Positions 1 to 54,077 of a stretch of 54,077 bases of DNA are shown here, one piece after another (positions within the stretch are counted from its first letter, which is position 1; each line of letters begins with the position of its first letter). The stretch is from an uncultured virus (IMG/VR IMGVR_UViG_3300038465_000034) (Duplodnaviria; Heunggongvirae; Uroviricota; Caudoviricetes). The stretch lies in the IMG/VR virus record IMGVR_UViG_3300038465_000034. The stretch is one strand, 5' to 3'. The translations under genes were made by a program, and so were the position numbers. The notes beneath the pieces were generated by a model. The model searched no databases and had not been told where the DNA came from. It saw nothing but the letters and a program-made list of their open reading frames with translations.

Positions 1-350
1 CTCTCCAGCGTAACGCCGTCAGGCTTCACGTAAACGACGCTCTCGCCGTCCACGTTCCACCAGCACTTGATGTCCTGATCGCAGTACCGCTTGCGGTTCT
101 TGTCGTGATGCCGATCTTCTTCCTTGTACCACGGCTGCACCAGAGCGTTGATCGCCGTCTTAAGCTTCCGAGGGAAGGCGTCCCGCTTCGATGGCTTGCA
201 GCGGATGACGAAGAAGTTCGCACCCTTCTCGGGCTCGGTGAACGTGCCGTAGACGCTGAACGCCATGTAGTCGCCGTCTTCGCGCTCTTCCATGCGCCCG
301 ATGCGCCCATCGCGAACTTTCGGGTACAGAATGAGAAATGACTTTTTCAT
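1..350 (-). CDS. hypothetical protein (partial, runs off window start)
   Basis: ATG at 350 overlaps the ligase TGA (ATGA); open frame MKKSFLILYPKVRDGRIG... to the window edge. Confidence 0.6.
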   Translation of the reverse strand, partial: MKKSFLILYPKVRDGRIGRMEEREDGDYMAFSVYGTFTEPEKGANFFVIRCKPSKRDAFPRKLKTAINALVQPWYKEEDRHHDKNRKRYCDQDIKCWWNVDGESVVYVKPDGVTLE

Positions 351-1144
351 AATCTGAAATCCTTATTGACCACGATCTGGCTGAGCAAGCACTTCGCGGG
401 CAGCTTGTCGGTACGGACCCGCTGTATCGAAATCTCCATGATGTGCAGGTTCGCAGTGCCCTTGTTGTATTTCACTTCCACGATATCGCCCTTCCTCACA
501 GGAGGTTTGCCGATGATCGATGCCCCGCAAATCTCGTGCAGGATACCATGGTCGTCGTAGCACGCGAGGCGCACGCTATTTTTGTGTTTCTTGCTCGGCC
601 CTACGACAATGGCCTCCAGCGTCTTCCAAAACTTCACTTTCTTGTGATTTCCAGATGTACCCTCGACATACGCCGCCGTCATGTCCCGCACGATCACGCC
701 CTCGGCCCCCTCTTCAAGCAACTGGATCACCAGTTGAGCCTTCGCTTCATGCGTGCGGGCGGTGTACACGGGAGCGATCAGCTTGCTGTACCCGTCGAAC
801 TCCTGATGGTAACGGGCTTCGCGGTGCTCGTAAGAATCCGCTCCACAAATTTCGTCGCCCAGAACCAGAGCATCGAATAGCTTGAGTGTCTTGTTGCCAA
901 CCAGTTCGCCTGCGATGATGAATTGGGGGAGGGGGTGCTTCAAGAGAGCGGCGATTAGATCGCTTGGTAGACCCTTGGCAGGGTCGCCGTTGCGATTGAA
1001 ATCGTGGATGCCGTTCGAATCCTTGCAGATTGTGCGATACTCGCCGTTAAACTTTTCTTGGTAGCCCCAACGCGGGTCGGGGCAATAGCGAGTTAGGACC
1101 GCTTTGTCTACTTCGACTGGTAGGTCTGCAAGAATCTTAGCCAT
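347..1144 (-). CDS. small ATP-dependent DNA ligase (adenylation + OB domain)
   Basis: Motif I QEKFNGE, III AGEL, IIIa LFDAL, IV EGVIVRD, V KKVKFW, C-terminal OB-like EVKY...RVRTDK; start MAKILAD after GGGAGGGG SD. Confidence 0.8.
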   Translation of the reverse strand: MAKILADLPVEVDKAVLTRYCPDPRWGYQEKFNGEYRTICKDSNGIHDFNRNGDPAKGLPSDLIAALLKHPLPQFIIAGELVGNKTLKLFDALVLGDEICGADSYEHREARYHQEFDGYSKLIAPVYTARTHEAKAQLVIQLLEEGAEGVIVRDMTAAYVEGTSGNHKKVKFWKTLEAIVVGPSKKHKNSVRLACYDDHGILHEICGASIIGKPPVRKGDIVEVKYNKGTANLHIMEISIQRVRTDKLPAKCLLSQIVVNKDFRL

Positions 1145-1160
1145 TTCCCCTCCCAATGTC

Positions 1161-1218
1161 ATTATACCCAAATCGGAAGAGAAAACGATAGGATTTATGC
1201 CTTTGTTTCCAACTACTT
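1161..1218 (-). promoter_or_regulatory. conserved ~58-bp promoter cassette, copy 1
   Basis: AAGTAGTTGGAAACAAAG...TTTGGGTATAAT; similar copies at 3920-3977 and 7644-7700. Confidence 0.7.
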
Positions 1219-1488
1219 GGAAGCCGTTTTTGCTCGTTCTTTCTCCAACGCTGTCATGCAGCCCTTGCAGTTGTCGGGGCTCTTGTCGTTGCCCTGCTCG
1301 AACTCGCTGCCGAACGTCATCCACCGCTTGCAGAGCGACCGTCCGCCTCGGAAGTAATGCCACTTGGGTGAGTTGTAGAGGTAGGTCCAGCCCTCGGTCG
1401 GCGGGGCGAGCGTAGGCTTCGGAAGCAAACGCGCAGGGGTCTCGTGCGTTGGGCCTGCGTAACCCTCGTCGTCTTTGACTTCGTTCAT
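1213..1488 (-). CDS. hypothetical phage protein (WHYF...LC...CxxC)
   Basis: Codirectional ORF ending at the promoter cassette. Confidence 0.55.
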   Translation of the reverse strand: MNEVKDDEGYAGPTHETPARLLPKPTLAPPTEGWTYLYNSPKWHYFRGGRSLCKRWMTFGSEFEQGNDKSPDNCKGCMTALEKERAKTASK

Positions 1489-1627
1489 AGTCGCCAGCCT
1501 CCAGCCAATTTCGTTGTCTAAGCCCATATCTTTGCAAACTCCTCGGGCGTCCAGCCCACCTGATCTTGGAAGTCACAGTCGATGACACGGTGGTTCAACG
1601 GATCAGCGGGAAACAGGAAATATGGGT

Positions 1628-1885
1628 TCATGGCTTACCTACCAGTTCGTAGTTTCGTTGCATCAACCACTCCCCGAATGACATCACGGGTCGAATCGAT
1701 TCGAACAGGATTGTGGCCTTGGCGAAGTCGATGGTCTTCTTCACATTCTGAAGATAGATCACCAGCTTCTCGATCTTCACGTTGGCTTGGCACCCGTCGC
1801 AATGGAACCTCCCATCGACGTAGCGTGCCTGTGGCGTGCCACAGAGAGGGCAGGGGTTCTTACCCACCGTAGACCTCTCGCACAA
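1628..1885 (-). CDS. Zn-ribbon hypothetical protein
   Basis: CPLC...CDGC pairs; start uncertain. Confidence 0.5.
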   Translation of the reverse strand: MCERSTVGKNPCPLCGTPQARYVDGRFHCDGCQANVKIEKLVIYLQNVKKTIDFAKATILFESIRPVMSFGEWLMQRNYELVGKP

Positions 1886-2072
1886 TGGCTGCCAGTGTGG
1901 TGACGATCTCTTCCTTGATGTCGCGGTCGCAGCCTTCCAGTTCGTTGCCGACCCCGCGACGGTCGCCCAGATCGGCCAGAATTGCCAACGCCGTCGTTTC
2001 CGCTTTGTCTACAGGCGGTCGGTCGTTGAACGGGAACTCGGTGCCGTGCTTAACACTGAATTTTGCGTCCAT
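1860..2072 (-). CDS. hypothetical protein
   Basis: Tightly packed minus-strand ORF, TAATG coupling with upstream gene. Confidence 0.55.
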   Translation of the reverse strand: MDAKFSVKHGTEFPFNDRPPVDKAETTALAILADLGDRRGVGNELEGCDRDIKEEIVTTLAAIVREVYGG

Positions 2073-2476
2073 TAGAATGTTTCCCCTTTGAGACGAGTGA
2101 TTTCCATCTGCTGTTTGGAAATTTCCTTGCTTAACTTCTGGACGCGGACATCGCGCATTTGAGCGAGACTACCGAGTATGTAGTCGGGAATCTTGTAACC
2201 AGCCCGCCTTGCCGCAGGGTAGAATTCGAGTTGAAAACTCAAAGCTGCGTCAGAGCCTTCGCCGTTGCACGGCCAGTACCGCCCTCTGCCGAGAACATCC
2301 CACACCACGAGCGTACTGAACACTTCGCGGACTGCGGTGTCTGTGCAATCGTCTCTCAGGTCTCGTTGCAGGCGGCGGTCACCTTTCGCGAGTTCCTCCA
2401 GTTGCTTCGGCGTGAAGATGACGCCGTAGTTCTTTTCCATCTCATTCCTGAGATGGGGGTACTTTTGGCGTTTCAT
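2072..2476 (-). CDS. hypothetical protein
   Basis: Tightly packed minus-strand ORF. Confidence 0.55.
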   Translation of the reverse strand: MKRQKYPHLRNEMEKNYGVIFTPKQLEELAKGDRRLQRDLRDDCTDTAVREVFSTLVVWDVLGRGRYWPCNGEGSDAALSFQLEFYPAARRAGYKIPDYILGSLAQMRDVRVQKLSKEISKQQMEITRLKGETF

Positions 2477-3067
2477 TTAGAAGTGCCCCCAATAAGCCCT
2501 GTACAGATGGTTCGCAGAGAGCAGGAATGGTTCCCATTCAGTGTCAAACTGGCAGTTGTGGTTGGCGTCGATGAACAGCGGGGCGATCTGTTCTTTCGTC
2601 CAGCCCGCGAAGCCGCACCCGATCTGGGTGACTTGGAATGTCTCTTCGCGGTCTACGGCAGCGACCTGATCGGCGTAGATCAGGAAGCATGATATGTAGA
2701 ACTGAACTTTGCTGAATGGAATCTGCCAGCCCGGGCGACCCACGGGCACGTGGCAAGTCGGGATTCCAAAGCTGTTGCCTTGCGGCCCGAAGCCTTGATG
2801 CAGGATGGCCCCGTGTTTATCGCGGGCGACCTTCGCCGCCCCGCCGCCATGGATGCCCTGTTCATTACTGCCGAATACGAAAACAGGTGTCTTGCGCTGT
2901 TCGTCGGTCAGGACTGGATCACCGATGATGATTTCTTCGTTGTCAAATCGCAAACTTACGTCCCGCTCGCTCTGTTTGCAGTCGAGGCAGATTTCCTCAT
3001 TGTTGAACATGCTCATAATTGTAACTGAGGTCGGTTTACCGCATCGTTGGCAGTCCATAGGTGTCAT
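2477..3067 (-). CDS. Zn-finger fused to macrodomain-like phage protein (A1S_2505-like)
   Basis: N-terminal CQRC...MSMFN..ICLDC; then VFVFGSNEQGIHGGGAA...FGIPT...VTQIGCGFAG motifs. Confidence 0.7.
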   Translation of the reverse strand: MTPMDCQRCGKPTSVTIMSMFNNEEICLDCKQSERDVSLRFDNEEIIIGDPVLTDEQRKTPVFVFGSNEQGIHGGGAAKVARDKHGAILHQGFGPQGNSFGIPTCHVPVGRPGWQIPFSKVQFYISCFLIYADQVAAVDREETFQVTQIGCGFAGWTKEQIAPLFIDANHNCQFDTEWEPFLLSANHLYRAYWGHF

Positions 3068-3450
3068 TCGCCTGCTCCAGCGCCCTTCGCTTTGGCATCC
3101 GTCAACCAACACGGCTTGCTGCTCGCAAACATCAAAGTTGCTTCCGTCGCCAACATTGCCAGCACTTCCGCATCGGACAATGGCTTCGGTTCGGGTTTCG
3201 GTTCTGGTCCCGCCTTCTCCAAGAGCCGATCTAAAAAATCGTTCATCTGCTTGTCGATTTGCCGATTGCTAACTTGTGAAGAAATTCGCGGGCCGAAAGA
3301 CTGGCTCACGACAGGCTTGCGAACTGGCTCCGTGAAGGGCGGCTCATGGAACGAAGATACTTCGACCAAGGTAGCCGACTCGCTTTTGCGACGATCAGCT
3401 TTGCGCCGATCTTCCGCACGCCGTTCGTTTATTTCTTCGAGAAAAGGCAT
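3064..3450 (-). CDS. hypothetical protein
   Basis: ORF coupled to neighbours. Confidence 0.5.
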   Translation of the reverse strand: MPFLEEINERRAEDRRKADRRKSESATLVEVSSFHEPPFTEPVRKPVVSQSFGPRISSQVSNRQIDKQMNDFLDRLLEKAGPEPKPEPKPLSDAEVLAMLATEATLMFASSKPCWLTDAKAKGAGAGE

Positions 3451-3685
3451 TATGCGACCGCGTGCTTTCTGATGGGTCTCCCCATCGTTAATGTCGCCAG
3501 CTTCACAATCTCTTCGGGGCACAACCAGCCTCGTTTGGTGCCCAAGCTGAGCACCTTCAGGATGCTGATCGCAGCGATTAGAGGTTTCTTATCGATGGGC
3601 GTGCCGTTCAGATATAGAGCGGCCTTACACAATTTTTTGGCGTAACGCGCCTGCCGTGCTTTCGCCCGACGTAGTTCGTTTTTGG

Positions 3686-3913
3686 TCATACCAACTCCGA
3701 AAGGTAGACTGTGGCTCTTGCCGTAATGCGGCCCACGTTCGGGGCGGTGATCGGTCGAAATTCCGTACCCTTCACCCAGACGTGACCCCCAAGGTGATTG
3801 ACACAGACGTAGAATGGCGTGCCACGCTCTTTCTTGAAAGGTGCGACGGCGGTCGGCAGGTCGTTGCCTTCGTAGTCCACGCAATCGTACCAAGTGCCAA
3901 GCTTGATTCTCAT
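3686..3913 (-). CDS. hypothetical protein, probably leaderless
   Basis: TATAAT-6 nt-ATG (MRIKLGTWYD...). Confidence 0.55.
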   Translation of the reverse strand: MRIKLGTWYDCVDYEGNDLPTAVAPFKKERGTPFYVCVNHLGGHVWVKGTEFRPITAPNVGRITARATVYLSELV

Positions 3914-3919
3914 GTCCCT

Positions 3920-3977
3920 ATTATACCCAAACGGAGAGGTAAAACGATAGCTTTTTTGTCTTTGTTTTCTACTACTT
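3920..3977 (-). promoter_or_regulatory. conserved promoter cassette, copy 2
   Basis: AAGTAGTAGAAAACAAAG...CTATCGTTTT...TTTGGGTATAAT. Confidence 0.7.
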
Positions 3978-4520
3978 AGGGGTCTGAGAAAAAGCCAAAG
4001 GGAGGTAGTCGAGGTAGCCCAGCACTTCCTGCTTGTCCACAGGCACCGTGGCGAACGCCGTAGTGACTTCGCCATTGCACGGCTGGGTGCAGCCAACGCA
4101 GTAGACCGCCGCGTTTGTGTCATTGAATTTGAAAGCCAGCACGTCCGCATGATCGCGGAGCAGGTTGTAGGTGTGTTCCAGTTCGAAGCTGTCGCGGCAC
4201 GAGAGGATGATCGTGGTAATGGGTTCGTAGATGACCAAACTGCTCAGCGCACGAATCGCCTGCTTGAGTTTCTTCAAGCTGACGATACTGCTGAAACTGA
4301 GCAAATCCTTCACGGCGTCGATCACCATGTGGTGTCCCATGCGGCGGACGGCGTGGCACGCCTGAGCCGCGAGCCGACCCGGAATCTGCACGATGTCGCG
4401 AGTCTTGCTGCCGCAAGGAACTCCCGAGAGGCGGACAAGGTGGTTGCCGATGATCGTACTCGTCAACGGATGCTGAACGGTCTCCGCAACTACAACGTAG
4501 ATGATCTTCTCATTGTTCAT
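3972..4520 (-). CDS. peptidyl-tRNA hydrolase, Pth2-like
   Basis: IYVVV...GRLAAQACHA...TTIIL...FNDT...TAFATVP...LPL pattern of the PTH2 fold. Confidence 0.7.
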   Translation of the reverse strand: MNNEKIIYVVVAETVQHPLTSTIIGNHLVRLSGVPCGSKTRDIVQIPGRLAAQACHAVRRMGHHMVIDAVKDLLSFSSIVSLKKLKQAIRALSSLVIYEPITTIILSCRDSFELEHTYNLLRDHADVLAFKFNDTNAAVYCVGCTQPCNGEVTTAFATVPVDKQEVLGYLDYLPLAFSQTPK

Positions 4521-4916
4521 GATGTTTTGCGACCTCTTCGGTGGGCATAGTGCCTTTCATTCGGTTAACAATCCCTGATTTCTACTTTCCAGCCGAACTT
4601 CGTACAGAAGTCTCGGACTGTTTCCTCACTGACGTTCGTGAAGAAACAATCGGCCCAATGGTTCTCGTCACCCTCGAAGATGTCGCCGTCCTCTACGATT
4701 ATCCACATATCGGTAATGGCTGCTCCCCGCAGAGAAAATCCAGAGCCAGTTCGTTCAGGTTCTTGCTGATGGCGGCGAGTGGGCGTTCCTTGCCGCCGAC
4801 TTCCGCCGCACCACGCCCATACCTGTTCTCGCAGGAGACCATGGCGTAGCGGTCATTGCTCACGACAGCCTTGAGGATGTCGATGGCGATAATCATGCGT
4901 TTGACTCGATCTTCCA

Positions 4917-5315
4917 TTAGTCCTTCCCCAAACATCGCCAGCAGGCTTTGATGTCGAAGCCGCCGACGCGGTTGCTACCAAACGGGATATCGTGCACAAT
5001 GCAGCGGTCCCCCTCGGGCACGCCGTTCGCTTTCTGTGCCTCGGCGAACGCGATCTCTTTCTTGGTTGCCAGCCGTTGGACACCGAAACCGCCCGTATGC
5101 ATGATGGGCTTCTTTTCCCGCCACTTCGATACCTCATGAGCGCGGTACTTCCGAGGGCTGTTGAAATTCCACGACGCCATCACCCACTGCCCCGCAGGAT
5201 CGACCTCGGTGATCTTGATGGCGAATGCGGATGTCGTTCGCAGGGTGGTGTTGCCCATGCCACGCCGCTCTAAATTGAAAACCGTCTGCCCGACCTGTAG
5301 CTTCTCGATCTTCAC
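4917..5315 (-). CDS. hypothetical phage protein
   Basis: ORF with SD GGAGG; coupled to neighbours. Confidence 0.55.
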   Translation of the reverse strand: MKIEKLQVGQTVFNLERRGMGNTTLRTTSAFAIKITEVDPAGQWVMASWNFNSPRKYRAHEVSKWREKKPIMHTGGFGVQRLATKKEIAFAEAQKANGVPEGDRCIVHDIPFGSNRVGGFDIKACWRCLGKD

Positions 5316-5656
5316 TAGCAGCCTCCCATGGCTTCGTGCTCAGCGGTATGAATGGCTTCGATGTCATCCGCATCGGCTTCGGTCTCGAAACCGTACAGAT
5401 ATCGCATTCGATCTGCCAGCCACTTTGCGCTGTTGGTATGGACGCTTTCGTAAAGCTTCTGGTAGGTCATCATACCACAACCTTTCGCTTGAACCAACCG
5501 AAGTTGAAACCGTAGGGCTCGAACTCGATCTCGTCCCCCACCTGAACCCCATCTTCGCGGCTGGCGATGATGTGGTAATCAGGGTCCTTCCCGTAGAGAA
5601 GAACCCTGTCACCCTGATCGTCAATCCTGATGATGTTGAGATATCGTTTCATAACG

Positions 5657-6052
5657 TTACCGACAGACGATAGGTTGCAGCGTTGAACCAGCCGTGTTGG
5701 GCTGAATGTCCTTCCACACGCTCGGTGCTGAGAGTGTCGCAGGAGTCACACTGGTGTCGAACTTGGCGAACGTGTACTGGCGCGTGACGCAGTTAACGTC
5801 GTTCTGATAGAAACTCGTGACCCCAGACCCCGCCGTGACGGTTTCATACTTAAAGGTAACGATGTCACCACTGCGTGTCAAGCTGGACGGGCTGTAGTAG
5901 ATGCTGTACGTCCACGTTGTGTTGTCGGGGCGGGTAACCGTAAACGTCCCACCACTGACCGCCGTCCAGTCGTTTCTGCCGACCTGCGCCATTGCAGAAC
6001 CAAACGCCAGTCCTGCGATGATTGCTACGAGCGAGAACAGTTTCAACTTCAT
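5657..6052 (-). CDS. secreted protein, surface-adhesin-E-like
   Basis: Signal peptide ending AMA-Q; W...Y..S..R.GD...NC..RQ...W..I.P....IVC pattern. Confidence 0.55.
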   Translation of the reverse strand: MKLKLFSLVAIIAGLAFGSAMAQVGRNDWTAVSGGTFTVTRPDNTTWTYSIYYSPSSLTRSGDIVTFKYETVTAGSGVTSFYQNDVNCVTRQYTFAKFDTSVTPATLSAPSVWKDIQPNTAGSTLQPIVCR

Positions 6053-6176
6053 TTTGATGCTCCCTTCATTTGCGGTAGGTCGCAACCCTAAGAACTAAAA
6101 TTCGCTGGCGGCTCTCGTATTATAGACCTTCGCTCTTACCTACAGGAACGGTCAGGCTGTCGGCCAGCTTCTACTT

Positions 6177-6344
6177 TTAGATTCCGTTCTTCCTCACCCA
6201 CGCACTGACCTGTGGATGCCCCTTACAGATCGCGTACAAGGCAACGCAGATGCCCGCCATCTGCAAGAACGGATTGGGCAAGAATGATGCCACAAAACCC
6301 AAGACCCCGAGTGACATCCAAACGTCGCTGGTGGTAATCTTCAT
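6177..6344 (-). CDS. small two-TM membrane protein
   Basis: SD AGGAGG, two hydrophobic segments. Confidence 0.55.
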   Translation of the reverse strand: MKITTSDVWMSLGVLGFVASFLPNPFLQMAGICVALYAICKGHPQVSAWVRKNGI

Positions 6345-6620
6345 GTTGCCTCCTGAAAATCTGCATAGGGCAGTTCGGCTTCTAACCGTTCCTTCTGGCA
6401 TCGCCAGTGCTTGTCGCTAAGCCCTCCCCGCTGCTACGGGGTGTCGTCTTCCGTGGGCCGCTCTTTTGCGGAACCCGCCCTACCGCCGCACCGTTTAGGG
6501 TGCGGTCTCTTCTCGTCATTGTCCCCGCAAGCTTATCGTGGACCGTGCTTCAATCGCAGTATGGCTTCATCGTGACCCGAAGGCCGCTTTACACCCCCGC
6601 TTTACACACGGTCCACAAAC

Positions 6621-7637
6621 TTATTTGCCCGCTGTCGCACCCTTCGACTTCTGCTGTGCCAGCGAAGCCTTCAAGGACGCCATCAGGTCAACGGCAGGTG
6701 CGGTCGCCGTCTTGACCTCAGGCGTTTCCAGAGTCTTGTCGGCAGCCTTCGCCGTAATCAGGGCGCGTGTGGCGGCAAGTGAGCCGTCATACGGGGCGGG
6801 CACGAATGCCGCTTTCTTGGCCACCGCGAGTTCGGCGAACACCGCCGTCATTTCGGGATTCAACTCGGGAGCCGAAAACTTGTCGCAGTTGCGGACTTCG
6901 TACTCCGCGAACAGGTAGTGCATCATCAGGCCGAAGCCCTCGGGACGCACGATGAAATATTGCTCACGTCCGCCTTTCACGCGAACGCCACGTCCCCAGA
7001 GGCCGCTCTCACGCAAGCCAGCGACGAAGTGGTCGTAGCCAACCTTGTCGTTCGGGTTCTTGCTGTCGGAGTCCAGAGAGACGTACTCGGAGTCTTCGAT
7101 GTACTTCGGGTTCACGTCGGTGGGGTCAACCGTCTCGGTGACGATCATGAGCTTGTCGGAGGTCGGACGGTACTGAGCGATCTCTTCGTCGGTCAGGGTG
7201 ACGTACTTGTCCTTGCTGACTTCGATGCCCTTCACGATCTGATCCTTCTCGACGGTCGTGTTGCAGCACGAGCAGGTCGATTTGCCATCCTTGATGCGAC
7301 CCATGCAGGGGACAACAACGTCTACTTCGACGCCATCGACCATCTGTTTGACGGTCTTCGACTTGTGCAGCATGTTGCGCTTGATCGAATCGGCTTCGGC
7401 GGCGACGTAGGTCTTCACGTCGAACTGAATGCTGTCGAAAACGATCATGCGACCAGTGAAGGTCGAGGACTTGGTGGTTTTCTTTTCAGGAGTTTTCGCA
7501 GAGGTAGGGACGGGCAGCTTCGCCACGTTCAGCATGGTCACCAGCTTGTTGCTTAGCTCGGCAACAGTGGAGGACTTATCGGCTGCTGGTGCTTCAATCG
7601 CTTCGACTGCGGGAACCGCTTTCTTTGTTTTCGCCAT
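6621..7637 (-). CDS. ku: Ku (non-homologous end-joining / DNA end-binding protein)
   Basis: FTGRM...VKTYVA...LHK...GRIK...IVKGIEVSKDKYVTLTDEE...MMHYLFAEYEVR and C-terminal VDLMASLKASL of bacterial Ku. Confidence 0.88.
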   Translation of the reverse strand: MAKTKKAVPAVEAIEAPAADKSSTVAELSNKLVTMLNVAKLPVPTSAKTPEKKTTKSSTFTGRMIVFDSIQFDVKTYVAAEADSIKRNMLHKSKTVKQMVDGVEVDVVVPCMGRIKDGKSTCSCCNTTVEKDQIVKGIEVSKDKYVTLTDEEIAQYRPTSDKLMIVTETVDPTDVNPKYIEDSEYVSLDSDSKNPNDKVGYDHFVAGLRESGLWGRGVRVKGGREQYFIVRPEGFGLMMHYLFAEYEVRNCDKFSAPELNPEMTAVFAELAVAKKAAFVPAPYDGSLAATRALITAKAADKTLETPEVKTATAPAVDLMASLKASLAQQKSKGATAGK

Positions 7638-7643
7638 GCCCCT

Positions 7644-7700
7644 ATTATACCCAAAAACACGGGGAAATCTCTACTTTTTTGCCCTTTGTTTTCAACACTA
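7644..7700 (-). promoter_or_regulatory. conserved promoter cassette, copy 3 (leaderless ku)
   Basis: TAGTGTTGAAAACAAAG...TTTGGGTATAAT-AGGGGC-ATG. Confidence 0.7.
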
Positions 7701-7739
7701 TGCGGACAGAATGCGGACAGGATTCGGACAAATGCTGAC

Positions 7740-7776
7740 AAAGAGAAACGGGAGCCGTTTTTCCACGACTCCCGTT
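7740..7776 (-). terminator. intrinsic terminator after rIIB
   Basis: AACGGGAGTCG-loop-CGGCTCCCGTT followed by TCTCTTT on the minus strand. Confidence 0.65.
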
Positions 7777-7864
7777 AAGGGGTGATTCCGTTTAGATGCA
7801 ACCGCCTAAGTAGGGCGGGGAGAGAAGCTCACGACAGAATCGAGTCCCCTATCTTATGAAAATG

Positions 7865-9178
7865 CTAGTCTTCATCCTCAACGTCGTATCCATACGGGTC
7901 CACGTAACCCTCATCCTCGCAGTCAATCAGGCTCACGTTGGAATCCATACTGGACCCCGCCGTGTAAGACCCTGCCGCCGCACCGCGAGCCTTCGGCCCT
8001 GTGGGGTAAGAAACGTGGCTGCAACCCGCTGCTGTGGTGCCCTTCAAGGTTGCGATGGCACCGATGACCTGATCCACCAACTGAGGATTCGGCGTGTCGG
8101 CTACCTCGGCATTGTAGATGACCTTGTAAGGTACATCGCACTCTGCCGCGACTTCGCCGATGGTCAGGCCAGCCTGTACACGAATCGGCTTGAGCGGGTT
8201 CTCGAACAGCTTGCTCATGTCGGGCGGCGTGACCATGGCGTAGAATTGGTTGTACCACTTCCGCAGGCGGGCGGTGCTCGCCTTACGTAGGCTCGTCTTG
8301 GTCAGCTTGCGCTTGCCAAGCAACCGCTTGACACCCGGAAGTTCGTACAGAGCCTTCAAGATGTCCTTTTTCTCTTGCAGGATCGGGACGAAGACTTGCT
8401 GCATGAACTTGTGGTCGGTCTGCGAATCCGCAGCGAAGTCTTCCAGTTCGCGGAGGACTTCGTATCGCCATGTGCGACCCTTGGTGAAACCGTAATCCTT
8501 CGGAATGGCAACCACGTCCGCAGGATTGATCTTCACGGCCATGATGTGCCCGCTCTCGGACTTGTGCCAGCCCGCGAAGACGCCCAGATAACCCAGAGAG
8601 CAGAAGTGATACCCACGGCTGCACTCATTGTGGCGGTCGGGGTCCACGTCAGTGCGCTTCATCATCGGCACTTCACCCGGCTTGTTGCACGTCAAACCAG
8701 TGCGGCAATCCGTGTAGTCGGAGTTGACGAACTTGTAGGCGATGAAACACCCATCGTCGGTCGGGCAGAACTTGCCATTGGCGAAGTTCATGAGCCATTC
8801 GAAGAGTTCCTGCTGTGCGGACTCTTCGGGGTTCTTGTAGAGGTTGTCCATAAACCGCAGCCAGATCGCGATGGGCTGACGAGCCGCCATCAACTCGCCG
8901 ATCTTGCGGGTCAAGCCGTTCTCGACCTTGCGACCTTTGTAGTACACGCCATCCTTCTTGATGACAATGTGTCCCTGAGATTGATTGGCGATCTCTTGGG
9001 CTGCATCCAACAGCAGCGGCACCCGAGCGAAATTCTTACGACGCAGGGCATAGATCAACTTGCCGAACGTCGGGTGCGTGGAGTTCAGACGATAGGGGAC
9101 CAGCTTGCCGCCTTCGTTCATCACGATTGATGCGAAAGTCGGCTTAACGACAGATGAAACAATCTTGCTCTTACTCAT
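7865..9178 (-). CDS. rIIB: rIIB-like protein with C-terminal XRE-type HTH
   Basis: FM.NL..NP...ELF..L...TDDGCFIAYK.V..DYTD...ECSRGYHFCS..Y...VKINPADVVAIP.DY...KGR..RYEV; directly downstream of rIIA. Confidence 0.88.
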   Translation of the reverse strand: MSKSKIVSSVVKPTFASIVMNEGGKLVPYRLNSTHPTFGKLIYALRRKNFARVPLLLDAAQEIANQSQGHIVIKKDGVYYKGRKVENGLTRKIGELMAARQPIAIWLRFMDNLYKNPEESAQQELFEWLMNFANGKFCPTDDGCFIAYKFVNSDYTDCRTGLTCNKPGEVPMMKRTDVDPDRHNECSRGYHFCSLGYLGVFAGWHKSESGHIMAVKINPADVVAIPKDYGFTKGRTWRYEVLRELEDFAADSQTDHKFMQQVFVPILQEKKDILKALYELPGVKRLLGKRKLTKTSLRKASTARLRKWYNQFYAMVTPPDMSKLFENPLKPIRVQAGLTIGEVAAECDVPYKVIYNAEVADTPNPQLVDQVIGAIATLKGTTAAGCSHVSYPTGPKARGAAAGSYTAGSSMDSNVSLIDCEDEGYVDPYGYDVEDED

Positions 9179-11705
9179 TTGAAGCCTCCGGTGCGGCGGC
9201 TGCCATCGCCATTTCTCTTACAATTCCAGCCCGTTCATCCATCATGGCAACGTAGTCGATGATGGTGCTTTGTGCGGTTGCACTCCAATCACTAATGTCC
9301 AGCGTGAGCATCGGGTACTGAGGAATGACCGTTGCCCATTTTTCGTCAAAGTCGATGGTGTGGTTGATGGTGTAAAGGCCGCGACTCGCTGCGGCTTTCA
9401 AGACACGATGTAAAGCTCTCTCTTCCGACGAATGCTCTCTGGATGCCAACGCCAACGCTTCGGCGAACTTTTGGAGCGGACTGAAAGGACTCAGGAGCCG
9501 TTCGGTCGCCAATCGTGGTAGTACGTTGTCGTAGTCGCATGTGAATGGCTTGAGCATCGTGGTCAAGTCCAACTCTTTCATAGGCGTCATGATCTTCGGG
9601 ATCATGCCCATGACGTGCGGGATCAATTCCACCCACTCGGTCGTTCTCTTTCGCAGCTTGCTCTTTGTACGGAGACCGTAGACGGGGGTCTCGGAGGTCA
9701 GGCCGAAACAGCCCGCCACACGAACAGTTTTGACGAAACTAATCAAGTCGCTCGGGCTGCTGTACTCAGATTCAAGCGCCTTGTATCGCTCAAGCGGGAC
9801 ATAATATTTTACGCCAGTGGGCTGCTCGTCTGAGCGATCCCATGCCTTTGACCAGCCTGTGCCTCTGCGACTACAGTTTACGGAGTCCTTCAAGGTCACA
9901 ATCGTCCGACGTTCCGCAGGCACTCGTGGATTCGTGTTCCGCAGGTCAATGATTGGCGAGTACACCGATTTGATCTCGCTCAGGTTCCGCACAGCGGGGT
10001 TGCCGAGTTTCTTGAGCAACCGCTTGGCCTGCCTGATGACCGTCTTGATTTGCACGTGCCGATTTGCACGTCCGATCACGTAGACTTTCTTTTTCTTCCC
10101 TTTGGCGTCATCGCCCACGCCTACGTTATCCGCCGCCTGCTGGATGAAGTAGTGGATGTACTTGTCCCCGCCAACCTTCAAATCGTTGATGACGAACAGA
10201 ACGGAGGGCTCCACTTCCACTTCATGGTCATAGACACTCTTCTGTTCCGCTCCGCTACCGACTGTCGCAATGGCGTTCTGCCGTGCATAAGCATCAGTCA
10301 CGGTGAACAGGGTGCCCTTCTCGGCACGCTTCGCGTTTCCACCGCGCCAGTTATGGGCAAATCGTGTGACCTGAATGCCTTCGTAATCCAAATCGTTGAT
10401 GACGGGCTTCTTCTCGTCGAGTGAGAAATTGTCATACTTGCCGTACAGCTTGCCCGTGTTCCACGCATCGTTGACCAGCTTGCCCAGACCCTCGGTATGA
10501 CCGAGTTCGAAAATCTTGATGCGAGCGTCCCACGAGTTACCGCAAGCGTTGATGGTGTTTCGTACTTCTTCCATCAGGCCCGTAAAAACTTCGTCCAGCA
10601 TGGCGAGAATATTGCTGATGGTGCGGTCGTTCAATTCCAGCGTCTCACGGCTGACGGCGGGATCGAGTGAGCCAATTGGAAACCAAAGGTCGATAGGCAT
10701 CAGCAGCAGCTTCTTTTGATAGTCGGTGGTGCGACTGATGTCAATGTGACCGACGTTGTACGGCACGTTGCCCTGAATCGCACGTACGGCGGTCCCCTGC
10801 GGCGTGCCCGGCACCGCCCGCATCCCCCACTTCTCCGTCTGGATCGAATAGAACTTCTCGGTCTTGCGGGGATTCTGGAGCGGGAAGCCTTCGATGTTGA
10901 TGATCGGCAGCGGATCGAAGAACGGGAACACGATTTTCGCTTTGTTCTCGTACTCCCAGATCGAATTCTGCGGCACGTCGAACTTGACGCTCAGGCCGAG
11001 GGACTCTTTGGGCGTCTCCATTTCAGCCGACAAGCGAATGCCGGGTTCGCCCTCTTCGACCAGCGCGTCGTAAATGCGGGTGGTGAACGGCGTGCGAACA
11101 CTATCCTGCCCAACGCCTTTGCAAACGTGAGTGCCCTCTTCCTCAGGCAGTACGTTCCCGTGGTCGTCGTAAATTTTGTCCGCCGCAACCTTCTGACTAA
11201 TCTTGCCATCCTCGCGGAGCAACGTAATCATGTCGCACACAGGGCAGATGCCGCTATCGCCTTGAAAGCGGTCGATGACGGTGAAGCCTTGCGGCTCTTC
11301 CGTGCCGGTCTTATCATTCTTGATCGTCAGGCAGAAGGGCGACTTGGACCCGAGGCCGAGCGCCCCGATGAACTTGTCGCTGTCGGATTTGTTGGTGCCG
11401 AAGTAGGTGCAGAAAAGATCAACGATGTCGCGGTGACTCATGCCCGTGCCGTAGTCCTTCACTTCAAAGTACGGCTGGAAATCGGTAGGTAGGTGAATCT
11501 CGAAGGGAACCTCAGGTTTGTCGGCGGCGATGTGTGCGTCCCATGCGTTGCATGAAAGTTCACGTAACACGGCTCGAATCTTGTCGGAGTAGAGGCGGCT
11601 GCTCATGGTTTCGAACGCCGCTTTGGACTGGGCTATGCGATATCTGCCGAGGGAAGCTCCCCCGCTCGTAGTGGCTTTCTCTTCACCGCGATGGCTGAGT
11701 TTCAT
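9171..11705 (-). CDS. rIIA: rIIA-like protein (N-terminal GHKL/Hsp90-like ATPase)
   Basis: LYSDKIRAVLRELSCNAWDAH, VKDYGTGMS, IGALGLGSKSPF, F.IGSLD...SRETL. Confidence 0.9.
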   Translation of the reverse strand: MKLSHRGEEKATTSGGASLGRYRIAQSKAAFETMSSRLYSDKIRAVLRELSCNAWDAHIAADKPEVPFEIHLPTDFQPYFEVKDYGTGMSHRDIVDLFCTYFGTNKSDSDKFIGALGLGSKSPFCLTIKNDKTGTEEPQGFTVIDRFQGDSGICPVCDMITLLREDGKISQKVAADKIYDDHGNVLPEEEGTHVCKGVGQDSVRTPFTTRIYDALVEEGEPGIRLSAEMETPKESLGLSVKFDVPQNSIWEYENKAKIVFPFFDPLPIINIEGFPLQNPRKTEKFYSIQTEKWGMRAVPGTPQGTAVRAIQGNVPYNVGHIDISRTTDYQKKLLLMPIDLWFPIGSLDPAVSRETLELNDRTISNILAMLDEVFTGLMEEVRNTINACGNSWDARIKIFELGHTEGLGKLVNDAWNTGKLYGKYDNFSLDEKKPVINDLDYEGIQVTRFAHNWRGGNAKRAEKGTLFTVTDAYARQNAIATVGSGAEQKSVYDHEVEVEPSVLFVINDLKVGGDKYIHYFIQQAADNVGVGDDAKGKKKKVYVIGRANRHVQIKTVIRQAKRLLKKLGNPAVRNLSEIKSVYSPIIDLRNTNPRVPAERRTIVTLKDSVNCSRRGTGWSKAWDRSDEQPTGVKYYVPLERYKALESEYSSPSDLISFVKTVRVAGCFGLTSETPVYGLRTKSKLRKRTTEWVELIPHVMGMIPKIMTPMKELDLTTMLKPFTCDYDNVLPRLATERLLSPFSPLQKFAEALALASREHSSEERALHRVLKAAASRGLYTINHTIDFDEKWATVIPQYPMLTLDISDWSATAQSTIIDYVAMMDERAGIVREMAMAAAAPEASNE

Positions 11706-11816
11706 GTTCTCTCCTGATTCATTATACCAGAGAGAAACGTATTTCGGGTAGTTTGGCGCAAATATATTTGCGCCGTGTCACTTTTTTCTGGAAAATGGTA
11801 CTAAATCCAGCATAAT

Positions 11817-12143
11817 CTAAGCTATAGGGCTTATTTCGTCATCGGGCGCTTTTCCGTGCTTTCGAACCGCGTCCATCGCCCTCGCGACATCGTTCGCGGC
11901 CTTCTTCAAAACATCGAACTGCTTGACGATATCGGCGTCCCCGTGGACCATGCGGCGGACATCCATGAGTAGGATGAAGGCAATGAGGGTATCGGTAGCC
12001 CGCCAGAGCTTGTAGCTTTCGGTGTGGCAATAATGGGTGCAGTCCGACTCGATACACAGGGCGCACTCGGCGTCCGTCTCCGCGTAAAAACATTCCCGAG
12101 AGAGGGTTGAATCTGTTTGTTGTTCGTAAGTAATTTCGCCCAT
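11817..12143 (-). CDS. hypothetical protein
   Basis: Codirectional ORF. Confidence 0.5.
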   Translation of the reverse strand: MGEITYEQQTDSTLSRECFYAETDAECALCIESDCTHYCHTESYKLWRATDTLIAFILLMDVRRMVHGDADIVKQFDVLKKAANDVARAMDAVRKHGKAPDDEISPIA

Positions 12144-12568
12144 TATCGGATTATAGCAGGGGAATTGCAGTCGGGGTAGGAATGTCTTCCAAGACCATTT
12201 CCATCCACCGTTCTTGCGTACCTCGATAACCAGCGGCCTTAGCCTTGATAAACGACGGCTCGATCATACCTCGACAGACCATCTTGTGCGGCAGGCGTAG
12301 CATTTGTCCCCCCACCATACGCAGACGCGGCAGCTTTGGATTCTTGGGGTCGGCGTTCGCCGCGATGATCTTATCGAAGACCACACGAGTTTCGTTGATG
12401 AGTTTACAAATTTCCACGATGCTGCCGAGATTCGGCTCATAGTTCGGGGGAAGCTCGGGTGGGGTGATGGGGGCTCCGCAGTTCTCACAATCCCAGTTCT
12501 CATCGGGAATCAAATGTAGACAATCTTTGTCCATGGAAATCCCCCCTATTAAGGGTGCCCGAAAGTCC

Positions 12569-12925
12569 CTAAACAGCAGCATTTGCCTTCGCCTTTTCTT
12601 TGTGGGCTTGGGTCTGCGACACGATGAATTCGCTGATCTCGCCCATGCAAACTTCCTCGAATCGAGTACCTGCGGCGGGTGAGAAATCGTACTTACGCCA
12701 CGCCCCGTACCAGCGGACTTCGCCGAGCTTAAACTCGATCCAGTCATCTTTTAAGGTCCAGACCTCAAAGACGTGGGTCTTCATACCTTTTGGGATGCCC
12801 TGATCGACGAAAACGATGTATGACCCACGGGCGACTTCGAGCCCGTTCGGTATCTGCTTCTCGCCGGGGAAGTGGGCGGCAGAATATGCGATCTCGATCT
12901 TGTTGGGGTAGGTGGTGTTCAACAT
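12569..12925 (-). CDS. hypothetical phage protein
   Basis: LGEVRWYGAWRKYDF.P motif recalled from phage proteins. Confidence 0.55.
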   Translation of the reverse strand: MLNTTYPNKIEIAYSAAHFPGEKQIPNGLEVARGSYIVFVDQGIPKGMKTHVFEVWTLKDDWIEFKLGEVRWYGAWRKYDFSPAAGTRFEEVCMGEISEFIVSQTQAHKEKAKANAAV

Positions 12926-13202
12926 ACGGGAACATCCTCAATGGAAAGTATCGGGCTGGTGATGACTACGCGGCCATCGGCTTTTTCATGGAACGGAGGA
13001 CAGAGCATTGAGAGCCGCGCTCCCACTACCAACGGACTGATGTCGATGAATTGACCGCCATCGGAACGCAGGTCGCCCGAGTCTTTCCCTGTCGCGTAAC
13101 GTTCCCACGTCTGGTTGTCGTAGTCGATGAGGTATCGGCTGCCCGTCTCGGTGTGGACGATCTTCTTCACCTGACTATGATACCATATTTCGTCGCATCC
13201 GT

Positions 13203-14822
13203 CTATCGCGGCTCGTCTGGGTCCAGAGATGGGTCCTCGGGGTCGATGTAACCATCGATATGAGGATTGTCCCACTCAACCTTACGATTGGGGTCAGTAA
13301 TGTTCTCGGGGCGATTGCCAAGTAGGTCGCCGCCCTGCTTGAGATCGAACTCCCCTTCATGGGTCGTCTGCTTAGGCTTGTCGAAGAACCCCGTCTCCTG
13401 AACATCCTGCATGAACTTGGTGTAGCCCTCTTCGCTCAGCGGGAAATCAGGTGCCGTGAAGATCGGAGCCAAGATGTCGATGACCTTCTTGGGGACGATG
13501 CAGGGTACGCAGTTCGGGTCCTTGCAAAGCCCGTCGTCTCCCACGTTATCCAGACCTTCAGCGGAGAGAGAACTCGCCGCCAGAATGCCCGTAGCGTAGC
13601 CCTCTTTGTGCATGGCACGTTTCTCAGCCTCAGCATAGATCAGGAAGAGCCCCTGCTTGAGCGGGTTCTTGATGATCGCTTCGACCAAGTTCGCGTGCTC
13701 GTCTTGCGGAATTTCGACGCCGGGATCGGTGTAACGATTGATGCACTCCGCTTTGCCCGTCTTGAGGTCCGCAACGACGTTCTTGGATTCCTGTGACGCA
13801 CGGGCGATCTGTTCCGCCAAACGCTCGTTGTAGGGCGTCCTGAGAGCCATAGCGACGTAGTTGCTGAGGTTGGCTACCAGCAGCGGCTTGTCGTCAGGCC
13901 ACTTCGATTGATAGATCATGCGGAGCAGCGTATCCATCTCGCCGTCCGTGAGCAGGGGTTCGTGGCTGGGGTACTTTTCAGCCATCTTGTCCAGATAGCC
14001 AGCGAAGCCGATCTGCTTCAGAATCTTTGCAGCCGTCGCCCGCAACGTTGCACGATAGGTTAGAGCCTTTTCCAGCAAGTCTACTTCCATGAACACTTGC
14101 GGCGGTACGTCAAGAAGGTCTGGGTTGTTGGTTTGTTCAATGATGTCGCCTGTGTCCAACAGCGTCCACTCATCCACCAACGGAGTCTCCGCATAGTCGT
14201 CGATCATGCCAATGAGATCGGATTTCATGAGATCAAACAGGCGGGTAGCGATGTAGTTCGGCTTGCCCTCACGAGTGAAGTAGTTGGGACATTCCTGCTT
14301 GACCAACGCCCAGACTTCTTCCTTCGACCAGTCCTTGACGCTCTTGGGATTCTCTTTCGCATTGCCGTCGCAGATGCACAGAAGGTCGGCGGTCGGCTTA
14401 GCCTGCGTTGGCGTGTGGATGCGTTCCAGCCACTTGCGGACGGGACACTTGACGTTCGGGTGTACCAACACGTTGTGGAAATGGCGTCCCTCGCCGAGGA
14501 TTTCGGCATACTGCTCAAGGTCGGCAACGGTGGAACTGAACGTGCCATCCGAGGAAATGTATTGCTTACCCACACGGGCATCGCCGCCGAATATGCTCTT
14601 GCGGTTGATGATGAACGTGTTCTCGATCTTGATGAAGCGGGGGTCGTGGATCATGTTCCACGTCGGTCCCAGTGTTTCGACGAAGCCCCTCGGCCCGAAG
14701 ACCAGTTGGTCGATGATCTGACAGTATTCGAACTCCTCGCGATCTACTTCACCCTCTTCGATTTTATAAATCCTTTTGCCCTCGTCGAGCATTCCCAGAA
14801 TGTTGCGGATTCGGTCTTCCAT
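13203..14822 (-). CDS. large hypothetical protein
   Basis: ~540-aa ORF with strong GC3 bias; SD GAGG; no family recognised. Confidence 0.7.
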   Translation of the reverse strand: MEDRIRNILGMLDEGKRIYKIEEGEVDREEFEYCQIIDQLVFGPRGFVETLGPTWNMIHDPRFIKIENTFIINRKSIFGGDARVGKQYISSDGTFSSTVADLEQYAEILGEGRHFHNVLVHPNVKCPVRKWLERIHTPTQAKPTADLLCICDGNAKENPKSVKDWSKEEVWALVKQECPNYFTREGKPNYIATRLFDLMKSDLIGMIDDYAETPLVDEWTLLDTGDIIEQTNNPDLLDVPPQVFMEVDLLEKALTYRATLRATAAKILKQIGFAGYLDKMAEKYPSHEPLLTDGEMDTLLRMIYQSKWPDDKPLLVANLSNYVAMALRTPYNERLAEQIARASQESKNVVADLKTGKAECINRYTDPGVEIPQDEHANLVEAIIKNPLKQGLFLIYAEAEKRAMHKEGYATGILAASSLSAEGLDNVGDDGLCKDPNCVPCIVPKKVIDILAPIFTAPDFPLSEEGYTKFMQDVQETGFFDKPKQTTHEGEFDLKQGGDLLGNRPENITDPNRKVEWDNPHIDGYIDPEDPSLDPDEPR

Positions 14823-15337
14823 TATGCTTTCCTCTTTTCCTCTTCTTCCGTTGTCCAAGCTTCCTCGGGGTCAATCTTTTCGATCTTGTCTCCTCGGTCA
14901 ATCTTTTCGTGGATGGCATCTAGCATGAATTTGATGCGTGCTTGGCTCATTCGTTTGCCGAGAAGACAACCAACCTCTATCATGTCGTAGGATTCAGCGG
15001 GCCAACCCGTGTAAAAACTCGCGGTGGGCATCACTGCCCCGAACAGGGTTTGAGCCAATTCGAGAGTGTATCTCCCCATCGGCCAGTGCACTTCCTCTTC
15101 AACTCTCGAACCACCGCGTGTGTTGCCGCAGTCATCCATGAGTTCGTCCAGTGAGGTTGCTGATTCGGGGTGTTTGGTCGCAGGAATTCCACCTAAGCTT
15201 TCCAAAACGAAACTAAGATCGCGGAGCAACCAGTTCCCCTGTTGAGTACCGAACATTTTAGGATTGTCGTATTCCATAGCACGAGCGGCACGTATCGCTC
15301 CGATTAAAAAACATTTTGCACGATGTACATTAAGCAT
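14822..15337 (-). CDS. hypothetical protein
   Basis: ORF with SD GAGGGG and upstream AGTATTAA motif. Confidence 0.6.
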   Translation of the reverse strand: MLNVHRAKCFLIGAIRAARAMEYDNPKMFGTQQGNWLLRDLSFVLESLGGIPATKHPESATSLDELMDDCGNTRGGSRVEEEVHWPMGRYTLELAQTLFGAVMPTASFYTGWPAESYDMIEVGCLLGKRMSQARIKFMLDAIHEKIDRGDKIEKIDPEEAWTTEEEEKRKA

Positions 15338-15340
15338 GGA

Positions 15341-16369
15341 TTACCCCTCTACTTTAATACTGGCTTCCCATGTTCTTTTCGCAAGACCATCGAGATAATC
15401 AACCAGTTCGACCCGCTTCCGCCAGTCCTCGGCTATCTCGGGATTACCCACCCGAGCCCCCATGATGGTGCCCGCTATGGCGGTGGTAGTATCGCAATCC
15501 CCCGTGTTGTTCACGCAGTTCAGGACCACATCGCGGTAGGTGCCGTACCGTGCGTTGAAGAACACGGCTGCGGCAACCGCTGGGATAACGGCGAAGTCGT
15601 CCCCATTCCACTTATTAAAGGCACCGATATTGACCCTTTTCCCAATTCCAAAGCAAAAAGCGGCTGCAATATGGCCGATGGCGTACCACGGACTTTGGTC
15701 GGCTTCCCCGGGTCCGAGGCGTATTTGCTGGGGATAGTGGGGCACCACGGTCAAGTCGTCAAACTCGGAGGCGAGCTTTAGAGCGCACCCCATGGCGGTA
15801 CTAAATTCGATCCCCTTTATCGAGGCCGCGACCAGATAGCTGACAATGCCAGCCCCTAGTATGGGCTCCAGATTGTAGTGGGTGTTTACGGCGGTCAGGC
15901 AGCCGATTCTGAAGGCGTAGTCGGGTTGCTGCCAATAGTAGGCCCCCACGACGCCAGAACGCATCGCTGTGCCGTCTCCCTTGGCGTTTAAACCTCCCGA
16001 TTCGAGCCAAGGGACGCCAGCCCCCAATTTACGGACCCCCGCCATGCAGGAGCCTCCGGGTGCCCTGTGGGAGCCCCCGAGGGGGTTATCCCGCCAGACC
16101 ACGAAGTTACGGCTGACGGCCTCCATGAACTGATTTTCATCGATATGCGGAGGATTCGAGAGGAGAGCTTCACCGATACAGCAGAACATCTGGGTGTCGT
16201 CGGTGAACGTATTGTTGGGGAGCAGGTCCTCGATCACCAGAGGCGACCAGACCTTAACCCCGAGGTCATTAAGCACCAATTTGGAGTTGGCGAACTCACG
16301 CGGGTGCCCCAACGCATCGCCTATTGCTTCTCCGAAGATTGCGCCGTATACTTTGTCTTGTTGGGTCAA
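15341..16369 (-). CDS. ADP-ribosylglycohydrolase (ARH/DraG family)
   Basis: GAIFGEAIGDALG, FTDDTQM, GDGTAMR, GDCDTTTAIAGTIMGA motifs. Confidence 0.92.
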   Translation of the reverse strand: MTQQDKVYGAIFGEAIGDALGHPREFANSKLVLNDLGVKVWSPLVIEDLLPNNTFTDDTQMFCCIGEALLSNPPHIDENQFMEAVSRNFVVWRDNPLGGSHRAPGGSCMAGVRKLGAGVPWLESGGLNAKGDGTAMRSGVVGAYYWQQPDYAFRIGCLTAVNTHYNLEPILGAGIVSYLVAASIKGIEFSTAMGCALKLASEFDDLTVVPHYPQQIRLGPGEADQSPWYAIGHIAAAFCFGIGKRVNIGAFNKWNGDDFAVIPAVAAAVFFNARYGTYRDVVLNCVNNTGDCDTTTAIAGTIMGARVGNPEIAEDWRKRVELVDYLDGLAKRTWEASIKVEG

Positions 16370-16555
16370 ATTTCACCGCTACCGAGATCACTTAATAGAG
16401 CAACACGAGGGGGTAAGCCCCCATACAACTTAATACTCCCCAAGGAGGACTTTGCCCATGAACTTCAGGTTCTTTGGATCAACTGCTGTACCAACCTCAG
16501 GAGGTTGCCAGCCAACAAAAGTCCAGCCATAAAGGGGAGGTGATTCGAATCTACG

Positions 16556-16589
16556 AAAGACTCGGCTGCAATGCCGAGTCTTTTTGTTT
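16556..16589 (+). terminator. intrinsic (possibly bidirectional) terminator
   Basis: AAAGACTCGGC-TGCAAT-GCCGAGTCTTTTTGTTT. Confidence 0.7.
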
Positions 16590-17185
16590 GCGGAGTTAGC
16601 TGATCTGAAGTGTGGAGGGGACTTCTTCTACCTTCGATACCGCACGGTCGCTCAGTTTCGATTTCTTGGTGAATTTCTTCAGGGCGGACTTTGCGTCTGC
16701 CGCAAAGATTACCGCGTGTTTTGGGTTGTACTGACCCGGGGCGTCGTATGATACTTGCCAAGCTCTCATTGTTGTCTCCTACAGGTTTCCTATCCGTTCC
16801 ACTTCCAGATAGATCATACGTGCACAGTCAGCGGTATGTTCACCGCCTTCGTAGCATTTCGGCCCACAGGCTGGGAGGGTGGTAACGAATTCTTCGGGGG
16901 CGGTGGTGCAGCCGTCGTCAAAAACGATGGAATCAATGGGGCTCCCATTTTGCCCCACTATTTGGTTAGCGGCGTCCAATTCGGTTGGAACGTAAACCAC
17001 ACCAAGCTCATCTTCGCGTTCTTCAAGCTCGGCTTCTCGGGCGTCCAGTTCGGCGGTCTCTTTCTTAAGACCCTGTTCCCAGAGTATGAGAGCCCGCTCG
17101 TAGCGTTGTAGTTCGTCTTGCGTCATTGTACGTTTCATGTCTTTAGACCTCATGCGTCTCGGTCTAAGGACTAATACTGAGTTTT

Positions 17186-17446
17186 CTATTCTTTCAGTCT
17201 CACAATAGCTCGGCCACCACGACAAAACGTGGCGATCCTCATGAACCCACCATTGGAATCAGGAAGCATTCGCTGCGGGCCGTAACAATAGACGGCGTGA
17301 CCGTCGTCCGCCATGTACCACTTGCCGCCCTTATGATTTTTTTGAATGGTAGTGACCAATTCTTTTTGTGGCAGAGGTGGGCGTGTGGTTGGGATGCTGG
17401 CGAACAGCATTGTCGGGACGAGAAGGAAGATGAATAGTTTAGACAT
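17186..17446 (-). CDS. small secreted protein (Acidobacteriota-like)
   Basis: Signal peptide; HAVYCYGP...IATFCRG motif. Confidence 0.55.
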   Translation of the reverse strand: MSKLFIFLLVPTMLFASIPTTRPPLPQKELVTTIQKNHKGGKWYMADDGHAVYCYGPQRMLPDSNGGFMRIATFCRGGRAIVRLKE

Positions 17447-17719
17447 CTGCGGTCTCGGCAAGACCTTTAAGGATGGTCTTGATATCCGTAACGATCTGCT
17501 CAGGGGTCTTGTCGAGATCGACCTCATCCAAGTAGAACGATTCAGCCCTCCAGCCACCCTTACCGAGGTCTGGAACCCAGATGGCGACAAGCAAGCGAGG
17601 CGCTACGGGTGCATCAGGGTTCTCGGCTGACTTGTTGGCTTGAAACGTGATGTTGTTGTGTGCCCCACCAACCGTGGGAAATTCTTGATTGAGAAGTTCG
17701 AGTAGCCGTTTTGCGTTTC

Positions 17720-18010
17720 TCATTTCAGGTCCACCTTGAGTGCCTCTACGATTCGCCGCAGGTATTTATCCGTGGCTTTGCTCTGACGAGGGCGTGAGAG
17801 TTTGTTGAACAGGTATTCGGGACCTGCGGCCTGAACAAACTCTCGTATCGTTTTATCGCCCATTGATCCCCAGTAGGCTGCCCATGCTTCGCCGTAGCAC
17901 TCCAAAACCATCCGCCCCTTCCCCAGTTCGAAGTCCTGAAAGAAAATCGTGATCTCGTCTAGACTCTGGGCGGTTGGAACTATGTGAACTGATACTGTTC
18001 CTGTTATCAT
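17720..18010 (-). CDS. hypothetical phage protein
   Basis: LDEITIFFQD...GKGRMVLECYGEAW..YWGSMG motif recalled from phage proteins. Confidence 0.55.
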   Translation of the reverse strand: MITGTVSVHIVPTAQSLDEITIFFQDFELGKGRMVLECYGEAWAAYWGSMGDKTIREFVQAAGPEYLFNKLSRPRQSKATDKYLRRIVEALKVDLK

Positions 18011-18215
18011 TAGATTCCCTCACCGAGAAAAGTTTTCTGCTCAATCTCCTTGAGTAGTCCGCGTAGCTTTCTATCCGCTTCCCTTGCCTTAATTAGAGCC
18101 TCGGCTCTTTCAGTGATGAGGGCGGCAACTTCCCGAGGTTGGTCAAATGGCATGACGTAAGTGCCACAGTTTTCACAGGGGTCGTAGCTTGGGGTACATA
18201 CACAACGCGGGCAAC

Positions 18216-18944
18216 TCATTTTATCATCACCGTTTTCTCGAAGTGTGCTGCAACGCCGCCGCCGACAATCTGGAGTGTCCAGCCATCCGCAGCCGTCTTG
18301 ACGTACCCTCGCTTGGAAGCAAACATAGGCTCAATGGCGAGGCGCAACCCCGGCGTGAGGATCACGGGCTCATCTACGGGAGTTACACCGTCAGCTTTAT
18401 ATACCATTTCATTTGAAATGTGCGGTTGATCGTGTAAAATAGTTGAAATCCCATGCCCCCCATAGCCATGGATGACAGCGAATCCATCTCGCTTGGCAAT
18501 GGCTTCAATTGCCATGGTGATATCGTGGTTCGTATTGCCGACCTTTGCCTGCTTGATACCAGCTTCGAGAGCTTCCTTGGTGCTCTTGACCAGCTTGCGT
18601 GCGATGGCTGAGCAGTCGCCAACCAGCACCGTCAGCGCCCCGTCGTCATACTGACCATCGGGCATCTTGATGCCGCAATCCAGTTTCACTACGTCTCCGT
18701 CTTCTAGCTTGCGATCTGACGGGATACCGTGGATCACTTCGCCGTTGACGCTGACACAGAGGACATTCGGATAGCCGCCCAGACTGGCATTGCCCGTGGG
18801 TGTGTAGCCGAGGAATGCGGGTTCGCACTTGTGCAGGGTGATAAGGGCAGCCGCCATGTCGTCGAGGGTTTTGGTTGACACGCCTGCAACGGTCGCAGAG
18901 GCAACGGTGTCGAGAATGACTTCGAGAATGCTCTTTTTGCTCAT
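18216..18944 (-). CDS. map: methionine aminopeptidase type I
   Basis: CVSVNGEVIHGIP, GDVVKLDCG, YDDGALT, GGHGI...HDQP, AIEPM, AAHFEKTV. Confidence 0.92.
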   Translation of the reverse strand: MSKKSILEVILDTVASATVAGVSTKTLDDMAAALITLHKCEPAFLGYTPTGNASLGGYPNVLCVSVNGEVIHGIPSDRKLEDGDVVKLDCGIKMPDGQYDDGALTVLVGDCSAIARKLVKSTKEALEAGIKQAKVGNTNHDITMAIEAIAKRDGFAVIHGYGGHGISTILHDQPHISNEMVYKADGVTPVDEPVILTPGLRLAIEPMFASKRGYVKTAADGWTLQIVGGGVAAHFEKTVMIK

Positions 18945-20714
18945 AGTCTCCTTAGAAACGCACCCACATATTGCATCGGGTGCATCGGGTGTTGGCCGTC
19001 TCGCTGCTGTCGTAATGATATTCTCGGTCGTACTCCACGAAGTTGTGCCCGCCAAACATCCAGCAGAAGTACGTCTTGAGTCCTCCCGCAATGAGGCGGT
19101 CAATCGGCCCACACGGCCACGATCCGCCGTGGCTTGCTTGACGGGGGTTCTCGTTTGGAAGCAGGGTTAGAGTGTACGGACCACATGGTCCCTTTTCGCT
19201 GACGTAGAAAAACGGGTTAATTGCTGTTGGCGTTGCTGTCGTTGAACTCATTTCTTTTTCCTGTCCAAAAAGCCTTGTACCATGTCATTGAACTTCGCTG
19301 CACCTTTACTAACTTCATCGCCGCCGAACAAGTCCCCGAGTCCATCGAACACGCTCGGTTTAACGCCCAGCCCCTTGAGTTTGTCGGCGGTTTCTCGAAG
19401 CTCAATATAAGTCCGATCCATCGTCAGTTGAAGCTCGGCATCGGGCAGGCGGACAGTCACGACTTTCCCGATGATGAGCATCTCGATCTGTTCTTCCGAG
19501 AATTTGATCTTGGCAACTTTCATACGCTCTTGTGGGTACACACCTTCTCGTGCTCATCGCGGCATTCGGTTTTATTGCAGACGTACACAGTGGTTTGCGT
19601 GTCGATGCGACAATCGGAGCAAGCCCAATACGTAACCTTGCCGCAGATAACACATGGACCCGTGTTGTGCCATTTGTGCCACGTTCCATCGGGGTACTTG
19701 ATGCCCCAAGAGCCGTCATCTCTGTGCGTCTTGACAAACGCCAAAGCCTCTTCCAATGTGGGAAAAGCCTCGTCGGGGTGCTCGGAGCCTCCCTGACCTT
19801 GCGTTCCATACACTTCGTAGCTCATAGCTTGTCCGCCGCCTCGTGCGCTTCTCGCTCGCCCCTGTTTAGCTCTCGCTCTTTGAACATGATGGCTCCCTCA
19901 CGCAGGGTTTTGTAGATGATATCACGACCCGATGTCCCGACCATCACCTTACCAAGATAGGTTTCGGCAAGACGATCCGCCCGATCCTTAAGATCGAAGT
20001 CTAGTTCGAAATCCACGTTGACAGTGGCTTCGGCGAGTTCTCTATTCCATGCACTGCTCATATTACGTCCACGCTTCCGCCGACCGAGACTGGGCGCGAG
20101 CCGCGTGCTCGGATGTCGGCAAATATCTGCCTGATGTTCCTCTCGCGGACATACCCCAAGAAGTATTGCATTATCCCGAGAAGGACTATAGTCAGCGTTC
20201 CGCCCACGATCTGGACAAGTCGTCCATTGTGGGTTCTCGGAACCAGACCGACATACGGACCACAGATCAGGGTGAATGGGATGATGCTTTGCATCGGGAT
20301 GAGAATGGCGTACTTTAGCTTGAGATTCACGCGGATACCTCGAAAGAAGTCACTCGCTTCTTCACACATGTCGGACATTCTGGGTGAGTGTGGAATTGAT
20401 GGAAGCCTTCCACGTCGTACATCGGGTACTCGAACGCTCCATGGATAGTGCAACTGGCTTTGAGTTTGGCTTTTCTCATTTCCCGCTGCTCACGAGCAAC
20501 CATTCTTGCTTCCTTTGGCGGCAGAGGTTTCAGGCGGGACGCCAGCACGGGCTCACGCCGCAAAACCTCGAACGAATAGTTCTCACCCTTCACTGTAGCG
20601 GGGACATCCACCCAATAGCGGAACGGGAACTTCTTCGTGCCGTCGCCAGTTACATCATGGACGAACACGCGACTAAATGTCTTTTCACCCCTTAGCAATT
20701 GGATGCTGTGCTTC

Positions 20715-21119
20715 TTAAATTGCGGCTTCATTCGGCTCCGTCCTGATCTCGTCACCTGTGCCGTCCTGATACAATTGCGTTGCGAGGGTCGCGTATCGTT
20801 CCAAAGCGACCTCAAGCTCTGGGAGACCTATTGTGGGATTGGGGTACTCTCCGAGGTATTGCTTCTGATTGTCGCGGAGCCAAACGAGAACGTCCAAGGC
20901 GGGGAATTTATCGGGCACACGGCAGAAGATGGCTTTGACGCCGAAGGTTGCAGCGTAGCTCAATCCGGGCATCCATGGGCCGCTGGTCGGTCGGCGATCA
21001 GCTAGTATGGATCGATAGAAGTCCCGCAACCGATCTTCACGGAGAGTGAAGTAATAGCACGTGTTGTTTTCCGAGTTGAGAACTCGAACCTCAACGACAT
21101 TTGGATTACGCTCGGACAT
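20715..21119 (-). CDS. hypothetical protein, leaderless
   Basis: TGGTATTAT-5 nt-ATG. Confidence 0.55.
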   Translation of the reverse strand: MSERNPNVVEVRVLNSENNTCYYFTLREDRLRDFYRSILADRRPTSGPWMPGLSYAATFGVKAIFCRVPDKFPALDVLVWLRDNQKQYLGEYPNPTIGLPELEVALERYATLATQLYQDGTGDEIRTEPNEAAI

Positions 21120-21139
21120 ACCTTATAATACCACAGGAA

Positions 21140-21175
21140 AAAGAAAAGCCCCCGAAAACTCGGGGGCTCTTTTAT
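21140..21175 (-). terminator. intrinsic terminator
   Basis: AGCCCCCGA-loop-TCGGGGGCT flanked by A/T tracts, downstream of the Gly-rich gene. Confidence 0.75.
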
Positions 21176-21187
21176 TCGTCTCAGGAA

Positions 21188-21631
21188 TTACCTGTGTCCA
21201 CCGTGACCACCACCGTGTGATCCGCCGCCATGACCACCGCGTGACCCGCCATAACCACCACCATGACCACCGCGATCACCACGCCCGCGTCCGTCACCAC
21301 GATATCGTCCACCATGACCATTGCCACGATAGAATCCACCACGAGCGCCTTCAAAGCGATGACCGCCCCAACCATGGCCGTAGCCCCAGCCCCACCATGG
21401 GCCGACGCCGAGGAAAATGCCGTTGTAGAAATAGCCCGAGCCATAGAAACCGTATGGCGCACAGGCGTAGGGTTCGTAATCGTAATAGCCGTACTCGCAC
21501 ACGGGCGGTACACCAACTTCGACACCGATGCCGATACGAGGACCAACAACAATCTGAGCCGAGGCAGGAACGGTCGCCACGCCCACAAACATCGCGAATA
21601 CTACGAGGAGAGAAGCAAGAAATTTACGCAT
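21188..21631 (-). CDS. secreted Gly/His/Tyr-rich protein (Acidobacteriota-like)
   Basis: Signal peptide ASA-Q; PPVCEYGYYDYEPYACAPYGFYG..YF.NGIFLGVGPW motif; GGH-rich tail; SD GAGGT. Confidence 0.75.
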   Translation of the reverse strand: MRKFLASLLVVFAMFVGVATVPASAQIVVGPRIGIGVEVGVPPVCEYGYYDYEPYACAPYGFYGSGYFYNGIFLGVGPWWGWGYGHGWGGHRFEGARGGFYRGNGHGGRYRGDGRGRGDRGGHGGGYGGSRGGHGGGSHGGGHGGHR

Positions 21632-21730
21632 TTGATTTGTTACCTCACTTTGAATTAACCCGAGTCATCGGGGAAAGTTCTGACTATAAGATGCGTAGTC
21701 AAGAAATTTTGATGCTTTGTTTACACTACT

Positions 21731-22243
21731 TTACAAATTTTGTTGCGCCTGCTTAATGTCTCGCCGAACCTGCCGCACCGATTGAGCGTGATCCGCGAGA
21801 AAGGTCTTCTTTTCTATACCCAAATGGACGAGGATGATTTCTTTCCCCTTAATGTAATCCTCGGGGAAACAGACTGCCTGCCAATCCGTCTGGTTATACT
21901 GATAGGGACTGATCTGGAATTTGTTCAAGGCAGCCAGCGTCTTTTTATCACGACGACTTGACGTGCACCAGAGCGCCCGTCCGTTGCAGCACAGGATGTA
22001 ATCAAACATGTCCACATTGCCCATGTAGTCTTCGGTTCCGCCGCCTCGGTTCACTTCCGTCCACTTGTAGGGGGCGGTGAATTCTTTGCATTCTTTCAGG
22101 TGCTTCTTGGCGGGATAAAACTCGCTGTCCGTCTGCATCATGCCACAGTTGGAGCACACCAGTTCGACATACTCGAATTTGGAGCCGTCAGTCCGTTTGC
22201 CCGCGACGGGCTTCTTGATGAGGCGGGGGCGATAGGATTTCAT
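21731..22243 (-). CDS. hypothetical protein, leaderless, divergent from tRNA operon 1
   Basis: TGGTATCAT-6 nt-ATG; CSNC motif. Confidence 0.55.
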   Translation of the reverse strand: MKSYRPRLIKKPVAGKRTDGSKFEYVELVCSNCGMMQTDSEFYPAKKHLKECKEFTAPYKWTEVNRGGGTEDYMGNVDMFDYILCCNGRALWCTSSRRDKKTLAALNKFQISPYQYNQTDWQAVCFPEDYIKGKEIILVHLGIEKKTFLADHAQSVRQVRRDIKQAQQNL

Positions 22244-22302
22244 ACCTATATGATACCACGAAAAAATAAATTTTGATTTCCTATCCAAAAAGTCAACTTC
22301 CA

Positions 22303-22322
22303 TGGTATTATGTAGAAGTAAG
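22303..22322 (+). promoter_or_regulatory. promoter of tRNA operon 1
   Basis: TGGTATTATGTAGAAGTAAG (extended -10); 19/20 identical to the operon 2 promoter at 43144-43163. Confidence 0.75.
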
Positions 22323-22330
22323 AGGAAAAC

Positions 22331-22453
22331 ATGACTTTGAAAAACGCCAATTCGAAGACCGCCGCACATAAAATGGTGAAGCGCCCGGTCAGATACCAGC
22401 GGAATAATCGCTGGTTCGGCGCAGGTCTGTTTTCTCAGGGTTGGGATGAGTAG
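22331..22453 (+). CDS. putative attenuator leader peptide of tRNA operon 1 (MTLKNANSKTAAHKMVKRPVRYQRNNRWFGAGLFSQGWDE)
   Basis: SD GAGG before ATG 22331 (second in-frame ATG 22373); K/R/Q/N/W/H codons match downstream tRNAs; overlaps alternative hairpins. Confidence 0.75.
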   Translation: MTLKNANSKTAAHKMVKRPVRYQRNNRWFGAGLFSQGWDE

Positions 22454-22481
22454 CTAGAAACCCACCGAACGAGATCAACAG

Positions 22482-22514
22482 ACCCACCGAAAAACGGTGG
22501 GTTTTTGCGTTTTT
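22482..22514 (+). terminator. attenuator terminator before tRNA-Trp
   Basis: ACCCACCG-AAAAA-CGGTGGGT-TTTTGCGTTTTT. Confidence 0.85.
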
Positions 22515-22526
22515 ATTGGAAAATAT

Positions 22527-22602
22527 AGGGGCGTAAGATAACGGCTAGTCGGTCGGTCTCCAAAACCGTACAGTGTGGGTTCGAATCCCTCCGCCCCTGC
22601 CA
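22527..22602 (+). tRNA. tRNA-Trp(CCA)
   Basis: AGGGGCG/CGCCCCT acceptor, CT-CCA-AA loop, TTCGAAT, encoded CCA. Confidence 0.9.
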
Positions 22603-22642
22603 AAATTTAAGTCGCATCGTGAAGCAAACCGATGTGCAGATT

Positions 22643-22722
22643 GTGGTCGTCGGTAGTGCTGGTATGTACCCGCAGCCTGTGAAGCTGTCGTATCGTGGGT
22701 TCAATTCCCACCGACCACCCCA
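22643..22722 (+). tRNA. tRNA-His(GTG), atypical D-arm, no encoded G-1
   Basis: GTGGTCG/CGACCAC, CT-GTG-AA, C73, CCA. Confidence 0.75.
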
Positions 22723-22796
22723 GTTTAGGGCGAGTTGGCCGTGAGTAAGACCAACTTTTAACACGTCAGAGGACGATGTGCCCCGTTTTTAGATGT

Positions 22797-22873
22797 GGTG
22801 ACTGTCGTTTAGGGGCTAAGACCTCTGACTGTGAATCAGATGATCGTCGGTTCGAATCCGACCAGTCACCCCA
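22797..22873 (+). tRNA. tRNA-His(GTG)
   Basis: G-1 + GTGACTG/CAGTCAC, TCTGA-CT-GTG-AA-TCAGA, C73, CCA. Confidence 0.9.
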
Positions 22874-22959
22874 AGTTTCGGCGGGGCGTTTCGGGTAGTA
22901 AAGCTGTAACCGACTCGTAAAGTCTGGCCCACTGCGAGGTCAGGCCCCAAAGTTTAGGC

Positions 22960-23220
22960 ATGAAGGAGTCAAGATTGAACAGCGGGGATGGAAACTCGCC
23001 CAGCGTGCAGCGGAGAACAGGGTCAGTCGCCCCCTCGGGGCTCGATTGGTCCGATGTGCACATCGAGTTTCCATCCTCAAATGGTAGAACTTTAGCGACG
23101 GTTGTTGGCAGTCCGCTAGACCACGACTGCCCAGTGTGTGAAATGCCGAAAGGCATGGCTTGCAAGTCAGCAACAACGCATTACAACCGCGTGAGGCTGA
23201 TTAGAGTTTTAGTCCCGTAA
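22960..23220 (+). CDS. small Zn-finger protein within tRNA array
   Basis: CPVC...C...H..R motif; stop codon lies inside tRNA-Arg(CCG). Confidence 0.5.
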   Translation: MKESRLNSGDGNSPSVQRRTGSVAPSGLDWSDVHIEFPSSNGRTLATVVGSPLDHDCPVCEMPKGMACKSATTHYNRVRLIRVLVP

Positions 23221-23287
23221 CTCAGCGGAATAGAGTACTCGCCTCCGAAGCGAAAAGTCGTGGGTTCGAATCCCACCGGGACTACCA
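23211..23287 (+). tRNA. tRNA-Arg(CCG)
   Basis: AGTCCCG/CGGGACT, CT-CCG-AA, TTCGAAT, CCA. Confidence 0.9.
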
Positions 23288-23339
23288 AGTAGAGGGCTGG
23301 TGCGCTCCCTCCATAACATGCGTACCAAATTTTAGATGT

Positions 23340-23414
23340 GCCTCTGTCGTTCAACGGACAGGATGCGAAGCTACGAACTTCACGATAGTGGTTCGATTCC
23401 ACTCGGGGGCACCA
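23340..23414 (+). tRNA. tRNA-Arg(ACG)
   Basis: GCCTCTG/CGGGGGC, CT-ACG-AA, TTCGATT, CCA. Confidence 0.88.
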
Positions 23415-23421
23415 AGGTTAG

Positions 23422-23512
23422 AAACGTCGAGGTCGGCTGTAGCTCAGCGGTAGAGCAGCCCGCAGGGGAAGGTCGGTGGTTCGAATCCACCCAGCCATAC
23501 GCCGAGACGTTT
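23422..23512 (+). ncRNA. anticodon-less tRNA-like RNA with extended closing stem
   Basis: Perfect D-arm (GCTC-AGCGGTA-GAGC) and T-arm (GGTGG-TTCGAAT-CCACC); anticodon arm reduced to CCC-GCAG-GGG; no CCA. Confidence 0.65.
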
Positions 23513-23578
23513 TTAGGGCAGAGGATAGACAGCGACGGCTGGAACGACGTGAAATCCCTCAAGCCCTCCGGATATTTT

Positions 23579-23654
23579 GGTCCCATCGTACAATGGAACA
23601 GGACACGTGGCTTCGAACCACGAAATGTAGGTTCAAGTCCTACTGGGACCACCA
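23579..23654 (+). tRNA. tRNA-Arg(TCG)
   Basis: GGTCCCA/TGGGACC, CGTGG-CT-TCG-AA-CCACG, CCA. Confidence 0.9.
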
Positions 23655-23661
23655 AAGTTTT

Positions 23662-23747
23662 GCAGGTGTGTCGGCAACGGACGCCACGGGCGCTACGAAC
23701 GCCTAGCCCTTCGGGGAATGCAGGTTCGAGTCCTGTCACTTGCTCCA
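23662..23747 (+). tRNA. tRNA with ACG anticodon and long variable arm (Arg?)
   Basis: GCAGGTG/CACTTGC, CT-ACG-AA, V-arm CCC-TTCG-GGG, U73, CCA. Confidence 0.75.
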
Positions 23748-23759
23748 GTTGGGGGTCGT

Positions 23760-24062
23760 ATGTATAAAGCGTCAAAGATGGTGTTACTTACGGGTCGCGA
23801 TGGGACTGTGCAGTACGGCCAGCCGCGCCACATACCGATGACTGGCTTTGGTGACTACGACATCGTTCCGACCGAAGAGGTTGAGCAGGACGAGGACCCG
23901 GCGGTAGTCGCGGCACGGCACGAGAGGACGATGGCGAAGATCGCCGAGCAGCTTAAGTTCGAAGAGGAATATCGGCTTGAGCGAGGAAGTAAGGCGGGTA
24001 CCACGGTCCACGAATCGGGTTGCCCCTGTGGGTTCTGCAAGGCGGGTTTTACGACAGCATAA
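23760..24062 (+). CDS. hypothetical protein (C-terminal H...CPCGFC)
   Basis: ORF between tRNAs with GGGGG SD. Confidence 0.55.
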   Translation: MYKASKMVLLTGRDGTVQYGQPRHIPMTGFGDYDIVPTEEVEQDEDPAVVAARHERTMAKIAEQLKFEEEYRLERGSKAGTTVHESGCPCGFCKAGFTTA

Positions 24063-24073
24063 ATTTTGAATTT

Positions 24074-24149
24074 AGGGCGTTAGTTCAGTTGGTAGAACGT
24101 CGGCCTCTGAAGCCGAATGTCGGTGGTTCAAACCCATCACGCCCTGCCA
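24074..24149 (+). tRNA. tRNA-Gln(CTG)
   Basis: AGGGCGT/ACGCCCT, TCGGC-CT-CTG-AA-GCCGA, G73, CCA. Confidence 0.85.
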
Positions 24150-24159
24150 AGTTTGATGT

Positions 24160-24237
24160 TCCAGTGTAGGACAATTGGTAGTCTGCTCGGCTGTTACCCG
24201 ATGTATGATGGGGGTTCGAGTCCCTCCGCTGGAGCCA
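24160..24237 (+). tRNA. tRNA-Asn(GTT)
   Basis: TCCAGTG/CGCTGGA, CT-GTT-AC, G73, CCA. Confidence 0.85.
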
Positions 24238-24249
24238 GTATTAAGTAGT

Positions 24250-24639
24250 ATGGGTGCTAACGATAAGAAAAAGCAACAGTTGGGAATGGCAATTGGCACG
24301 GCGAGTGCTCGATTGCGAAAGATGATCCTCTTTGGTTTGGTGCGGCGTTGTGGACTCGATACCTGTTTCCGCTGCGGGAAACAAATCGGTACTGTGGAAG
24401 AATTTTCCATCGAGCATAAGAAAGCTTGGCTCGATGTTTCGATAGACCTGTTCTGGGATTTGGATAACATTGCGTTTTCACACCTAGTATGTAATGTGGC
24501 TACCGCAAGAAAACCACATAAAAAGTATTTCACTGCCGCAGCGTTACGAGAAGCGACGAATAAACGAATCGCTGGTTATGGGCGTAAGGCGTACACGAAA
24601 GAACGACGACGGCAGAAATACTTAAGAACAGGTCATTAA
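24250..24639 (+). CDS. HNH-like endonuclease (paralog of 42225-42752)
   Basis: CFRCG...SIEHKK.W...NIAFSHLVCN. Confidence 0.75.
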   Translation: MGANDKKKQQLGMAIGTASARLRKMILFGLVRRCGLDTCFRCGKQIGTVEEFSIEHKKAWLDVSIDLFWDLDNIAFSHLVCNVATARKPHKKYFTAAALREATNKRIAGYGRKAYTKERRRQKYLRTGH

Positions 24640-24649
24640 GTTTTAATGT

Positions 24650-24724
24650 TCACTCGTAGCTCAGCGTTAGAGCGTTCGCCTGTTAAGCGAAGGGTCGCAG
24701 GTTAGAATCCTGCCGAGTGAGCCA
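24650..24724 (+). tRNA. tRNA-Asn(GTT)
   Basis: TCACTCG/CGAGTGA, TTCGC-CT-GTT-AA-GCGAA, variant T-loop TTAGAAT, CCA. Confidence 0.85.
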
Positions 24725-24975
24725 AGTTTGGATCAGGAGGTCGGCGGTCTCGTACGCAGTGGCAGGTCAGCCAATTAAGTCTCGACGTGGGGTTTGTCAG
24801 GGTCACCCATAAAGCGGTGCTCCTCATGAAGCGGGCAGGAATATCGTGATCGAGCAGGGTTTCGACGGCGACATGGTACGTGCAGCCGCATTCGAGGACG
24901 GTGTAGAAGCATTCCTCGTCGCCCTCGCGGGCCGTGTAGGCTCCAGCTTGCTTCGTACTAATGAATACTGAAGTT

Positions 24976-25053
24976 GAGCGGGTAATTCAACTGGACTAGA
25001 AGCCCAGCCTCTTAAGCTGGAGAATGTGGGTTCAAATCCCACCCTGCTCACCA
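24976..25053 (+). tRNA. tRNA-Lys(CTT)
   Basis: GAGCGGG/CCTGCTC, CCAGC-CT-CTT-AA-GCTGG, CCA. Confidence 0.88.
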
Positions 25054-25074
25054 AATTTTGTGGTATTATGAGCT

Positions 25075-25473
25075 ATGGATAGAAAGGCGCAAGGTGTAAA
25101 GTCGGTCGGCATCATTATGAGTCGGCTGATTGGGATGGGCAAAACCGTCCTGTTGCCAATTGGTGATTGTGAACGTTACGATTTGGTGGTCGATGAAGGC
25201 ACTAAGTTCGTGCGTATTCAGTGCAAGACTGGACGATTAGTCAAGGGCACCCTTCGCTTCAAAGCAGCGAGCACTAACCTTGAGCATGGGAAGTGGACGC
25301 AGAAGGATTATAGAGGACAGGCGGACGTGTTCGGTGTTTACTGTCGGGAGCTTGACAAAGTTTATCTTGTTCCTGTCTCTGAAGTTGGAAGGCGGGAAGG
25401 GTCCTTGAGGATCGAGCCCACTCGGACAACCAACAATGTTCGTTGGGCGAAAGATTTTGAAATGCGGGCGTAG
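25075..25473 (+). CDS. PD-(D/E)XK endonuclease (group I intron-associated/I-Ssp6803I-like family)
   Basis: P.GD.ERYDLVVD...RIQCKTG...Y...AD.F.VY......YLVP. Confidence 0.82.
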   Translation: MDRKAQGVKSVGIIMSRLIGMGKTVLLPIGDCERYDLVVDEGTKFVRIQCKTGRLVKGTLRFKAASTNLEHGKWTQKDYRGQADVFGVYCRELDKVYLVPVSEVGRREGSLRIEPTRTTNNVRWAKDFEMRA

Positions 25474-25539
25474 CTCAGTTGGTAGAGCACTCGCCTCTTA
25501 AGCGAAGGGTCGGCGGTTCGATCCCGTCCGCCCGCACCA
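25464..25539 (+). tRNA. tRNA-Lys(CTT)
   Basis: GCGGGCG/CGCCCGC, CT-CTT-AA, CCA. Confidence 0.92.
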
Positions 25540-25545
25540 AGTTTA

Positions 25546-25595
25546 GACGTACCGCAGGGCGTTTCACGTAGGTTCGAATCCTACCGCGCCGACCA
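25546..25595 (+). pseudogene. 3' half tRNA remnant (T-arm + acceptor strand + CCA)
   Basis: GTAGG-TTCGAAT-CCTAC-CGCGCCG-A-CCA with no matching 5' half. Confidence 0.55.
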
Positions 25596-25624
25596 AATTT
25601 TGAGTTTTGTGGTATTGTAAATAG

Positions 25625-26101
25625 ATGGACGCTTTAGACCATCTGTTGGATACTGGCGAATTGCATTGGACAGCCCAAGACATGGCGCTCGACGATTTTG
25701 TCGATAGCGACAATTGGTTCTTGAATCGGGACGATGTACCCGAACCGACTTTGAATGAGTTGAAGTTCCCGCTGACGGTGTATCGGGCGGTGAAGCTCAC
25801 GAACGGCATGGTAGACCTAAAGACCGAGGGGGTGGGGATTTACTGGACGTATAGCCCTCGGGTCGCGGAACATTGGATGTTCCCCACGAGGCCGGTGTGG
25901 ATACTTCGAGCAACAGCGGAGTACGATCAGGTAGATTGGGGGAAGACCCGAGACCTGAACACAAAGTTTGAAGTAGAACGAGAGATTAGGCTTCTGGCAG
26001 GAGCTAGGCTGCGGATCAATGCGTACAAGCGCAGACACAGCACAAGCTTCCTGACGTTCTCGGAAGATTGGGAACATGACGGACTGGAAGCAATAGCGTA
26101 A
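25625..26101 (+). CDS. putative ADP-ribosyltransferase-fold protein
   Basis: LTVYRAV...GIYWT.S..VA..W...E.EREI.L resembles the R-S-ExE ART arrangement. Confidence 0.5.
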   Translation: MDALDHLLDTGELHWTAQDMALDDFVDSDNWFLNRDDVPEPTLNELKFPLTVYRAVKLTNGMVDLKTEGVGIYWTYSPRVAEHWMFPTRPVWILRATAEYDQVDWGKTRDLNTKFEVEREIRLLAGARLRINAYKRRHSTSFLTFSEDWEHDGLEAIA

Positions 26102-26105
26102 GTTT

Positions 26106-26181
26106 GGATCGGTAGCTCAATTGGCAGAGCAACAGACTCTTAATCTGAAGGTTGTGGGTTCAATTCCCACCCGGTTCACCA
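26106..26181 (+). tRNA. tRNA-Lys(CTT)
   Basis: GGATCGG/CCGGTTC, CT-CTT-AA, CCA. Confidence 0.9.
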
Positions 26182-26187
26182 ATTTCT

Positions 26188-26388
26188 ATGCGTAGGACGT
26201 GCCCCAGTTGTCTCGGCGATGACGCGGCAAAGCGCGAAGGTCGGAACTTTGACCCGCTCTACGGCACCGTCGAAATCTACTGCACGTACTGTGGGTCCTT
26301 CGTGGACATGCTCTGGCGCTGGCAGACGAGCGACAGCGTGTGGCAGAAGTTCAGGGATCAAGCAAAGTTCGGGTTAGCTCAAGGTTAG
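26188..26388 (+). CDS. small Zn-ribbon protein
   Basis: CPSC...CTYC. Confidence 0.5.
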   Translation: MRRTCPSCLGDDAAKREGRNFDPLYGTVEIYCTYCGSFVDMLWRWQTSDSVWQKFRDQAKFGLAQG

Positions 26389-26444
26389 GCAGAGCAGCCG
26401 CGCAAGCGGAAGACTGGCGGGTTCGAATCCCACCCCCTAAACCA
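26368..26444 (+). ncRNA. anticodon-less tRNA-like RNA (GCAA tetraloop in place of the anticodon loop)
   Basis: GCTC...GAGC D-arm, CCGC-GCAA-GCGG, GGG-TTCGAAT-CCC, weak acceptor, ACCA. Confidence 0.6.
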
Positions 26445-26553
26445 TTACGGGTGTCAAGAATAGGGTGACAGACGGCACCAACCGTTGCGGGTTCAACGAC
26501 CGCCCCGTGATTTTGACTTTTAGAACGCTAGATAGAAGGGAATACAGTGATTT

Positions 26554-27144
26554 ATGCATGACACTCTCGTACTCGACATGAACTGGACGCCTGTAGGCTT
26601 CTGCACGTGGCAGAACGCCGTAAAGCTCATCTGGGAAGAGCGGGCTCACGTCGTCAAGGAAGACGAAGCGGGCAAGGTTTTAAGGTCGCCCTCGTTCTCC
26701 ATGGGGATGCCAAGGGTCATCGTGGTCCGTAACGCTTGGACAAAGCGCCGTCGCCAAGCTGTGCCTTTCAGCCGCCGCAACATTGCGGTAAGGGACAACA
26801 GTGAGTGCCAATACACGGGACGTTGGGAAAGGGATGGCGGGCCTCGTTACTGGGTGCCGTGTGGCGAAGTGCTGCAAACGCACCAGTACACGCTGGATCA
26901 CGTTACCCCACGTTCACAGGGCGGTGTGAGTTCTTGGACGAACCTCGTTCTCGCTTGCATTTACTGCAACAAGGCAAAGGCGGGTATGACGCCCAAGCAA
27001 GCTGGTATGCAACTTCGGCATAAGCCTGTTGAACCGAAGGTAAATGACCCGAAGTACAACTTCAAGCTCCACATTCGGAAGCTGCGTCCCGAATGGAAAG
27101 AGTGGACTAGCTGGCTGTACTGGAACGCGATTCTTGACGCATAG
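26554..27144 (+). CDS. HNH endonuclease (McrA-like/HNH_5 type)
   Basis: LVLD..W.P.....W..A...PRVI...FSRRNI..RD...CQY...TLDHV.PRSQGG.SSW.NLV.AC..CN..K...TP..AGM.L. Confidence 0.88.
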   Translation: MHDTLVLDMNWTPVGFCTWQNAVKLIWEERAHVVKEDEAGKVLRSPSFSMGMPRVIVVRNAWTKRRRQAVPFSRRNIAVRDNSECQYTGRWERDGGPRYWVPCGEVLQTHQYTLDHVTPRSQGGVSSWTNLVLACIYCNKAKAGMTPKQAGMQLRHKPVEPKVNDPKYNFKLHIRKLRPEWKEWTSWLYWNAILDA

Positions 27145-27269
27145 GACATTCCCGTACGGTAACATTCGAGTGTTATCGTGCGGGAAATCCTGAAATGTTA
27201 CCGAACGGGAATGATTGGATGCACGATAGGTTGCCTGAGAAGGAACGTTCCGTGCACAGGGTATAATTC

Positions 27270-27521
27270 ATGGCAGGTATACCGCATATCCGAGGCTGCT
27301 GGTTTTGTCTGCTGAATAAGTTGGTGGTGATCTTCGGCTTTGGTGCGATTGGGATTGTTTGCGTCTGTGCCATGGTCTGGGATGCGGCCCACCACCACTA
27401 CCTGACGGCGGGCAAGGATTTCGTTACCTACCTCATAGCTTTCATGGCTATCAGCGTGGTGCCGAAGCTGATAGATGGCTGGTCGGGGCTTCTGAACAGG
27501 GTGCTGCCTGATGGTAAGTGA
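27270..27521 (+). CDS. small membrane protein
   Basis: Two hydrophobic segments; TATAAT upstream. Confidence 0.5.
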   Translation: MAGIPHIRGCWFCLLNKLVVIFGFGAIGIVCVCAMVWDAAHHHYLTAGKDFVTYLIAFMAISVVPKLIDGWSGLLNRVLPDGK

Positions 27522-27702
27522 TCTTCAGGCACTATCGAAAGCATTAACAGAAGGTGCCGCTTGCTACGACAGGCAGGCGGACAAGGAATTGACCGACCTC
27601 ATCATGCGGGATCAAGTGAGGATCGAAGAAGAATTGAATCGAGACGGACAGACAATCGTCACGTTTCGTGGGTGTCCTTACAAGATAGCCCGAAAAGTTT
27701 GA
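27511..27702 (+). CDS. hypothetical protein
   Basis: Stop TGA overlaps the first bases of tRNA-Arg(CCT). Confidence 0.5.
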   Translation: MVSDLQALSKALTEGAACYDRQADKELTDLIMRDQVRIEEELNRDGQTIVTFRGCPYKIARKV

Positions 27703-27786
27703 CCTCGTAGTCTAGCGGACGAAGGCACCTGTTTCCTAAACAGGAGGCGAAAGCCATCGCAGGTTCGAATCCTGCCGAGGTCACCA
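27701..27786 (+). tRNA. tRNA-Arg(CCT) with long variable arm
   Basis: GACCTCG/CGAGGTC, CCTGT-TT-CCT-AA-ACAGG, V-arm GGC-GAAA-GCC, A73, CCA. Confidence 0.85.
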
Positions 27787-28353
27787 GTTTGTGGTTTTAG
27801 GATAACAATGTTCGATGTAAGCTTTAACGACGTGCTAGACGAATTTCTCGCTCAGTTGACGGGCGAGGACGGTATTAGGTTGCAGGAGGCTAAAGATGCC
27901 CGCAACAACGAGGACGTGGCGCTAAAAGAGATTGTAGTACCATGAAGCTGAGGGAATTCACCATCATCGCGTTGCCATTTCCTCAATCGGAGGCAACCTC
28001 GACGTACACGGAGTACGCGGTCGATGATGAGGCGGCTTTGAAACAGTTTCAAGCTCGATACCCGCTATGGCGGGTCAAGGAAGTAACGGAACGATGAATC
28101 GAACGTTAAAAAACGTTCTACTTGTCGGACTGACGCTAGTCGTCCCCGGTGCGGGGCTGGCATGGCTCATAAAAATCGCCAAAAGCGATCCTGACAAAGA
28201 TTTTAAGCGGTATGTTGAACATAGGTTCAACAAGATGAAAGCAGAAGAACAACCATGGCTCCAATGAACCTCAACCCGACCGCAACGCCGTGGCCTATCA
28301 CGGCAACGCCGATCCTCGTCGCCAGACGAAAACGCTAACCACAATTCGCGTGT

Positions 28354-28436
28354 GGGCGTTTAGTCGAGGCACTCCTCTAAAGTGTTATCCGTAAGCGGAA
28401 CTGAAAATGCAGGTTCGAATCCTGTAGCGCCCTCCA
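28354..28436 (+). ncRNA. aberrant tRNA-like RNA (no D-arm; TCT-containing loop)
   Basis: GGGCGTT/AGCGCCC acceptor, perfect T-arm, T-CCA end; internal hairpins GCACT-CCTCTAA-AGTGT and TCCG-TAAG-CGGA. Confidence 0.6.
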
Positions 28437-28442
28437 AATTTT

Positions 28443-28535
28443 CCCAGTGTAATTCAACGGAAAATCGCCGAAAGGTGAAGAAGCCCGGGCCTTTACCCCG
28501 GAGAATGGGGGTTCGAATCCCTCCAACTGGGACCA
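28443..28535 (+). tRNA. atypical tRNA-Lys(TTT)-like with hairpin inserted in the D-loop
   Basis: TCGCC-GAAA-GGTGA in D-loop; CCGGG-CCTTTAC-CCCGG; bulged acceptor; ACCA. Confidence 0.6.
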
Positions 28536-28536
28536 T

Positions 28537-28611
28537 GGGAGCGTAGCTTAATGGTAAAGCTACTGCCTTTTAAGCAGATAGATGGGGGTTCGACTCCCTC
28601 CGCTCCCACCA
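28537..28611 (+). tRNA. tRNA-Lys(TTT)
   Basis: GGGAGCG/CGCTCCC, CT-TTT-AA, CCA. Confidence 0.92.
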
Positions 28612-30394
28612 ATTACTTTCTGATATTCGGAGGAAGGTCCTCAAGAAGATAGGTCATGAGATGCTGGCCGCACAGGGCGTTACCTTTCACGCTAGTCACT
28701 GCCGTGCGAGCACCGTCGATTGCATACTGCATGGATTCATCGTTTAGGGGTCTGTCAACCAGATTTTCAAGAATGCATTGAGCGCATTTCATTGTCCAAC
28801 CTCCATTAGTCCAACCCTTGTGCAGTCTCAAATGCTTTTGGCTTCGGTTCTTTCAGTTCTATGAGTTTTTGTTGTACCGTCTGATTTTACCTATGATGGT
28901 CGATGGAAGATTGCGGAGCAACGCTATAATACTGCCCGTGAACATCAGCACCAACCCACCGCCGATCAACTGATTCTTGAATAAATCAGTGACCGTGGAT
29001 ATATGCTGTGGAGTTGCCGCTACGGTTTGTGGCGAGACTATCATTCTCTCCCAAGTGTAACATAGGCAACGAGTAAGAAACAAGTCTCCATCGTGGGACA
29101 CTCAAAAGGAAAGATAATCCAACGGTGCAGGCGAGGGTATGGAATGTAGCTCGGGACAAAGAACTGCATTAGCTCCAGTGTTTGTGGGTCGTAAACATGA
29201 CCGACCTTGGAAATTACGTCCATACCTATCGTCTTGCTAGTTTCTTAAGGGTAGCCTCGATTTGGCGGCAGGTGCAAGTGGGGATGTTATCTTCCAGATG
29301 ACCGCAGCAATTCGGATTGGCATCCTCGGCATCCTCGGCAGCTTCGAGCAGCGGACCTTCTTCCAGCATGGCTTGAAGGGACTCTAGGCGGCGGATGGCT
29401 TTCTTGAACTCACTCTTGAGGTAGCCCGCACGTCCGAAGCCGTCCCCACGAATCTCATCCATGGCTTTCCGCATGTAATGCACGTCAGCCCGAATGCGAC
29501 CGATCATATTGCTATACATTTGCACGCTCCGCAAAGCCGTCCCATACACGCACGCAGCGCCAGCACAATTCCCTGACCTTGATAGGTAATGGACGCTTTG
29601 CAAGCATAGCCTGCCACACCAGTAATATGTCGCGGGCAAGCACAAACCCCATGCACTCGAATATCTTTGCACCACACATGAAGCAGCGCCTCGGATGAGC
29701 ATCGAGAGCCATGGTGTGCATCAGTTCGACTGGCGCTGTTGCCAGACCTCGATGTAGGGGATGAGGATGGTCTCATCGCCGTCGAATTGATCCCAAACCA
29801 GTTCCTCTATATCCGCGTCGTCATCCACTAGGCTGACGGCGACTTGTTCGGGATCGGCCTGACTCTCGTCGTAGCCGTTATCAGCGGCTTGGTCGAGTGC
29901 CGCGCTCACCAGTGCTTGGATTTCGTTTTCGTCCAGTTGATCCATTTGAAGACCTCCGTTAGATGCCTGTCTTTCCACACCTGCCACAAATGAAACCGTT
30001 CGCGGAGCCAGTTCCATGAAGATGCCAGTGCGGTCTTACTTGACCACTTCCCCAGCCCAGTGCGCGGGCAATTTCCGTACCCAACTGGTCTCCTGCACTG
30101 GCATACCAGTGATACCATTCTTTTTGATGCCCGAATACCCGGCAAAGCCAATCCCAAGTAGGGCCGTCCCGCCATCTCCGTTTGTACGGCCATGATCCAG
30201 TTCCTATCTTAAGCCTTGGCATTAGACCCACGCTCCGCAATCGTCGCAGGACGAGTCCATGCCGACTGGATGTGTCTTCTTGTGCGGGCAGCAATTGATA
30301 TTGAAGACGAAATTGTGCAACTCGTCCTCAGTGAGACGATTCACCTTCGCCACGGCCAAACGAAGCAGTCGCTCTTTGGTCATTTTCTTGGGCA

Positions 30395-30670
30395 TCAGAA
30401 TGTCTTCTTTCCGACCCACGCGATCCACTTTTGGACCTCGGGGTGAGCTTTCAGCTTCTCAGTCGTGTTGTAGTGCCAGCCCAGCACTTTCTCCGTAAAG
30501 AACTCGTGTATCTGCCTGTGGCAGGGCTTGCATAGCGGGGCAGTCTTTACCAAGACTTCTTTGGGAAACGCCGCCTTGACCCGCTTGTTGCTATGAAGAG
30601 TGCGGGGAATCAGATGGTGATCCGTGATGTCGTTTCGCTCACGGTCGCAAAGTTCGCAAGCGCCTGTCAT
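30395..30670 (-). CDS. small HNH-like protein (YisB-like)
   Basis: CELC.R....T.HHLIPR..H...LC.PCH.QIH..F....L...YNT.E.L..HP....WI.W. Confidence 0.75.
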   Translation of the reverse strand: MTGACELCDRERNDITDHHLIPRTLHSNKRVKAAFPKEVLVKTAPLCKPCHRQIHEFFTEKVLGWHYNTTEKLKAHPEVQKWIAWVGKKTF

Positions 30671-31477
30671 ATCAGTCGTTCTGTGCTGTACGCCCGAAAC
30701 CGCCGTATCCATCGTTGGGGTTCTGTTCGACCTTAAAACCTTCGGCATCCCGAATCGGATATGGGTTGTGCTCTTTGGGTCGAGTTTCGGCCCTAACGCT
30801 GTAGTCGATCTTGACGACGCCCTGCGCGATGAGTTCTTCTTCGTAAGCCTCGTAGTCGCAGATCAGACCGTAAGCCTGCCATGCGTCGTCGCGGCTAGAA
30901 AAATCCCAGCTACTTCCTCGTTTGTTCCAGACTGTGTTGCCCTGAATCGCAGCCATGCTTTACTCCATCGGTAGAAATACCAGTCTTGTCGTCCCTGTAC
31001 TGGGTACACCTTTTCGATCAGGGGTGAGAGCGGTTCTGGTAGCACGAATCGGTCGGGTGCCATTATGCTCCCCAATACGGTGCCGTCAAGCCCATAGTTT
31101 CAGCCCACATCAAGCAAAACCAACAGCCCTCACCCTCACATCGAATTTGCGGCATTACTCGAACCTCACCGTATCCCGCATCTTTTTCGGGTATTTATCA
31201 AACCACCGCATCTCCCCGCAGAGATCGCAATAGCCTTTGACCTGTCCCGCTGGGACTCGTTCTGTCCAGCTAACGAAGCGGAAGGGATGCGGACAAACCT
31301 TACGAAGCTCATAAAGCTGAAGTTCTAGGGTGTGTTCAAGGTGTCGTAAATCATCTCTAGAATCATCGAGACTCTGCCCAACGACCGCCAGTTTATTGAT
31401 CTGGGTCGGCGTGAACCGTCTCCGCTTATGGGTCTCACCAAGCTCCGCGAGTGTAGCAATTCGCTGTTGGTTGTTCA

Positions 31478-32419
31478 TTAGTCCTCCGCTCGGATTGCCA
31501 AATCGATCATGGCGAGCTTAACAACAGACTCGTCACGCCATTCTTCCCACGCTGGGTGCCCATCCGCTCGCTCGTCAGCCCGTAGGTGACCCGCAATCCA
31601 GCGGCAGGCAAGCTCAACCGCCCGAGCCAGAATGCGGTTGGTAGCGTCCCCCTCGTGTCCCCAAACTTTGAGGTAGAGTTTGGTCAAGTACCGCGAAACA
31701 GCCTCGCGATCAGTTTGATCGGGTAGGGAGGATTCTGCCTGTGCCCTATCCAGATCGGCAAACAAGGTGTCCGTCATATCCTTGAGGAATGCCTGATCGT
31801 ACTTGCCCTCTCGAACGGCAATCAGCAGGCTCTTGTTCGGACGCGGGTAGGTGATCTCACCAGCCTGCATGAGTTCAATTCCCTCGCCGAGGAGCCGCAT
31901 AACATGCATGGCAGCCTTGGTATCGAAGCCGAACTTCTCCTCAAGCTCGGGACGTTGACCGTGCTTGCCCTGCCCGCGTTCACCCATGTACCGCTGACGC
32001 TGGGCCATGGCAAATCCCCTGAATTGCTCCGCACACGCCTTGGATAGAAAAATTCTCCGCATGTTCCGTACATCGTCCCACAGATCAGTGACATCCAGCG
32101 TGTTCTCGGCGAAGAGGTACGACAGACAAGTCGGATTCCCGCCCGAGGCGAGCTTCGCCCACTTCCGCAGCGAGTAGAAGCAGATGTCCATGTCGCCGGG
32201 AACATTCCGCTTCGTATCGCCCGCAGACGACCACACGTAGTGGGGGTAGTCCTTGAGCCCGATGACCATCTCTGGCGGTTCGACGTAAACGCCATACCAG
32301 TCGTCATCGTGCTTGTTCACAAGTTGCGCCCCATGGAGATCGGACCCACCCCTGAACAGATGGATCAGGTTGCTGGTGTAAGGGAACTTGTTCGCCTTGA
32401 GTTGTTCAAGTAGGTCCAT
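31478..32419 (-). CDS. nucleotidyltransferase, DNA polymerase beta superfamily (RlaP/Nuc-transf-like)
   Basis: GGSDLHG...DDDWYGVY, D...YSLRKW..L...GNP...LF, FDTKAAMHVMRLL. Confidence 0.85.
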   Translation of the reverse strand: MDLLEQLKANKFPYTSNLIHLFRGGSDLHGAQLVNKHDDDWYGVYVEPPEMVIGLKDYPHYVWSSAGDTKRNVPGDMDICFYSLRKWAKLASGGNPTCLSYLFAENTLDVTDLWDDVRNMRRIFLSKACAEQFRGFAMAQRQRYMGERGQGKHGQRPELEEKFGFDTKAAMHVMRLLGEGIELMQAGEITYPRPNKSLLIAVREGKYDQAFLKDMTDTLFADLDRAQAESSLPDQTDREAVSRYLTKLYLKVWGHEGDATNRILARAVELACRWIAGHLRADERADGHPAWEEWRDESVVKLAMIDLAIRAED

Positions 32420-32810
32420 TAGTGAGCCTTTTTCCTCGCAAGAACAGTATACCTCGCCGACTCCTTAAAGACAAAGCGAATCTCGTAACCATTCGCTTCG
32501 ATTTGGCTGAGTTGATCTTCGATGGGATGCACGCCTTTGCTGGCGTCATCATTATGCGGTTCATAGAGTATGAACGTTTTCCACGCCATGTTATTCCTCT
32601 TCTTTTTCGATCAGGTCCGACAAGAGTTCGATCACCTGATCGTCATCACATTCGTATTCATCTGGCTGGGGCAATTCGATGATCTCTTGCAAGGCTCTCT
32701 TGAGTACGGCTAAGGCACCCTTCGTCATGTGGTCTACGGTAGTAGACCGTCCTCCGAGTAGAGCCGGCTTCGTGAGTGTCTCCAATTGCAATTTGGTTGG
32801 CTTCGAGGAG

Positions 32811-33251
32811 TTAGGAAACATCGGGCTCTCCCGCTTCGCTGATTCGGTCGGCTTCTTGCTTCTTCTTTTTCTCTTCCCGTTGATGGTCGTGCTCACCGAC
32901 TTCCGCGACCTTCTGTCCTAGATAGGCAAACAGCGCCTTCGAGAACTCGGGTCCGCTGAACTCGTCTTGCACGTCGATCTTGCCATCGGAATAGAACCGC
33001 ACCGAGTATTCTCCGAAGCCGTAATTCTTGACGCCCCAATGGATCAGGAAGCCGAAGTGCCCCGGCATGATGTCCTTCTGCTCGCTGCCGTCCATCCGCA
33101 CGAACGTCTCTGGCGACATGTACCAACTACCTACGATGTCGGCGTAGACAAACTCGAAGCCGTCGCGTTTCTTTTTGAATGGAAGTTCGGGAAAGCACTC
33201 GTCGGTTGCTTTTGCGGGCCAATCTACACCACTACGTTCTTCGTTTTCCAT
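32811..33251 (-). CDS. hypothetical protein
   Basis: GC3-biased ORF with SD GGGG. Confidence 0.55.
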   Translation of the reverse strand: MENEERSGVDWPAKATDECFPELPFKKKRDGFEFVYADIVGSWYMSPETFVRMDGSEQKDIMPGHFGFLIHWGVKNYGFGEYSVRFYSDGKIDVQDEFSGPEFSKALFAYLGQKVAEVGEHDHQREEKKKKQEADRISEAGEPDVS

Positions 33252-34051
33252 GACTACCCCAGCCAGTTCGAGTTGACCCCGAGGACGCTCTTCTCTTTCG
33301 CCAGTTCAACTGCGCCACGGATAATGGCGGGCGAAACGAAGAATACAACGATATCGGGAAATTTCTCCGCGTGTGTCTTTTTACGCCTTGGCATTGGTGC
33401 TCCTTACTGTCTTGATGGCGTTGGCGGGCGCATTGCCCCCTACGAGATCATTCCACGTCCAGTTGCCGTGGAGAGTCTCAGTCCGCAGCTTGCCGCAGAC
33501 CTTGCAGACCTGCAAAACCTGCGTGACGGGCTCGGACGGTTGGTCGGTGACGTTAAAGTTCCAAACAGCCGCCACGACTGGCGATAGTCTCATCTCCATC
33601 GGCTGGACGCCCTTGATTTCCCATTTATGGAAGAAGTGGATCATGCTGCCGCCGCCTCAGCTTCCTCAGTCACATCCAGTATGGCGACTTCTTCCCACAT
33701 GGGAAGCCAGTAACGGATGGTGACGGGCATGAATTGAGTGGGGTCAACCTCGATGGATTGCACGATGCCTCGGTTGTGGTGCATGACGGAGATGCACGAC
33801 GCCACACAATTGAGGGTCATGCGGTCTAGCATCGGAAGGTAGTTCGCGATTTTTTCTTTCTTGATCCGTGTAATCATTATTCGTCCTCGGCTTCTTCCTT
33901 CAATTTCTGGATACGCTGCACGGTGTAGGACTCATCACCGGAAGCTATGTTTCCCAGCGTAACCACGTCCTTGACCACTTCAACAGGAAGGGCCACAACG
34001 TTGACTGCGGTTCTTATCAATTTGCCAAACATGGACATAAAGACTCCTCTT

Positions 34052-34327
34052 CTATTCGTTTACTGTGGGATCGACCACTTCGTCGAGGCGAAAACCTTCG
34101 TACTCATAATTCTTGCGGTCGTTCATCAGTCGCTTGGCTGCCTCGGCATCGCCTGCTTTGGCTTTCTCGTAGACAGGCTTCCACTTGACGGTCAGGTCGC
34201 CGTAGCACTGCCAGTATTCGTCAAGTTCCTTGAACACTCGCAAGTACGCGGCGGCCTCTTTCTCCGGTGTGGATGCGTCGTAGATGGTGTCGTCCTCTTT
34301 GCGGTTGCCGTAAATCAGAACTTTCAT
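34052..34327 (-). CDS. hypothetical protein
   Basis: GC3-biased ORF. Confidence 0.55.
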   Translation of the reverse strand: MKVLIYGNRKEDDTIYDASTPEKEAAAYLRVFKELDEYWQCYGDLTVKWKPVYEKAKAGDAEAAKRLMNDRKNYEYEGFRLDEVVDPTVNE

Positions 34328-34987
34328 CTAAGTACGCTCGTTATCGTGCCCGCACTTGGGGCAAAAATGGTTCCCCGCTGACAATAGTGTATCACATTCG
34401 TCGCAAAATTCGTCACAATTAAAAGCGTTGCCCCGCATCGTCCGCAGGAACTCCGCTACCTGATCGTCAGTCAACAGGTTGAAGAGGTACTGTGCGGCCT
34501 CGTCGGTGCCGAACATCGCGAGAACGTGGTCATCGTCGCCGACCCACGCCTTCCGCATCACCGTCATTGCTTTTGGGATCATAATTGGGCGAGTTTCTCC
34601 AGTTCCAAACGTCCCGACAATTCGTCGATAGTATGTTGCAACGGGCCTTTGAGCCAATTCGGGAATTTTGGCTTGGCAATCAATTCGCGTGAAACAGCGA
34701 GGTCTTTTTCTATCTCTTCGACGGTCTGATTGGCACGCTTGGCAAGTTTTTCTTCTCGCCAGCGGGCACGGACGATTTTGCATTGCTCTCTTGTCATGCT
34801 ACTCCCTGTCCATGTACGACAGCCAAATCCTTCGTTCATCTTCGGCGGTCGCAAACTGTTCACGGATGATGTTGCTGCAAACGATGAGTTCCATCATCTG
34901 AGCATCGTACCCGACTTCCTTGCGAATGTGTTCAAACACCCGTAAGCAAGTCTTGACTGCTCGATCTCCGAAAATGTTTGCCATTGG

Positions 34988-35296
34988 TTATTGGTTCCAA
35001 ATGCGAGTCGCTTTCACAGCCGTCGCGTGTTCCTTGCGGTATTCACGCGCTACGTCGCCTAGCGGCTTCACGTACTTGTTATCTGGAAATTCCCATAGTG
35101 GGCGTTCGCCTTGGGCTGTCGTGACGCTGTTGCTCCCGAGCAAGTTCGCCTCGACCCGCATGTCCCCCTGACTGGCGTGTGCCGAATGATCGGCCATGTA
35201 AATCGGCTGCGCCTGCATGTTGACTGAATTCCCGTATTGTCCAAACATCGTCGCGCTAACGACGAGCAAAAATACCATCAACATTGTGATTTTCAT
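34988..35296 (-). CDS. secreted protein (Acidobacteriota-like)
   Basis: Signal peptide; AQGERPLWEF...PLGDVAREYRKEH..A.KA motif; SD GAGGAGG. Confidence 0.65.
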   Translation of the reverse strand: MKITMLMVFLLVVSATMFGQYGNSVNMQAQPIYMADHSAHASQGDMRVEANLLGSNSVTTAQGERPLWEFPDNKYVKPLGDVAREYRKEHATAVKATRIWNQ

Positions 35297-35479
35297 ACTT
35301 CCTCCTCTAACAGATAGTCCATCTTGCGGAGCAGTTCCTTTTGAATTGGGTTTAGGCACATCCCCGCCTTTTGACGGCTGATGGCGATAACTTCGTCATC
35401 GGTAAACAGGGGCTCGTTATCCCCCTGATAATCGTAGTACCCGAACGTCGGTCGTCCGCACTTGTTCAGCTTAGCCATT

Positions 35480-36079
35480 TTACTCCCAGTAGTTGCGATA
35501 ATCCGCACCAAATTTTTCGTTTAATTTTTTCAAGTACGAGTACGTTTTGATCTTCACCATGAAGTCGTCGCCCTTGGCAATCACACCCTCGACCACTGGG
35601 TACAACCCCATGCGGACATCCTCGATGAACTGACGATTCAAATTACCCCTGTAGATTACCTGAGCCGCGTAGGGCAGGTCGCCAAAGGTATCCAAGAACT
35701 GCTTGGGCGGCATGATGCCCCGCTTGAACAGCACCACGTCAAACAGCCGAAGCTCTTTCGGTTCCTTCTCGTCGTGTAAACCTGCAAAGCTGCTCGGTCC
35801 AAAGAACTCGGTGAATACGTTGATTCGCTGAACGCCGCGTTCGACCTTTTTGCACCGCTTGATGATCTCGTCTGCCATGGTGTCCATGAAGATCGGGATC
35901 GCCTGACCGAACAGCGGGTGAGTCGCGTCGAACATTTCATGCCGGGTGCCGAACTTGTGCCAGCCCTGTTTTGGCGACCACTCCCACCGAAGGTTGCTGC
36001 CGTCGTATTTATAGAATGCGATGCATGGGACCCCCAGAGGAGCCTTAGCCGCGCCTTCGATATGTGGGTATTGTTTCAT
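35480..36079 (-). CDS. RNA-ligase-like nucleotidyltransferase
   Basis: YP.I...KYDGSN (motif I), FTEFFG, LFDV, EGVIAK, VKIKT; no OB domain. Confidence 0.78.
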   Translation of the reverse strand: MKQYPHIEGAAKAPLGVPCIAFYKYDGSNLRWEWSPKQGWHKFGTRHEMFDATHPLFGQAIPIFMDTMADEIIKRCKKVERGVQRINVFTEFFGPSSFAGLHDEKEPKELRLFDVVLFKRGIMPPKQFLDTFGDLPYAAQVIYRGNLNRQFIEDVRMGLYPVVEGVIAKGDDFMVKIKTYSYLKKLNEKFGADYRNYWE

Positions 36080-36093
36080 TTGCCTCGGGAGAA

Positions 36094-36372
36094 TTAAGCA
36101 CCATTGATGAATTCGTCGAAAACGATGAACATGACTGACGGACCACGAACGGCATTTGTGGTATCGGGGCGATAGAACTTGCCTCGCACGGCCCCACTCC
36201 AATCCGTAATTTCTGGAATGTCCGTGGTGTCAATGCCTTCCTCTGCCAGAATTCGATCCCGCTTCTCAAGCGCCTTGATGATCGCCATATTGCGGGCGAT
36301 TAACTTGGTGTCGGGTCGTTTGCCCGATACTTGGCGGCGGTTACGCTTCGATACTCCGTGGTTTTTCGCCAT
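36094..36372 (-). CDS. protein containing a BrnA-antitoxin-like segment
   Basis: IDTTDIPEITDWSGAVRGKFYRP resembles the BrnA N-terminal/central region; C-terminal DNA-binding part absent. Confidence 0.5.
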   Translation of the reverse strand: MAKNHGVSKRNRRQVSGKRPDTKLIARNMAIIKALEKRDRILAEEGIDTTDIPEITDWSGAVRGKFYRPDTTNAVRGPSVMFIVFDEFINGA

Positions 36373-36741
36373 AAACCCCTATTTACTGGAACTTCCGTCA
36401 GCGGCGTAAAAAAACATATCATTTTTGCACACCGTGCATCTTGCCCGAGCGAGAGAACCGTCGCGGTCGTACTCGACATTGAGTTCGCTCTCATGGGCTT
36501 CGAACTCAGACAGGCATCCTCGGCAGGTCGCCGTCCAGAGCTTGTCACCTTTGTCGCCTTTTTTAACGAGTCGCATGGGTCCCCTCCGATCCTGATTGTA
36601 CCACAATGGGGTGCCTACGTTCGGCGGCTGCGATCTGTTTGAACAGTTTGAATTCTAATGAGGGCGGTTCCTTAGCCATGTCCCTATTCTACCGTAAAAA
36701 CTTGGATTTTGGCTAGGTTTTGAGGCTATGGAATCAACATG

Positions 36742-36936
36742 TTAGCCGATGGTCGCATCGACAACTATGTCTTTCTCGACGATTAGGAGGACACGAAGGG
36801 GGTCATAGTCTGGTTTATACACCAAGTGGGTTTGCACGACGCGGATATCGTACCCGTGCTCGGCGATATGCTTACGAGCATCATCTGTGGAAAGCCCCAC
36901 GAAAATTTTGGGGTCCTCAATGCGAATGATGGGCAT
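36742..36936 (-). CDS. peptidase inhibitor I78/potato-inhibitor-I-like protein
   Basis: FVGL....A.......IRVV......DY.P.RV.L.V....V.....G. Confidence 0.55.
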   Translation of the reverse strand: MPIIRIEDPKIFVGLSTDDARKHIAEHGYDIRVVQTHLVYKPDYDPLRVLLIVEKDIVVDATIG

Positions 36937-37030
36937 GAGTATTCCTCTACTGAAAGAATTCGGTAGCCAGCTTTATGCGTGGGCTGCCAGTGCCAATTTG
37001 TGGAATTTTTGATTCACACTGTCCATGTAA

Positions 37031-37360
37031 TCATTCAATCTGCTCAGGCGGTGTACCATCAACCAACCCCGCCAAAATCTGACCGTGACAAACCACCTTA
37101 CCTCTGAATCCATTTTTCTCTCGACACCAGCAGCCTAAAATTTTGTCCTTCAATTCAGACAGTCGGGCAATCAGGTGGGGTTGATTCTTGATCCACACCC
37201 GATACTTCTCTAATACAACTTTTCGGTTCCCATCAGGGCCGACATGGAAAGGATTTCCCCAGCCCTCATCTTTGAACTCAAGGTAGTCGCGTCCGATGTA
37301 GACGCAATTAGGCGCAAACTGGACGAAAGGAAACTTACGGACGTGGACAACTTGGGTCAC
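37031..37360 (-). CDS. DUF4326-family protein
   Basis: VVHV...VYIGR...WGNPF...R..V..KY..W...L.EL..K.LGCWC...CHG..L. Confidence 0.82.
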   Translation of the reverse strand: MTQVVHVRKFPFVQFAPNCVYIGRDYLEFKDEGWGNPFHVGPDGNRKVVLEKYRVWIKNQPHLIARLSELKDKILGCWCREKNGFRGKVVCHGQILAGLVDGTPPEQIE

Positions 37361-38736
37361 CGTTTGGCTAACTTTTCGAGGTCGGCGATCTCGCACATCT
37401 CACGGGTGGGGATACGAAACCCTCCCGGCGTGTCGATGGTGCCGTCCGCATTGGGCTCGATCCCGAACTTCTTCCAGTAGGCGGCGTCAGGAAACGGAAT
37501 CCAGTGAGCCATCATCTCTCGGATGATGCTGGGGTCAATCTTGGGACACTCGTCGCTCATCGCTTGTTTAATTCTCGGCTTCTTCGGCGCTTCTCCGCAG
37601 AGCGGGCCGATTCCTCCACGTCGAACTTGATCCCTAATTCCAATTGGTTTGCGTGGAAGTAATCGCCGATGGCTTCTTTCATCGTTCTTCCGCGACCGAC
37701 CGCTGGCGTCCCCGGACGCGAGAGATCATCCACTTCAAACTTACAGTACCTCTTGCTTATCGTCAACGTCATGATCTTTTGAAGTGGAGGCCGACCGTCG
37801 CCATTTCCACCATGTTCTTGTCGGTCAGCCGACCCTCTTCCGCCCGCTGCGTGAGGGCTGCACGACGCCACATCTTTTGAAACTGATGGGCAATGGTGTT
37901 GGTGAGGTTGAACTCGCGCTTGCGCTCCTGCCACGCCTCAAAGCCCTGATAACTTTTGGTCTTTGCATTCTTATTAGCCATGGTGCTCCTTATTGAATTG
38001 GGGGGAAAGTACGCCCCAACGATGATAGGGCGAGGTTTAGTAGGGCGTATGCCGCCGCGCACCACGCAATCGTACCTACGAGAAACGTCGATATCCAGCC
38101 CAAGATTGGGCGTTTATGCATGAAGTTGCGATACCATTCAGTTTCCTGAAGGGTCAAGCCGACGATAAACCCCAGCAGTACAACGGTGACGAAGACAAGC
38201 AAGAAATTTGTCACAGTAACCTCTTCACGAGGGCCGACTCTTTTTCGGTTAGCGCCCGTGCCAGAATCCTTTTCACAGCCCGATCCAGCCCGATGTAATC
38301 AAACCGTGCTCGGCGAGCATCTTCTACCGCGTTCAGTATCCTGCGGATACTTTCTTCATTCGGGCGTTCTCGAAGTTCGTTGAGCAACCGCATCACCTTG
38401 TCCTGCGGCTTGCGTGCTAATTGTGCTTTTACCATCCTGTGCTCATTTCTCCGCTGGTACCTGACAGTGGACGCGAACTTCTGTGTTTTTGTACCACGTC
38501 GGAATGCGGTGTAACGACTCTTTGTCGTAACAATTCTTGACGTAGACTTCGAACTCATCGTACCCCGTGTTGCCCCGAACGATATAGTTTTCTTGCACCT
38601 TAACCACGTTCGGGTCTTTCCGTAATTTCTTATCCAGCTTCCGACAATCACTAATGACGTTCCTAGCCGCGAACGCTGGCGTGATGAACAGTAGAACCAA
38701 TGCCGCTGCGAAATACGCTTTCATTGTTGCCTCCAG

Positions 38737-40008
38737 TTAGTGGGACCGTGGTGCGGATGTGGGTTGTGTAGCGAGCGGCTGATCGGGCTGCGCCCCCGTG
38801 CGCTGTAAAGACCACGTTCCGCTCCCCTTGCCACACGGAAGGAACGACGCACTCGTTTCAAACCAAGTGCCAGATATAGTGGAACCATCTGGGGATAGAG
38901 CACCTGTCAGAGTTGCCCCTTCTCCTCGGCATCCGCTGGGCGGCAGGTGTAAAGTGAAAGTGTTTCCCGTCTGAGCCCACGTACCCGCGTGTCCATTTCC
39001 ATCTCCCGCTCTGCTGAATGTTCCATTCGCGAGAAAGGTTACAGACATTGGTCCGCTATGACCTATTGTGCGAGTCATCTTGATGTTGAATAGTCCACCG
39101 TTCCCAGTCTGGAAGTCAATCTGCCCAGACCAAGACGTTGATGTCGGATCGAGATCAATCTGCGGTGGGGGAGCGACTTCCTGCTGCGGTTGATCTTGCG
39201 GTTGATCTTGCGCCTGATCTTGCGGTTGATCGGACGCGGACTCATCAACCACCGCACCGTTGTCACCAACGGAGAAGCCCACGGCAAAGTGCGAACAACC
39301 GAATTGCAGGGCGCTTAGTGACACGGAAACTCCCGGATACGTATTGTCGGACAGGTAGTAGCCACCGTTGGCGTCGTCTTCACTGACAGTCACGTCATCC
39401 GTTTCATTCCAGTTGTCAGCCCAAACGGAAGGCACCGGATCGACAATTGCGAAACCGAAGCCGCCGAAACTAAAACAGCCATGATTTGCGCCCATGACAA
39501 GATCAATACGGAATGGGTGGTCAACCCCAGCGAAGCTCTGGAAACGTCCGTTGGGGATGTGAAATCCTGCGTACCCGCCACGCTGAACCCAAGTGCGATG
39601 CTCCGCTGCAAAGTTGCTTGAACGCGGCATCACATCTCTGAGTGTTTTGACTGGTTTGATAGGGCCGTGATCGCCCACGATGTTTTGGCGAGTAATGGGA
39701 GCGTTTAGTCGCCGACCGACTTCGCCAACCTTCTGTGATGCTTCTCCTGCCCGCCTTACGTTCTGCACGGCTTCAGTAGCTCGTTTCACGTTCTGCGCGG
39801 CGTCCACGGCTCTTTTGGCGTTCTGTGCCGCATCCATGACTTGCTTTGCCTTTTGAGCGGCGTCGGCGACCTGCTTTGCCTTTTGGGCGGCGTCAAGAAC
39901 TTGCTTGGCTTTGTTTAATTTGTTCAACGTGTCAAGTGCGCCAAACTGCGCGAACGATAGACCGCTCATCAGAGCGAGCAAAACAACCAATATCGAAAAT
40001 CGCTTCAT
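38737..40008 (-). CDS. secreted multidomain protein with helical repeats and an Acidobacteriota-like domain
   Basis: Signal peptide; (DAAQKAKQV)n repeats; HRTW.QRGGY.G..IP..RF...W..NW...DDV...GYYL...YPG domain; QPQD repeats. Confidence 0.7.
   Translation of the reverse strand: MKRFSILVVLLALMSGLSFAQFGALDTLNKLNKAKQVLDAAQKAKQVADAAQKAKQVMDAAQNAKRAVDAAQNVKRATEAVQNVRRAGEASQKVGEVGRRLNAPITRQNIVGDHGPIKPVKTLRDVMPRSSNFAAEHRTWVQRGGYAGFHIPNGRFQSFAGVDHPFRIDLVMGANHGCFSFGGFGFAIVDPVPSVWADNWNETDDVTVSEDDANGGYYLSDNTYPGVSVSLSALQFGCSHFAVGFSVGDNGAVVDESASDQPQDQAQDQPQDQPQQEVAPPPQIDLDPTSTSWSGQIDFQTGNGGLFNIKMTRTIGHSGPMSVTFLANGTFSRAGDGNGHAGTWAQTGNTFTLHLPPSGCRGEGATLTGALSPDGSTISGTWFETSASFLPCGKGSGTWSLQRTGAQPDQPLATQPTSAPRSH
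39760..39915 (-). repeat. 30-bp (10-aa) degenerate coding tandem repeat
   Basis: AKQVLDAAQK/AKQVADAAQK/AKQVMDAAQN/AKRAVDAAQN/VKRATEAVQN. Confidence 0.7.
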
Positions 40009-41578
40009 TCTGTTCTCCTATTGTGTGAACTACTATATCACGAAATACGAACTAACGCTACTACAACGTATAACCTCATACTGCTCTCCAGAAATCCCAT
40101 TTGTGTTTCATGCGGTGCTTGTTTGGAAGGGTCGTCACTCGCCAAACCCAGTTGCGGAGACCGAAGAAACGATTTGGAACCAACCGATGTACTTGATCCA
40201 GTCTTAGCGGGATCGAAGGCACGTGGTTGTCTTTCAGGAACTCTTCTTGGACGCCCCAATCCACATATATTTCGCGGATGTGTTCTAATCTGCCGCGATA
40301 GGGCTCGGGAATCTCGGGACCCGGAATCCCGTTTTCGTAGAGGATTGTGCGGAACAAACTGCACGCTCCCCAGAAGCTATGGTAAGAACCTTCGTCAAAC
40401 GACCCGTCCGGGTGCTGTGCTTGGATGTCTTCCAGCAGGTAGGGGATCGCCCGCATTCCGAGTTGATTCTTGATGAACTGGTAGCTCGGATGGTCGGTCT
40501 TTGTCATGCTCAGGACGGCGGTGTCATCTGAGTATTGATCCATGTGCGCGTCGTACATCTCCCGAGTGGTTAACTGGTATGGTTTCTTCGGCTCGTCCGT
40601 GACGTTCGGCCAAAACCTTCCGTATTTTTCAAGCCATTCTGCGCTCGGGTCCATTAACTCCTCCAAATTTGAAACAAAGCATCTACCGTCAGTATAACAC
40701 CACTCGCCAATCCAGCCAAGCACCACGCCTTACCGCGAGGATCATACCTGCTGGCAGTCCTTATCAGACCACAGCTTCCCGCAGACCTTACAGCCCCCGC
40801 GTGACGGCTGAACACCCGTCAAATCCTCGGCCTTCACGATGTGCCAAGTCTGGATGCGGGCGGTCTCCTCGGTTCTCCACTCCTCCATCACAACCGAGCG
40901 GGCGATGCCCATGTTGGCCTTCTTGGTGATGAACCGATGCGGCACTTCGATGTCCACCGTCATCGTGACGCGGATGACCTTGCTCGGCCCAACGATCTTC
41001 GGGTGCTCGTCGGTCAGGTAGCAGCGATAGGGATCAAGTCCATACCGTCTCTCCAGCAGGTCGATGAGGAACCTCGGCAGCTTCACTTTTTCACCCTGAG
41101 GTCGTTCAAAGCTTGCTCCCGGGTTTTCGATATGAGCGCCACTTGCAGGTTTTCCTTGATGTGCTGTGGGCAGTATATAAAGCCCCGCTTCACTGGATAG
41201 TTGCATCGGATGGTGTGGGGCTCATACCTACAACGCTGCTTCGGCCTCACCCTGCCGATTAGCCGCCGTGTCAGCCGTTCCGCCGCACGTATTTGCTCGT
41301 ACAATGATCTCATACCCAAAACCCCGTGTCTCCGTCGTGCCTGTTGACGAACTCGTCCACTAGGTGCGACTTATCTACAATCCGCTTCGGTATGCGGCAG
41401 CGAAGCGTGGCCGCGAAATACTCGCCGCCGTAAACCCATCGGGCTCCCGGCGTATACGACGAGACCTCATCTTCGAACTCGAAGGTGGTGTATTTCTTGT
41501 CGTCGTCGAAATTGTGAATCACTATAGGATAATACCACGCGGCGGGAAAATATGGAAGAGGCTCACAAGTGCTAAATT

Positions 41579-41673
41579 TGGTGCCCCCACTAGGATTCGA
41601 ACCTAGATCGCACTCTAATCTAGAGTTAACTACGGCTTATAAGGCCGGGGTTTTGCCGTTAAACTACAGGGGC
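41579..41673 (-). tRNA. tRNA-Ile(TAT) with long variable arm
   Basis: GCCCCTG/TGGGGGC, CGGC-CT-TAT-AA-GCCG, V-arm ACTCT-AGATT-AGAGT, A73, CCA. Confidence 0.85.
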
Positions 41674-41682
41674 ATTAAAATT

Positions 41683-41768
41683 TGGTGCGGTAGGCGGGAT
41701 TCGAACCCGCAAGCCCGAAGGCAAGGCGTTTTAAGTGCCTCGTGTATGCCAATTCCAGCCACTACCGC
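41683..41768 (-). tRNA. tRNA-Leu(TAA)
   Basis: GCGGTAG/CTACCGC, CT-TAA-AA, V-arm GCC-TTCG-GGC, A73, CCA. Confidence 0.9.
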
Positions 41769-42070
41769 AAAATCCAATGAATCACGAAGTAAGCCGCTGT
41801 CAAAAATCCGCTGGCAATCAAGATACGGTTGCGGTACAGCCACAGGCGAATCGACTTGCTCGGTCGCCGCGTAGCGTACCTCGGGGCTTCACGCTTCTTG
41901 TATGCCGCGTACTTGCGGTACTCCTCTTCACTTTCCGCTTCTGTTGAGGGCGGGCACACGCTGCAAAATATCTTCGGGTACGGGGCAAATTTCCCCGTGC
42001 TCTCGTGTGTCTTCCAGTCAACGTGGATATGAGCAGTAGCGTCTTCGACGCATGGTTCGTAAGGCTTCAT
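41762..42070 (-). CDS. hypothetical protein with C-terminal TM, leaderless
   Basis: TATCAT-5 nt-ATG; stop lies in the tRNA-Leu acceptor stem. Confidence 0.5.
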   Translation of the reverse strand: MKPYEPCVEDATAHIHVDWKTHESTGKFAPYPKIFCSVCPPSTEAESEEEYRKYAAYKKREAPRYATRRPSKSIRLWLYRNRILIASGFLTAAYFVIHWILR

Positions 42071-42167
42071 ACCCTATGATACTACAAACTTTGATTTTCT
42101 GCTTCTCATATCCCTTGCGGGTCACGAGGCCAAACATCGGCACACATTAGGCACGTGAGATCAAATC

Positions 42168-42261
42168 TGGCGGTGAGCGGCAGAGTTGAACTGCCAATGC
42201 CCCATCTCTGAAGCATAGCCGTTTTCAAGACGGTCGGACTTGCCCATGTACCAAGCTCACC
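42168..42261 (-). tRNA. tRNA-Ser(TGA)
   Basis: GGTGAGC/GCTCACC, CT-TGA-AA, long V-arm, G73, CCA. Confidence 0.85.
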
Positions 42262-42752
42262 GAACTGGCGGTAGGAGGGAGAGTTGAACTCCCAATGCCC
42301 GTAGGCATAACTGTTTTCGAGACAGTCGGACTTGCCAATGTGCCAACCCTACCAAACTTTTTCTTACGCAATCCCTTTTGCCAACGCCATTCGTTGTTAT
42401 AAGCAACGTGAGCGTCTGTGCACGGCTTACAACGACAACCCAGAGTGTACAGGCCGTGTGTTCCATGCCTGCCAGTCTTTGGCGTCCTTCGAGCCGCCTT
42501 GTTGCACTTACGGTGCGAGTACGCAATGTTGTCTTCCGCCCAGAAAAGCTGCGGATCAACGTCGAGCCAATCCTTCTTGTGCTCAATGGAAAGCTCGCTG
42601 GCCTTCTCGATCAGTTTGCCGCATTTGAAACAAACGTTGTCGCCTAGCTTTACCAGCAGTCCGAAAAACAGGCGTTGCTTGAGGCGGTTACTCGCTGTGC
42701 CGAACGGCATTCCAAGTTGCTCGGCTTTCTTACAATTCGCATTAGTATCCAT
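42225..42752 (-). CDS. HNH-like endonuclease (paralog of 24250-24639)
   Basis: QLGM..GTAS.RL...CFKCG...SIEHKK.W...NIAYSHRKCN plus HGT...Y..GCRC..C module; frame continues through tRNA-Ser(CGA). Confidence 0.75.
   Translation of the reverse strand: MDTNANCKKAEQLGMPFGTASNRLKQRLFFGLLVKLGDNVCFKCGKLIEKASELSIEHKKDWLDVDPQLFWAEDNIAYSHRKCNKAARRTPKTGRHGTHGLYTLGCRCKPCTDAHVAYNNEWRWQKGLRKKKFGRVGTLASPTVSKTVMPTGIGSSTLPPTASSVSLVHGQVRPS
42266..42353 (-). tRNA. tRNA-Ser(CGA)
   Basis: GGTAGGG/TCCTACC, CT-CGA-AA, V-arm ATGCC-TAC-GGGCAT, G73, CCA. Confidence 0.88.
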
Positions 42753-42771
42753 GCGATTTAATACTCAAATT

Positions 42772-42863
42772 TGGCGGAGAGTAGAGGATTCGAACCTCTG
42801 ATCCCGCTTGCGCGGGATACACGCTTTCCAAGCGTGCGGCATAAACCACTCGCCCAACTCTCC
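42772..42863 (-). tRNA. tRNA-Ser(GGA)
   Basis: GGAGAGT/ACTCTCC, CACGC-TT-GGA-AA-GCGTG, long V-arm, G73, CCA. Confidence 0.92.
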
Positions 42864-42864
42864 A

Positions 42865-42958
42865 TGGCGGAGACGCCGAGATTCGAACTCGGACTCGGGG
42901 CTCTTAACCCCGAGGACAGGGTAGCAACCTGCTGCGATTCCAGTTACGCCACGTCTCC
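42865..42958 (-). tRNA. tRNA-Ser(GCT)
   Basis: GGAGACG/CGTCTCC, TT-GCT-AC, long V-arm, G73, CCA. Confidence 0.9.
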
Positions 42959-42970
42959 AAAATTTCGTAC

Positions 42971-43002
42971 AAAAACACAAACGCCGCCCTTGTTTGGCGG
43001 CG
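42971..43002 (-). terminator. attenuator terminator before tRNA-Ser(GCT)
   Basis: CGCCGCC-AAACAAG-GGCGGCG-TTTGTGTTTTT on the minus strand. Confidence 0.82.
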
Positions 43003-43036
43003 GCTCGGTGAATCTAATCTGCTTGTTTTCAGATAC

Positions 43037-43108
43037 TTACAAGCACACACCGATGCCGTCGCCCCGTGAGGAGCTACTCGATAACGATGATATGCTGATA
43101 GCGATCAT
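43037..43108 (-). CDS. putative Ser-rich attenuator leader peptide (MIAISISSLSSSSSRGDGIGVCL)
   Basis: 8 Ser codons in codons 5-14 plus ATA and TTA; 3' part is complementary to the terminator 5' arm. Confidence 0.8.
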   Translation of the reverse strand: MIAISISSLSSSSSRGDGIGVCL

Positions 43109-43143
43109 TTTGTGTGTCCGGTCTTACCTTGTTGCGGTAAATC

Positions 43144-43163
43144 CTTACTTCTATATAATACCA
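43144..43163 (-). promoter_or_regulatory. promoter of tRNA operon 2
   Basis: TGGTATTATATAGAAGTAAG, near-identical to 22303-22322. Confidence 0.75.
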
Positions 43164-44937
43164 CGGAAGTCGAGAAAACAGCTAGGAATTTGCAAAGAAA
43201 TTTTTCAGCGCCTCGCCAACTCTTCATCCAGCGGTAATCGCTGCATCATGGCGAGTGCGACATCCTGTTCTTTTGGGGTCAGTGTTTCCCAGTGAGCGAG
43301 GTAGTAGTCGCAAACTTCTGTGGCGATGGCGTTGCGCTCACGGCGAGCGACCTTTATGTCTTCGAGAGGAGCGTCCAACTCTTTAAGAGCTTCGAGCCTG
43401 TAGATGACGCCCCACCAACGGTAATAGAACGGTTCGGGGATGTGGGGTTTCATATCAGGACCAGATCGTGTTCTTTTCCTTGAGGCCGCACTGCTCACAG
43501 TGGCGTACCTGATGAGTCACGTAATGGGCGAAGCAGCCCGCCTTCGTCCACGGATACCTGACGGCAAACCTCTGCCCATCTACCCACGGTCCCCACGTGT
43601 GCACCCAATGCCATTCGTGCATCTTCCTGCGAACAAGTTCAGCGGGGCGCATGAAACCGTAGTAGGTCACCCACCACACGGCGAGACGAAGCGGTGCCTC
43701 TTTCGGCGTGCTGCGATTGCTCGGATGTGAGGGGCAGATGACTTGCTTCTCTGCTCCGTCGCACATTCCCGTGTTGATAAGTTCACAAAGGCAACTTTGT
43801 CTCATTCTTCCTCTCCGTCGTCACTCAAGAAGTCGATGGCATCTCGAACGTCGCCGCCCTCGTTCTCTATGTGCCAGTACACGTCTTTGAGCCGCTGGGT
43901 GTTGGCATAGAGCCAATCGAGCCTCTGGCTGTCGCTCATCATACTTTCAGCCCTCTGTACTTCTCAGGCCGCTGTGCGGGATCAGGATGGTTCCAGTTTA
44001 TCAATTCGTCCCACGTCTCGGGAGCGGGAACTTTTGGATCGTACTTCGGATTCGCACAACAGCAGGACGGACATTCCTCGATCCATGGATTCAACCCGCA
44101 GTCCTTATCGTGGCACTTGTGATCGCATTTGAATCCCACCGTCAGCAAATCCCCCTCGATTGACTTCCGAGAAAACTCTCGGGTTTCGTGTTCCCAATCC
44201 GCGAACCTGTTGAAATCCCTCATCAGAACATCGATTCTGACGGCGGGATGCCGCCCTTTGGAACTAAGATGATGTGATCCTTCGTCCCCTCTTTGCCACG
44301 GGTCGGCAGCGTGCTGTGGTGCCACAAATAGCGACACGCAAAGTCATGACCTTCCTTACTACCGAAGCCGCAATAGAAACAGCGAAACGTCGCGCCCGAC
44401 ACAACGCAGGGCTCGGCCTCAATATAAACGGGGAGCCAGCCGCCGAGCTTCTCCTGCTTCTCACGTCTCACGGTATTTGGGTGTGCGTTCATGGTTTCGC
44501 TTCCTCGCAGTCATTGACATACACGTGCCGCCAGCCCTTCGGGGCGGTTTCTTTCATGAGCATAAACATGCGTTGACGCTCCCCAATCGGCTTCTTGCAC
44601 TGTTCGCAGGTGAAGACGCCATCCTTCGACCACGAAGTCGCCGACGAGGGAGTGGTGATGAAAGCCCCGGGCTCTTCCTGAATCGTAAAGTCGATGTTTC
44701 GCAGATTGGGACGGGCTGTGCGTGCCGTAGTTTTCTTCGTCTTCATTTTGTATTCTCCTGTTTCAGATTTGCTTTCATAGTCCCCCCGCCAACCTACTTA
44801 GATTGATCGCGGCTCGGATCAATTCGTACAGACCAAACCCCACCAACATCACCCAGAAGAAACCGATCTGGGTGTGGTGCACACCCGTCTCACGGTCGCC
44901 CCAGCAGAGTCCCTGCGTGCTAATCCAGAACTGCCAC

Positions 44938-45330
44938 TTACGCTTTGTACTTGTCTCCACTGTTCACTCCGTAATTCGTGATGTCTGAGAACCTGCAAGC
45001 AATGTTGAAGTGCTCCCAATACGGCTTGCTCAGATGGCACTGCTGGCACTGTACCTCGCCGCTATTCATACGCTTGATGGCGGCGTGCCCCAAGTTCTCC
45101 TGCTGCAACTGATCCAGCCGCTTACCGTTGCCATCGTGGATAATCCGCGTATGCTTGCCCGCGCAATGCACCTTACGGCAGTCTTGCAGACTCTTGAAGA
45201 TCGTGAGCGACCCCGTGTTGTACCAGCGGAGAACTACCTGCCCGTCGTCGAACTCAACGCCCTCGGCGACCAGACCTGTACCGCTGATCCCCGAGATATC
45301 TTTGACCCGATCTAATTGAAAAAATCTCAT
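44938..45330 (-). CDS. conserved phage hypothetical protein
   Basis: F.L.R..D.SG.SGTG.VAEGV.F.DG.VVLRW motif. Confidence 0.6.
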   Translation of the reverse strand: MRFFQLDRVKDISGISGTGLVAEGVEFDDGQVVLRWYNTGSLTIFKSLQDCRKVHCAGKHTRIIHDGNGKRLDQLQQENLGHAAIKRMNSGEVQCQQCHLSKPYWEHFNIACRFSDITNYGVNSGDKYKA

Positions 45331-45565
45331 AGCATTGGGTGAAGCGTAAAGAACCCATCAATCAAGTGTAACGCACGGTCGTGGTTCTTGTCATCCGCTA
45401 CGTCAAAATCCAGACGGGTACGGCCATACCCATCGTTGTAAATCTTGAACGAACAGCCGTCGCCGAACGCCCTCTTGATTGTGGGCATCACTGCCGCCAC
45501 AGCCGCATCGATCTTTTCCCTGACCCACGGCTTCTCGTAGTTCGGCACGTAGTAGGCAACCGTCT

Positions 45566-45961
45566 TCATGGGAAAAGAACGACCCTGACATTGGTCATCC
45601 CCGCAAAAGCGTGACGGATCAAAGCCTTCTGAACTTCATGACCCCGAATGCGAATTTCCTGAGCCAACCATGAGCCGACACTAGTACGTGGCTTCGGCCT
45701 GATGTTGCGAACCTGCACGGGGATGAAGACGTATTTATTCTTCGTCAGTTTCATGAACTTTTCAATGTGCTCGTCGGTGCGAAGAAAGTGGAATCCTGAG
45801 CGGTATTTCCTGCCCGCCGCTTCTCGCACCCACTTCTGCTTGGCTGTCATCCACGTGTCAAACTTTACGAGACTCGTTCCCTCATGTGAGCGGAACAGGT
45901 AACGCAGGCGTCCATCATCGTCGATACGGAAGGCTTTGTAGCCGATAGCGTAGTTAGGCAT
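45566..45961 (-). CDS. hypothetical phage protein
   Basis: GYKAFR...Y.SGFH motif; SD GAGG. Confidence 0.55.
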   Translation of the reverse strand: MPNYAIGYKAFRIDDDGRLRYLFRSHEGTSLVKFDTWMTAKQKWVREAAGRKYRSGFHFLRTDEHIEKFMKLTKNKYVFIPVQVRNIRPKPRTSVGSWLAQEIRIRGHEVQKALIRHAFAGMTNVRVVLFP

Positions 45962-46315
45962 AGTTTCCTCAGTGTATCACAAACTCCCGTGCCATGGGCA
46001 GTAGGCCGGGTCATCGCACTTGTTGCGGCGGTCCTTCCGAAAGATCGTGCCAGCCCATATAATCGTGAAAGTAGAAATGCCGTCGTCCGCCGCGCTGGAA
46101 CCCAAACCCCCAATGAGGCCCAAAGAGCCCGTCCTGAGTGTGAACGCTGAACGATTTGAGCGTGCTCATCTTATCTTTCTCGGGACTCCATGTGAGTTTC
46201 TTGTGCGCGAAAAGAAGCAGAAGCTTGAAAAAGTAGCCGAGGATTTGGCTCCCGAACGTCCACATGAAGAGCAAGCCGACCACTGCTATGATGCTGCGAA
46301 AGGCGGTGATGGGAT

Positions 46316-47104
46316 TCATGCCTTGACTTTCTCCTTCTTTTCCTGCCGCTCCACGTCGTAGTAATCGTGGATCGTGTAGTAGCTATCCGGTTCCGTCAGC
46401 CAATGCAGCGGCTTGCTCGGGTCCACCGTCTTCGGCTTCTCGTCTTCCTCGGGCACCATGAATTCGCGAAGGTAGGCAATCATCCCATACCAACCGCTTA
46501 TGTCGGTGATGTAGCGGTCATTGTTATCTTCACCGCTGTGGGTGACGACGGCGATGGGGTTGCTGGCAAACCAGACGGTAGCGATCTCGAAACTCTCATC
46601 GCTGCCCATGTATTCGTCCACCAGATACTTGAGTTTGACCAGCCCCGCCGTCTCGATCTCTTCCCACCTTTTGTAGTCGTGCAGGCAAATCTCTTCCTCG
46701 CCCAGCCACTTTTCCAGACGGTCGGTGCGGGAGAAATCATCTCGAATGGGTTTCAAGGCGTAGAGTTCGTTGGGGGTGAAGACCTTCTTGGCGTACTTCG
46801 CCTTCAATTCGGCGACGTAGGTGTCAGCTTCTTTTGCAGAACACAGGCCGCCACACACGATGCGACCACGGAAGGCGTCATCGAACGCACGGTAATGAAG
46901 TTCGATACGCTCGGATGGGGTGATGACATCGGCGATAGTCCACATCACCCCCGCAGTGTAGCCCTCATTCTTGAGTTTGGCACAGATGAAATTGCGGGCT
47001 TCATCGAAATTGTTCAAGCTGTGGGTAAAATCGGGCTCTTCGATGCCCTCGTAGTCCTTCCACATCCAAATGTTCAAAGAATCATGTGCCTTAGTCAGTT
47101 TCAT
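46316..47104 (-). CDS. hypothetical protein
   Basis: GC3-biased ORF coupled to ligA (ATGA). Confidence 0.65.
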   Translation of the reverse strand: MKLTKAHDSLNIWMWKDYEGIEEPDFTHSLNNFDEARNFICAKLKNEGYTAGVMWTIADVITPSERIELHYRAFDDAFRGRIVCGGLCSAKEADTYVAELKAKYAKKVFTPNELYALKPIRDDFSRTDRLEKWLGEEEICLHDYKRWEEIETAGLVKLKYLVDEYMGSDESFEIATVWFASNPIAVVTHSGEDNNDRYITDISGWYGMIAYLREFMVPEEDEKPKTVDPSKPLHWLTEPDSYYTIHDYYDVERQEKKEKVKA

Positions 47105-49227
47105 GCTTCCTCCGGCTCAAAACCGCCGTTGCCCTTCAACTCCATGCCATTTTCAGTGAGGGTCTGGACGAGCCATTCTTTACCGACCTGCTTGATGCCG
47201 AGTTGAGTAGCCTTGCTCAGCTTCGTCTTGCCAGCCGAGTCACCGACGATCAACAGGTTGCACTTCGACGTGACGCCCGACTTCGACACCGCGCCGAGGC
47301 TCACCAGCTTGGCCGTGATGCTTTCGCGAGTTTCCGAGAACTCGCCAGTAATCACAAATGAAGTGTCCTTAAGCGGAGCACCTTCTACGATTTTTTGGGC
47401 TGTGTTCATTGGTCTGACTCCTGCGTCAAAAAGTTGTTGGCAAATCTCCTGATTGCGGACTTCTTTCGTCCATGTCAAAATCATGTCCCGCTTGACATCC
47501 CCGATGCCTTCGACTTGCATATCCGCCAGTCGAGCAAGAATATTAGGGAGTTCTCCCATGCAGTCTGATTCCAGTTTCAACTGTGCCGCAAGCACCTTGC
47601 CGAGCGTCCGACCGATCATCGGAATGCCGAGACACGCGATCCAGCGTTCCCACGGAGCGGTCTTCGCCTTCTCCATCGAGCGAATCATCTTCGGGAGCGT
47701 GGCGTCAAAGCCTTTCTTACGCATCTTGGCAATGAATGCCTCTTCGCCGAACTTTGTCAGCCCCGACATAGCTTCCGTGTGGAACTCAAACAACTCGCCG
47801 ATGTCGCGAGCGTAGCCCCCCGTGACGATCTTGGTCGCCATTTCAGGTCCGAGGTTGTCGATCTCCAGAACATCGCGGCTGCTAATGAACGAGAACAGGT
47901 CGCGCACACGACCAACGCATTCATAGTTCTGGCACCAGTGGGTGATAATGCCGCTGCGTTCCTCATCCAGCACTTCCAGCTTGGAAAAACATTCGGGGCA
48001 GACGGTCGGCGTGACGATCTTCGTATCACCCTCGTCGATCACCTTGACGATCTGCGGGATGACATCGCCAGAGCGAAGCATCTCAACCTTGGCTCCGAGC
48101 TTCAATCCCATTGCGTCGATCCACGTGATGTTGTTCAGGGTCGCACGGGTCACCATCGCACCAGCCAACGGCACAGGGTCGCACGTGGCGACGGGCGTGA
48201 GCTTGCCTTGACGCCCGACTTGCCATTCGATGCTGCGGAGATAGGTGGTGCCACTCGCCGACTGCGGCTTGAAGCACACCTGATAGTTGGCAACCTTGCT
48301 GCCATTACCCATCCGTGCCCGATCTTTATGGCTCTCGGCCTTGACCACCACACCATCCGCGATCACGTCGGATTCCTTGTTCGCAGCCAAAATGTGGTCC
48401 AACACCTTGATGACGTTATCCGCACCGTCGATTATGACTCCTTCGTACTTGGCGAAACCTACGCCTGTGAGCATCATCATTCGCGCATAGCCACTGTCGG
48501 GGAGTGTCGAATCATCGCTGCCGTAAACTTCCCACGGGATGAACAGGATTTCACGCTTGGCGACGACGGCGAGGTCTTTCTGTTTCATAGTGCCTGCGGT
48601 CAGGTTGCGGGTGCTGGCGTACTCTTTCTCACCCTTGGCACGAGCAGCCTTGTTGATGCGCTCCAGTTCGGACTTCCGCATCACCAGTTCACCGCGAACA
48701 TTGGTGTCGGCGGGGAAAGCCGAATGCCGCACGTAGACGCCCGGGCTGTTTTCCATCAGCAAGGTCTTGGGAATACTCATGAGCACCTTGACTTGTGCGG
48801 TCATGTCCTCGCCCTCGGTGCCGCTGCCACGAGACAATGCCTGTACCAGATGACCGTCACGGTAGCGAAGCTCGCAAGAAATGCCATCACGTTTTGGCTC
48901 AGCCAGCATGAGAGGCGATGGCAGGGTGAGGAAGAACTCGGTGATTTCTGGCTTGGTATATTTGTTCTCAATGCTGAGCATCGGACGGATGTGACGTACG
49001 CGACCTGAGGCGAGCGGAGCGTCCCCCGGCTTTTGGAGGGAGGTAGCGTGTTCGGCTAACCACGGGCTGGACTGCACGATGCCCTTGAGTCGAGCCTCCA
49101 AAGTGTCATACTCCGCGTCACTCAGGATGGGCTCGCCGCTGTAGTAGGTGGTTTGAGCCGCCAGCACTTGCTTATTGAGTGAGCGGATGAGGGCTATGGT
49201 TTGGGGATTATCAGCCGTTTGCGTCAT
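47101..49227 (-). CDS. ligA: NAD-dependent DNA ligase
   Basis: YY...P.LSDAEYD, EPKRDGIS, VRGE, RN..AG, DGVVVK, WQVGRQG.LTPVA, RSGDVIP, Zn finger, HhH, BRCT. Confidence 0.95.
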   Translation of the reverse strand: MTQTADNPQTIALIRSLNKQVLAAQTTYYSGEPILSDAEYDTLEARLKGIVQSSPWLAEHATSLQKPGDAPLASGRVRHIRPMLSIENKYTKPEITEFFLTLPSPLMLAEPKRDGISCELRYRDGHLVQALSRGSGTEGEDMTAQVKVLMSIPKTLLMENSPGVYVRHSAFPADTNVRGELVMRKSELERINKAARAKGEKEYASTRNLTAGTMKQKDLAVVAKREILFIPWEVYGSDDSTLPDSGYARMMMLTGVGFAKYEGVIIDGADNVIKVLDHILAANKESDVIADGVVVKAESHKDRARMGNGSKVANYQVCFKPQSASGTTYLRSIEWQVGRQGKLTPVATCDPVPLAGAMVTRATLNNITWIDAMGLKLGAKVEMLRSGDVIPQIVKVIDEGDTKIVTPTVCPECFSKLEVLDEERSGIITHWCQNYECVGRVRDLFSFISSRDVLEIDNLGPEMATKIVTGGYARDIGELFEFHTEAMSGLTKFGEEAFIAKMRKKGFDATLPKMIRSMEKAKTAPWERWIACLGIPMIGRTLGKVLAAQLKLESDCMGELPNILARLADMQVEGIGDVKRDMILTWTKEVRNQEICQQLFDAGVRPMNTAQKIVEGAPLKDTSFVITGEFSETRESITAKLVSLGAVSKSGVTSKCNLLIVGDSAGKTKLSKATQLGIKQVGKEWLVQTLTENGMELKGNGGFEPEEA

Positions 49228-49913
49228 GTCGCTATTATACCAGATTTTCTGGGACTCTGGCTAGGTTTTTGTAGGGAAGTTTCAGTTTGGAATTTAGGCT
49301 ATTCTGTCGAATTTCCCTGAACTTGATGCCCCGCCACTTTCGCATCAGGCGGCTGATTTCCCCATGGTTGAACCTAAAGCGTTTCCATTCGGGTGATCGC
49401 CATTCGCCGCGTTCCGTGTTTGCCGGCTCTTCGCAGTCAGGGGGTTTACGAGCTATGACTTGGGCCTTTGCTCGATCATAGGCCATGACCACGGCCCCGC
49501 GATAGAGCCGCTGGGCGTTTTTCAGGTCACCTTCGTGGAGGGCAATGATACGAATCTTGAGATTCGAGCAGAATTGATCGAACCCCTCGACTTCAGGATA
49601 TCGCTCTTCCCGCAAGTTCCCGTACTCAGTGTCCGTAGTTAAATCCGACGATCCAAAGCTTGCCATTCTCGTCCTCGATGATCTCTTCTCGGCTGCCGCA
49701 GCACTGTTTGTCGTGTCTCGCTTGGAAGTCCGCGAGGGCCTTGGGGTCGGTCAACGCCGCCATGCGGAAATTGTCGGCATACTCGTATCTCTGATTCCCA
49801 TCCAAATCGGTGGAGCAGGCGCACATGAAAAAGTCCTGCACCGATTTGGGCAAGGTCTGCATCCACGGGCACTTCTTGAGGAACTCTGCTTGCTCGTCGA
49901 TCACTGGTTCCAT

Positions 49914-50348
49914 TTAGTTGAAGCCTCCATTCGGATCGCCAGTGTAGCCGTAATCGGGGTCGGGACGGGCGAACTCTTTCCCGTGCCGTTTCATGAGTTC
50001 TTTCTGTTCGGGAAAGAGAAACTGTGTCCAGTTGCCGCCACGGTCATGCTGAGCGATCTCGATGAACTTGCATTTCGCATCGCCGCCGCTCATGCTGTCG
50101 TACACGCGGGTGACCATTGCGAGACCACCTACAACATCATCCTCGCCGTGATCGATGCTCATCATGGTGCGGACATAAACCCACTCACCAACCTTCGGCA
50201 CCCAATACTTGCCTCGCTTGATCTTCCGTTTTAGGTCGGCGAAAGCTTCGGTGGAGATTTTGTTCTCCGAGGCACGAGAGCCATCTTCATAATCGAACGG
50301 TTGCCCTGTACGCTGGCACACGTAACGTTTCGCGGTAGCAGTTTTCAT
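49914..50348 (-). CDS. hypothetical protein, leaderless
   Basis: TAGAAT-6 nt-ATG. Confidence 0.55.
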   Translation of the reverse strand: MKTATAKRYVCQRTGQPFDYEDGSRASENKISTEAFADLKRKIKRGKYWVPKVGEWVYVRTMMSIDHGEDDVVGGLAMVTRVYDSMSGGDAKCKFIEIAQHDRGGNWTQFLFPEQKELMKRHGKEFARPDPDYGYTGDPNGGFN

Positions 50349-50387
50349 TGTCCTATTCTACCAAGAATGATGGGAAAATGGTTAGAT

Positions 50388-51098
50388 TTATTTGCTTTGT
50401 AATGAGGCGGTTGGGACGGGGCGTGCTTTTACCTCAAACGGAGGGGCGAAAAGTTGCTGGCTGACGGCTTTGGCGGTCAGATTTGGAAGTCGGACGGCTT
50501 TGCTGGCATCGGAGCCGAACTTAAAGCTGGCGACCTTTAGACCGTCCCATTCGATCCCAGTGACGTACATGGTAGCCGTCTTGGACGCTTCTTTGCGGCT
50601 TGTGGCGGCTAGGGCGATCACGTACTGGGCGGAAGCACCCTTGGAGTTCCCGTTGTTGAGCCTCGTCGTGATAGAGTCGCTTTCCCCGTAGTCAGGACGC
50701 CTGCGGAGCCCTGTAGCAGCCCCCGAGTCGTCATGGAGGGGTTGACGCTCATCTACGGGCTGAGCCTCTACAGCGGCTTCCTTGACGATTTTCTCGACGT
50801 ATACGCCGCCGTGTTTGGGGATTGTATAGGGGCATTCCTGTGCCCACAACTCGGGGTGTTCTTCCAAGTTAGGGACATCGCTCCAAAACTCATGACCTTC
50901 GGGAGCCTCGGGAGCGATACCCATGATACGGTAGTTGGCGTCATGGGGTCTTCCAAACGCCCCAACCCTACGCTCAAGCAGCGGGTTGCCTTCGACCTCA
51001 TTGTGGTGATTACCCGGGGCGGACTTGACGGTGGGCGTCATAGCCTTTTTGGGGACAAAGTAGTAGCCGTCGTCGGTCGCTGTGAAAATCCGTTCCAT
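50388..51098 (-). CDS. hypothetical protein
   Basis: 236-aa codirectional ORF. Confidence 0.6.
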   Translation of the reverse strand: MERIFTATDDGYYFVPKKAMTPTVKSAPGNHHNEVEGNPLLERRVGAFGRPHDANYRIMGIAPEAPEGHEFWSDVPNLEEHPELWAQECPYTIPKHGGVYVEKIVKEAAVEAQPVDERQPLHDDSGAATGLRRRPDYGESDSITTRLNNGNSKGASAQYVIALAATSRKEASKTATMYVTGIEWDGLKVASFKFGSDASKAVRLPNLTAKAVSQQLFAPPFEVKARPVPTASLQSK

Positions 51099-51124
51099 GG
51101 AGGTCTCTATAATAGAGCCTCGAA

Positions 51125-51517
51125 TTAGGAATTCGCAAGCTCGCGGACGGCTGTACGGTATTCGTCCACATTCACATCGACGGGGTAGAACTGCCCGTCC
51201 TCTGCCTCTTCATTGAGGAAGATTTTGGCTTGTTCCTTGATAAAATCAGCCTTGTACTGGTCAATGCGCTTGCGGATTTCCCGCACATCCTCACAGATTT
51301 TGAAGAACACGGTTTCGTCATCACCTGACGTGCCGTCATCTGGGAATGTCAACCAACCCATCGCCATCAGGGAACCCCACATGTGGTCGGTCATGATCTC
51401 GGCGGGGTAATCACCGAGGTTCTCCCGACGAATGCGGACCATTTCGTTCCACAGATCACGGAAGCGGAATGCTTTGCCGTCCAAATGAGCGAACGCGGTT
51501 TTAAAATTGAACCCCAT
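51125..51517 (-). CDS. hypothetical protein
   Basis: Coupled (TAATG) to the upstream gene. Confidence 0.55.
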   Translation of the reverse strand: MGFNFKTAFAHLDGKAFRFRDLWNEMVRIRRENLGDYPAEIMTDHMWGSLMAMGWLTFPDDGTSGDDETVFFKICEDVREIRKRIDQYKADFIKEQAKIFLNEEAEDGQFYPVDVNVDEYRTAVRELANS

Positions 51518-52092
51518 TAAGCGATGTCCTCGTCTTCAACGAATGGCTTTGGCTTGCCGCCTAAGCCCGCTGTTTCGGCCCGAAGCTGGTAGTTCCCGAG
51601 CCCGAGATCGGGGGTTTTCGGAAGCACGCCCTTGAATGTCAGCCACTCGATTTCCCGTGGGGATAGCGGAGATGGCGACTCATCACCCGGCTTCCAATTG
51701 CCGCGATGGTTCGGGAGTTTGTTGAGTTCCTTGGGGCGGCTGCCGAGGATGACCCAGATTGAAGTCTGGAGGTAGTTCAGGAGGTTCCAGATCGCCTGAG
51801 AGATGTGCGGCTCGCTACGGTCGCCTGCGATATGGGCGGTGATATGGTTCAGCGCACTGTGAAGGAAGTCGATGAGGGGCATCCCGTTTTCCCAATTACG
51901 GTCGTTGCCATCCCCCGTCTTGCTGCGGCCTTTATTGCCTAGCTCGTAGATGTTGGAGACACAGAATACGGCATCCCAAGGCATCCAGTGGAAGGCACCT
52001 TTACCCGAACGACTATCACGTTGGGCTCCTGTGCTGTATTGGGTTTCTGCGGCGGCGGTCTTCTTGAAGTTTACGTCTTGCGGTGCGCTCAT
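51517..52092 (-). CDS. dATP/dGTP diphosphohydrolase domain protein (DUF5664-like)
   Basis: YSTGAQRD...GKG.F...P......V......G.......RNWE.G......SAL.H.......D..E.H...A.WN. Confidence 0.78.
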   Translation of the reverse strand: MSAPQDVNFKKTAAAETQYSTGAQRDSRSGKGAFHWMPWDAVFCVSNIYELGNKGRSKTGDGNDRNWENGMPLIDFLHSALNHITAHIAGDRSEPHISQAIWNLLNYLQTSIWVILGSRPKELNKLPNHRGNWKPGDESPSPLSPREIEWLTFKGVLPKTPDLGLGNYQLRAETAGLGGKPKPFVEDEDIA

Positions 52093-52298
52093 ACAACTTA
52101 ATACTAGATTTCGAGAAAGCCTACGTAGGAATTTCAACGCCCGACGCATGGCTAAGAACTAACCGAAGGACATCGCGAACAACTAGGCGAGCCTGCTGGC
52201 GTTCATGTTCGACCATGGCGTCAACAGCGTCGGACGGCTGGGCTGGGGGTGGGAAATACTTGACGATAACCTTTTCGATTTCTTCTGGGGTAAAAATG

Positions 52299-52682
52299 TT
52301 AGTCGGCATCGATTAACTCCTGTGCTTTCGCTACGAATTCTTTTGGGTCCCAATAGCCGTTGAAGACACCGACCAGTTCGGCAGTCGGCTCCGTACCGTA
52401 GGGTCGATCAACTTTGAACCCGAGGGCGTCAACTTTCTTTTCTTCCCAATCACGTGCGGTCGGCACCCAGCCGCAATCTTTCAGGATGTGGATAATCGCC
52501 GCCTTGCGGCCTAGCTCACCCCACAGGTTGCCCGCCTCATCCACACCCCGCCAGTGATGGCGAGAGAAGCGATGCAACGGCCCAAACTGGCGGAACTTTT
52601 CATCCAGCCAAGAGTTTACTCTCTCGCAGCGGTTACCAAGAATCCGCTCGCAATCCCGACAATGTTCTTCGAAAGCCGCCAT
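52299..52682 (-). CDS. His-rich DUF6915-like protein
   Basis: H......G......W.D......HR..RHH..G...HI..DCG.VP...DW. Confidence 0.55.
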   Translation of the reverse strand: MAAFEEHCRDCERILGNRCERVNSWLDEKFRQFGPLHRFSRHHWRGVDEAGNLWGELGRKAAIIHILKDCGWVPTARDWEEKKVDALGFKVDRPYGTEPTAELVGVFNGYWDPKEFVAKAQELIDAD

Positions 52683-53020
52683 AGTGAATACCTTGGGGAG
52701 AAGCGTTGAACTCCTCCCCTACCGTCAGTGGAACGGCGGTGAAATTATGCCGTCTTCGGGCAATCCTCGATGTTATGTTCTTTAGAACCACAATAAATGC
52801 AACGTCGTCTCATCAAATTGCCTTGCCCTTCCCAAGTCTTAGGGCAGAACTCGGTTTCATGCTGATGGCTGCCGCAATACGCACAGTAAAGTTTCCTTAC
52901 CAAAGCCTACGACTCCAGTTTATGGCCCCATCAATGTACGGTGGAGCAACGGCAATCCAAATCGCGGGTAAACACGCAATGACCACCACAAGCATCAGAA
53001 TCAGGAAATTAAGCATACCG

Positions 53021-53272
53021 TCATATCCTTGGGTCTTCCAATTTGTAAAGAGATTCGAGGAAGTCTATCTCGTCTCCAACAATCGGTGTAGGTAGCTTCT
53101 CCCACAACAATAGGCATTCTTTAGCGAGCCCGCGATTGTCCCCACCCTTTCTCGAAACCCTCTCCACCCATTCTCTCACTTCGGCGGTGAGAGGCATAGA
53201 GCCAATGAGCAGGGTGGCAAGATTCTTCCTTTGCACAGCGAAAGCATTTTCGATTCTGGCTATTTCATCCAT
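53021..53272 (-). CDS. hypothetical protein
   Basis: ORF after a TATTAA motif. Confidence 0.5.
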   Translation of the reverse strand: MDEIARIENAFAVQRKNLATLLIGSMPLTAEVREWVERVSRKGGDNRGLAKECLLLWEKLPTPIVGDEIDFLESLYKLEDPRI

Positions 53273-53374
53273 GCTGTCTATCTTAATATATCACACCTAC
53301 CGTTTGTCCGTCCATTGAGTGTTGCTCCATGTGTAGGGCGATGCGTTGTATGCTCATCGTAACGACGGGGAAAA

Positions 53375-53737
53375 TTAAGCACTGTGAGCCTCCGAAAGTT
53401 CAAGAGTCGTCACCTTCGGTGCTTCCCCAGCAACTTGGATGGGTTCGAACACGGGCGGTAACGGGTCAAACGTGTCCACGTTGTCTTCGACGAACTTACG
53501 GACATCCGATGCTTTGAGGCCGAACTCGGAAGGCTCCGTTTCCTTGAGTTGGTTGTAATGAATTTCGGGGTCGAGGTACTCTTCGCGGAAGAACCTCTCC
53601 CGCACGCCCTTGACATCCCAATTCGGGTACGTCAGGGTTTCACAACTCGGGAGACGGAACTCGGTCTCCAGTTCCCCTATGCGGTACTTGAAGGTCTTCC
53701 CAAACGCCGATAGCTGCTTAAGAGTGCCCTTGCTCAT
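53375..53737 (-). CDS. hypothetical protein
   Basis: SD GGGGG; GC3-biased. Confidence 0.55.
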   Translation of the reverse strand: MSKGTLKQLSAFGKTFKYRIGELETEFRLPSCETLTYPNWDVKGVRERFFREEYLDPEIHYNQLKETEPSEFGLKASDVRKFVEDNVDTFDPLPPVFEPIQVAGEAPKVTTLELSEAHSA

Positions 53738-54077
53738 TTCTTCCCCCTAAGTTTGGCGTAATCCGCCATGACTTGCTCTACAGGAACCTGCACGGGGAAA
53801 GCCCCGCGTCGAAACGTGACGAAACTTGGATAGGCCGCTTGTTCTTCCAGCCATTTCTTCGCCTGTTCAATCTCTTTCTTAGTGGCGAGTTTCACGCACC
53901 TAACTCCTTTAACAGTCCGTCAAGGTACGTTTCACGGGTCGTTCGTTTCTTATCGAATTCATCCATGGAACGTCGTATGCATTTATCGCATAGTCTCTTA
54001 ACTCTTTCACCATGCTCAATGCAACAACCATTGCGCCACAGCAAATACCTGACCCAAAGTTTTCTCACGCCAAGGTC

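Follow-up and report, generated by a model that had tools for sequence, protein, structure and literature searches.

A candidate multivalent leader-peptide attenuator ahead of a phage tRNA operon

Phage tRNAs are now regarded as answers to tRNA-targeting immunity, and, to our knowledge, the way in which phages time and dose tRNAs of their own is largely unknown. The locus described here raises the question of whether a phage may set the output of a tRNA operon by the pace at which ribosomes read the codons of those same tRNAs. It lies in a stretch of 54,077 nucleotides of uncultured Caudoviricetes DNA (IMG/VR record IMGVR_UViG_3300038465_000034), referred to below in its whole length as the window. 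This 54-kb window looks like part of a large phage, its genes lie mostly on the minus strand, and no close DNA relative was found among deposited phages. A Pfam run on 60 ORFs of the window recognised a NAD-dependent DNA ligase, Ku, an ADP-ribosylglycohydrolase and an RlaP RNA-repair family protein; the repair genes, including that of an ATP-dependent ligase-like protein, would fit a phage facing nucleic-acid-targeting host defence. The features discussed are collected in Table 1.

Table 1. Positions of the promoter, leader, RNA-structure, tRNA and neighbouring protein features in the window
Feature	Position	Strand	Description
Promoter box	22298-22322	+	Extended -10 at 22303-22311; transcription start inferred at ~22318
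Second copy of 25-base box	43144-43168	-	
9-base core sites	5469, 11721, 13177, 21125, 22250, 22303, 25061, 41529, 43155, 49234		
Internal copy of promoter box	25061-25069	+	5 bases before PD-(D/E)XK ORF
Shine-Dalgarno site	22320-22325	+	Six bases, purine-rich, 5 bases before ATG; read from sequence
Leader ORF	22331-22453	+	40 codons, ATG start, TAG stop
Sensor stretch, codons 4-28	22340-22414	+	15 of the 17 Lys/Asn/His/Arg/Gln/Trp codons
Protector/pause hairpin	22381-22422	+	8-pair stem 22395-22415 and 5-pair extension 22381-85/22418-22
Antiterminator 5' strand (region 2)	22415-22436	+	Inside ORF, codons 29-36
Inner 5-pair hairpin	22438-22463	+	Closes antiterminator loop, encloses stop codon; in MFE fold
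Antiterminator 3' strand (region 3)	22471-22491	+	Covers 8 of 10 positions of terminator 5' arm
Intrinsic terminator	22480-22514	+	10-pair stem 22480-22504 (6 G-C), 5-base loop, T run; -16.2 kcal/mol
tRNA array	22527-28611	+	15 canonical genes (ARAGORN), 2 tRNA-like RNAs, endonuclease ORFs interspersed
tRNA-like RNA	23433-23499	+	42.5 bits, degenerate anticodon arm; missed by default ARAGORN
tRNA-like RNA ("TCT-like")	28354-28433	+	29.2 bits (cut-off 29), long extra arm; missed by default ARAGORN
HNH and PD-(D/E)XK endonuclease ORFs between tRNA genes	24205-24639, 25075-25473, 26554-27144	+	Homing-endonuclease-like inserts
PD-(D/E)XK endonuclease ORF	25075-25473	+	Own promoter box 5 bases upstream
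Sister module	42982-43168	-	Box 43144-43168, leader 43108-43037, terminator 43002-42982
Sister array	42958-41579	-	Ser x4, Leu TAA, Ile TAT
ATP-dependent ligase-like protein	347-1588	-	
Ku	6621-7637	-	
ADP-ribosylglycohydrolase	15341-16369	-	
RlaP RNA-repair family protein	31478-32419	-	

The tRNA array, its leader and the sister leader

A plus-strand island at 22.3-28.6 kb carries the tRNA genes, beginning with tRNA-Trp at 22527. According to ARAGORN the array comprises Trp CCA, His GTG x2, Arg CCG/ACG/TCG/ACG/CCT, Gln CTG, Asn GTT x2, Lys CTT x3 and Lys TTT, and no isotype other than these six was found by the same program in 22527-28611. The anticodon of the tRNA-like RNA at 28354-28433 is ambiguous, being Arg CCG in relaxed ARAGORN and, by eye, also readable as TCT, with C at position 33. 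Many tRNA-Trp genes of bacterial type in soil, peat and freshwater metagenomes share their 3' 25 bases with the phage tRNA-Trp, which may hint at the host lineage.

Transcription towards the array appears to start at a 25-base promoter box present in exactly two copies in the window (0.00 expected from 100 shuffles). Its 9-base extended -10 core recurs ten times (0.88 expected), and many genes of the window are leaderless by their look because in four of these ten copies the ATG of an ORF of 132-708 aa lies at +5/+6; the pattern suggests that leaderless mRNAs are widespread in the window. Both tRNA-array leaders are exceptions, with longer 5' regions after the box. The core copy inside the array stands next to an endonuclease ORF, and therefore the last three Lys tRNAs, Arg CCT and the TCT-like RNA are possibly transcribed independently of the leader; these distal tRNAs may thus have a promoter of their own and escape leader control. 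Searched for in viral contigs, the promoter-box pattern gave 0 matches.

The leader ORF encodes a basic peptide in which the six amino acids of the array account for 17 of the 39 codons after the start (8.8 expected, p 0.0028). The distribution of these sensor-set codons is uneven: they make up 15 of the 27 codons at positions 2-28 (6.1 expected, p 2e-4), against 2/12 at positions 29-40, codon 28 (Trp) being the last sensor codon of the upstream stretch. For 16 of the 17, a cognate or wobble anticodon can be found by eye in the array; the AGA codon has no canonical array tRNA, its sole candidate being the doubtful RNA at 28354-28433. Enrichment over the whole ORF is modest, equal richness being found in 11 of 339 small ATG ORFs of the window (~3%).

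The second copy of the box belongs to a sister module that precedes a Ser/Leu/Ile array on the minus strand. Its leader has 23 codons, and 14 of the 22 after the start are Ser, Leu or Ile (p 5.8e-6) with a single codon from the other array's set, while the 40-codon leader holds four Ser/Leu/Ile codons. Set out as a 2x2 table of leaders and arrays (17/4 versus 1/14), the match is reciprocal (Fisher p 2e-5).

An initial annotation of this DNA had proposed a promoter, a Shine-Dalgarno site and an ORF at 22331-22453, an array limited to Trp, His, Arg, Gln, Asn and Lys with the anticodons given above, and leader codons matched to it; each signal is found at the place named, and both the isotype limits (15 genes in ARAGORN) and the codon match, alone and against the sister leader, are borne out by the counts. 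A further Arg-type RNA with anticodon TCT survives as a tRNA-like hit for which TCT is possible by eye, but its score barely passes the cut-off and relaxed ARAGORN prefers Arg CCG. The picture of a 6-kb operon under one leader was overstated in view of the internal promoter box at 25061-25069.

Terminator, antiterminator and ribosome position

The terminator tops the list of terminator-like sites in 21500-29500, and about 13 bases (22515-22526) separate its end from tRNA-Trp. This gap showed no promoter-like site, and a space of this size leaves no room for another promoter. With cmscan at E up to 1, no Rfam leader, T-box or other cis-regulatory family was detected in 21500-29500, the output consisting of tRNA-type hits and weak chance hits at tRNA genes only.

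The two strands of the proposed antiterminator form 17 pairs, all of them standard (-18.9 kcal/mol). The best duplex of the leader (22331-22465) with 22471-22491 reaches -23.0 kcal/mol, compared with -12.2 (sd 2.4) in shuffled sequences, of which 0/1000 attain it; when a rule sets the arm (the 5' arm of the terminator and the 10 bases upstream of it), blind to the earlier choice, 1/500 shuffles do so, and against the bare 10-base terminator arm the duplex is not significant (334/1000 shuffles). The leader region folds better than shuffles (z -4.19). The protector has an energy of -11.1 kcal/mol, or -19.4 with its extension, is present in the MFE folds and covers the last sensor codons. A pairing of region 2 with the Shine-Dalgarno region as "region 1" was tried and rejected as not beyond chance (89/1000 shuffles).

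The antiterminator and the terminator had both been drawn in the initial annotation, and both hold, the former in that its 17 standard pairs are reached by 0/1000 and 1/500 shuffles, the latter as 10 pairs followed by a T run at -16.2 kcal/mol. The protector of that annotation is a real hairpin lying over the control codons, but shares only 22415-22422 with the antiterminator; the overlap does not involve its 8-pair core, and the outer 5-pair helix is the sole part of the antiterminator with which it competes.

In MFE folds of a transcript growing from 22320, the antiterminator core is present when the end stands at 22492, and it gives way to the terminator when the transcript also includes the 3' arm; the core alone leaves a 5-pair terminator remnant. 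Folding at equilibrium yields no clean terminated state for an untranslated leader: the MFE fold depends on the assumed 5' end, giving the full terminator from 22320 and, from 22317, 12 antiterminator pairs with 5 terminator pairs kept, with no ribosome. The effect of a ribosome was scanned in a purely thermodynamic model, with a footprint of 28 bases and with the terminator 3' arm not yet made. In these constrained co-transcriptional folds 5-9 of the 10 bases of the terminator 5' arm are paired upstream when the A-site is at codons 2-27, 6/10 when it is at codon 28, and 0-5/10 from codon 29 to the stop. Repeated on full-length transcripts at equilibrium, the scan carries no information, since in most modules the local terminator prevails.

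Homologues and other leader-terminator modules

A pattern based on tRNA-Trp gave 7 loci in viral contigs. A true homologue of the leader module is carried by a 455,708-base viral contig with 64 tRNA hits (G003); a 105-kb fragment (G004) is identical to it over the 6-kb locus compared, and two further leader patterns, run on viral contigs, recovered only these two again. The G003 leader has 31 codons behind the same kind of promoter box and ends in TAA, as against TAG in the window. A 21-base block and the region-2 core are identical in both, and the upper stem of the terminator is of other sequence with pairing kept. The tRNA order in G003 is nearly that of the window (Trp, Gln, His x2, Arg x3, Asn x2, Lys x2, then Arg CCT, Gln, Lys TTT x2). 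The sensor part is 9 codons shorter than that of the window and different in sequence. A codon-tRNA correspondence in homologous leaders, named earlier as a point on which the proposal could fail, was looked at here: 11 of the 18 codons at positions 2-19 belong to the sensor set (p 4.9e-4; p 0.096 for the whole leader). In the growing-transcript fold of G003 the antiterminator is present before the terminator 3' arm is made; the duplex test is weak (30/500 shuffles) and the ribosome scan less clean.

The protein collection contains an identical 40-aa leader peptide and one 37-aa metagenome homologue, whose sensor part is variable and still rich in the sensor set; no family is recorded there for the homologues of the peptide. 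A three-way alignment of the peptides gives a block at codons 24-35 with 11 of 12 positions invariant and a sensor part that varies in length and sequence. The architecture or the composition is kept in one independent DNA homologue (G003, G004 being identical) and one known as a peptide only.

Several other searches returned no further homologue. A region-2 pattern matched 13 viral loci and 120 loci in genomes; only 2/133, namely G003 and G004, are followed by a tRNA at a distance of up to 600 bases, and the rest are due to chance. Among viral contigs, four stretches matching the 170-aa neighbour protein yielded one relative (G001), which was rejected as a source of the leader: its tRNA region is inverted and cut by the contig end, and it yielded no leader. 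A metagenome scan with the 3' 25-mer of tRNA-Trp gave 120 loci, all of them single bacterial-type tRNA-Trp genes, with a phage-type array after Trp in none; at least three tRNAs occur in 8/120, in each case ahead of Trp or on the opposite strand. Possible amber suppressors, tRNAs with a CTA anticodon that ARAGORN labels Pyl, occur in both G003 (G003:16800-27200, reverse-complement positions 1149 and 1272) and G001 (L005 9362-9436).

Modules of a leader and a terminator before tRNA arrays number 11 in all, from the window, G003, G002, G005 and G006. In G003 further ones stand before Ser/Leu, Ala/Val/Gly/Cys/Asp/Glu and Tyr/Leu arrays; three come from G002, a 132-kb contig that looks unrelated, and a single one from each of G005 and G006. 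The terminator rule flagged 12 sites, two of which were dropped (one inside a tRNA gene, one without an ORF), and did not call the terminator of the G003 Ser leader, which was left out of the duplex test and both ribosome scans. The match of a leader to its own array has p < 0.02 in 7 of the 11 modules, p 0.07-0.10 in three and p 0.72 in one. The G002 Asn/Gln/Gly leader has 3/24 own-array codons and would match only if its array continued across the contig ends, which was not assumed, and the G003 Tyr/Leu leader has 8/27 Arg/Trp codons versus 6/27 of its own set. In the duplex test, at most 12/500 shuffles reach the observed energy in 4 of 10 modules and 17-33/500 in three, with no signal in three; the sister module, at 0/500, gives a stronger result than the 40-codon leader. 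A step in the ribosome scan of the codon-29 type is also seen in the sister, G003 Ala/Val/Gly and G005 leaders, and is less clear in the other modules. The invariant block of the 40-codon leader is absent from the sister leader.

The 13-mer at the end of the leader (22437-22449) recurs once in 279 loci, at the end of the G003 Ala/Val/Gly leader (L274 2076-2088), where it gives the same last residues before the stop. Common to the leaders of two arrays, it suggests paralogous modules whose sensor codons have been exchanged. Two G002 modules (L009, L010) share a stretch of ~20 bases with a -35-like hexamer between the terminator and the first tRNA; no -10 fits, and the stretch could be a processing site.

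Readings of the module and known systems

These observations are best accommodated by a multivalent leader-peptide attenuator, in which ribosomes mediate the termination of transcription and which gates at least the proximal part of the phage tRNA operon. We hold this to be fairly probable on the evidence of sequence and folding. The proposal is partly supported, having survived every in-silico test run: the reciprocal codon match, the non-random antiterminator, the position of the sensor codons and the homologue that keeps the design. Host RNA polymerase would start at the extended -10 promoter and a ribosome would load on the 40-codon leader. With Lys, Asn, His, Arg, Gln and Trp aminoacyl-tRNAs plentiful, the ribosome would cover region 2 up to the stop codon in the antiterminator loop, region 3 would pair with region 4 as the terminator, and transcription would end at ~22506-22514. 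A stall at any of the 15 sensor codons (codons 4-28) would melt the protector and leave region 2 free to pair with region 3 once the latter is transcribed, which would block the terminator and permit read-through into tRNA-Trp and the array. The phage thus probably makes the array tRNAs when ribosomes read their codons slowly. Candidate causes of a low supply are a host anticodon nuclease, host shut-off and a codon-usage mismatch; OR-gate behaviour, with induction by anticodon nucleases or by starvation, would be expected. Because the output tRNAs read the sensor codons, the arrangement would amount to supply-and-demand feedback for six tRNA families.

The same layout could, however, merely set a low basal level through a constitutively leaky terminator, or report overall ribosome traffic as a general sensor of coupling, so that the identity of the leader codons would be irrelevant. 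The near degeneracy of the equilibrium folds between the two states, the modest whole-ORF enrichment, the weak or absent own-array match in 4 of 11 modules and a G003 Tyr/Leu leader as rich in Arg/Trp (8/27) as in its own set (6/27) are all in keeping with such an explanation. It does not account for a codon composition that is reciprocal between the two leaders of the window (Fisher p 2e-5), for the concentration of sensor-set codons upstream of region 2 (15/27 versus 2/12) or for a sensor part that diverges among three homologues with its composition kept, and we judge it unlikely. Pure coincidence, a chance ORF beside a terminator, might be entertained given that ~3% of the small ORFs of the window are equally rich in the six amino acids, but the promoter box is common to the leader of the other array (0 copies expected), conservation of the ORF extends to a relative and to the protein collection, and the antiterminator exceeds shuffles, so that chance is scarcely credible as an explanation.

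The invariance of codons 24-35 at 11 of 12 positions in three homologues can also be turned towards the peptide itself. It would agree, as would the basic character of the peptide, with a small protein gene that has its own terminator, the 40-aa product being functional and the tRNAs arising from read-through or from elsewhere. Yet the invariant block falls where the protector hairpin and region 2 lie, so that a constraint on the RNA explains its conservation; the roughly 13 bases between the T run and tRNA-Trp (22515-22526) hold no promoter-like site, the same layout precedes other arrays with quite different peptides, and the peptide's homologues have no recorded family. We consider a protein-coding role of this kind improbable. 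The block at codons 24-35, together with the 13-base end motif shared with the leader of another array, might instead signify arrest by the nascent peptide, in which the conserved C-terminal portion would itself stall the ribosome and codon composition would be secondary. In the folds, however, arrest of the ribosome at region 2 or beyond it would favour the terminator, no known arrest motif was recognised in the leader, and the sister leader is without the invariant block, all of which makes arrest very improbable.

Beyond the single attenuator, it is tempting to suppose that each isotype-sorted tRNA block of the phage has a ribosome-sensing switch of its own, that these switches are paralogous and re-programmable, and that they jointly act as an inducible counter-defence; this wider proposal is tentative and, on present evidence, rather doubtful. 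The switches would share a promoter type, this leader and one G003 leader also having their 13-base 3' end in common, and would have their sensor codons fitted to each block. A host tRNA-cutting nuclease or host shut-off would deplete, for example, tRNA-Lys or tRNA-Arg, the ribosome would stall on the matching leader, and replacement tRNAs would be made. PMC10264068, PMC11464382 and PMC12409363 present phage tRNAs as a counter to tRNA-targeting defences, and PrrC is said in the first of these to cut tRNA-Lys. Counter-defence of the type set out in the text of PMC10264068 provides a reason for a phage to carry Lys and other tRNAs; the main text of that paper has 0 occurrences of attenuat-, leader, terminator or promoter and does not treat the switching of tRNA genes.

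If the attenuator is real, the phage gauges decoding speed at chosen codons and makes tRNAs on demand, the classic mechanism of amino-acid operons is extended to the translation machinery itself, and a directly testable sensor of tRNA depletion is at hand, in a module short enough (~200 bases) to suit a reporter. It would also explain why the tRNA arrays of large phages are sorted by amino acid. The set of switches, if true, would represent a control logic not described for any tRNA gene. No published account of leader-peptide control of tRNA genes was found in the open-access text of 8.1 million papers and 0.36 million preprints; old work on E. coli tRNA-Phe genes reportedly discussed an attenuator-like upstream sequence.

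Known regulators resemble the proposed module in different respects. T-box riboswitches likewise let the state of a specific tRNA set the choice between terminator and antiterminator, but they bind uncharged tRNA directly and need no translation. The pheST attenuator of E. coli, with its pheM leader, is similar in that leader-peptide attenuation governs a translation gene, the product of which makes more of the sensed aminoacyl-tRNA available; this attenuator is chromosomal, has a single amino-acid input and controls an aminoacyl-tRNA synthetase, whereas the phage module would control tRNAs and have six inputs. Closest in logic are the multivalent enterobacterial leader-peptide attenuators of ilvGMEDA (Ile/Val/Leu codons) and thr (Thr/Ile codons), with which it shares a short translated leader whose codons specify several amino acids, antiterminator and terminator hairpins that exclude one another, and a stop codon at a position where a ribosome that has not stalled blocks the antiterminator; in all of them a shortage of any one input should derepress. 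In contrast to these, the phage-encoded module would have six amino-acid inputs and regulate tRNAs rather than biosynthetic enzymes, so that its product feeds back on the decoding of the leader.

Follow-up and report, generated by a model that had tools for sequence, protein, structure and literature searches.

The E. coli synthetase genes pheST are under the control of a leader attenuator. Leader-peptide attenuators also control amino-acid operons, among them trp, his, leu and pheA and the multivalent thr, ilvGMEDA and ilvBN (PMC1183508), and a His leader attenuator precedes hisS paralogues in bacilli (PMC2965389). In Anabaena, the trn operon is a long tRNA array (L-array; PMC8421152) for which the repressor TrcR has been described (PMC10272220). 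For phage tRNAs it is an old open question whether they serve codon compensation or replace host tRNAs destroyed in infection (PMC10264068). Our literature searches turned up no case in which tRNA genes are controlled by attenuation. Here we describe two phage tRNA arrays, each preceded by a codon-matched leader, in a window of 54,077 nucleotides (the whole stretch of DNA analysed; IMG/VR record IMGVR_UViG_3300038465_000034). The source of the window is a large bacteriophage whose host probably belongs to the Acidobacteriota; cultured phages are only remote relatives (ligase about 30% identical), and neither a host nor a family could usefully be assigned to the ORF at 38737-40008 from the protein atlas.

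Two tRNA arrays and their promoters

Both arrays (Table 1) are organised in the same order, with a promoter followed by a short leader ORF, an antiterminator, an intrinsic terminator and the tRNA genes. As the first-pass annotation had claimed, ARAGORN divides the amino acids between them without overlap, Trp, His, Arg, Gln, Asn and Lys belonging to array A and Ser, Leu (TAA) and Ile (TAT) to array B. Array A also contains atypical tRNA-like elements, with HNH, PD-(D/E)XK and other ORFs interspersed, and array B has one HNH gene inside, the protein of which gave no relatives as a single query.

Table 1 Features of the two tRNA arrays, with positions in the window
Feature	Position	Strand	Description
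Promoter A	22293..22322	+	Spacer box; extended -10 at 22303-22311; putative, function assigned from consensus
Shine-Dalgarno of leader A	22320..22326	+	Read from sequence, 4-5 nt before ATG 22331
Leader A ORF	22331..22453	+	40 codons; Lys/Asn/His/Arg/Gln/Trp control codons
Antiterminator A, 5' strand	22424..22436	+	Within leader A; predicted to pair with 22471-22484, overlapping terminator 5' arm
Intrinsic terminator A	22480..22514	+	Stem 22480-22504 and U tract; ends about 12 nt before tRNA-Trp
tRNA array A	22527..28611	+	15 tRNAs (ARAGORN): Trp, His x2, Arg x5, Gln-CTG, Asn x2, Lys x4
Internal extended -10	25061..25069	+	Before PD-(D/E)XK gene; second one at 25610
HNH gene in array A	26554..27144	+	Marker for finding relatives
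tRNA array B	41579..42958	-	6 tRNAs (ARAGORN): Ser GCT, GGA, CGA, TGA; Leu TAA; Ile TAT
Intrinsic terminator B	42970..43002	-	Stem 43002-42982 and U-rich tract
Leader B ORF	43037..43108	-	23 codons; 8 Ser (5 different codons), Leu TTA and Ile ATA among first 14
Antiterminator B, 5' strand	43048..43063	-	In leader B; predicted to pair with 43010-42996, overlapping terminator 5' arm
Promoter B	43144..43173	-	Spacer box; extended -10 at 43163-43155

The 20-mer that had been noted at the head of both arrays (22303-22322, plus strand; 43163-43144, minus strand) has only these two matches in the window even at three mismatches, and none of 100 shuffles contains any. The likeness continues upstream, with 27 of 30 bases identical between 22293-22322 and 43173-43144 (0/5000 shuffles), and the block common to both arrays is, as judged from consensus, a 30-nt sigma70-type promoter with a probable transcription start at about 22318 in array A. 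Comparing all 190 pairs of 20 candidate promoters, the flanks of promoters A and B are 18/23 identical and the next best pair 13/23. Nine of the 20 bases, however, form a general extended -10 core, which has 15 matches at one mismatch vs. 4.3 expected and lies upstream of protein genes as well, e.g. those for ligase and rIIA. We therefore rejected the core as exclusive to tRNA arrays, and likewise the spacer box, which in whole records also occurs beyond leader promoters. An exact match to the 20-mer was not found in viral_contigs. The two internal extended -10 elements, at 25061 and 25610, may act as promoters that bypass the attenuator for the distal tRNAs of array A.

A shared promoter block raises the question of whether control is exerted there, by a repressor or activator that binds the spacer box, in the manner of the Anabaena trn operon, with the ORFs being small proteins or relics and the terminator constitutive or leaky. 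Both spacer-box matches in the window are indeed at leaders, and repressor-type control of a tRNA array has been published (PMC8421152). Across five whole records, on the other hand, leader promoters account for only 6 of 14 matches to the box, and such control leaves the codon match, the frame conservation and the pairing of each leader with its own terminator arm (see below) unexplained. As a replacement for attenuation we consider it very improbable, although promoter-level control may act in addition.

The annotation had further proposed a duplicated cassette re-tuned to each array. Promoter copying is real, since array promoter regions resemble each other more closely in the same genome than in different ones (40 vs. 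297 pairs, p=2e-7) and in one relative two array promoters are identical at 113 of 115 bases. Recent duplication and re-tuning in this phage, in contrast, did not stand, because the leader classes date far back and each has separate orthologues throughout the family, and leader ORFs A and B cannot be aligned with one another, so that we dismissed their homology. The likeness of the two terminator regions was likewise discarded as a sign of homology, as 174 of 5000 shuffles reach the same level. The same applies to a second motif (AAGACCG..CACA(T/C)AAAATG), put forward as a shared start context: it lies inside the coding region of leader A vs. the 5' UTR of leader B, is out of register with the promoter (33 vs. 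19 nt downstream) and is only marginally above chance (49/5000 shuffles).

Leader ORFs and the predicted switch

Leader A is longer than first annotated. The ATG assigned as its start, at 22373, encodes an internal Met; the ORF has 40 codons and begins at 22331 behind a Shine-Dalgarno sequence. Only the long form contains the His codon, and orthologues retain the upstream start and not the internal one. The frame is kept in 13/13 aligned orthologues over nine different lengths. Both leaders follow the split of their arrays, as had been proposed: 17/39 codons of leader A are from the array A set (p=0.004) and 4/39 from the array B set, while 14/22 codons of leader B are for Ser, Leu or Ile (p=5e-6) and 1/22 is from the array A set. 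The dense control block of leader A ends at Trp codon 28 (22412-22414).

Terminators are predicted at -18.6 kcal/mol (z -4.8) for array A and -17.4 kcal/mol (z -2.2) for array B, and the competing antiterminators at -24.1 kcal/mol (z -2.1) and -32.0 kcal/mol (z -4.7, 0/200 shuffles), respectively. In these models each leader combines a cognate-codon ORF, a terminator before the first gene, and an antiterminator that would use the 3' part of the leader and exclude the terminator. A ribosome on the control codons would free the antiterminator and one at the stop codon would block it, with an equilibrium switch that is weak for leader A of the window. For leader B, the model brings the probability of the terminator down to about 0 when the ribosome sits on the TTA codon or on any of the three Ser codons that follow. 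At equilibrium, the terminator of leader A remains formed (0.6-0.9+) wherever the ribosome is placed, so that switching would need co-transcriptional trapping. As a candidate pause hairpin that might synchronise ribosome and polymerase, the untranslated fold of this leader has a predicted hairpin at about 22395-22415, together with 5' pairing. The class A antiterminator core is invariant in 13 orthologues, with 79% of cells paired, a value not above shuffles, and no compensatory changes among the 13 sequences.

Codon-matched leaders in related phages

If arrays have their own sensors, other tRNA clusters should carry matched leaders, a prediction that we tested in related phage records rather than in further sequence of this phage. 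Among relatives, 41/70 array heads pass a composition-blind rule. Permutation of leader codons against arrays gives a mean z of 3.16 for a leader's own array vs. 0.43+-0.29 (0/20,000 permutations), and 36 of the 41 leaders contain every amino acid of their own array; without three rows added by hand, the values are 3.24 vs. 0.46 and 34/38. The permutation p-values overstate independence because the rows are kin. In two near-complete records (456 and 463 kb), the full set of 20 amino acids is distributed among six arrays, and 6/6 sense-tRNA arrays have their own matched leaders, as judged by inspection, with several leaders found by eye; in a third related record, the same is true of all four. 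Up to nine amino acids are represented in one leader. The idea of a modular tRNA-on-demand system with array-specific, codon-matched leaders therefore holds in its main inference, its prediction having passed in relatives. For the remainder of this phage's genome, four further arrays with matched leaders are predicted (Tyr/Leu; Val/Gly/Ala/Asp/Cys/Glu; Ile/Thr/Gln; Pro/Met/Phe).

The match also tracks changes between lineages. Where Pro, Met and Phe tRNAs have joined array A, the leader carries those codons, and where Tyr and Leu tRNAs have joined the Ser array, they appear in its leader. Taken singly, whether Pro, Met or Phe is present is a poor criterion for telling leaders apart. Ile ATA is found in 6/6 class B leaders and Leu TTA in five, the sixth array being without a Leu tRNA. 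For Gln, class A leaders have 38 CAG codons and a single CAA, alongside tRNA-Gln-CTG. Individual elements are missing in places: neither of the two Pro/Met/Phe leaders has a terminator with a U tract, and loss has affected the start of one class B leader and the terminator of one class A leader. Upstream of the amber-tRNA arrays we found no leader. In a more distant phage set, 8/46 array heads pass the rule and four have clearly matched leaders, and the element is absent from most distant phage arrays. Acidobacteriota genome bins carry related leaders, in arrays where one leader holds nearly all amino acids.

The geometry of the leaders points in the same direction. In 29/41 leaders, modelled antiterminator pairing drops within three codons of the end of the control block; 473 control codons lie before vs. 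139 after this switch, compared with 324 vs. 342 other codons. The distance from switch to stop codon does not track that of the control-block end (rho 0.12). Leader tails pair better with their own terminator arm than with those of other leaders (-16.7 vs. -11.9+-0.4 kcal/mol; 0/20,000), and upstream partners are stronger at tRNA-near terminators than elsewhere (-20.0 vs. -13.9; 21 vs. 29 sites, p=3e-5). A short ATG ORF is also present upstream of 14/29 terminators far from tRNAs, as would be expected if biased ORFs and hairpins simply occur anywhere; the permutation, frame, duplex and synonymous-codon tests all oppose chance, to which we assign a negligible probability. It is also conceivable that slowed ribosomes, or uncoupling of transcription from translation in infection, open all arrays together as a general speed or timing switch, the codon match being historical tuning. 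A geometry common to all leaders would fit, as would the Acidobacteriota arrays with a single leader of nearly all amino acids, but six distinct leader classes have been kept, each matched to its array and re-matched on array fusion, making a general switch improbable.

Signal, proposed circuit and relation to known systems

What the leaders sense is suggested by their synonymous codons. Control codons comprise 368 distinct codons vs. 334.6+-6.6 under uniform use (0/5000), and other residues of the same leaders 381 vs. 385; for the window alone, this test is not significant (17 vs. 17.2). This excess in the sampling of synonymous codons suggests that tRNA species, and not amino acids, are being sensed, and the most likely signal would thus be loss of tRNA species (cleavage, decay or lost modification during infection). 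The same attenuator could instead respond to amino-acid starvation, as the thr, ilv and his leaders do, with more tRNA capturing scarce amino acids by selective charging. Ile and Thr together resemble the thr leader, Ser and Thr codons come in runs, and the array A set coincides exactly with the six amino acids that have nitrogen in their side chains. Moreover, an attenuator itself cannot tell uncharged from missing tRNA (PMC1183508). Against starvation stand the over-sampled synonymous codons, the splitting of Leu, Ile and Gln isoacceptors between arrays with leaders following the isoacceptor, and an output, tRNA, that brings no relief of amino-acid shortage. We regard starvation as an unlikely, though not negligible, alternative to tRNA loss.

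Taken together, we think it likely that ribosome-mediated transcription attenuation controls each array and acts as a negative feedback loop on the tRNA pool. With a codon-matched leader and a switchable terminator, the phage would probably raise its output of a tRNA set only while ribosomes are slow on the codons concerned. Host RNA polymerase would start at the extended -10 promoter, and a ribosome would translate the leader behind it, as conservation of ORF and frame suggests. During fast decoding, the ribosome would move past the control block and cover the antiterminator strand in the last third of the leader, the predicted terminator would fold, and transcription would stop 10-25 nt before the first tRNA. 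When cognate aminoacyl-tRNA is scarce, the ribosome would wait in the control block, leaving the strand free to pair with the 5' arm of the terminator; the array would be transcribed, supplying the tRNAs for those codons and shutting the switch again. More tentatively, and with somewhat less than even confidence, a six-channel sensor bank in jumbo phages may read decoding speed over the whole genetic code and turn on only the tRNA group removed by a host anticodon nuclease or tRNA decay, an inducible, target-selective counter-defence of which a single-channel, sometimes tandem, version may control spare Acidobacteriota tRNA arrays.

Switching on tRNA genes by slow reading of their own codons would argue for conditional replacement and would mean that attenuation acts, as a feedback loop, on tRNA genes and not only on genes for enzymes. 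The leaders would also serve as natural in vivo sensors of tRNA damage, each specific to a class, and could hint at which tRNA groups host defences attack. Like T-box riboswitches, they would use termination and antitermination to report tRNA charging, but a T-box works without a translated leader, by binding the tRNA itself; we rejected a T-box, with no Rfam match at gathering score or at E up to 1. The Anabaena L-array is likewise a silent spare tRNA array induced by impaired translation (PMC8421152), with HNH and RtcB genes nearby, and an RtcB gene lies inside an Acidobacteriota array. There, however, promoter repeats and a repressor place the whole array under a single signal (the stem 'attenuat' is absent from PMC8421152). 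Arrays of the trn/TrcR type are characterised by 9-nt direct repeats in tandem that span the -10 box and the start site; in the phage promoters a shared spacer box was seen. Aminoacyl-tRNA synthetase attenuators share leader-peptide feedback on charged-tRNA supply, but raise the charging enzyme for one amino acid and not tRNA genes. With amino-acid operon attenuators the phage leaders share a short ORF of control codons ending just before the antiterminator strand, an antiterminator overlapping the 3' part of the leader, and an intrinsic terminator. A strict attenuator of that kind was rejected, as the downstream genes are tRNAs with HNH and PD-(D/E)XK ORFs, and none is for making, importing or charging the sensed amino acid. 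Unlike in those operons, the regulated genes are phage tRNAs, the output would replenish the sensed molecule itself, synonymous codons are sampled, and parallel arrays, with no more than nine amino acids per leader, cover all 20.

Leaders and terminators of the two arrays

Array A (Trp, His, Arg, Gln, Asn and Lys) and array B (Ser, Leu-TAA and Ile-TAT) have amino-acid sets without overlap, as the first-pass annotation had stated, and each is preceded by a short ORF (leader A or B) and an intrinsic terminator immediately 5' of the first tRNA. That the control codons of the leaders follow this split is borne out (Table), and leader B includes the rare codons TTA and ATA, read by the array B tRNAs Leu-TAA and Ile-TAT. 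Leader A had been placed at the ATG at 22373; its true start is 22331, and the 22373 form lacks His. In both leaders a strand in the final third of the ORF is predicted to pair with the terminator 5' arm, and this antiterminator is predicted to be stabler than the terminator (-24.1 vs -18.6 kcal/mol for leader A, -32.0 vs -17.4 kcal/mol for leader B). An Rfam search over the leader and terminator regions gave no family above cut-off except tRNA.

Features in the window and in loci of relatives
Feature	Record	Coordinates	Strand	Remarks
Leader A	window	start 22331	+	cognate codons 17/39; all six array A amino acids
Leader B	window	43108-43037	-	Ser+Leu+Ile 14/22 codons
HNH gene (phrog_23251), array A	window	24250-24639	+	paralogue of next
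HNH gene (phrog_23251), array B	window	42752-42360	-
RlaP-type nucleotidyltransferase	window	31478-32419	-
RNA ligase	window	35480-36202	-
ADP-ribosylglycohydrolase	window	15341-16369	-
Methionine aminopeptidase	window	18216-19112	-
Truncated tRNA-like genes	window	23433-23499, 26370-26445, 28354-28433	+	anticodon arm a short stem with 3-4 nt loop; Rfam tRNA match at 2/3
tRNA-like gene, enlarged D arm	window	28442-28535	+	TTT anticodon; found by neither ARAGORN nor Rfam
Tandem double attenuators (leader and terminator twice)	L201, L204, L206 (Acidobacteriota bins)	5600-6050, 6410-6850, 75-720	+
Pro/Met/Phe leaders	L182, L177	8942-9125, 8696-8960	+	no U-tract terminator
In-frame TAG gene	L195, L196	~2692-2360, from 2881	-	weak PHROGs 'hydrolase' match
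Permuted two-piece tmRNA-like gene	L195 (G008)	~5190-4900	-	by eye; promoter with same spacer box as leader promoters

Matching of leaders to arrays among relatives

Matched leaders had been predicted at other tRNA clusters, with a codon-versus-anticodon permutation as the check. Loci were gathered with two HNH markers, and further tRNA clusters of related virus records were added. Under a composition-blind rule (nearest terminator of <= -12 kcal/mol within 700 nt, plus, ending upstream of that terminator, the longest ATG-initiated ORF of 15-50 codons), 41 of 70 distinct array heads pass, three of which (L010, L022, L053) come from the distant set and were included after their leaders had been viewed. 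Cognate codons are enriched in these 41 leaders at a mean z of 3.16, against 0.43±0.29 for shuffled pairings (0/20,000), the rows being kin so that p-values overstate independence. All amino acids of the own array are present in 36 of the 41, and 34 score highest on their own class, i.e. array type; the outcome is the same without the three added rows (z 3.24, 34/38 complete).

The 29 failing heads comprise 18 distal sub-clusters or contig fragments, two amber-tRNA arrays and nine true heads. By eye, five of the nine (L092, L172, L175, L176, L193) combine a matched leader with a terminator-like hairpin. Two Pro/Met/Phe arrays (L177, L182) have a matched leader and no U-tract terminator, L091 has a matched leader with a tandem repeat in the terminator's place, and L188 has lost its leader start codon. 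In L182, the sequence 3' of the leader stop appears to be the complement of the tRNA-Pro 5' strand, hinting that control acts on how the first tRNA folds or is processed. The prediction held in relatives: the virus records G002 and G008 each carry six sense-tRNA arrays (Trp/His/Arg/Gln/Asn/Lys; Ser with Leu-TAA; Tyr/Leu; Val/Gly/Ala/Asp/Cys/Glu; Ile/Thr/Gln; Pro/Met/Phe), which jointly span the 20 amino acids; every one of these arrays has a matched leader (partly by eye). Some arrays are fused in G001, G003, G005 and G006, and their leaders hold the combined codon set.

Among distant phages, 8 of 46 array heads pass the rule, four with clearly matched leaders. Six of 11 loci from Acidobacteriota bins extend to the array head, and all six heads have a leader of ~43-44 codons with most amino acids, plus a terminator. 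L205 has a distinct Leu/Tyr/Ser leader ahead of its Leu/Tyr/Ser block, and the doubled attenuators of three bin loci sit 3' of a promoter-proximal tRNA-Thr. RtcB and a PRTRC ThiF gene near L202 suggest that this neighbourhood is an island.

Sensing, switching and shared promoters

For control amino acids, 368 different synonymous codons occur in the leaders over 139 groups, vs 334.6±6.6 under uniform use (0/5000), whereas non-control residues of the same leaders show no excess (381 vs 385.4 expected). Eleven leaders, one or two per class, give 110 distinct control codons vs 98.5 (5/5000); for the window leaders alone the test is not significant. For Gln, class A leaders have 38 CAG codons and a single CAA, in agreement with tRNA-Gln-CTG, and they favour the wobble-read CAT and AAT, contrary to the phage's own usage. 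From this excess and codon choice we infer that the leaders are designed to sample tRNA species. According to a theory of attenuation (PMC1183508), an attenuator responds to any fall in charged tRNA, so starvation would trip the leaders too.

When a ribosome mask was shifted one codon at a time along each leader, modelled pairing of the terminator 5' arm with upstream RNA was high across the control block and fell at most three codons from the block end in 29/41. Leader tails are predicted to pair more strongly with their own terminator arm than with those of others, and upstream pairing partners are stronger for terminators near tRNAs than for other terminators. Against a switch, window leader A with its full terminator is mostly terminated at equilibrium in the model; no compensatory pairs were found in the class A antiterminator, and differences in switch position do not follow the control-block end.

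The near-identical 20-mer noted ahead of both arrays is confirmed, with just these two copies in the window and a likeness running on to 27/30 bases. At its core lies an extended -10 promoter element (15 window matches at one mismatch), and with the core excluded the flanks agree at 18/23, the closest of 190 candidate-promoter pairs (next 13/23). A second motif, thought common to both leader starts, falls away: it is out of register, lies inside coding sequence in A and is equalled by 49/5000 shuffles. The spacer box, part of this promoter, is enriched at leader promoters and not exclusive to them, as 6/14 whole-record matches are leader promoters. Canonical TTGACA-type -35/-10 matches head tRNA arrays in 5/7 cases in G002 (12 pattern matches in total) and 0/3 in G005. 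Upstream regions of different classes resemble each other more when they come from one genome than from two (p=2e-7), two array promoters of G004 are identical at 113/115 bases, and leader tails recur in more than one class; the within-genome promoter likeness and recurring tails indicate that promoters and tails are exchanged between arrays. Of the proposed duplicated cassette, re-tuned for each operon, the shared promoter stands; as for the leaders, their classes are old and the ORFs of A and B do not align.

Phage setting, array content and known attenuators

The genes rIIA, rIIB, RNA ligase, nucleotidyltransferase, NAD-dependent DNA ligase, Ku and HNH identify the window as phage DNA; cultured relatives are remote. 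Searches with the array A HNH gene recovered relatives including near-complete virus records (317-463 kb), and 11/11 cellular-genome matches are Acidobacteriota bins, from which we infer a jumbo phage of Acidobacteriota. The phrog_23251 family is tightly associated with tRNA arrays in other phages too. An RNA repair and translation-support kit (nucleotidyltransferase, ligase, glycohydrolase and aminopeptidase; Table) lies close to the arrays.

Set A (22527-28611) comprises exactly the six amino acids with side-chain nitrogen, sets B and C are mainly long-variable-arm tRNAs, and set D is G-starting codons plus Cys. The truncated tRNA-like genes are possible decoys for tRNA nucleases; similar uncallable tRNAs occur in relatives' arrays. 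The gene with the enlarged D arm would be an additional Lys tRNA, consistent with set A. Both G008 and G002 carry, 5' of their amber (CTA) tRNA cluster, a gene in which an in-frame TAG close to the start is conserved. This gene may be expressed solely by amber read-through; we presume that it resembles peptidyl-tRNA hydrolases.

A full-text literature search, judged on titles and abstract openings and with subscription journals mostly uncovered, found no description of attenuation of tRNA genes. In their accessible portions, a paper on a repressed tRNA array (PMC8421152) does not mention attenuation, an attenuator survey (PMC2965389) has no instance of 'tRNA gene', and a paper on phage tRNAs against host tRNA depletion (PMC10264068) mentions neither attenuation nor leaders. 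The element described here is real and conserved, and very probably acts as a classical leader-peptide attenuator would, but with tRNA genes under its control; in the strict sense, it stands apart from the attenuators of amino-acid operons.

Follow-up and report, generated by a model that had tools for sequence, protein, structure and literature searches.

Candidate leader-peptide attenuators with codons matched to the tRNA operons that they precede in an uncultured Caudoviricetes phage

The stretch of DNA analysed here, called the window in what follows, is the 54,077-nucleotide record of an uncultured member of the Caudoviricetes (IMGVR_UViG_3300038465_000034). On its minus strand a promoter, a short leader ORF and an intrinsic terminator precede a cluster of tRNA genes for serine, leucine and isoleucine, and a second module of the same build lies on the plus strand (Table 1). 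A preliminary description of this DNA had outlined the minus-strand module, and that layout is confirmed: the promoter, ORF, terminator and six tRNAs are all present, and all six tRNAs are also tRNA-clan matches in Rfam. The leader ORF cannot be longer than listed because an in-frame TAA lies 18 nt upstream of its ATG (43108). Between the terminator and tRNA-Ser(GCT) there are 23 nt counted from the end of the stem and about 11 nt counted from the end of the T tract, and no promoter follows the terminator ahead of the tRNAs. The extended -10 motif TGGTATTAT is itself enriched in the window, where at most one mismatch gives 15 matches against 4.3 expected, a number reached by 0 of 100 shuffles; its copies stand before most genes, the majority 5-6 nt ahead of an ATG or GTG.

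Table 1. Features of the two tRNA-operon modules of the window, and leader ORFs of related tRNA operons.
Feature	Position	Strand	Remark
A/T-rich upstream block and GACTTCC element directly before the -10 region	43164..43204	-	promoter context common to tRNA-operon promoters
Extended -10 promoter, TGGTATTAT	43155..43163	-	motif enrichment in window
5' UTR	43109..43148	-	small hairpin (~43144-43121) and A/C-rich stretch ahead of ATG
Leader ORF, MIAISISSLSSSSSRGDGIGVCL	43037..43108	-	ATG start, 23 codons and TAA
Candidate regulatory run, codons 5-14	43067..43096	-	8 Ser (all four isoacceptor classes), one ATA, one TTA
Small hairpin over last Ser codons ('1:2' element)	43061..43074	-	in MFE structure of full leader
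G-rich 'region 2' within ORF, codons 15-20	43048..43063	-	can pair with terminator 5' arm
Inner hairpin with stop codon inside	43020..43045	-	predicted structures
Intrinsic terminator	42969..43002	-	stem 43002-42982; 7 G-C pairs, 7-nt loop, T-rich tail
tRNA cluster, putatively controlled	41579..42958	-	ARAGORN; Rfam
tRNA Ser-GCT	42958-42865	-	ARAGORN
tRNA Ser-GGA	42863-42772	-	ARAGORN
ORF between Ser-GGA and Ser-CGA	42752-42225		within 41579..42958 cluster
tRNA Ser-CGA	42353-42266	-	ARAGORN
tRNA Ser-TGA	42261-42168	-	ARAGORN
ORF between Ser-TGA and Leu-TAA	42070-41762		within 41579..42958 cluster
tRNA Leu-TAA	41768-41683	-	ARAGORN
tRNA Ile-TAT	41673-41579	-	ARAGORN
Promoter block, second module	22263..22311	+	~30-nt core around TGGTATTAT same as at 43163
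Second leader ORF, MTLKNANSKTAAHKMVKRPVRYQRNNRWFGAGLFSQGWDE	22331..22453	+	40 codons; Shine-Dalgarno sequence
Intrinsic terminator, second module	22480..22516	+	22 nt ahead of tRNA-Trp (22527)
Second tRNA cluster	22527..28611	+	Trp, His x2, Arg x5, Gln, Asn x2, Lys x4
L021 Ser-type leader, MKNTLSISSSSTSSSSWTGGGVVNV			then terminator, then tRNA-Ser
L022 Ser-type leader, MKNMISISSSSSSSSTSGWDGMGVCA			then terminator, then tRNA-Ser
Tyr/Leu operon leader, MNRLSHNTTLGLSLYYLLSSGLVLSDRPS			related record
Pro/Met/Phe operon leader, MKFTSPNPSFPPCPTLHGPDL			related record
W/H/R/N/M/Q/K operon leaders, MTMKQTNSMRQWQKRNHRRATGLCSVMRDIKW and VKQIQTNSMRQHKQWQRNQHAIGGLDSGGSA			related records
Val/Gly/Asp/Ala/Glu operon leader, MKSMVEFVGAVATVVAAEAAEGVDTGHLSLVRIS			related record
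Merged Tyr/Leu/Ser operon leader, MRLLSLSSSPSLSSYYLSLPSGSVARWRGI			related record
Pro/Phe operon leader, MRMRPTFRFRPQPARLAEG			related record

The leader had been claimed to carry codons matched to the tRNAs encoded downstream, and the match is close, as ten consecutive codons (5-14) are all read by the six tRNAs of the operon. This run of ten from a nine-codon set is the longest in all six frames of the window, the next best being six, and the longest matched-codon run in 300 Markov shuffles was eight (5/300), with 0/300 reaching ten. The match is also particular to the leader's own operon, since 11 of its 22 codons are read by its own tRNA set versus 1 of 22 by the set of the other cluster. 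Plain enrichment at this level is unexceptional, at least 6 of the 775 small ORFs of the window scoring better, and simple codon enrichment was rejected as proof because antisense small ORFs score equally high.

In the leader of the second module (K-type), the tRNAs encoded downstream read 16 of 39 codons (p 3.5e-3), which places it fifth among the 775 small ORFs, and the tRNAs of the Ser set read 3 of 39. It contains AGA, yet the window has no Arg-UCU tRNA. Metagenomic homologues of this leader (n=8) all retain an invariant QRNNRW block. Endonuclease-like ORFs are scattered among the tRNAs of the second cluster; they have promoter-like sites of their own (25061, 25610), and the distal tRNAs may for this reason escape control by the leader. 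A cmscan search of positions 22200-28800 (E up to 0.01) found tRNA-clan matches and two weak matches to a single unrelated plastid cis-regulatory family, both antisense to tRNA genes. A profile of nine K-type peptides found no leader in three records (G001, G002 and G003), the G003 K-type leader included, and the K-type leaders of G003 and G004 were called related by eye alone, from a shared start and composition. Searching for related loci with a two-sequence K-type alignment gave 48 matched stretches and 0 confirmed loci, and tblastn with two K-type peptides against 50,697 phage records gave four matches with E values of 6-8, all from one peptide; the second peptide matched nothing.

Leaders of this kind were expected to track tRNA content in related phages, and they do so by amino acid, but exact codon matching is imperfect. 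In the window and three related viral records, every tRNA-operon head that is not cut off (11/11) has a leader ORF enriched in the amino acids of its own operon, with p values for the individual leaders (n=11) from 2.5e-7 to 1.6e-2. The operons covered are of the Ser, W/H/R/Q/N/K, Tyr/Leu, Pro/Phe, Val/Gly/Asp/Ala/Glu and merged Tyr/Leu/Ser types. A 4x4 table of leaders by codon sets gives chi2 50.4 (p 9e-8), and combining five operon types by Fisher's method yields p 5e-12. Rare codons follow the same pattern in the four Ser-containing leaders: ATA accounts for 5/8 of their Ile codons (p 9e-4 against a background of 0.118) and TTA for 3/9 of their Leu codons (p 4e-3 against a background of 0.038).

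The narrower proposal of one leader codon per tRNA holds for the Ser leader of the window, whose run covers the Ser classes, ATA and TTA, but in its strict form it fails in some relatives. The L012 and L013 leaders keep ATA, and no Ile-UAU tRNA was found in the sequence parts examined; the L022 leader lacks TTA despite a Leu-UAA tRNA in its operon; the merged leader of G004 has seven TCN codons, but Ser-GCU is the only Ser tRNA found there.

Of the 50,697 phage records, blastn matched six, all over a tRNA alone (11-15% of the query) and none over the leader, and pattern scans of viral contigs found no match to the promoter core or to either of two leader cores. The promoter pattern found two unrelated loci without tRNAs in genome contigs and 11 loci in metagenome contigs, of which two are identical to the window, two are true relatives and seven are unrelated chance matches in AT-rich sequence. 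A small neighbouring protein used as query led to one relative, G001, whose contig begins inside a tRNA cluster and hence has no operon head; a second such protein found no relative. At greater distance, L041 (ligase 29% identical) has a tRNA cluster after the ligase and, within the 1 kb read, shows no leader that matches it convincingly, and G005 (ligase 45% identical, AT-rich) shows no module in the 600 nt ahead of the first of its roughly 30 tRNAs, which are not grouped by amino acid.

The second module, the diverged relatives and the other operon types support the core of the preliminary description, that a codon-matched leader ORF and a terminator gate a tRNA operon. We consider the element to be a ribosome-mediated transcription attenuator ahead of a phage tRNA operon, and one of a lineage-wide set with one per operon, with a probability of roughly 0.7. 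The intrinsic terminators lie 19-38 nt past the leader stop codon and 8-30 nt ahead of the first tRNA, a gap too small for another promoter, and synthesis of the tRNAs therefore needs read-through. A canonical terminator directly precedes the first tRNA in 10 of the 12 leaders examined, the two without one being both Pro/Phe leaders.

From this arrangement we infer the following course of events. The strong phage promoter would give a transcript beginning with the short ORF, and the ORF, if translated, would take the ribosome through a middle run of codons decoded by the tRNAs encoded downstream. When the cognate charged tRNAs are abundant, the ribosome would pass the ORF together with its G-rich 3' part, the terminator would fold and transcription would end at the hairpin. 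When they are scarce, because the host pool is poor or tRNAs have been destroyed during infection, the ribosome would stall in the run; the G-rich segment, left uncovered, would capture the terminator 5' arm, and RNA polymerase would enter the tRNA genes. The newly made tRNAs would then lift the stall, which would amount to negative feedback. The shortage that sets the switch might come from a mismatched host pool or from cleavage by host anticodon nucleases; the latter as a trigger is speculation. We also lean, by a narrow margin over even odds, towards a wider proposal, namely that a lineage of large environmental phages runs its whole tRNA complement as demand-controlled modules, with operons sorted by amino-acid group and each gated by a leader peptide of its own codons, so that the phage would gauge for each codon family whether decoding is still possible in the infected cell and only the missing tRNAs are made.

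Modelling of the switch gives results that differ between leaders. The hairpin over the last Ser codons and the inner stem around the stop codon, both claimed beforehand, are found in the predicted structures; L022 and L021 have hairpins of other sequence analogous to the first, and hairpins positioned like the second with different stem sequences. The antiterminator claimed for the window (43063-43048 with 43010-42996) is likewise predicted as a pairing, but it is no stronger than in shuffled leaders. The best duplex of region 2 with the terminator 5' arm has -15.3 kcal/mol versus -15.1 for the terminator arms themselves, and this pairing is the MFE pairing in a transcript ending before the terminator 3' arm, while 16% of dinucleotide shuffles of the window leader (n=150) pair with the 5' arm equally well. 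In 8/8 leaders the 5' arm finds its best partner inside the ORF, right after the regulatory run (-8.2 to -15.8 kcal/mol). Leaders often pair with foreign terminator arms as well as with their own, there is no clean covariation, and the L012 and L013 leaders, whose terminator stem is altered in sequence relative to the window with pairing kept, pair worst with their own arm. In an equilibrium model of ribosome masking, the L022 terminator has a probability of 0.93 when the leader is free, 0.01-0.08 when the A site is at Ser codons 9, 10, 12 or 13, and 0.95 beyond, a switch matched by 0/30 shuffles. The GNN leader of G004 also shows a clear predicted switch. Across the leaders modelled, 6/10 fall below 0.5 at some position and 4/10 never do.

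The window leader itself, with a modelled terminator probability of 0.85 when free and of at least 0.64 at every ribosome position (3/30 shuffles equal this), would also suit a simpler arrangement, in which a strong promoter and a constitutively leaky terminator set the tRNA level and the ORF has no regulatory role, its composition coming, for example, from a small peptide with a function of its own. The antiterminator potential of the window, being not above that of shuffles, fits such an arrangement, as do the partly conserved C-termini, a G-x-G-V-C ending common to the window and L022 Ser leaders and a GLFS..GWD stretch in the K-type family. A fixed leak would leave unexplained why 11/11 leaders are enriched specifically for the amino acids of their own operon and not of the others, and why the leader is merged where the operon is a merged Tyr/Leu/Ser one, and we regard it as unlikely.

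A further question is whether the conserved block acts as RNA without being translated, either as a small RNA ended by the terminator or as a riboregulator that binds tRNAs or a protein. The whole 200-nt block is about 97% identical in L012 and L013, 5' UTR and post-stop region included, whereas the tRNAs are only about 50-60% alike, and the sole indels (2 nt and 1 nt) fall in the 5' UTR. This identity points to RNA-level constraint or recent exchange and is silent on coding. The full window leader folds better than shuffles (z -3.78; 1/200 equal), in the second leader a perfect 8-bp hairpin is built from the QRNNRW codons, and the Ser leader, with a 5' UTR of 40-47 nt, has no Shine-Dalgarno sequence. 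Once the terminator is removed, however, the fold of the window leader is unremarkable (z -1.35), and a cmscan search of positions 40500-44500 at E up to 1 returned the tRNA clan and two weak unrelated matches, with no T-box or His, Leu, Thr or Trp leader among them. The leader frame, moreover, is the only one whose ATG and stop codon persist in L012, L021 and L022 as well as in the window, as had been anticipated for homologues, and it is conserved in L013 too. The L021 and L022 leaders, which sit downstream of an NAD ligase 54-57% identical, retain the Ser/Ile-ATA/Leu-TTA type of ORF and its composition despite a nucleotide sequence unlike that of the window. The nine distinct K-type peptides (30-40 aa) stay in frame through changes of length between their conserved N-terminal and QRNNRW blocks, and the starts of two leaders lie 6 nt past the -10 box, as do those of ordinary leaderless genes of the phage. 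We regard an untranslated RNA as quite improbable.

The promoters raise another alternative. The block at 43164..43204 is about 97% identical in L012 and L013, where the flanking gene cannot be aligned, and a similar block precedes the other tRNA operon of the window and the leaders in G002, G003 and G004. Such an upstream element stands on all tRNA-operon promoters and is absent from ordinary phage promoters, and it could mark the loading site of a processive antitermination factor. The terminators would then be timing devices, overcome by that factor or by a modified RNA polymerase at a set stage of infection and independently of the leader, and it accords with this that two Pro/Phe operons work without a canonical terminator. 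Yet no antiterminator protein was recognized among 28 ORFs scanned (13/28 with Pfam matches), and timing offers no reason for the codon matching; we give this account marginally less credence than the untranslated RNA.

Finally, an origin of the Ser run as the antisense shadow of a plus-strand gene or acidic tract, which would make the minus-strand ORF an artefact, is very improbable and was rejected: Ser-rich small ORFs do readily arise in this way (a 13-codon Ser-set run elsewhere in relative G002 is one), and 3/4 copies of the Ser leaders have an open antisense frame (on the plus strand, an acidic frame that runs for 152 aa in the window, for 67 aa in L012 and for 95 aa in L021), but a stop in L022 leaves 29 aa open, the frame would cross tRNA genes, terminator and promoter in antisense, and the flanks are unconserved between the window and L012/L013. 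Such an origin would also leave unexplained the leaders of the K-type, Tyr/Leu, Pro/Phe and GNN operons, since most of their antisense frames contain stops.

Why phages carry tRNAs has been debated for decades, between compensation for codon usage and replacement of tRNAs destroyed by host defences; to our knowledge, the regulation of these genes is almost unexplored. If attenuation is the correct reading, a codon-matched leader for each tRNA operon would mean that the tRNAs are expressed on demand, and the leader would reveal the shortage that the phage expects. The sorting of tRNAs into operons by amino acid, as where all GNN decoders are grouped, would gain a rationale, because each group needs one sensor. 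The mixed-codon leaders would be tuned to multi-tRNA operons and would form a natural multi-channel sensor of tRNA availability, which might lead to compact sensors for defined sets of tRNAs. Large lytic phages have tRNA arrays mixed with homing-endonuclease genes, and the roles proposed for their tRNAs are codon compensation and the renewal of tRNAs that host anticodon nucleases, retron or PARIS systems have cleaved. The known nuclease targets include tRNAs for Lys, Asn, His, Arg and Ser. In their available sections, three papers on these roles (PMC10264068, PMC11464382 and PMC10287673) deal with tRNA function rather than with transcription control and describe no leader ORF, and our literature search found no description of codon-matched leader attenuation before phage tRNA operons.

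The phage leaders share with the well-established trpL, hisL, leuL, thrL, ilvL and pheL attenuators (compare PMC1183508 and PMC3082878) a short promoter-proximal ORF, a run of regulatory codons and then an intrinsic terminator. In both cases a segment within the ORF has the potential to pair alternatively with the terminator 5' arm, and in the proposed phage system, as in biosynthetic attenuators, charged tRNA would be sensed through the speed of the ribosome. The differences are also considerable. Biosynthetic attenuators control enzymes, whereas the phage modules would control tRNA genes, so that the product fed back is the molecule sensed; classical attenuation would thereby extend from amino-acid biosynthesis to tRNAs in a direct autoregulatory loop, and this would be the first attenuator whose sensed molecule and product are the same tRNA. 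Unlike biosynthetic leaders, those of the phage mix codons for up to seven amino acids, matching a multi-tRNA operon, form a set of paralogous modules with one per operon, and in some cases lie on leaderless mRNAs. An attenuator on a component of the translation apparatus rather than on a biosynthetic enzyme is known in the pheM leader of the pheST operon for phenylalanyl-tRNA synthetase; pheM is chromosomal, concerns a single amino acid and precedes synthetase genes, whereas the phage modules precede tRNA genes. T-box riboswitches, like the proposed phage system, respond to the state of a particular tRNA by switching between terminator and antiterminator before translation-related genes. However, a T-box needs no translation, because its specifier codon and T-box sequence contact the uncharged tRNA directly, whereas the phage leaders contain a conserved ORF.

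The tRNA content of an operon is mirrored by the composition of its leader, and this holds across operons as well as across phages. The upstream region of each tRNA cluster was inspected in the full records of L021 (G002, 140 kb), L022 (G003, 43 kb), and another ligase relative (G004, 187 kb); counting the window, a matched leader ORF stands at 11 of 11 operon heads uncut by a contig end, with the G002 Ala/Glu/Gly cluster and the sole cluster of a further viral record, G001, left out as cut off. Own-operon amino acids are enriched in every one of these leaders (p 2.5e-7 to 1.6e-2 each), as are strict wobble codon sets (p 8e-7 to 5e-2), and when the leaders are compared with the codon sets of the operons, the high values group in blocks of like operons. 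Across independent operon types, a 4x4 table gives chi2 50.4 (p 9e-8); combining five operon types by Fisher's method yields p 5e-12. Own-set codon runs reach 11 and 12 in the G003 and G004 leaders of the K type, the type that precedes the Trp/His/Arg/Gln/Asn/Lys operon of the window. The G002 Tyr/Leu leader holds CTC, CTA, TTG, CTG, and CTT without TTA, and Leu-UAA belongs to the Ser operon.

In the window, the preliminary description had proposed a codon-matched attenuator ahead of the Ser/Leu/Ile tRNA cluster, and its sequence details at 43163-41579 (strand reading, ORF, terminator, and tRNA calls) are all correct. The six tRNAs of this cluster read nine codons, and codons 5-14 of the Ser-type leader (43096-43067) all lie within that set. 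Across all six window frames no such run is longer than these 10 codons, and the runner-up has 6; in 300 Markov shuffles the longest run was 8 (5/300), and none reached 10. Plain own-set enrichment (11/22 codons) is ordinary for small ORFs: of the 775 in the window, at least 6 outscore this leader, because antisense frames are rich in Ser and Leu. Since such enrichment is common and a 13-codon run in a relative is the mere antisense of an acidic tract, the Ser-type codon match of the window taken alone is suggestive, not conclusive. The leader lacks a Shine-Dalgarno sequence, as do many genes of the phage, and its homologues begin as leaderless ORFs. The last tRNA of the cluster, called Ile-UAU (41579-41673, minus strand), has 95 nt and a long variable arm, unusual for tRNA-Ile, and its amino-acid identity is uncertain; the G003 counterpart (L022 17857-17935) has 79 nt. 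An AAGTA(A)-like motif recurs: both window leaders have it at their 5' end, and three Ser-type leaders have it in the loop of the post-stop hairpin (window 43148-43141 and 43039-43031; L022 ~16400-16407; L021 ~12547-12556).

Relatives of the Ser-type leader fall at two distances. In the metagenome contigs L012 and L013, a block of ~200 nt, which begins with the upstream A/T block and stops shortly ahead of the terminator, is ~97% identical to the window, whereas the upstream gene is not alignable and the tRNA genes are only ~50-60% alike. The ORF has two non-synonymous differences, indels are confined to the 5' UTR, and the terminator stem has changed in sequence with its base pairing preserved; identity this high, untranslated parts included, would fit coding as well as RNA-level constraint and does not tell them apart. 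More informative are the viral contigs L021 and L022, reached via an NAD ligase 54-57% identical to that of the window. Each has a same-type promoter at the syntenic position, a leader ORF (MKNTLSISSSSTSSSSWTGGGVVNV and MKNMISISSSSSSSSTSGWDGMGVCA; 25-26 codons, starting 6-9 nt past the -10 box), a terminator, and tRNA-Ser, in that order; the nucleotide sequences are unlike that of the window, and the Ser run is kept with ATA (both) and TTA (L021). The leader frame is the only one with an ATG and a stop in all Ser-type copies. In the four Ser-containing leaders, all four Ser isoacceptor classes occur (joint chance 0.05), ATA makes up 5/8 Ile codons (background 0.118, p 9e-4) and TTA 3/9 Leu codons (background 0.038, p 4e-3).

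The K-type module, absent from the preliminary description, is an internal replicate of the Ser-type module. Its ORF ranks 5/775 among the small ORFs of the window for its own codon set. Metagenome protein searches gave eight more distinct K-type peptides of 30-40 aa, in which only M1, T2, and a QRNNRW block are invariant and RKHQG is present in most; the conserved blocks consist solely of the six amino acids of the downstream tRNAs of the window. The spacing between blocks differs with the frame preserved, which argues for translation.

Elements of the two tRNA modules of the window and leaders of further tRNA operons in related viral records
Record	Element	Position	Strand	Details
Window, Ser-type	Extended -10 motif TGGTATTAT	43163-43155	-	Behind an A/T-rich block; sequence reading
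Window, Ser-type	5' UTR		-	~40 nt; sequence reading
Window, Ser-type	Leader ORF	43108-43037	-	23 codons, ATG start; own-operon tRNAs read 11/22 codons, other operon's 1/22
Window, Ser-type	Small hairpin		-	Surrounds leader stop codon
Window, Ser-type	Terminator	43002-42969	-	7 G-C pairs, 7-nt loop, T-rich tail
Window, Ser-type	tRNA-Ser(GCT)		-	23 nt past terminator stem
Window, Ser-type	Ser-GGA, Ser-CGA, Ser-TGA, Leu-TAA, Ile-TAT		-	Follow Ser(GCT), with two interspersed ORFs
Window, K-type	Promoter core	22303-22311 + flanks	+	~30 nt, same as in Ser-type module
Window, K-type	Leader ORF	22331-22453	+	After a Shine-Dalgarno sequence; 40 codons; own-operon tRNAs read 16/39, other operon's 3/39
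Window, K-type	Terminator	22480-22504 + T tail	+	tRNA-Trp 22 nt further on
Window, K-type	Second tRNA cluster	22527-28611	+	Trp, His x2, Arg x5, Gln, Asn x2, Lys x4
G002	Tyr/Leu leader			MNRLSHNTTLGLSLYYLLSSGLVLSDRPS
G002	Pro/Met/Phe leader			MKFTSPNPSFPPCPTLHGPDL
G003	Trp/His/Arg/Asn/Met/Gln/Lys leader			MTMKQTNSMRQWQKRNHRRATGLCSVMRDIKW
G004	Leader of operon of the same kind as in G003			VKQIQTNSMRQHKQWQRNQHAIGGLDSGGSA
G004	Val/Gly/Asp/Ala/Glu leader			MKSMVEFVGAVATVVAAEAAEGVDTGHLSLVRIS
G004	Merged Tyr/Leu/Ser leader			MRLLSLSSSPSLSSYYLSLPSGSVARWRGI
G004	Pro/Phe leader			MRMRPTFRFRPQPARLAEG

With L012 added to the 11 leaders, a canonical intrinsic terminator is found in 10 of 12, starting 19-38 nt past the stop codon, and its end is separated by 8-30 nt from the first tRNA or, in the case of G003, from an inserted HNH-like ORF; none was found in either Pro/Phe leader. 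In all eight leaders tested, the predicted best partner of the terminator 5' arm is the ORF segment directly after the run (-8.2 to -15.8 kcal/mol, against -12.2 to -17.2 kcal/mol for the arms' own pairing), the geometry expected of an attenuator. Statistical support for this modeled pairing is weak: in transcripts truncated ahead of the 3' arm, pairing of the 5' arm has a probability of 0.70-0.85, which 5%-41% of shuffled leaders equal, and foreign terminator arms are about as good partners for the leaders as the cognate ones. In an equilibrium model that ignores kinetics, with a 28-nt ribosome footprint stepped codon by codon, the L022 leader shows a textbook-like predicted switch matched by 0/30 shuffles, its terminator probability being 0.93 when free, dropping to 0.01-0.08 when Ser codon 9, 10, 12, or 13 occupies the A site, and returning to 0.95 beyond. 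The same model predicts a strong switch for the G004 Val/Gly/Asp/Ala/Glu leader, partial drops in four further leaders, no fall below 0.5 in 4 of 10, and a near-flat profile for the Ser-type leader of the window (0.85 free, minimum 0.64, equalled by 3/30 shuffles); because kinetics are left out, this flat profile is compatible with either the presence or the absence of a switch in the window.

Ribosome-mediated attenuation of the tRNA operons is the best-supported reading of these modules, whose anatomy, composition, conservation, and recurrence are observed directly, and for which we infer that the leader is translated, that transcription terminates, which way the switch works, and what triggers it. 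The leader ORF would be translated, and the pace of the ribosome across the run would read out the supply of cognate charged tRNA. With a ribosome stalled in the run, the G-rich 3' part of the ORF would be available to sequester the terminator 5' arm, and RNA polymerase would continue into the tRNA genes; an unstalled ribosome would mask the G-rich segment, and the terminator would fold. The sensed tRNAs are the products, and therefore the loop would be self-limiting. Host anticodon nucleases could plausibly be what sets off the switch; phage tRNAs have been reported to counter such defences, and a toxin that cleaves tRNA-Ser has been reported.

The L012/L013 leaders retain ATA, yet no Ile-UAU tRNA was found in the sequence examined; L022 has Leu-UAA and no TTA in its leader; the merged G004 leader has TCN codons with Ser-GCU the only Ser tRNA found; and the K-type leader of the window has AGA, yet no Arg-UCU tRNA is present. 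Therefore, matching is at the level of amino-acid groups, not strictly codon by tRNA. Operon membership of the tRNAs in these phages follows codon or amino-acid group, or else tRNA type, with the long-arm Tyr, Leu, and Ser tRNAs placed together. One G004 operon (L049 17494-19723 and L050 57-223) has only Val, Gly, Asp, Ala, and Glu tRNAs, the complete set of GNN codon families.

The source of the window is a large uncultured phage with 21 tRNAs in this stretch. Pfam matches in 13 of 28 ORFs scanned include Ku, ATP- and NAD-dependent ligases, RlaP, ADP-ribosylglycohydrolase, M24 peptidase, and HNH and PD-(D/E)XK endonucleases. The repair and RNA-repair set comprises ATP ligase, Ku, ADP-ribosylglycohydrolase, M24 peptidase, RlaP, and NAD ligase (347-1588, 6621-7637, 15341-16369, 18216-19112, 31478-32419, and 47101-49227, minus strand). 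The G003 NAD-ligase homologue lies in two ORFs (L022 9977-10894 and 11820-12782, plus strand) with a 323-aa antisense ORF between, a split that may be an insertion. Endonuclease-like ORFs of the HNH and PD-(D/E)XK kinds lie between tRNA genes (24175-24639, 25075-25473, and 26554-27144, plus; 42225-42752, minus), and some have a promoter-like site of their own. In G003, the K-type terminator and tRNA-Trp are separated by an HNH-like ORF (L032 12797-13125). Sequences that ARAGORN did not call are tRNA-like by Rfam (23433-23499 and 28354-28433, plus; 42.5 and 29.2 bits) or, from a T-arm motif, by eye (25546-25595, 26370-26440, and 28440-28535), and may be degenerate or unusual tRNAs. G001 has a lone CUA-anticodon tRNA (L017 12362-12436, minus; ARAGORN call Pyl), possibly an amber suppressor.

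The motif TGGTAT[TAC]AT, with at most one mismatch, occurs 15 times in the window against 4.3 expected and represents the general promoter of the phage. An ATG or GTG lies 5-6 nt past most copies (promoter positions 50363, 49242, 41537, 25061, 25610, 22258, 21133, and 13185), and therefore leaderless mRNAs seem to be widely used, as in G001 and G002, which may be a clue to the host group. The promoters of the tRNA operons form a subclass: a GACTT(Y)C-like element precedes GGTATTAT by 3-5 nt, and farther upstream lies an A/T-rich block, neither found in the ordinary promoters (window 43164-43204 and 22263-22302; L022 ~16260-16300; L021 ~12410-12450; L028, L027, and L032).

No clear leader module was found in the more distant ligase relatives L041 and G005, and the system may be restricted to one lineage. 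G005, an AT-rich phage record, has a tmRNA gene (L058 3964-4345) and ~30 tRNAs not grouped by amino acid, with no leader module found ahead of the first. No Rfam family except tRNA fits the leader regions, and no description of leader-peptide control of phage or bacterial tRNA genes was found in the full-text literature, where coverage excluded most subscription journals. Overall, leader-peptide attenuation is a classical mechanism class, and what appears to be new is the attenuation of tRNA operons by a modular set of mixed-codon leaders.
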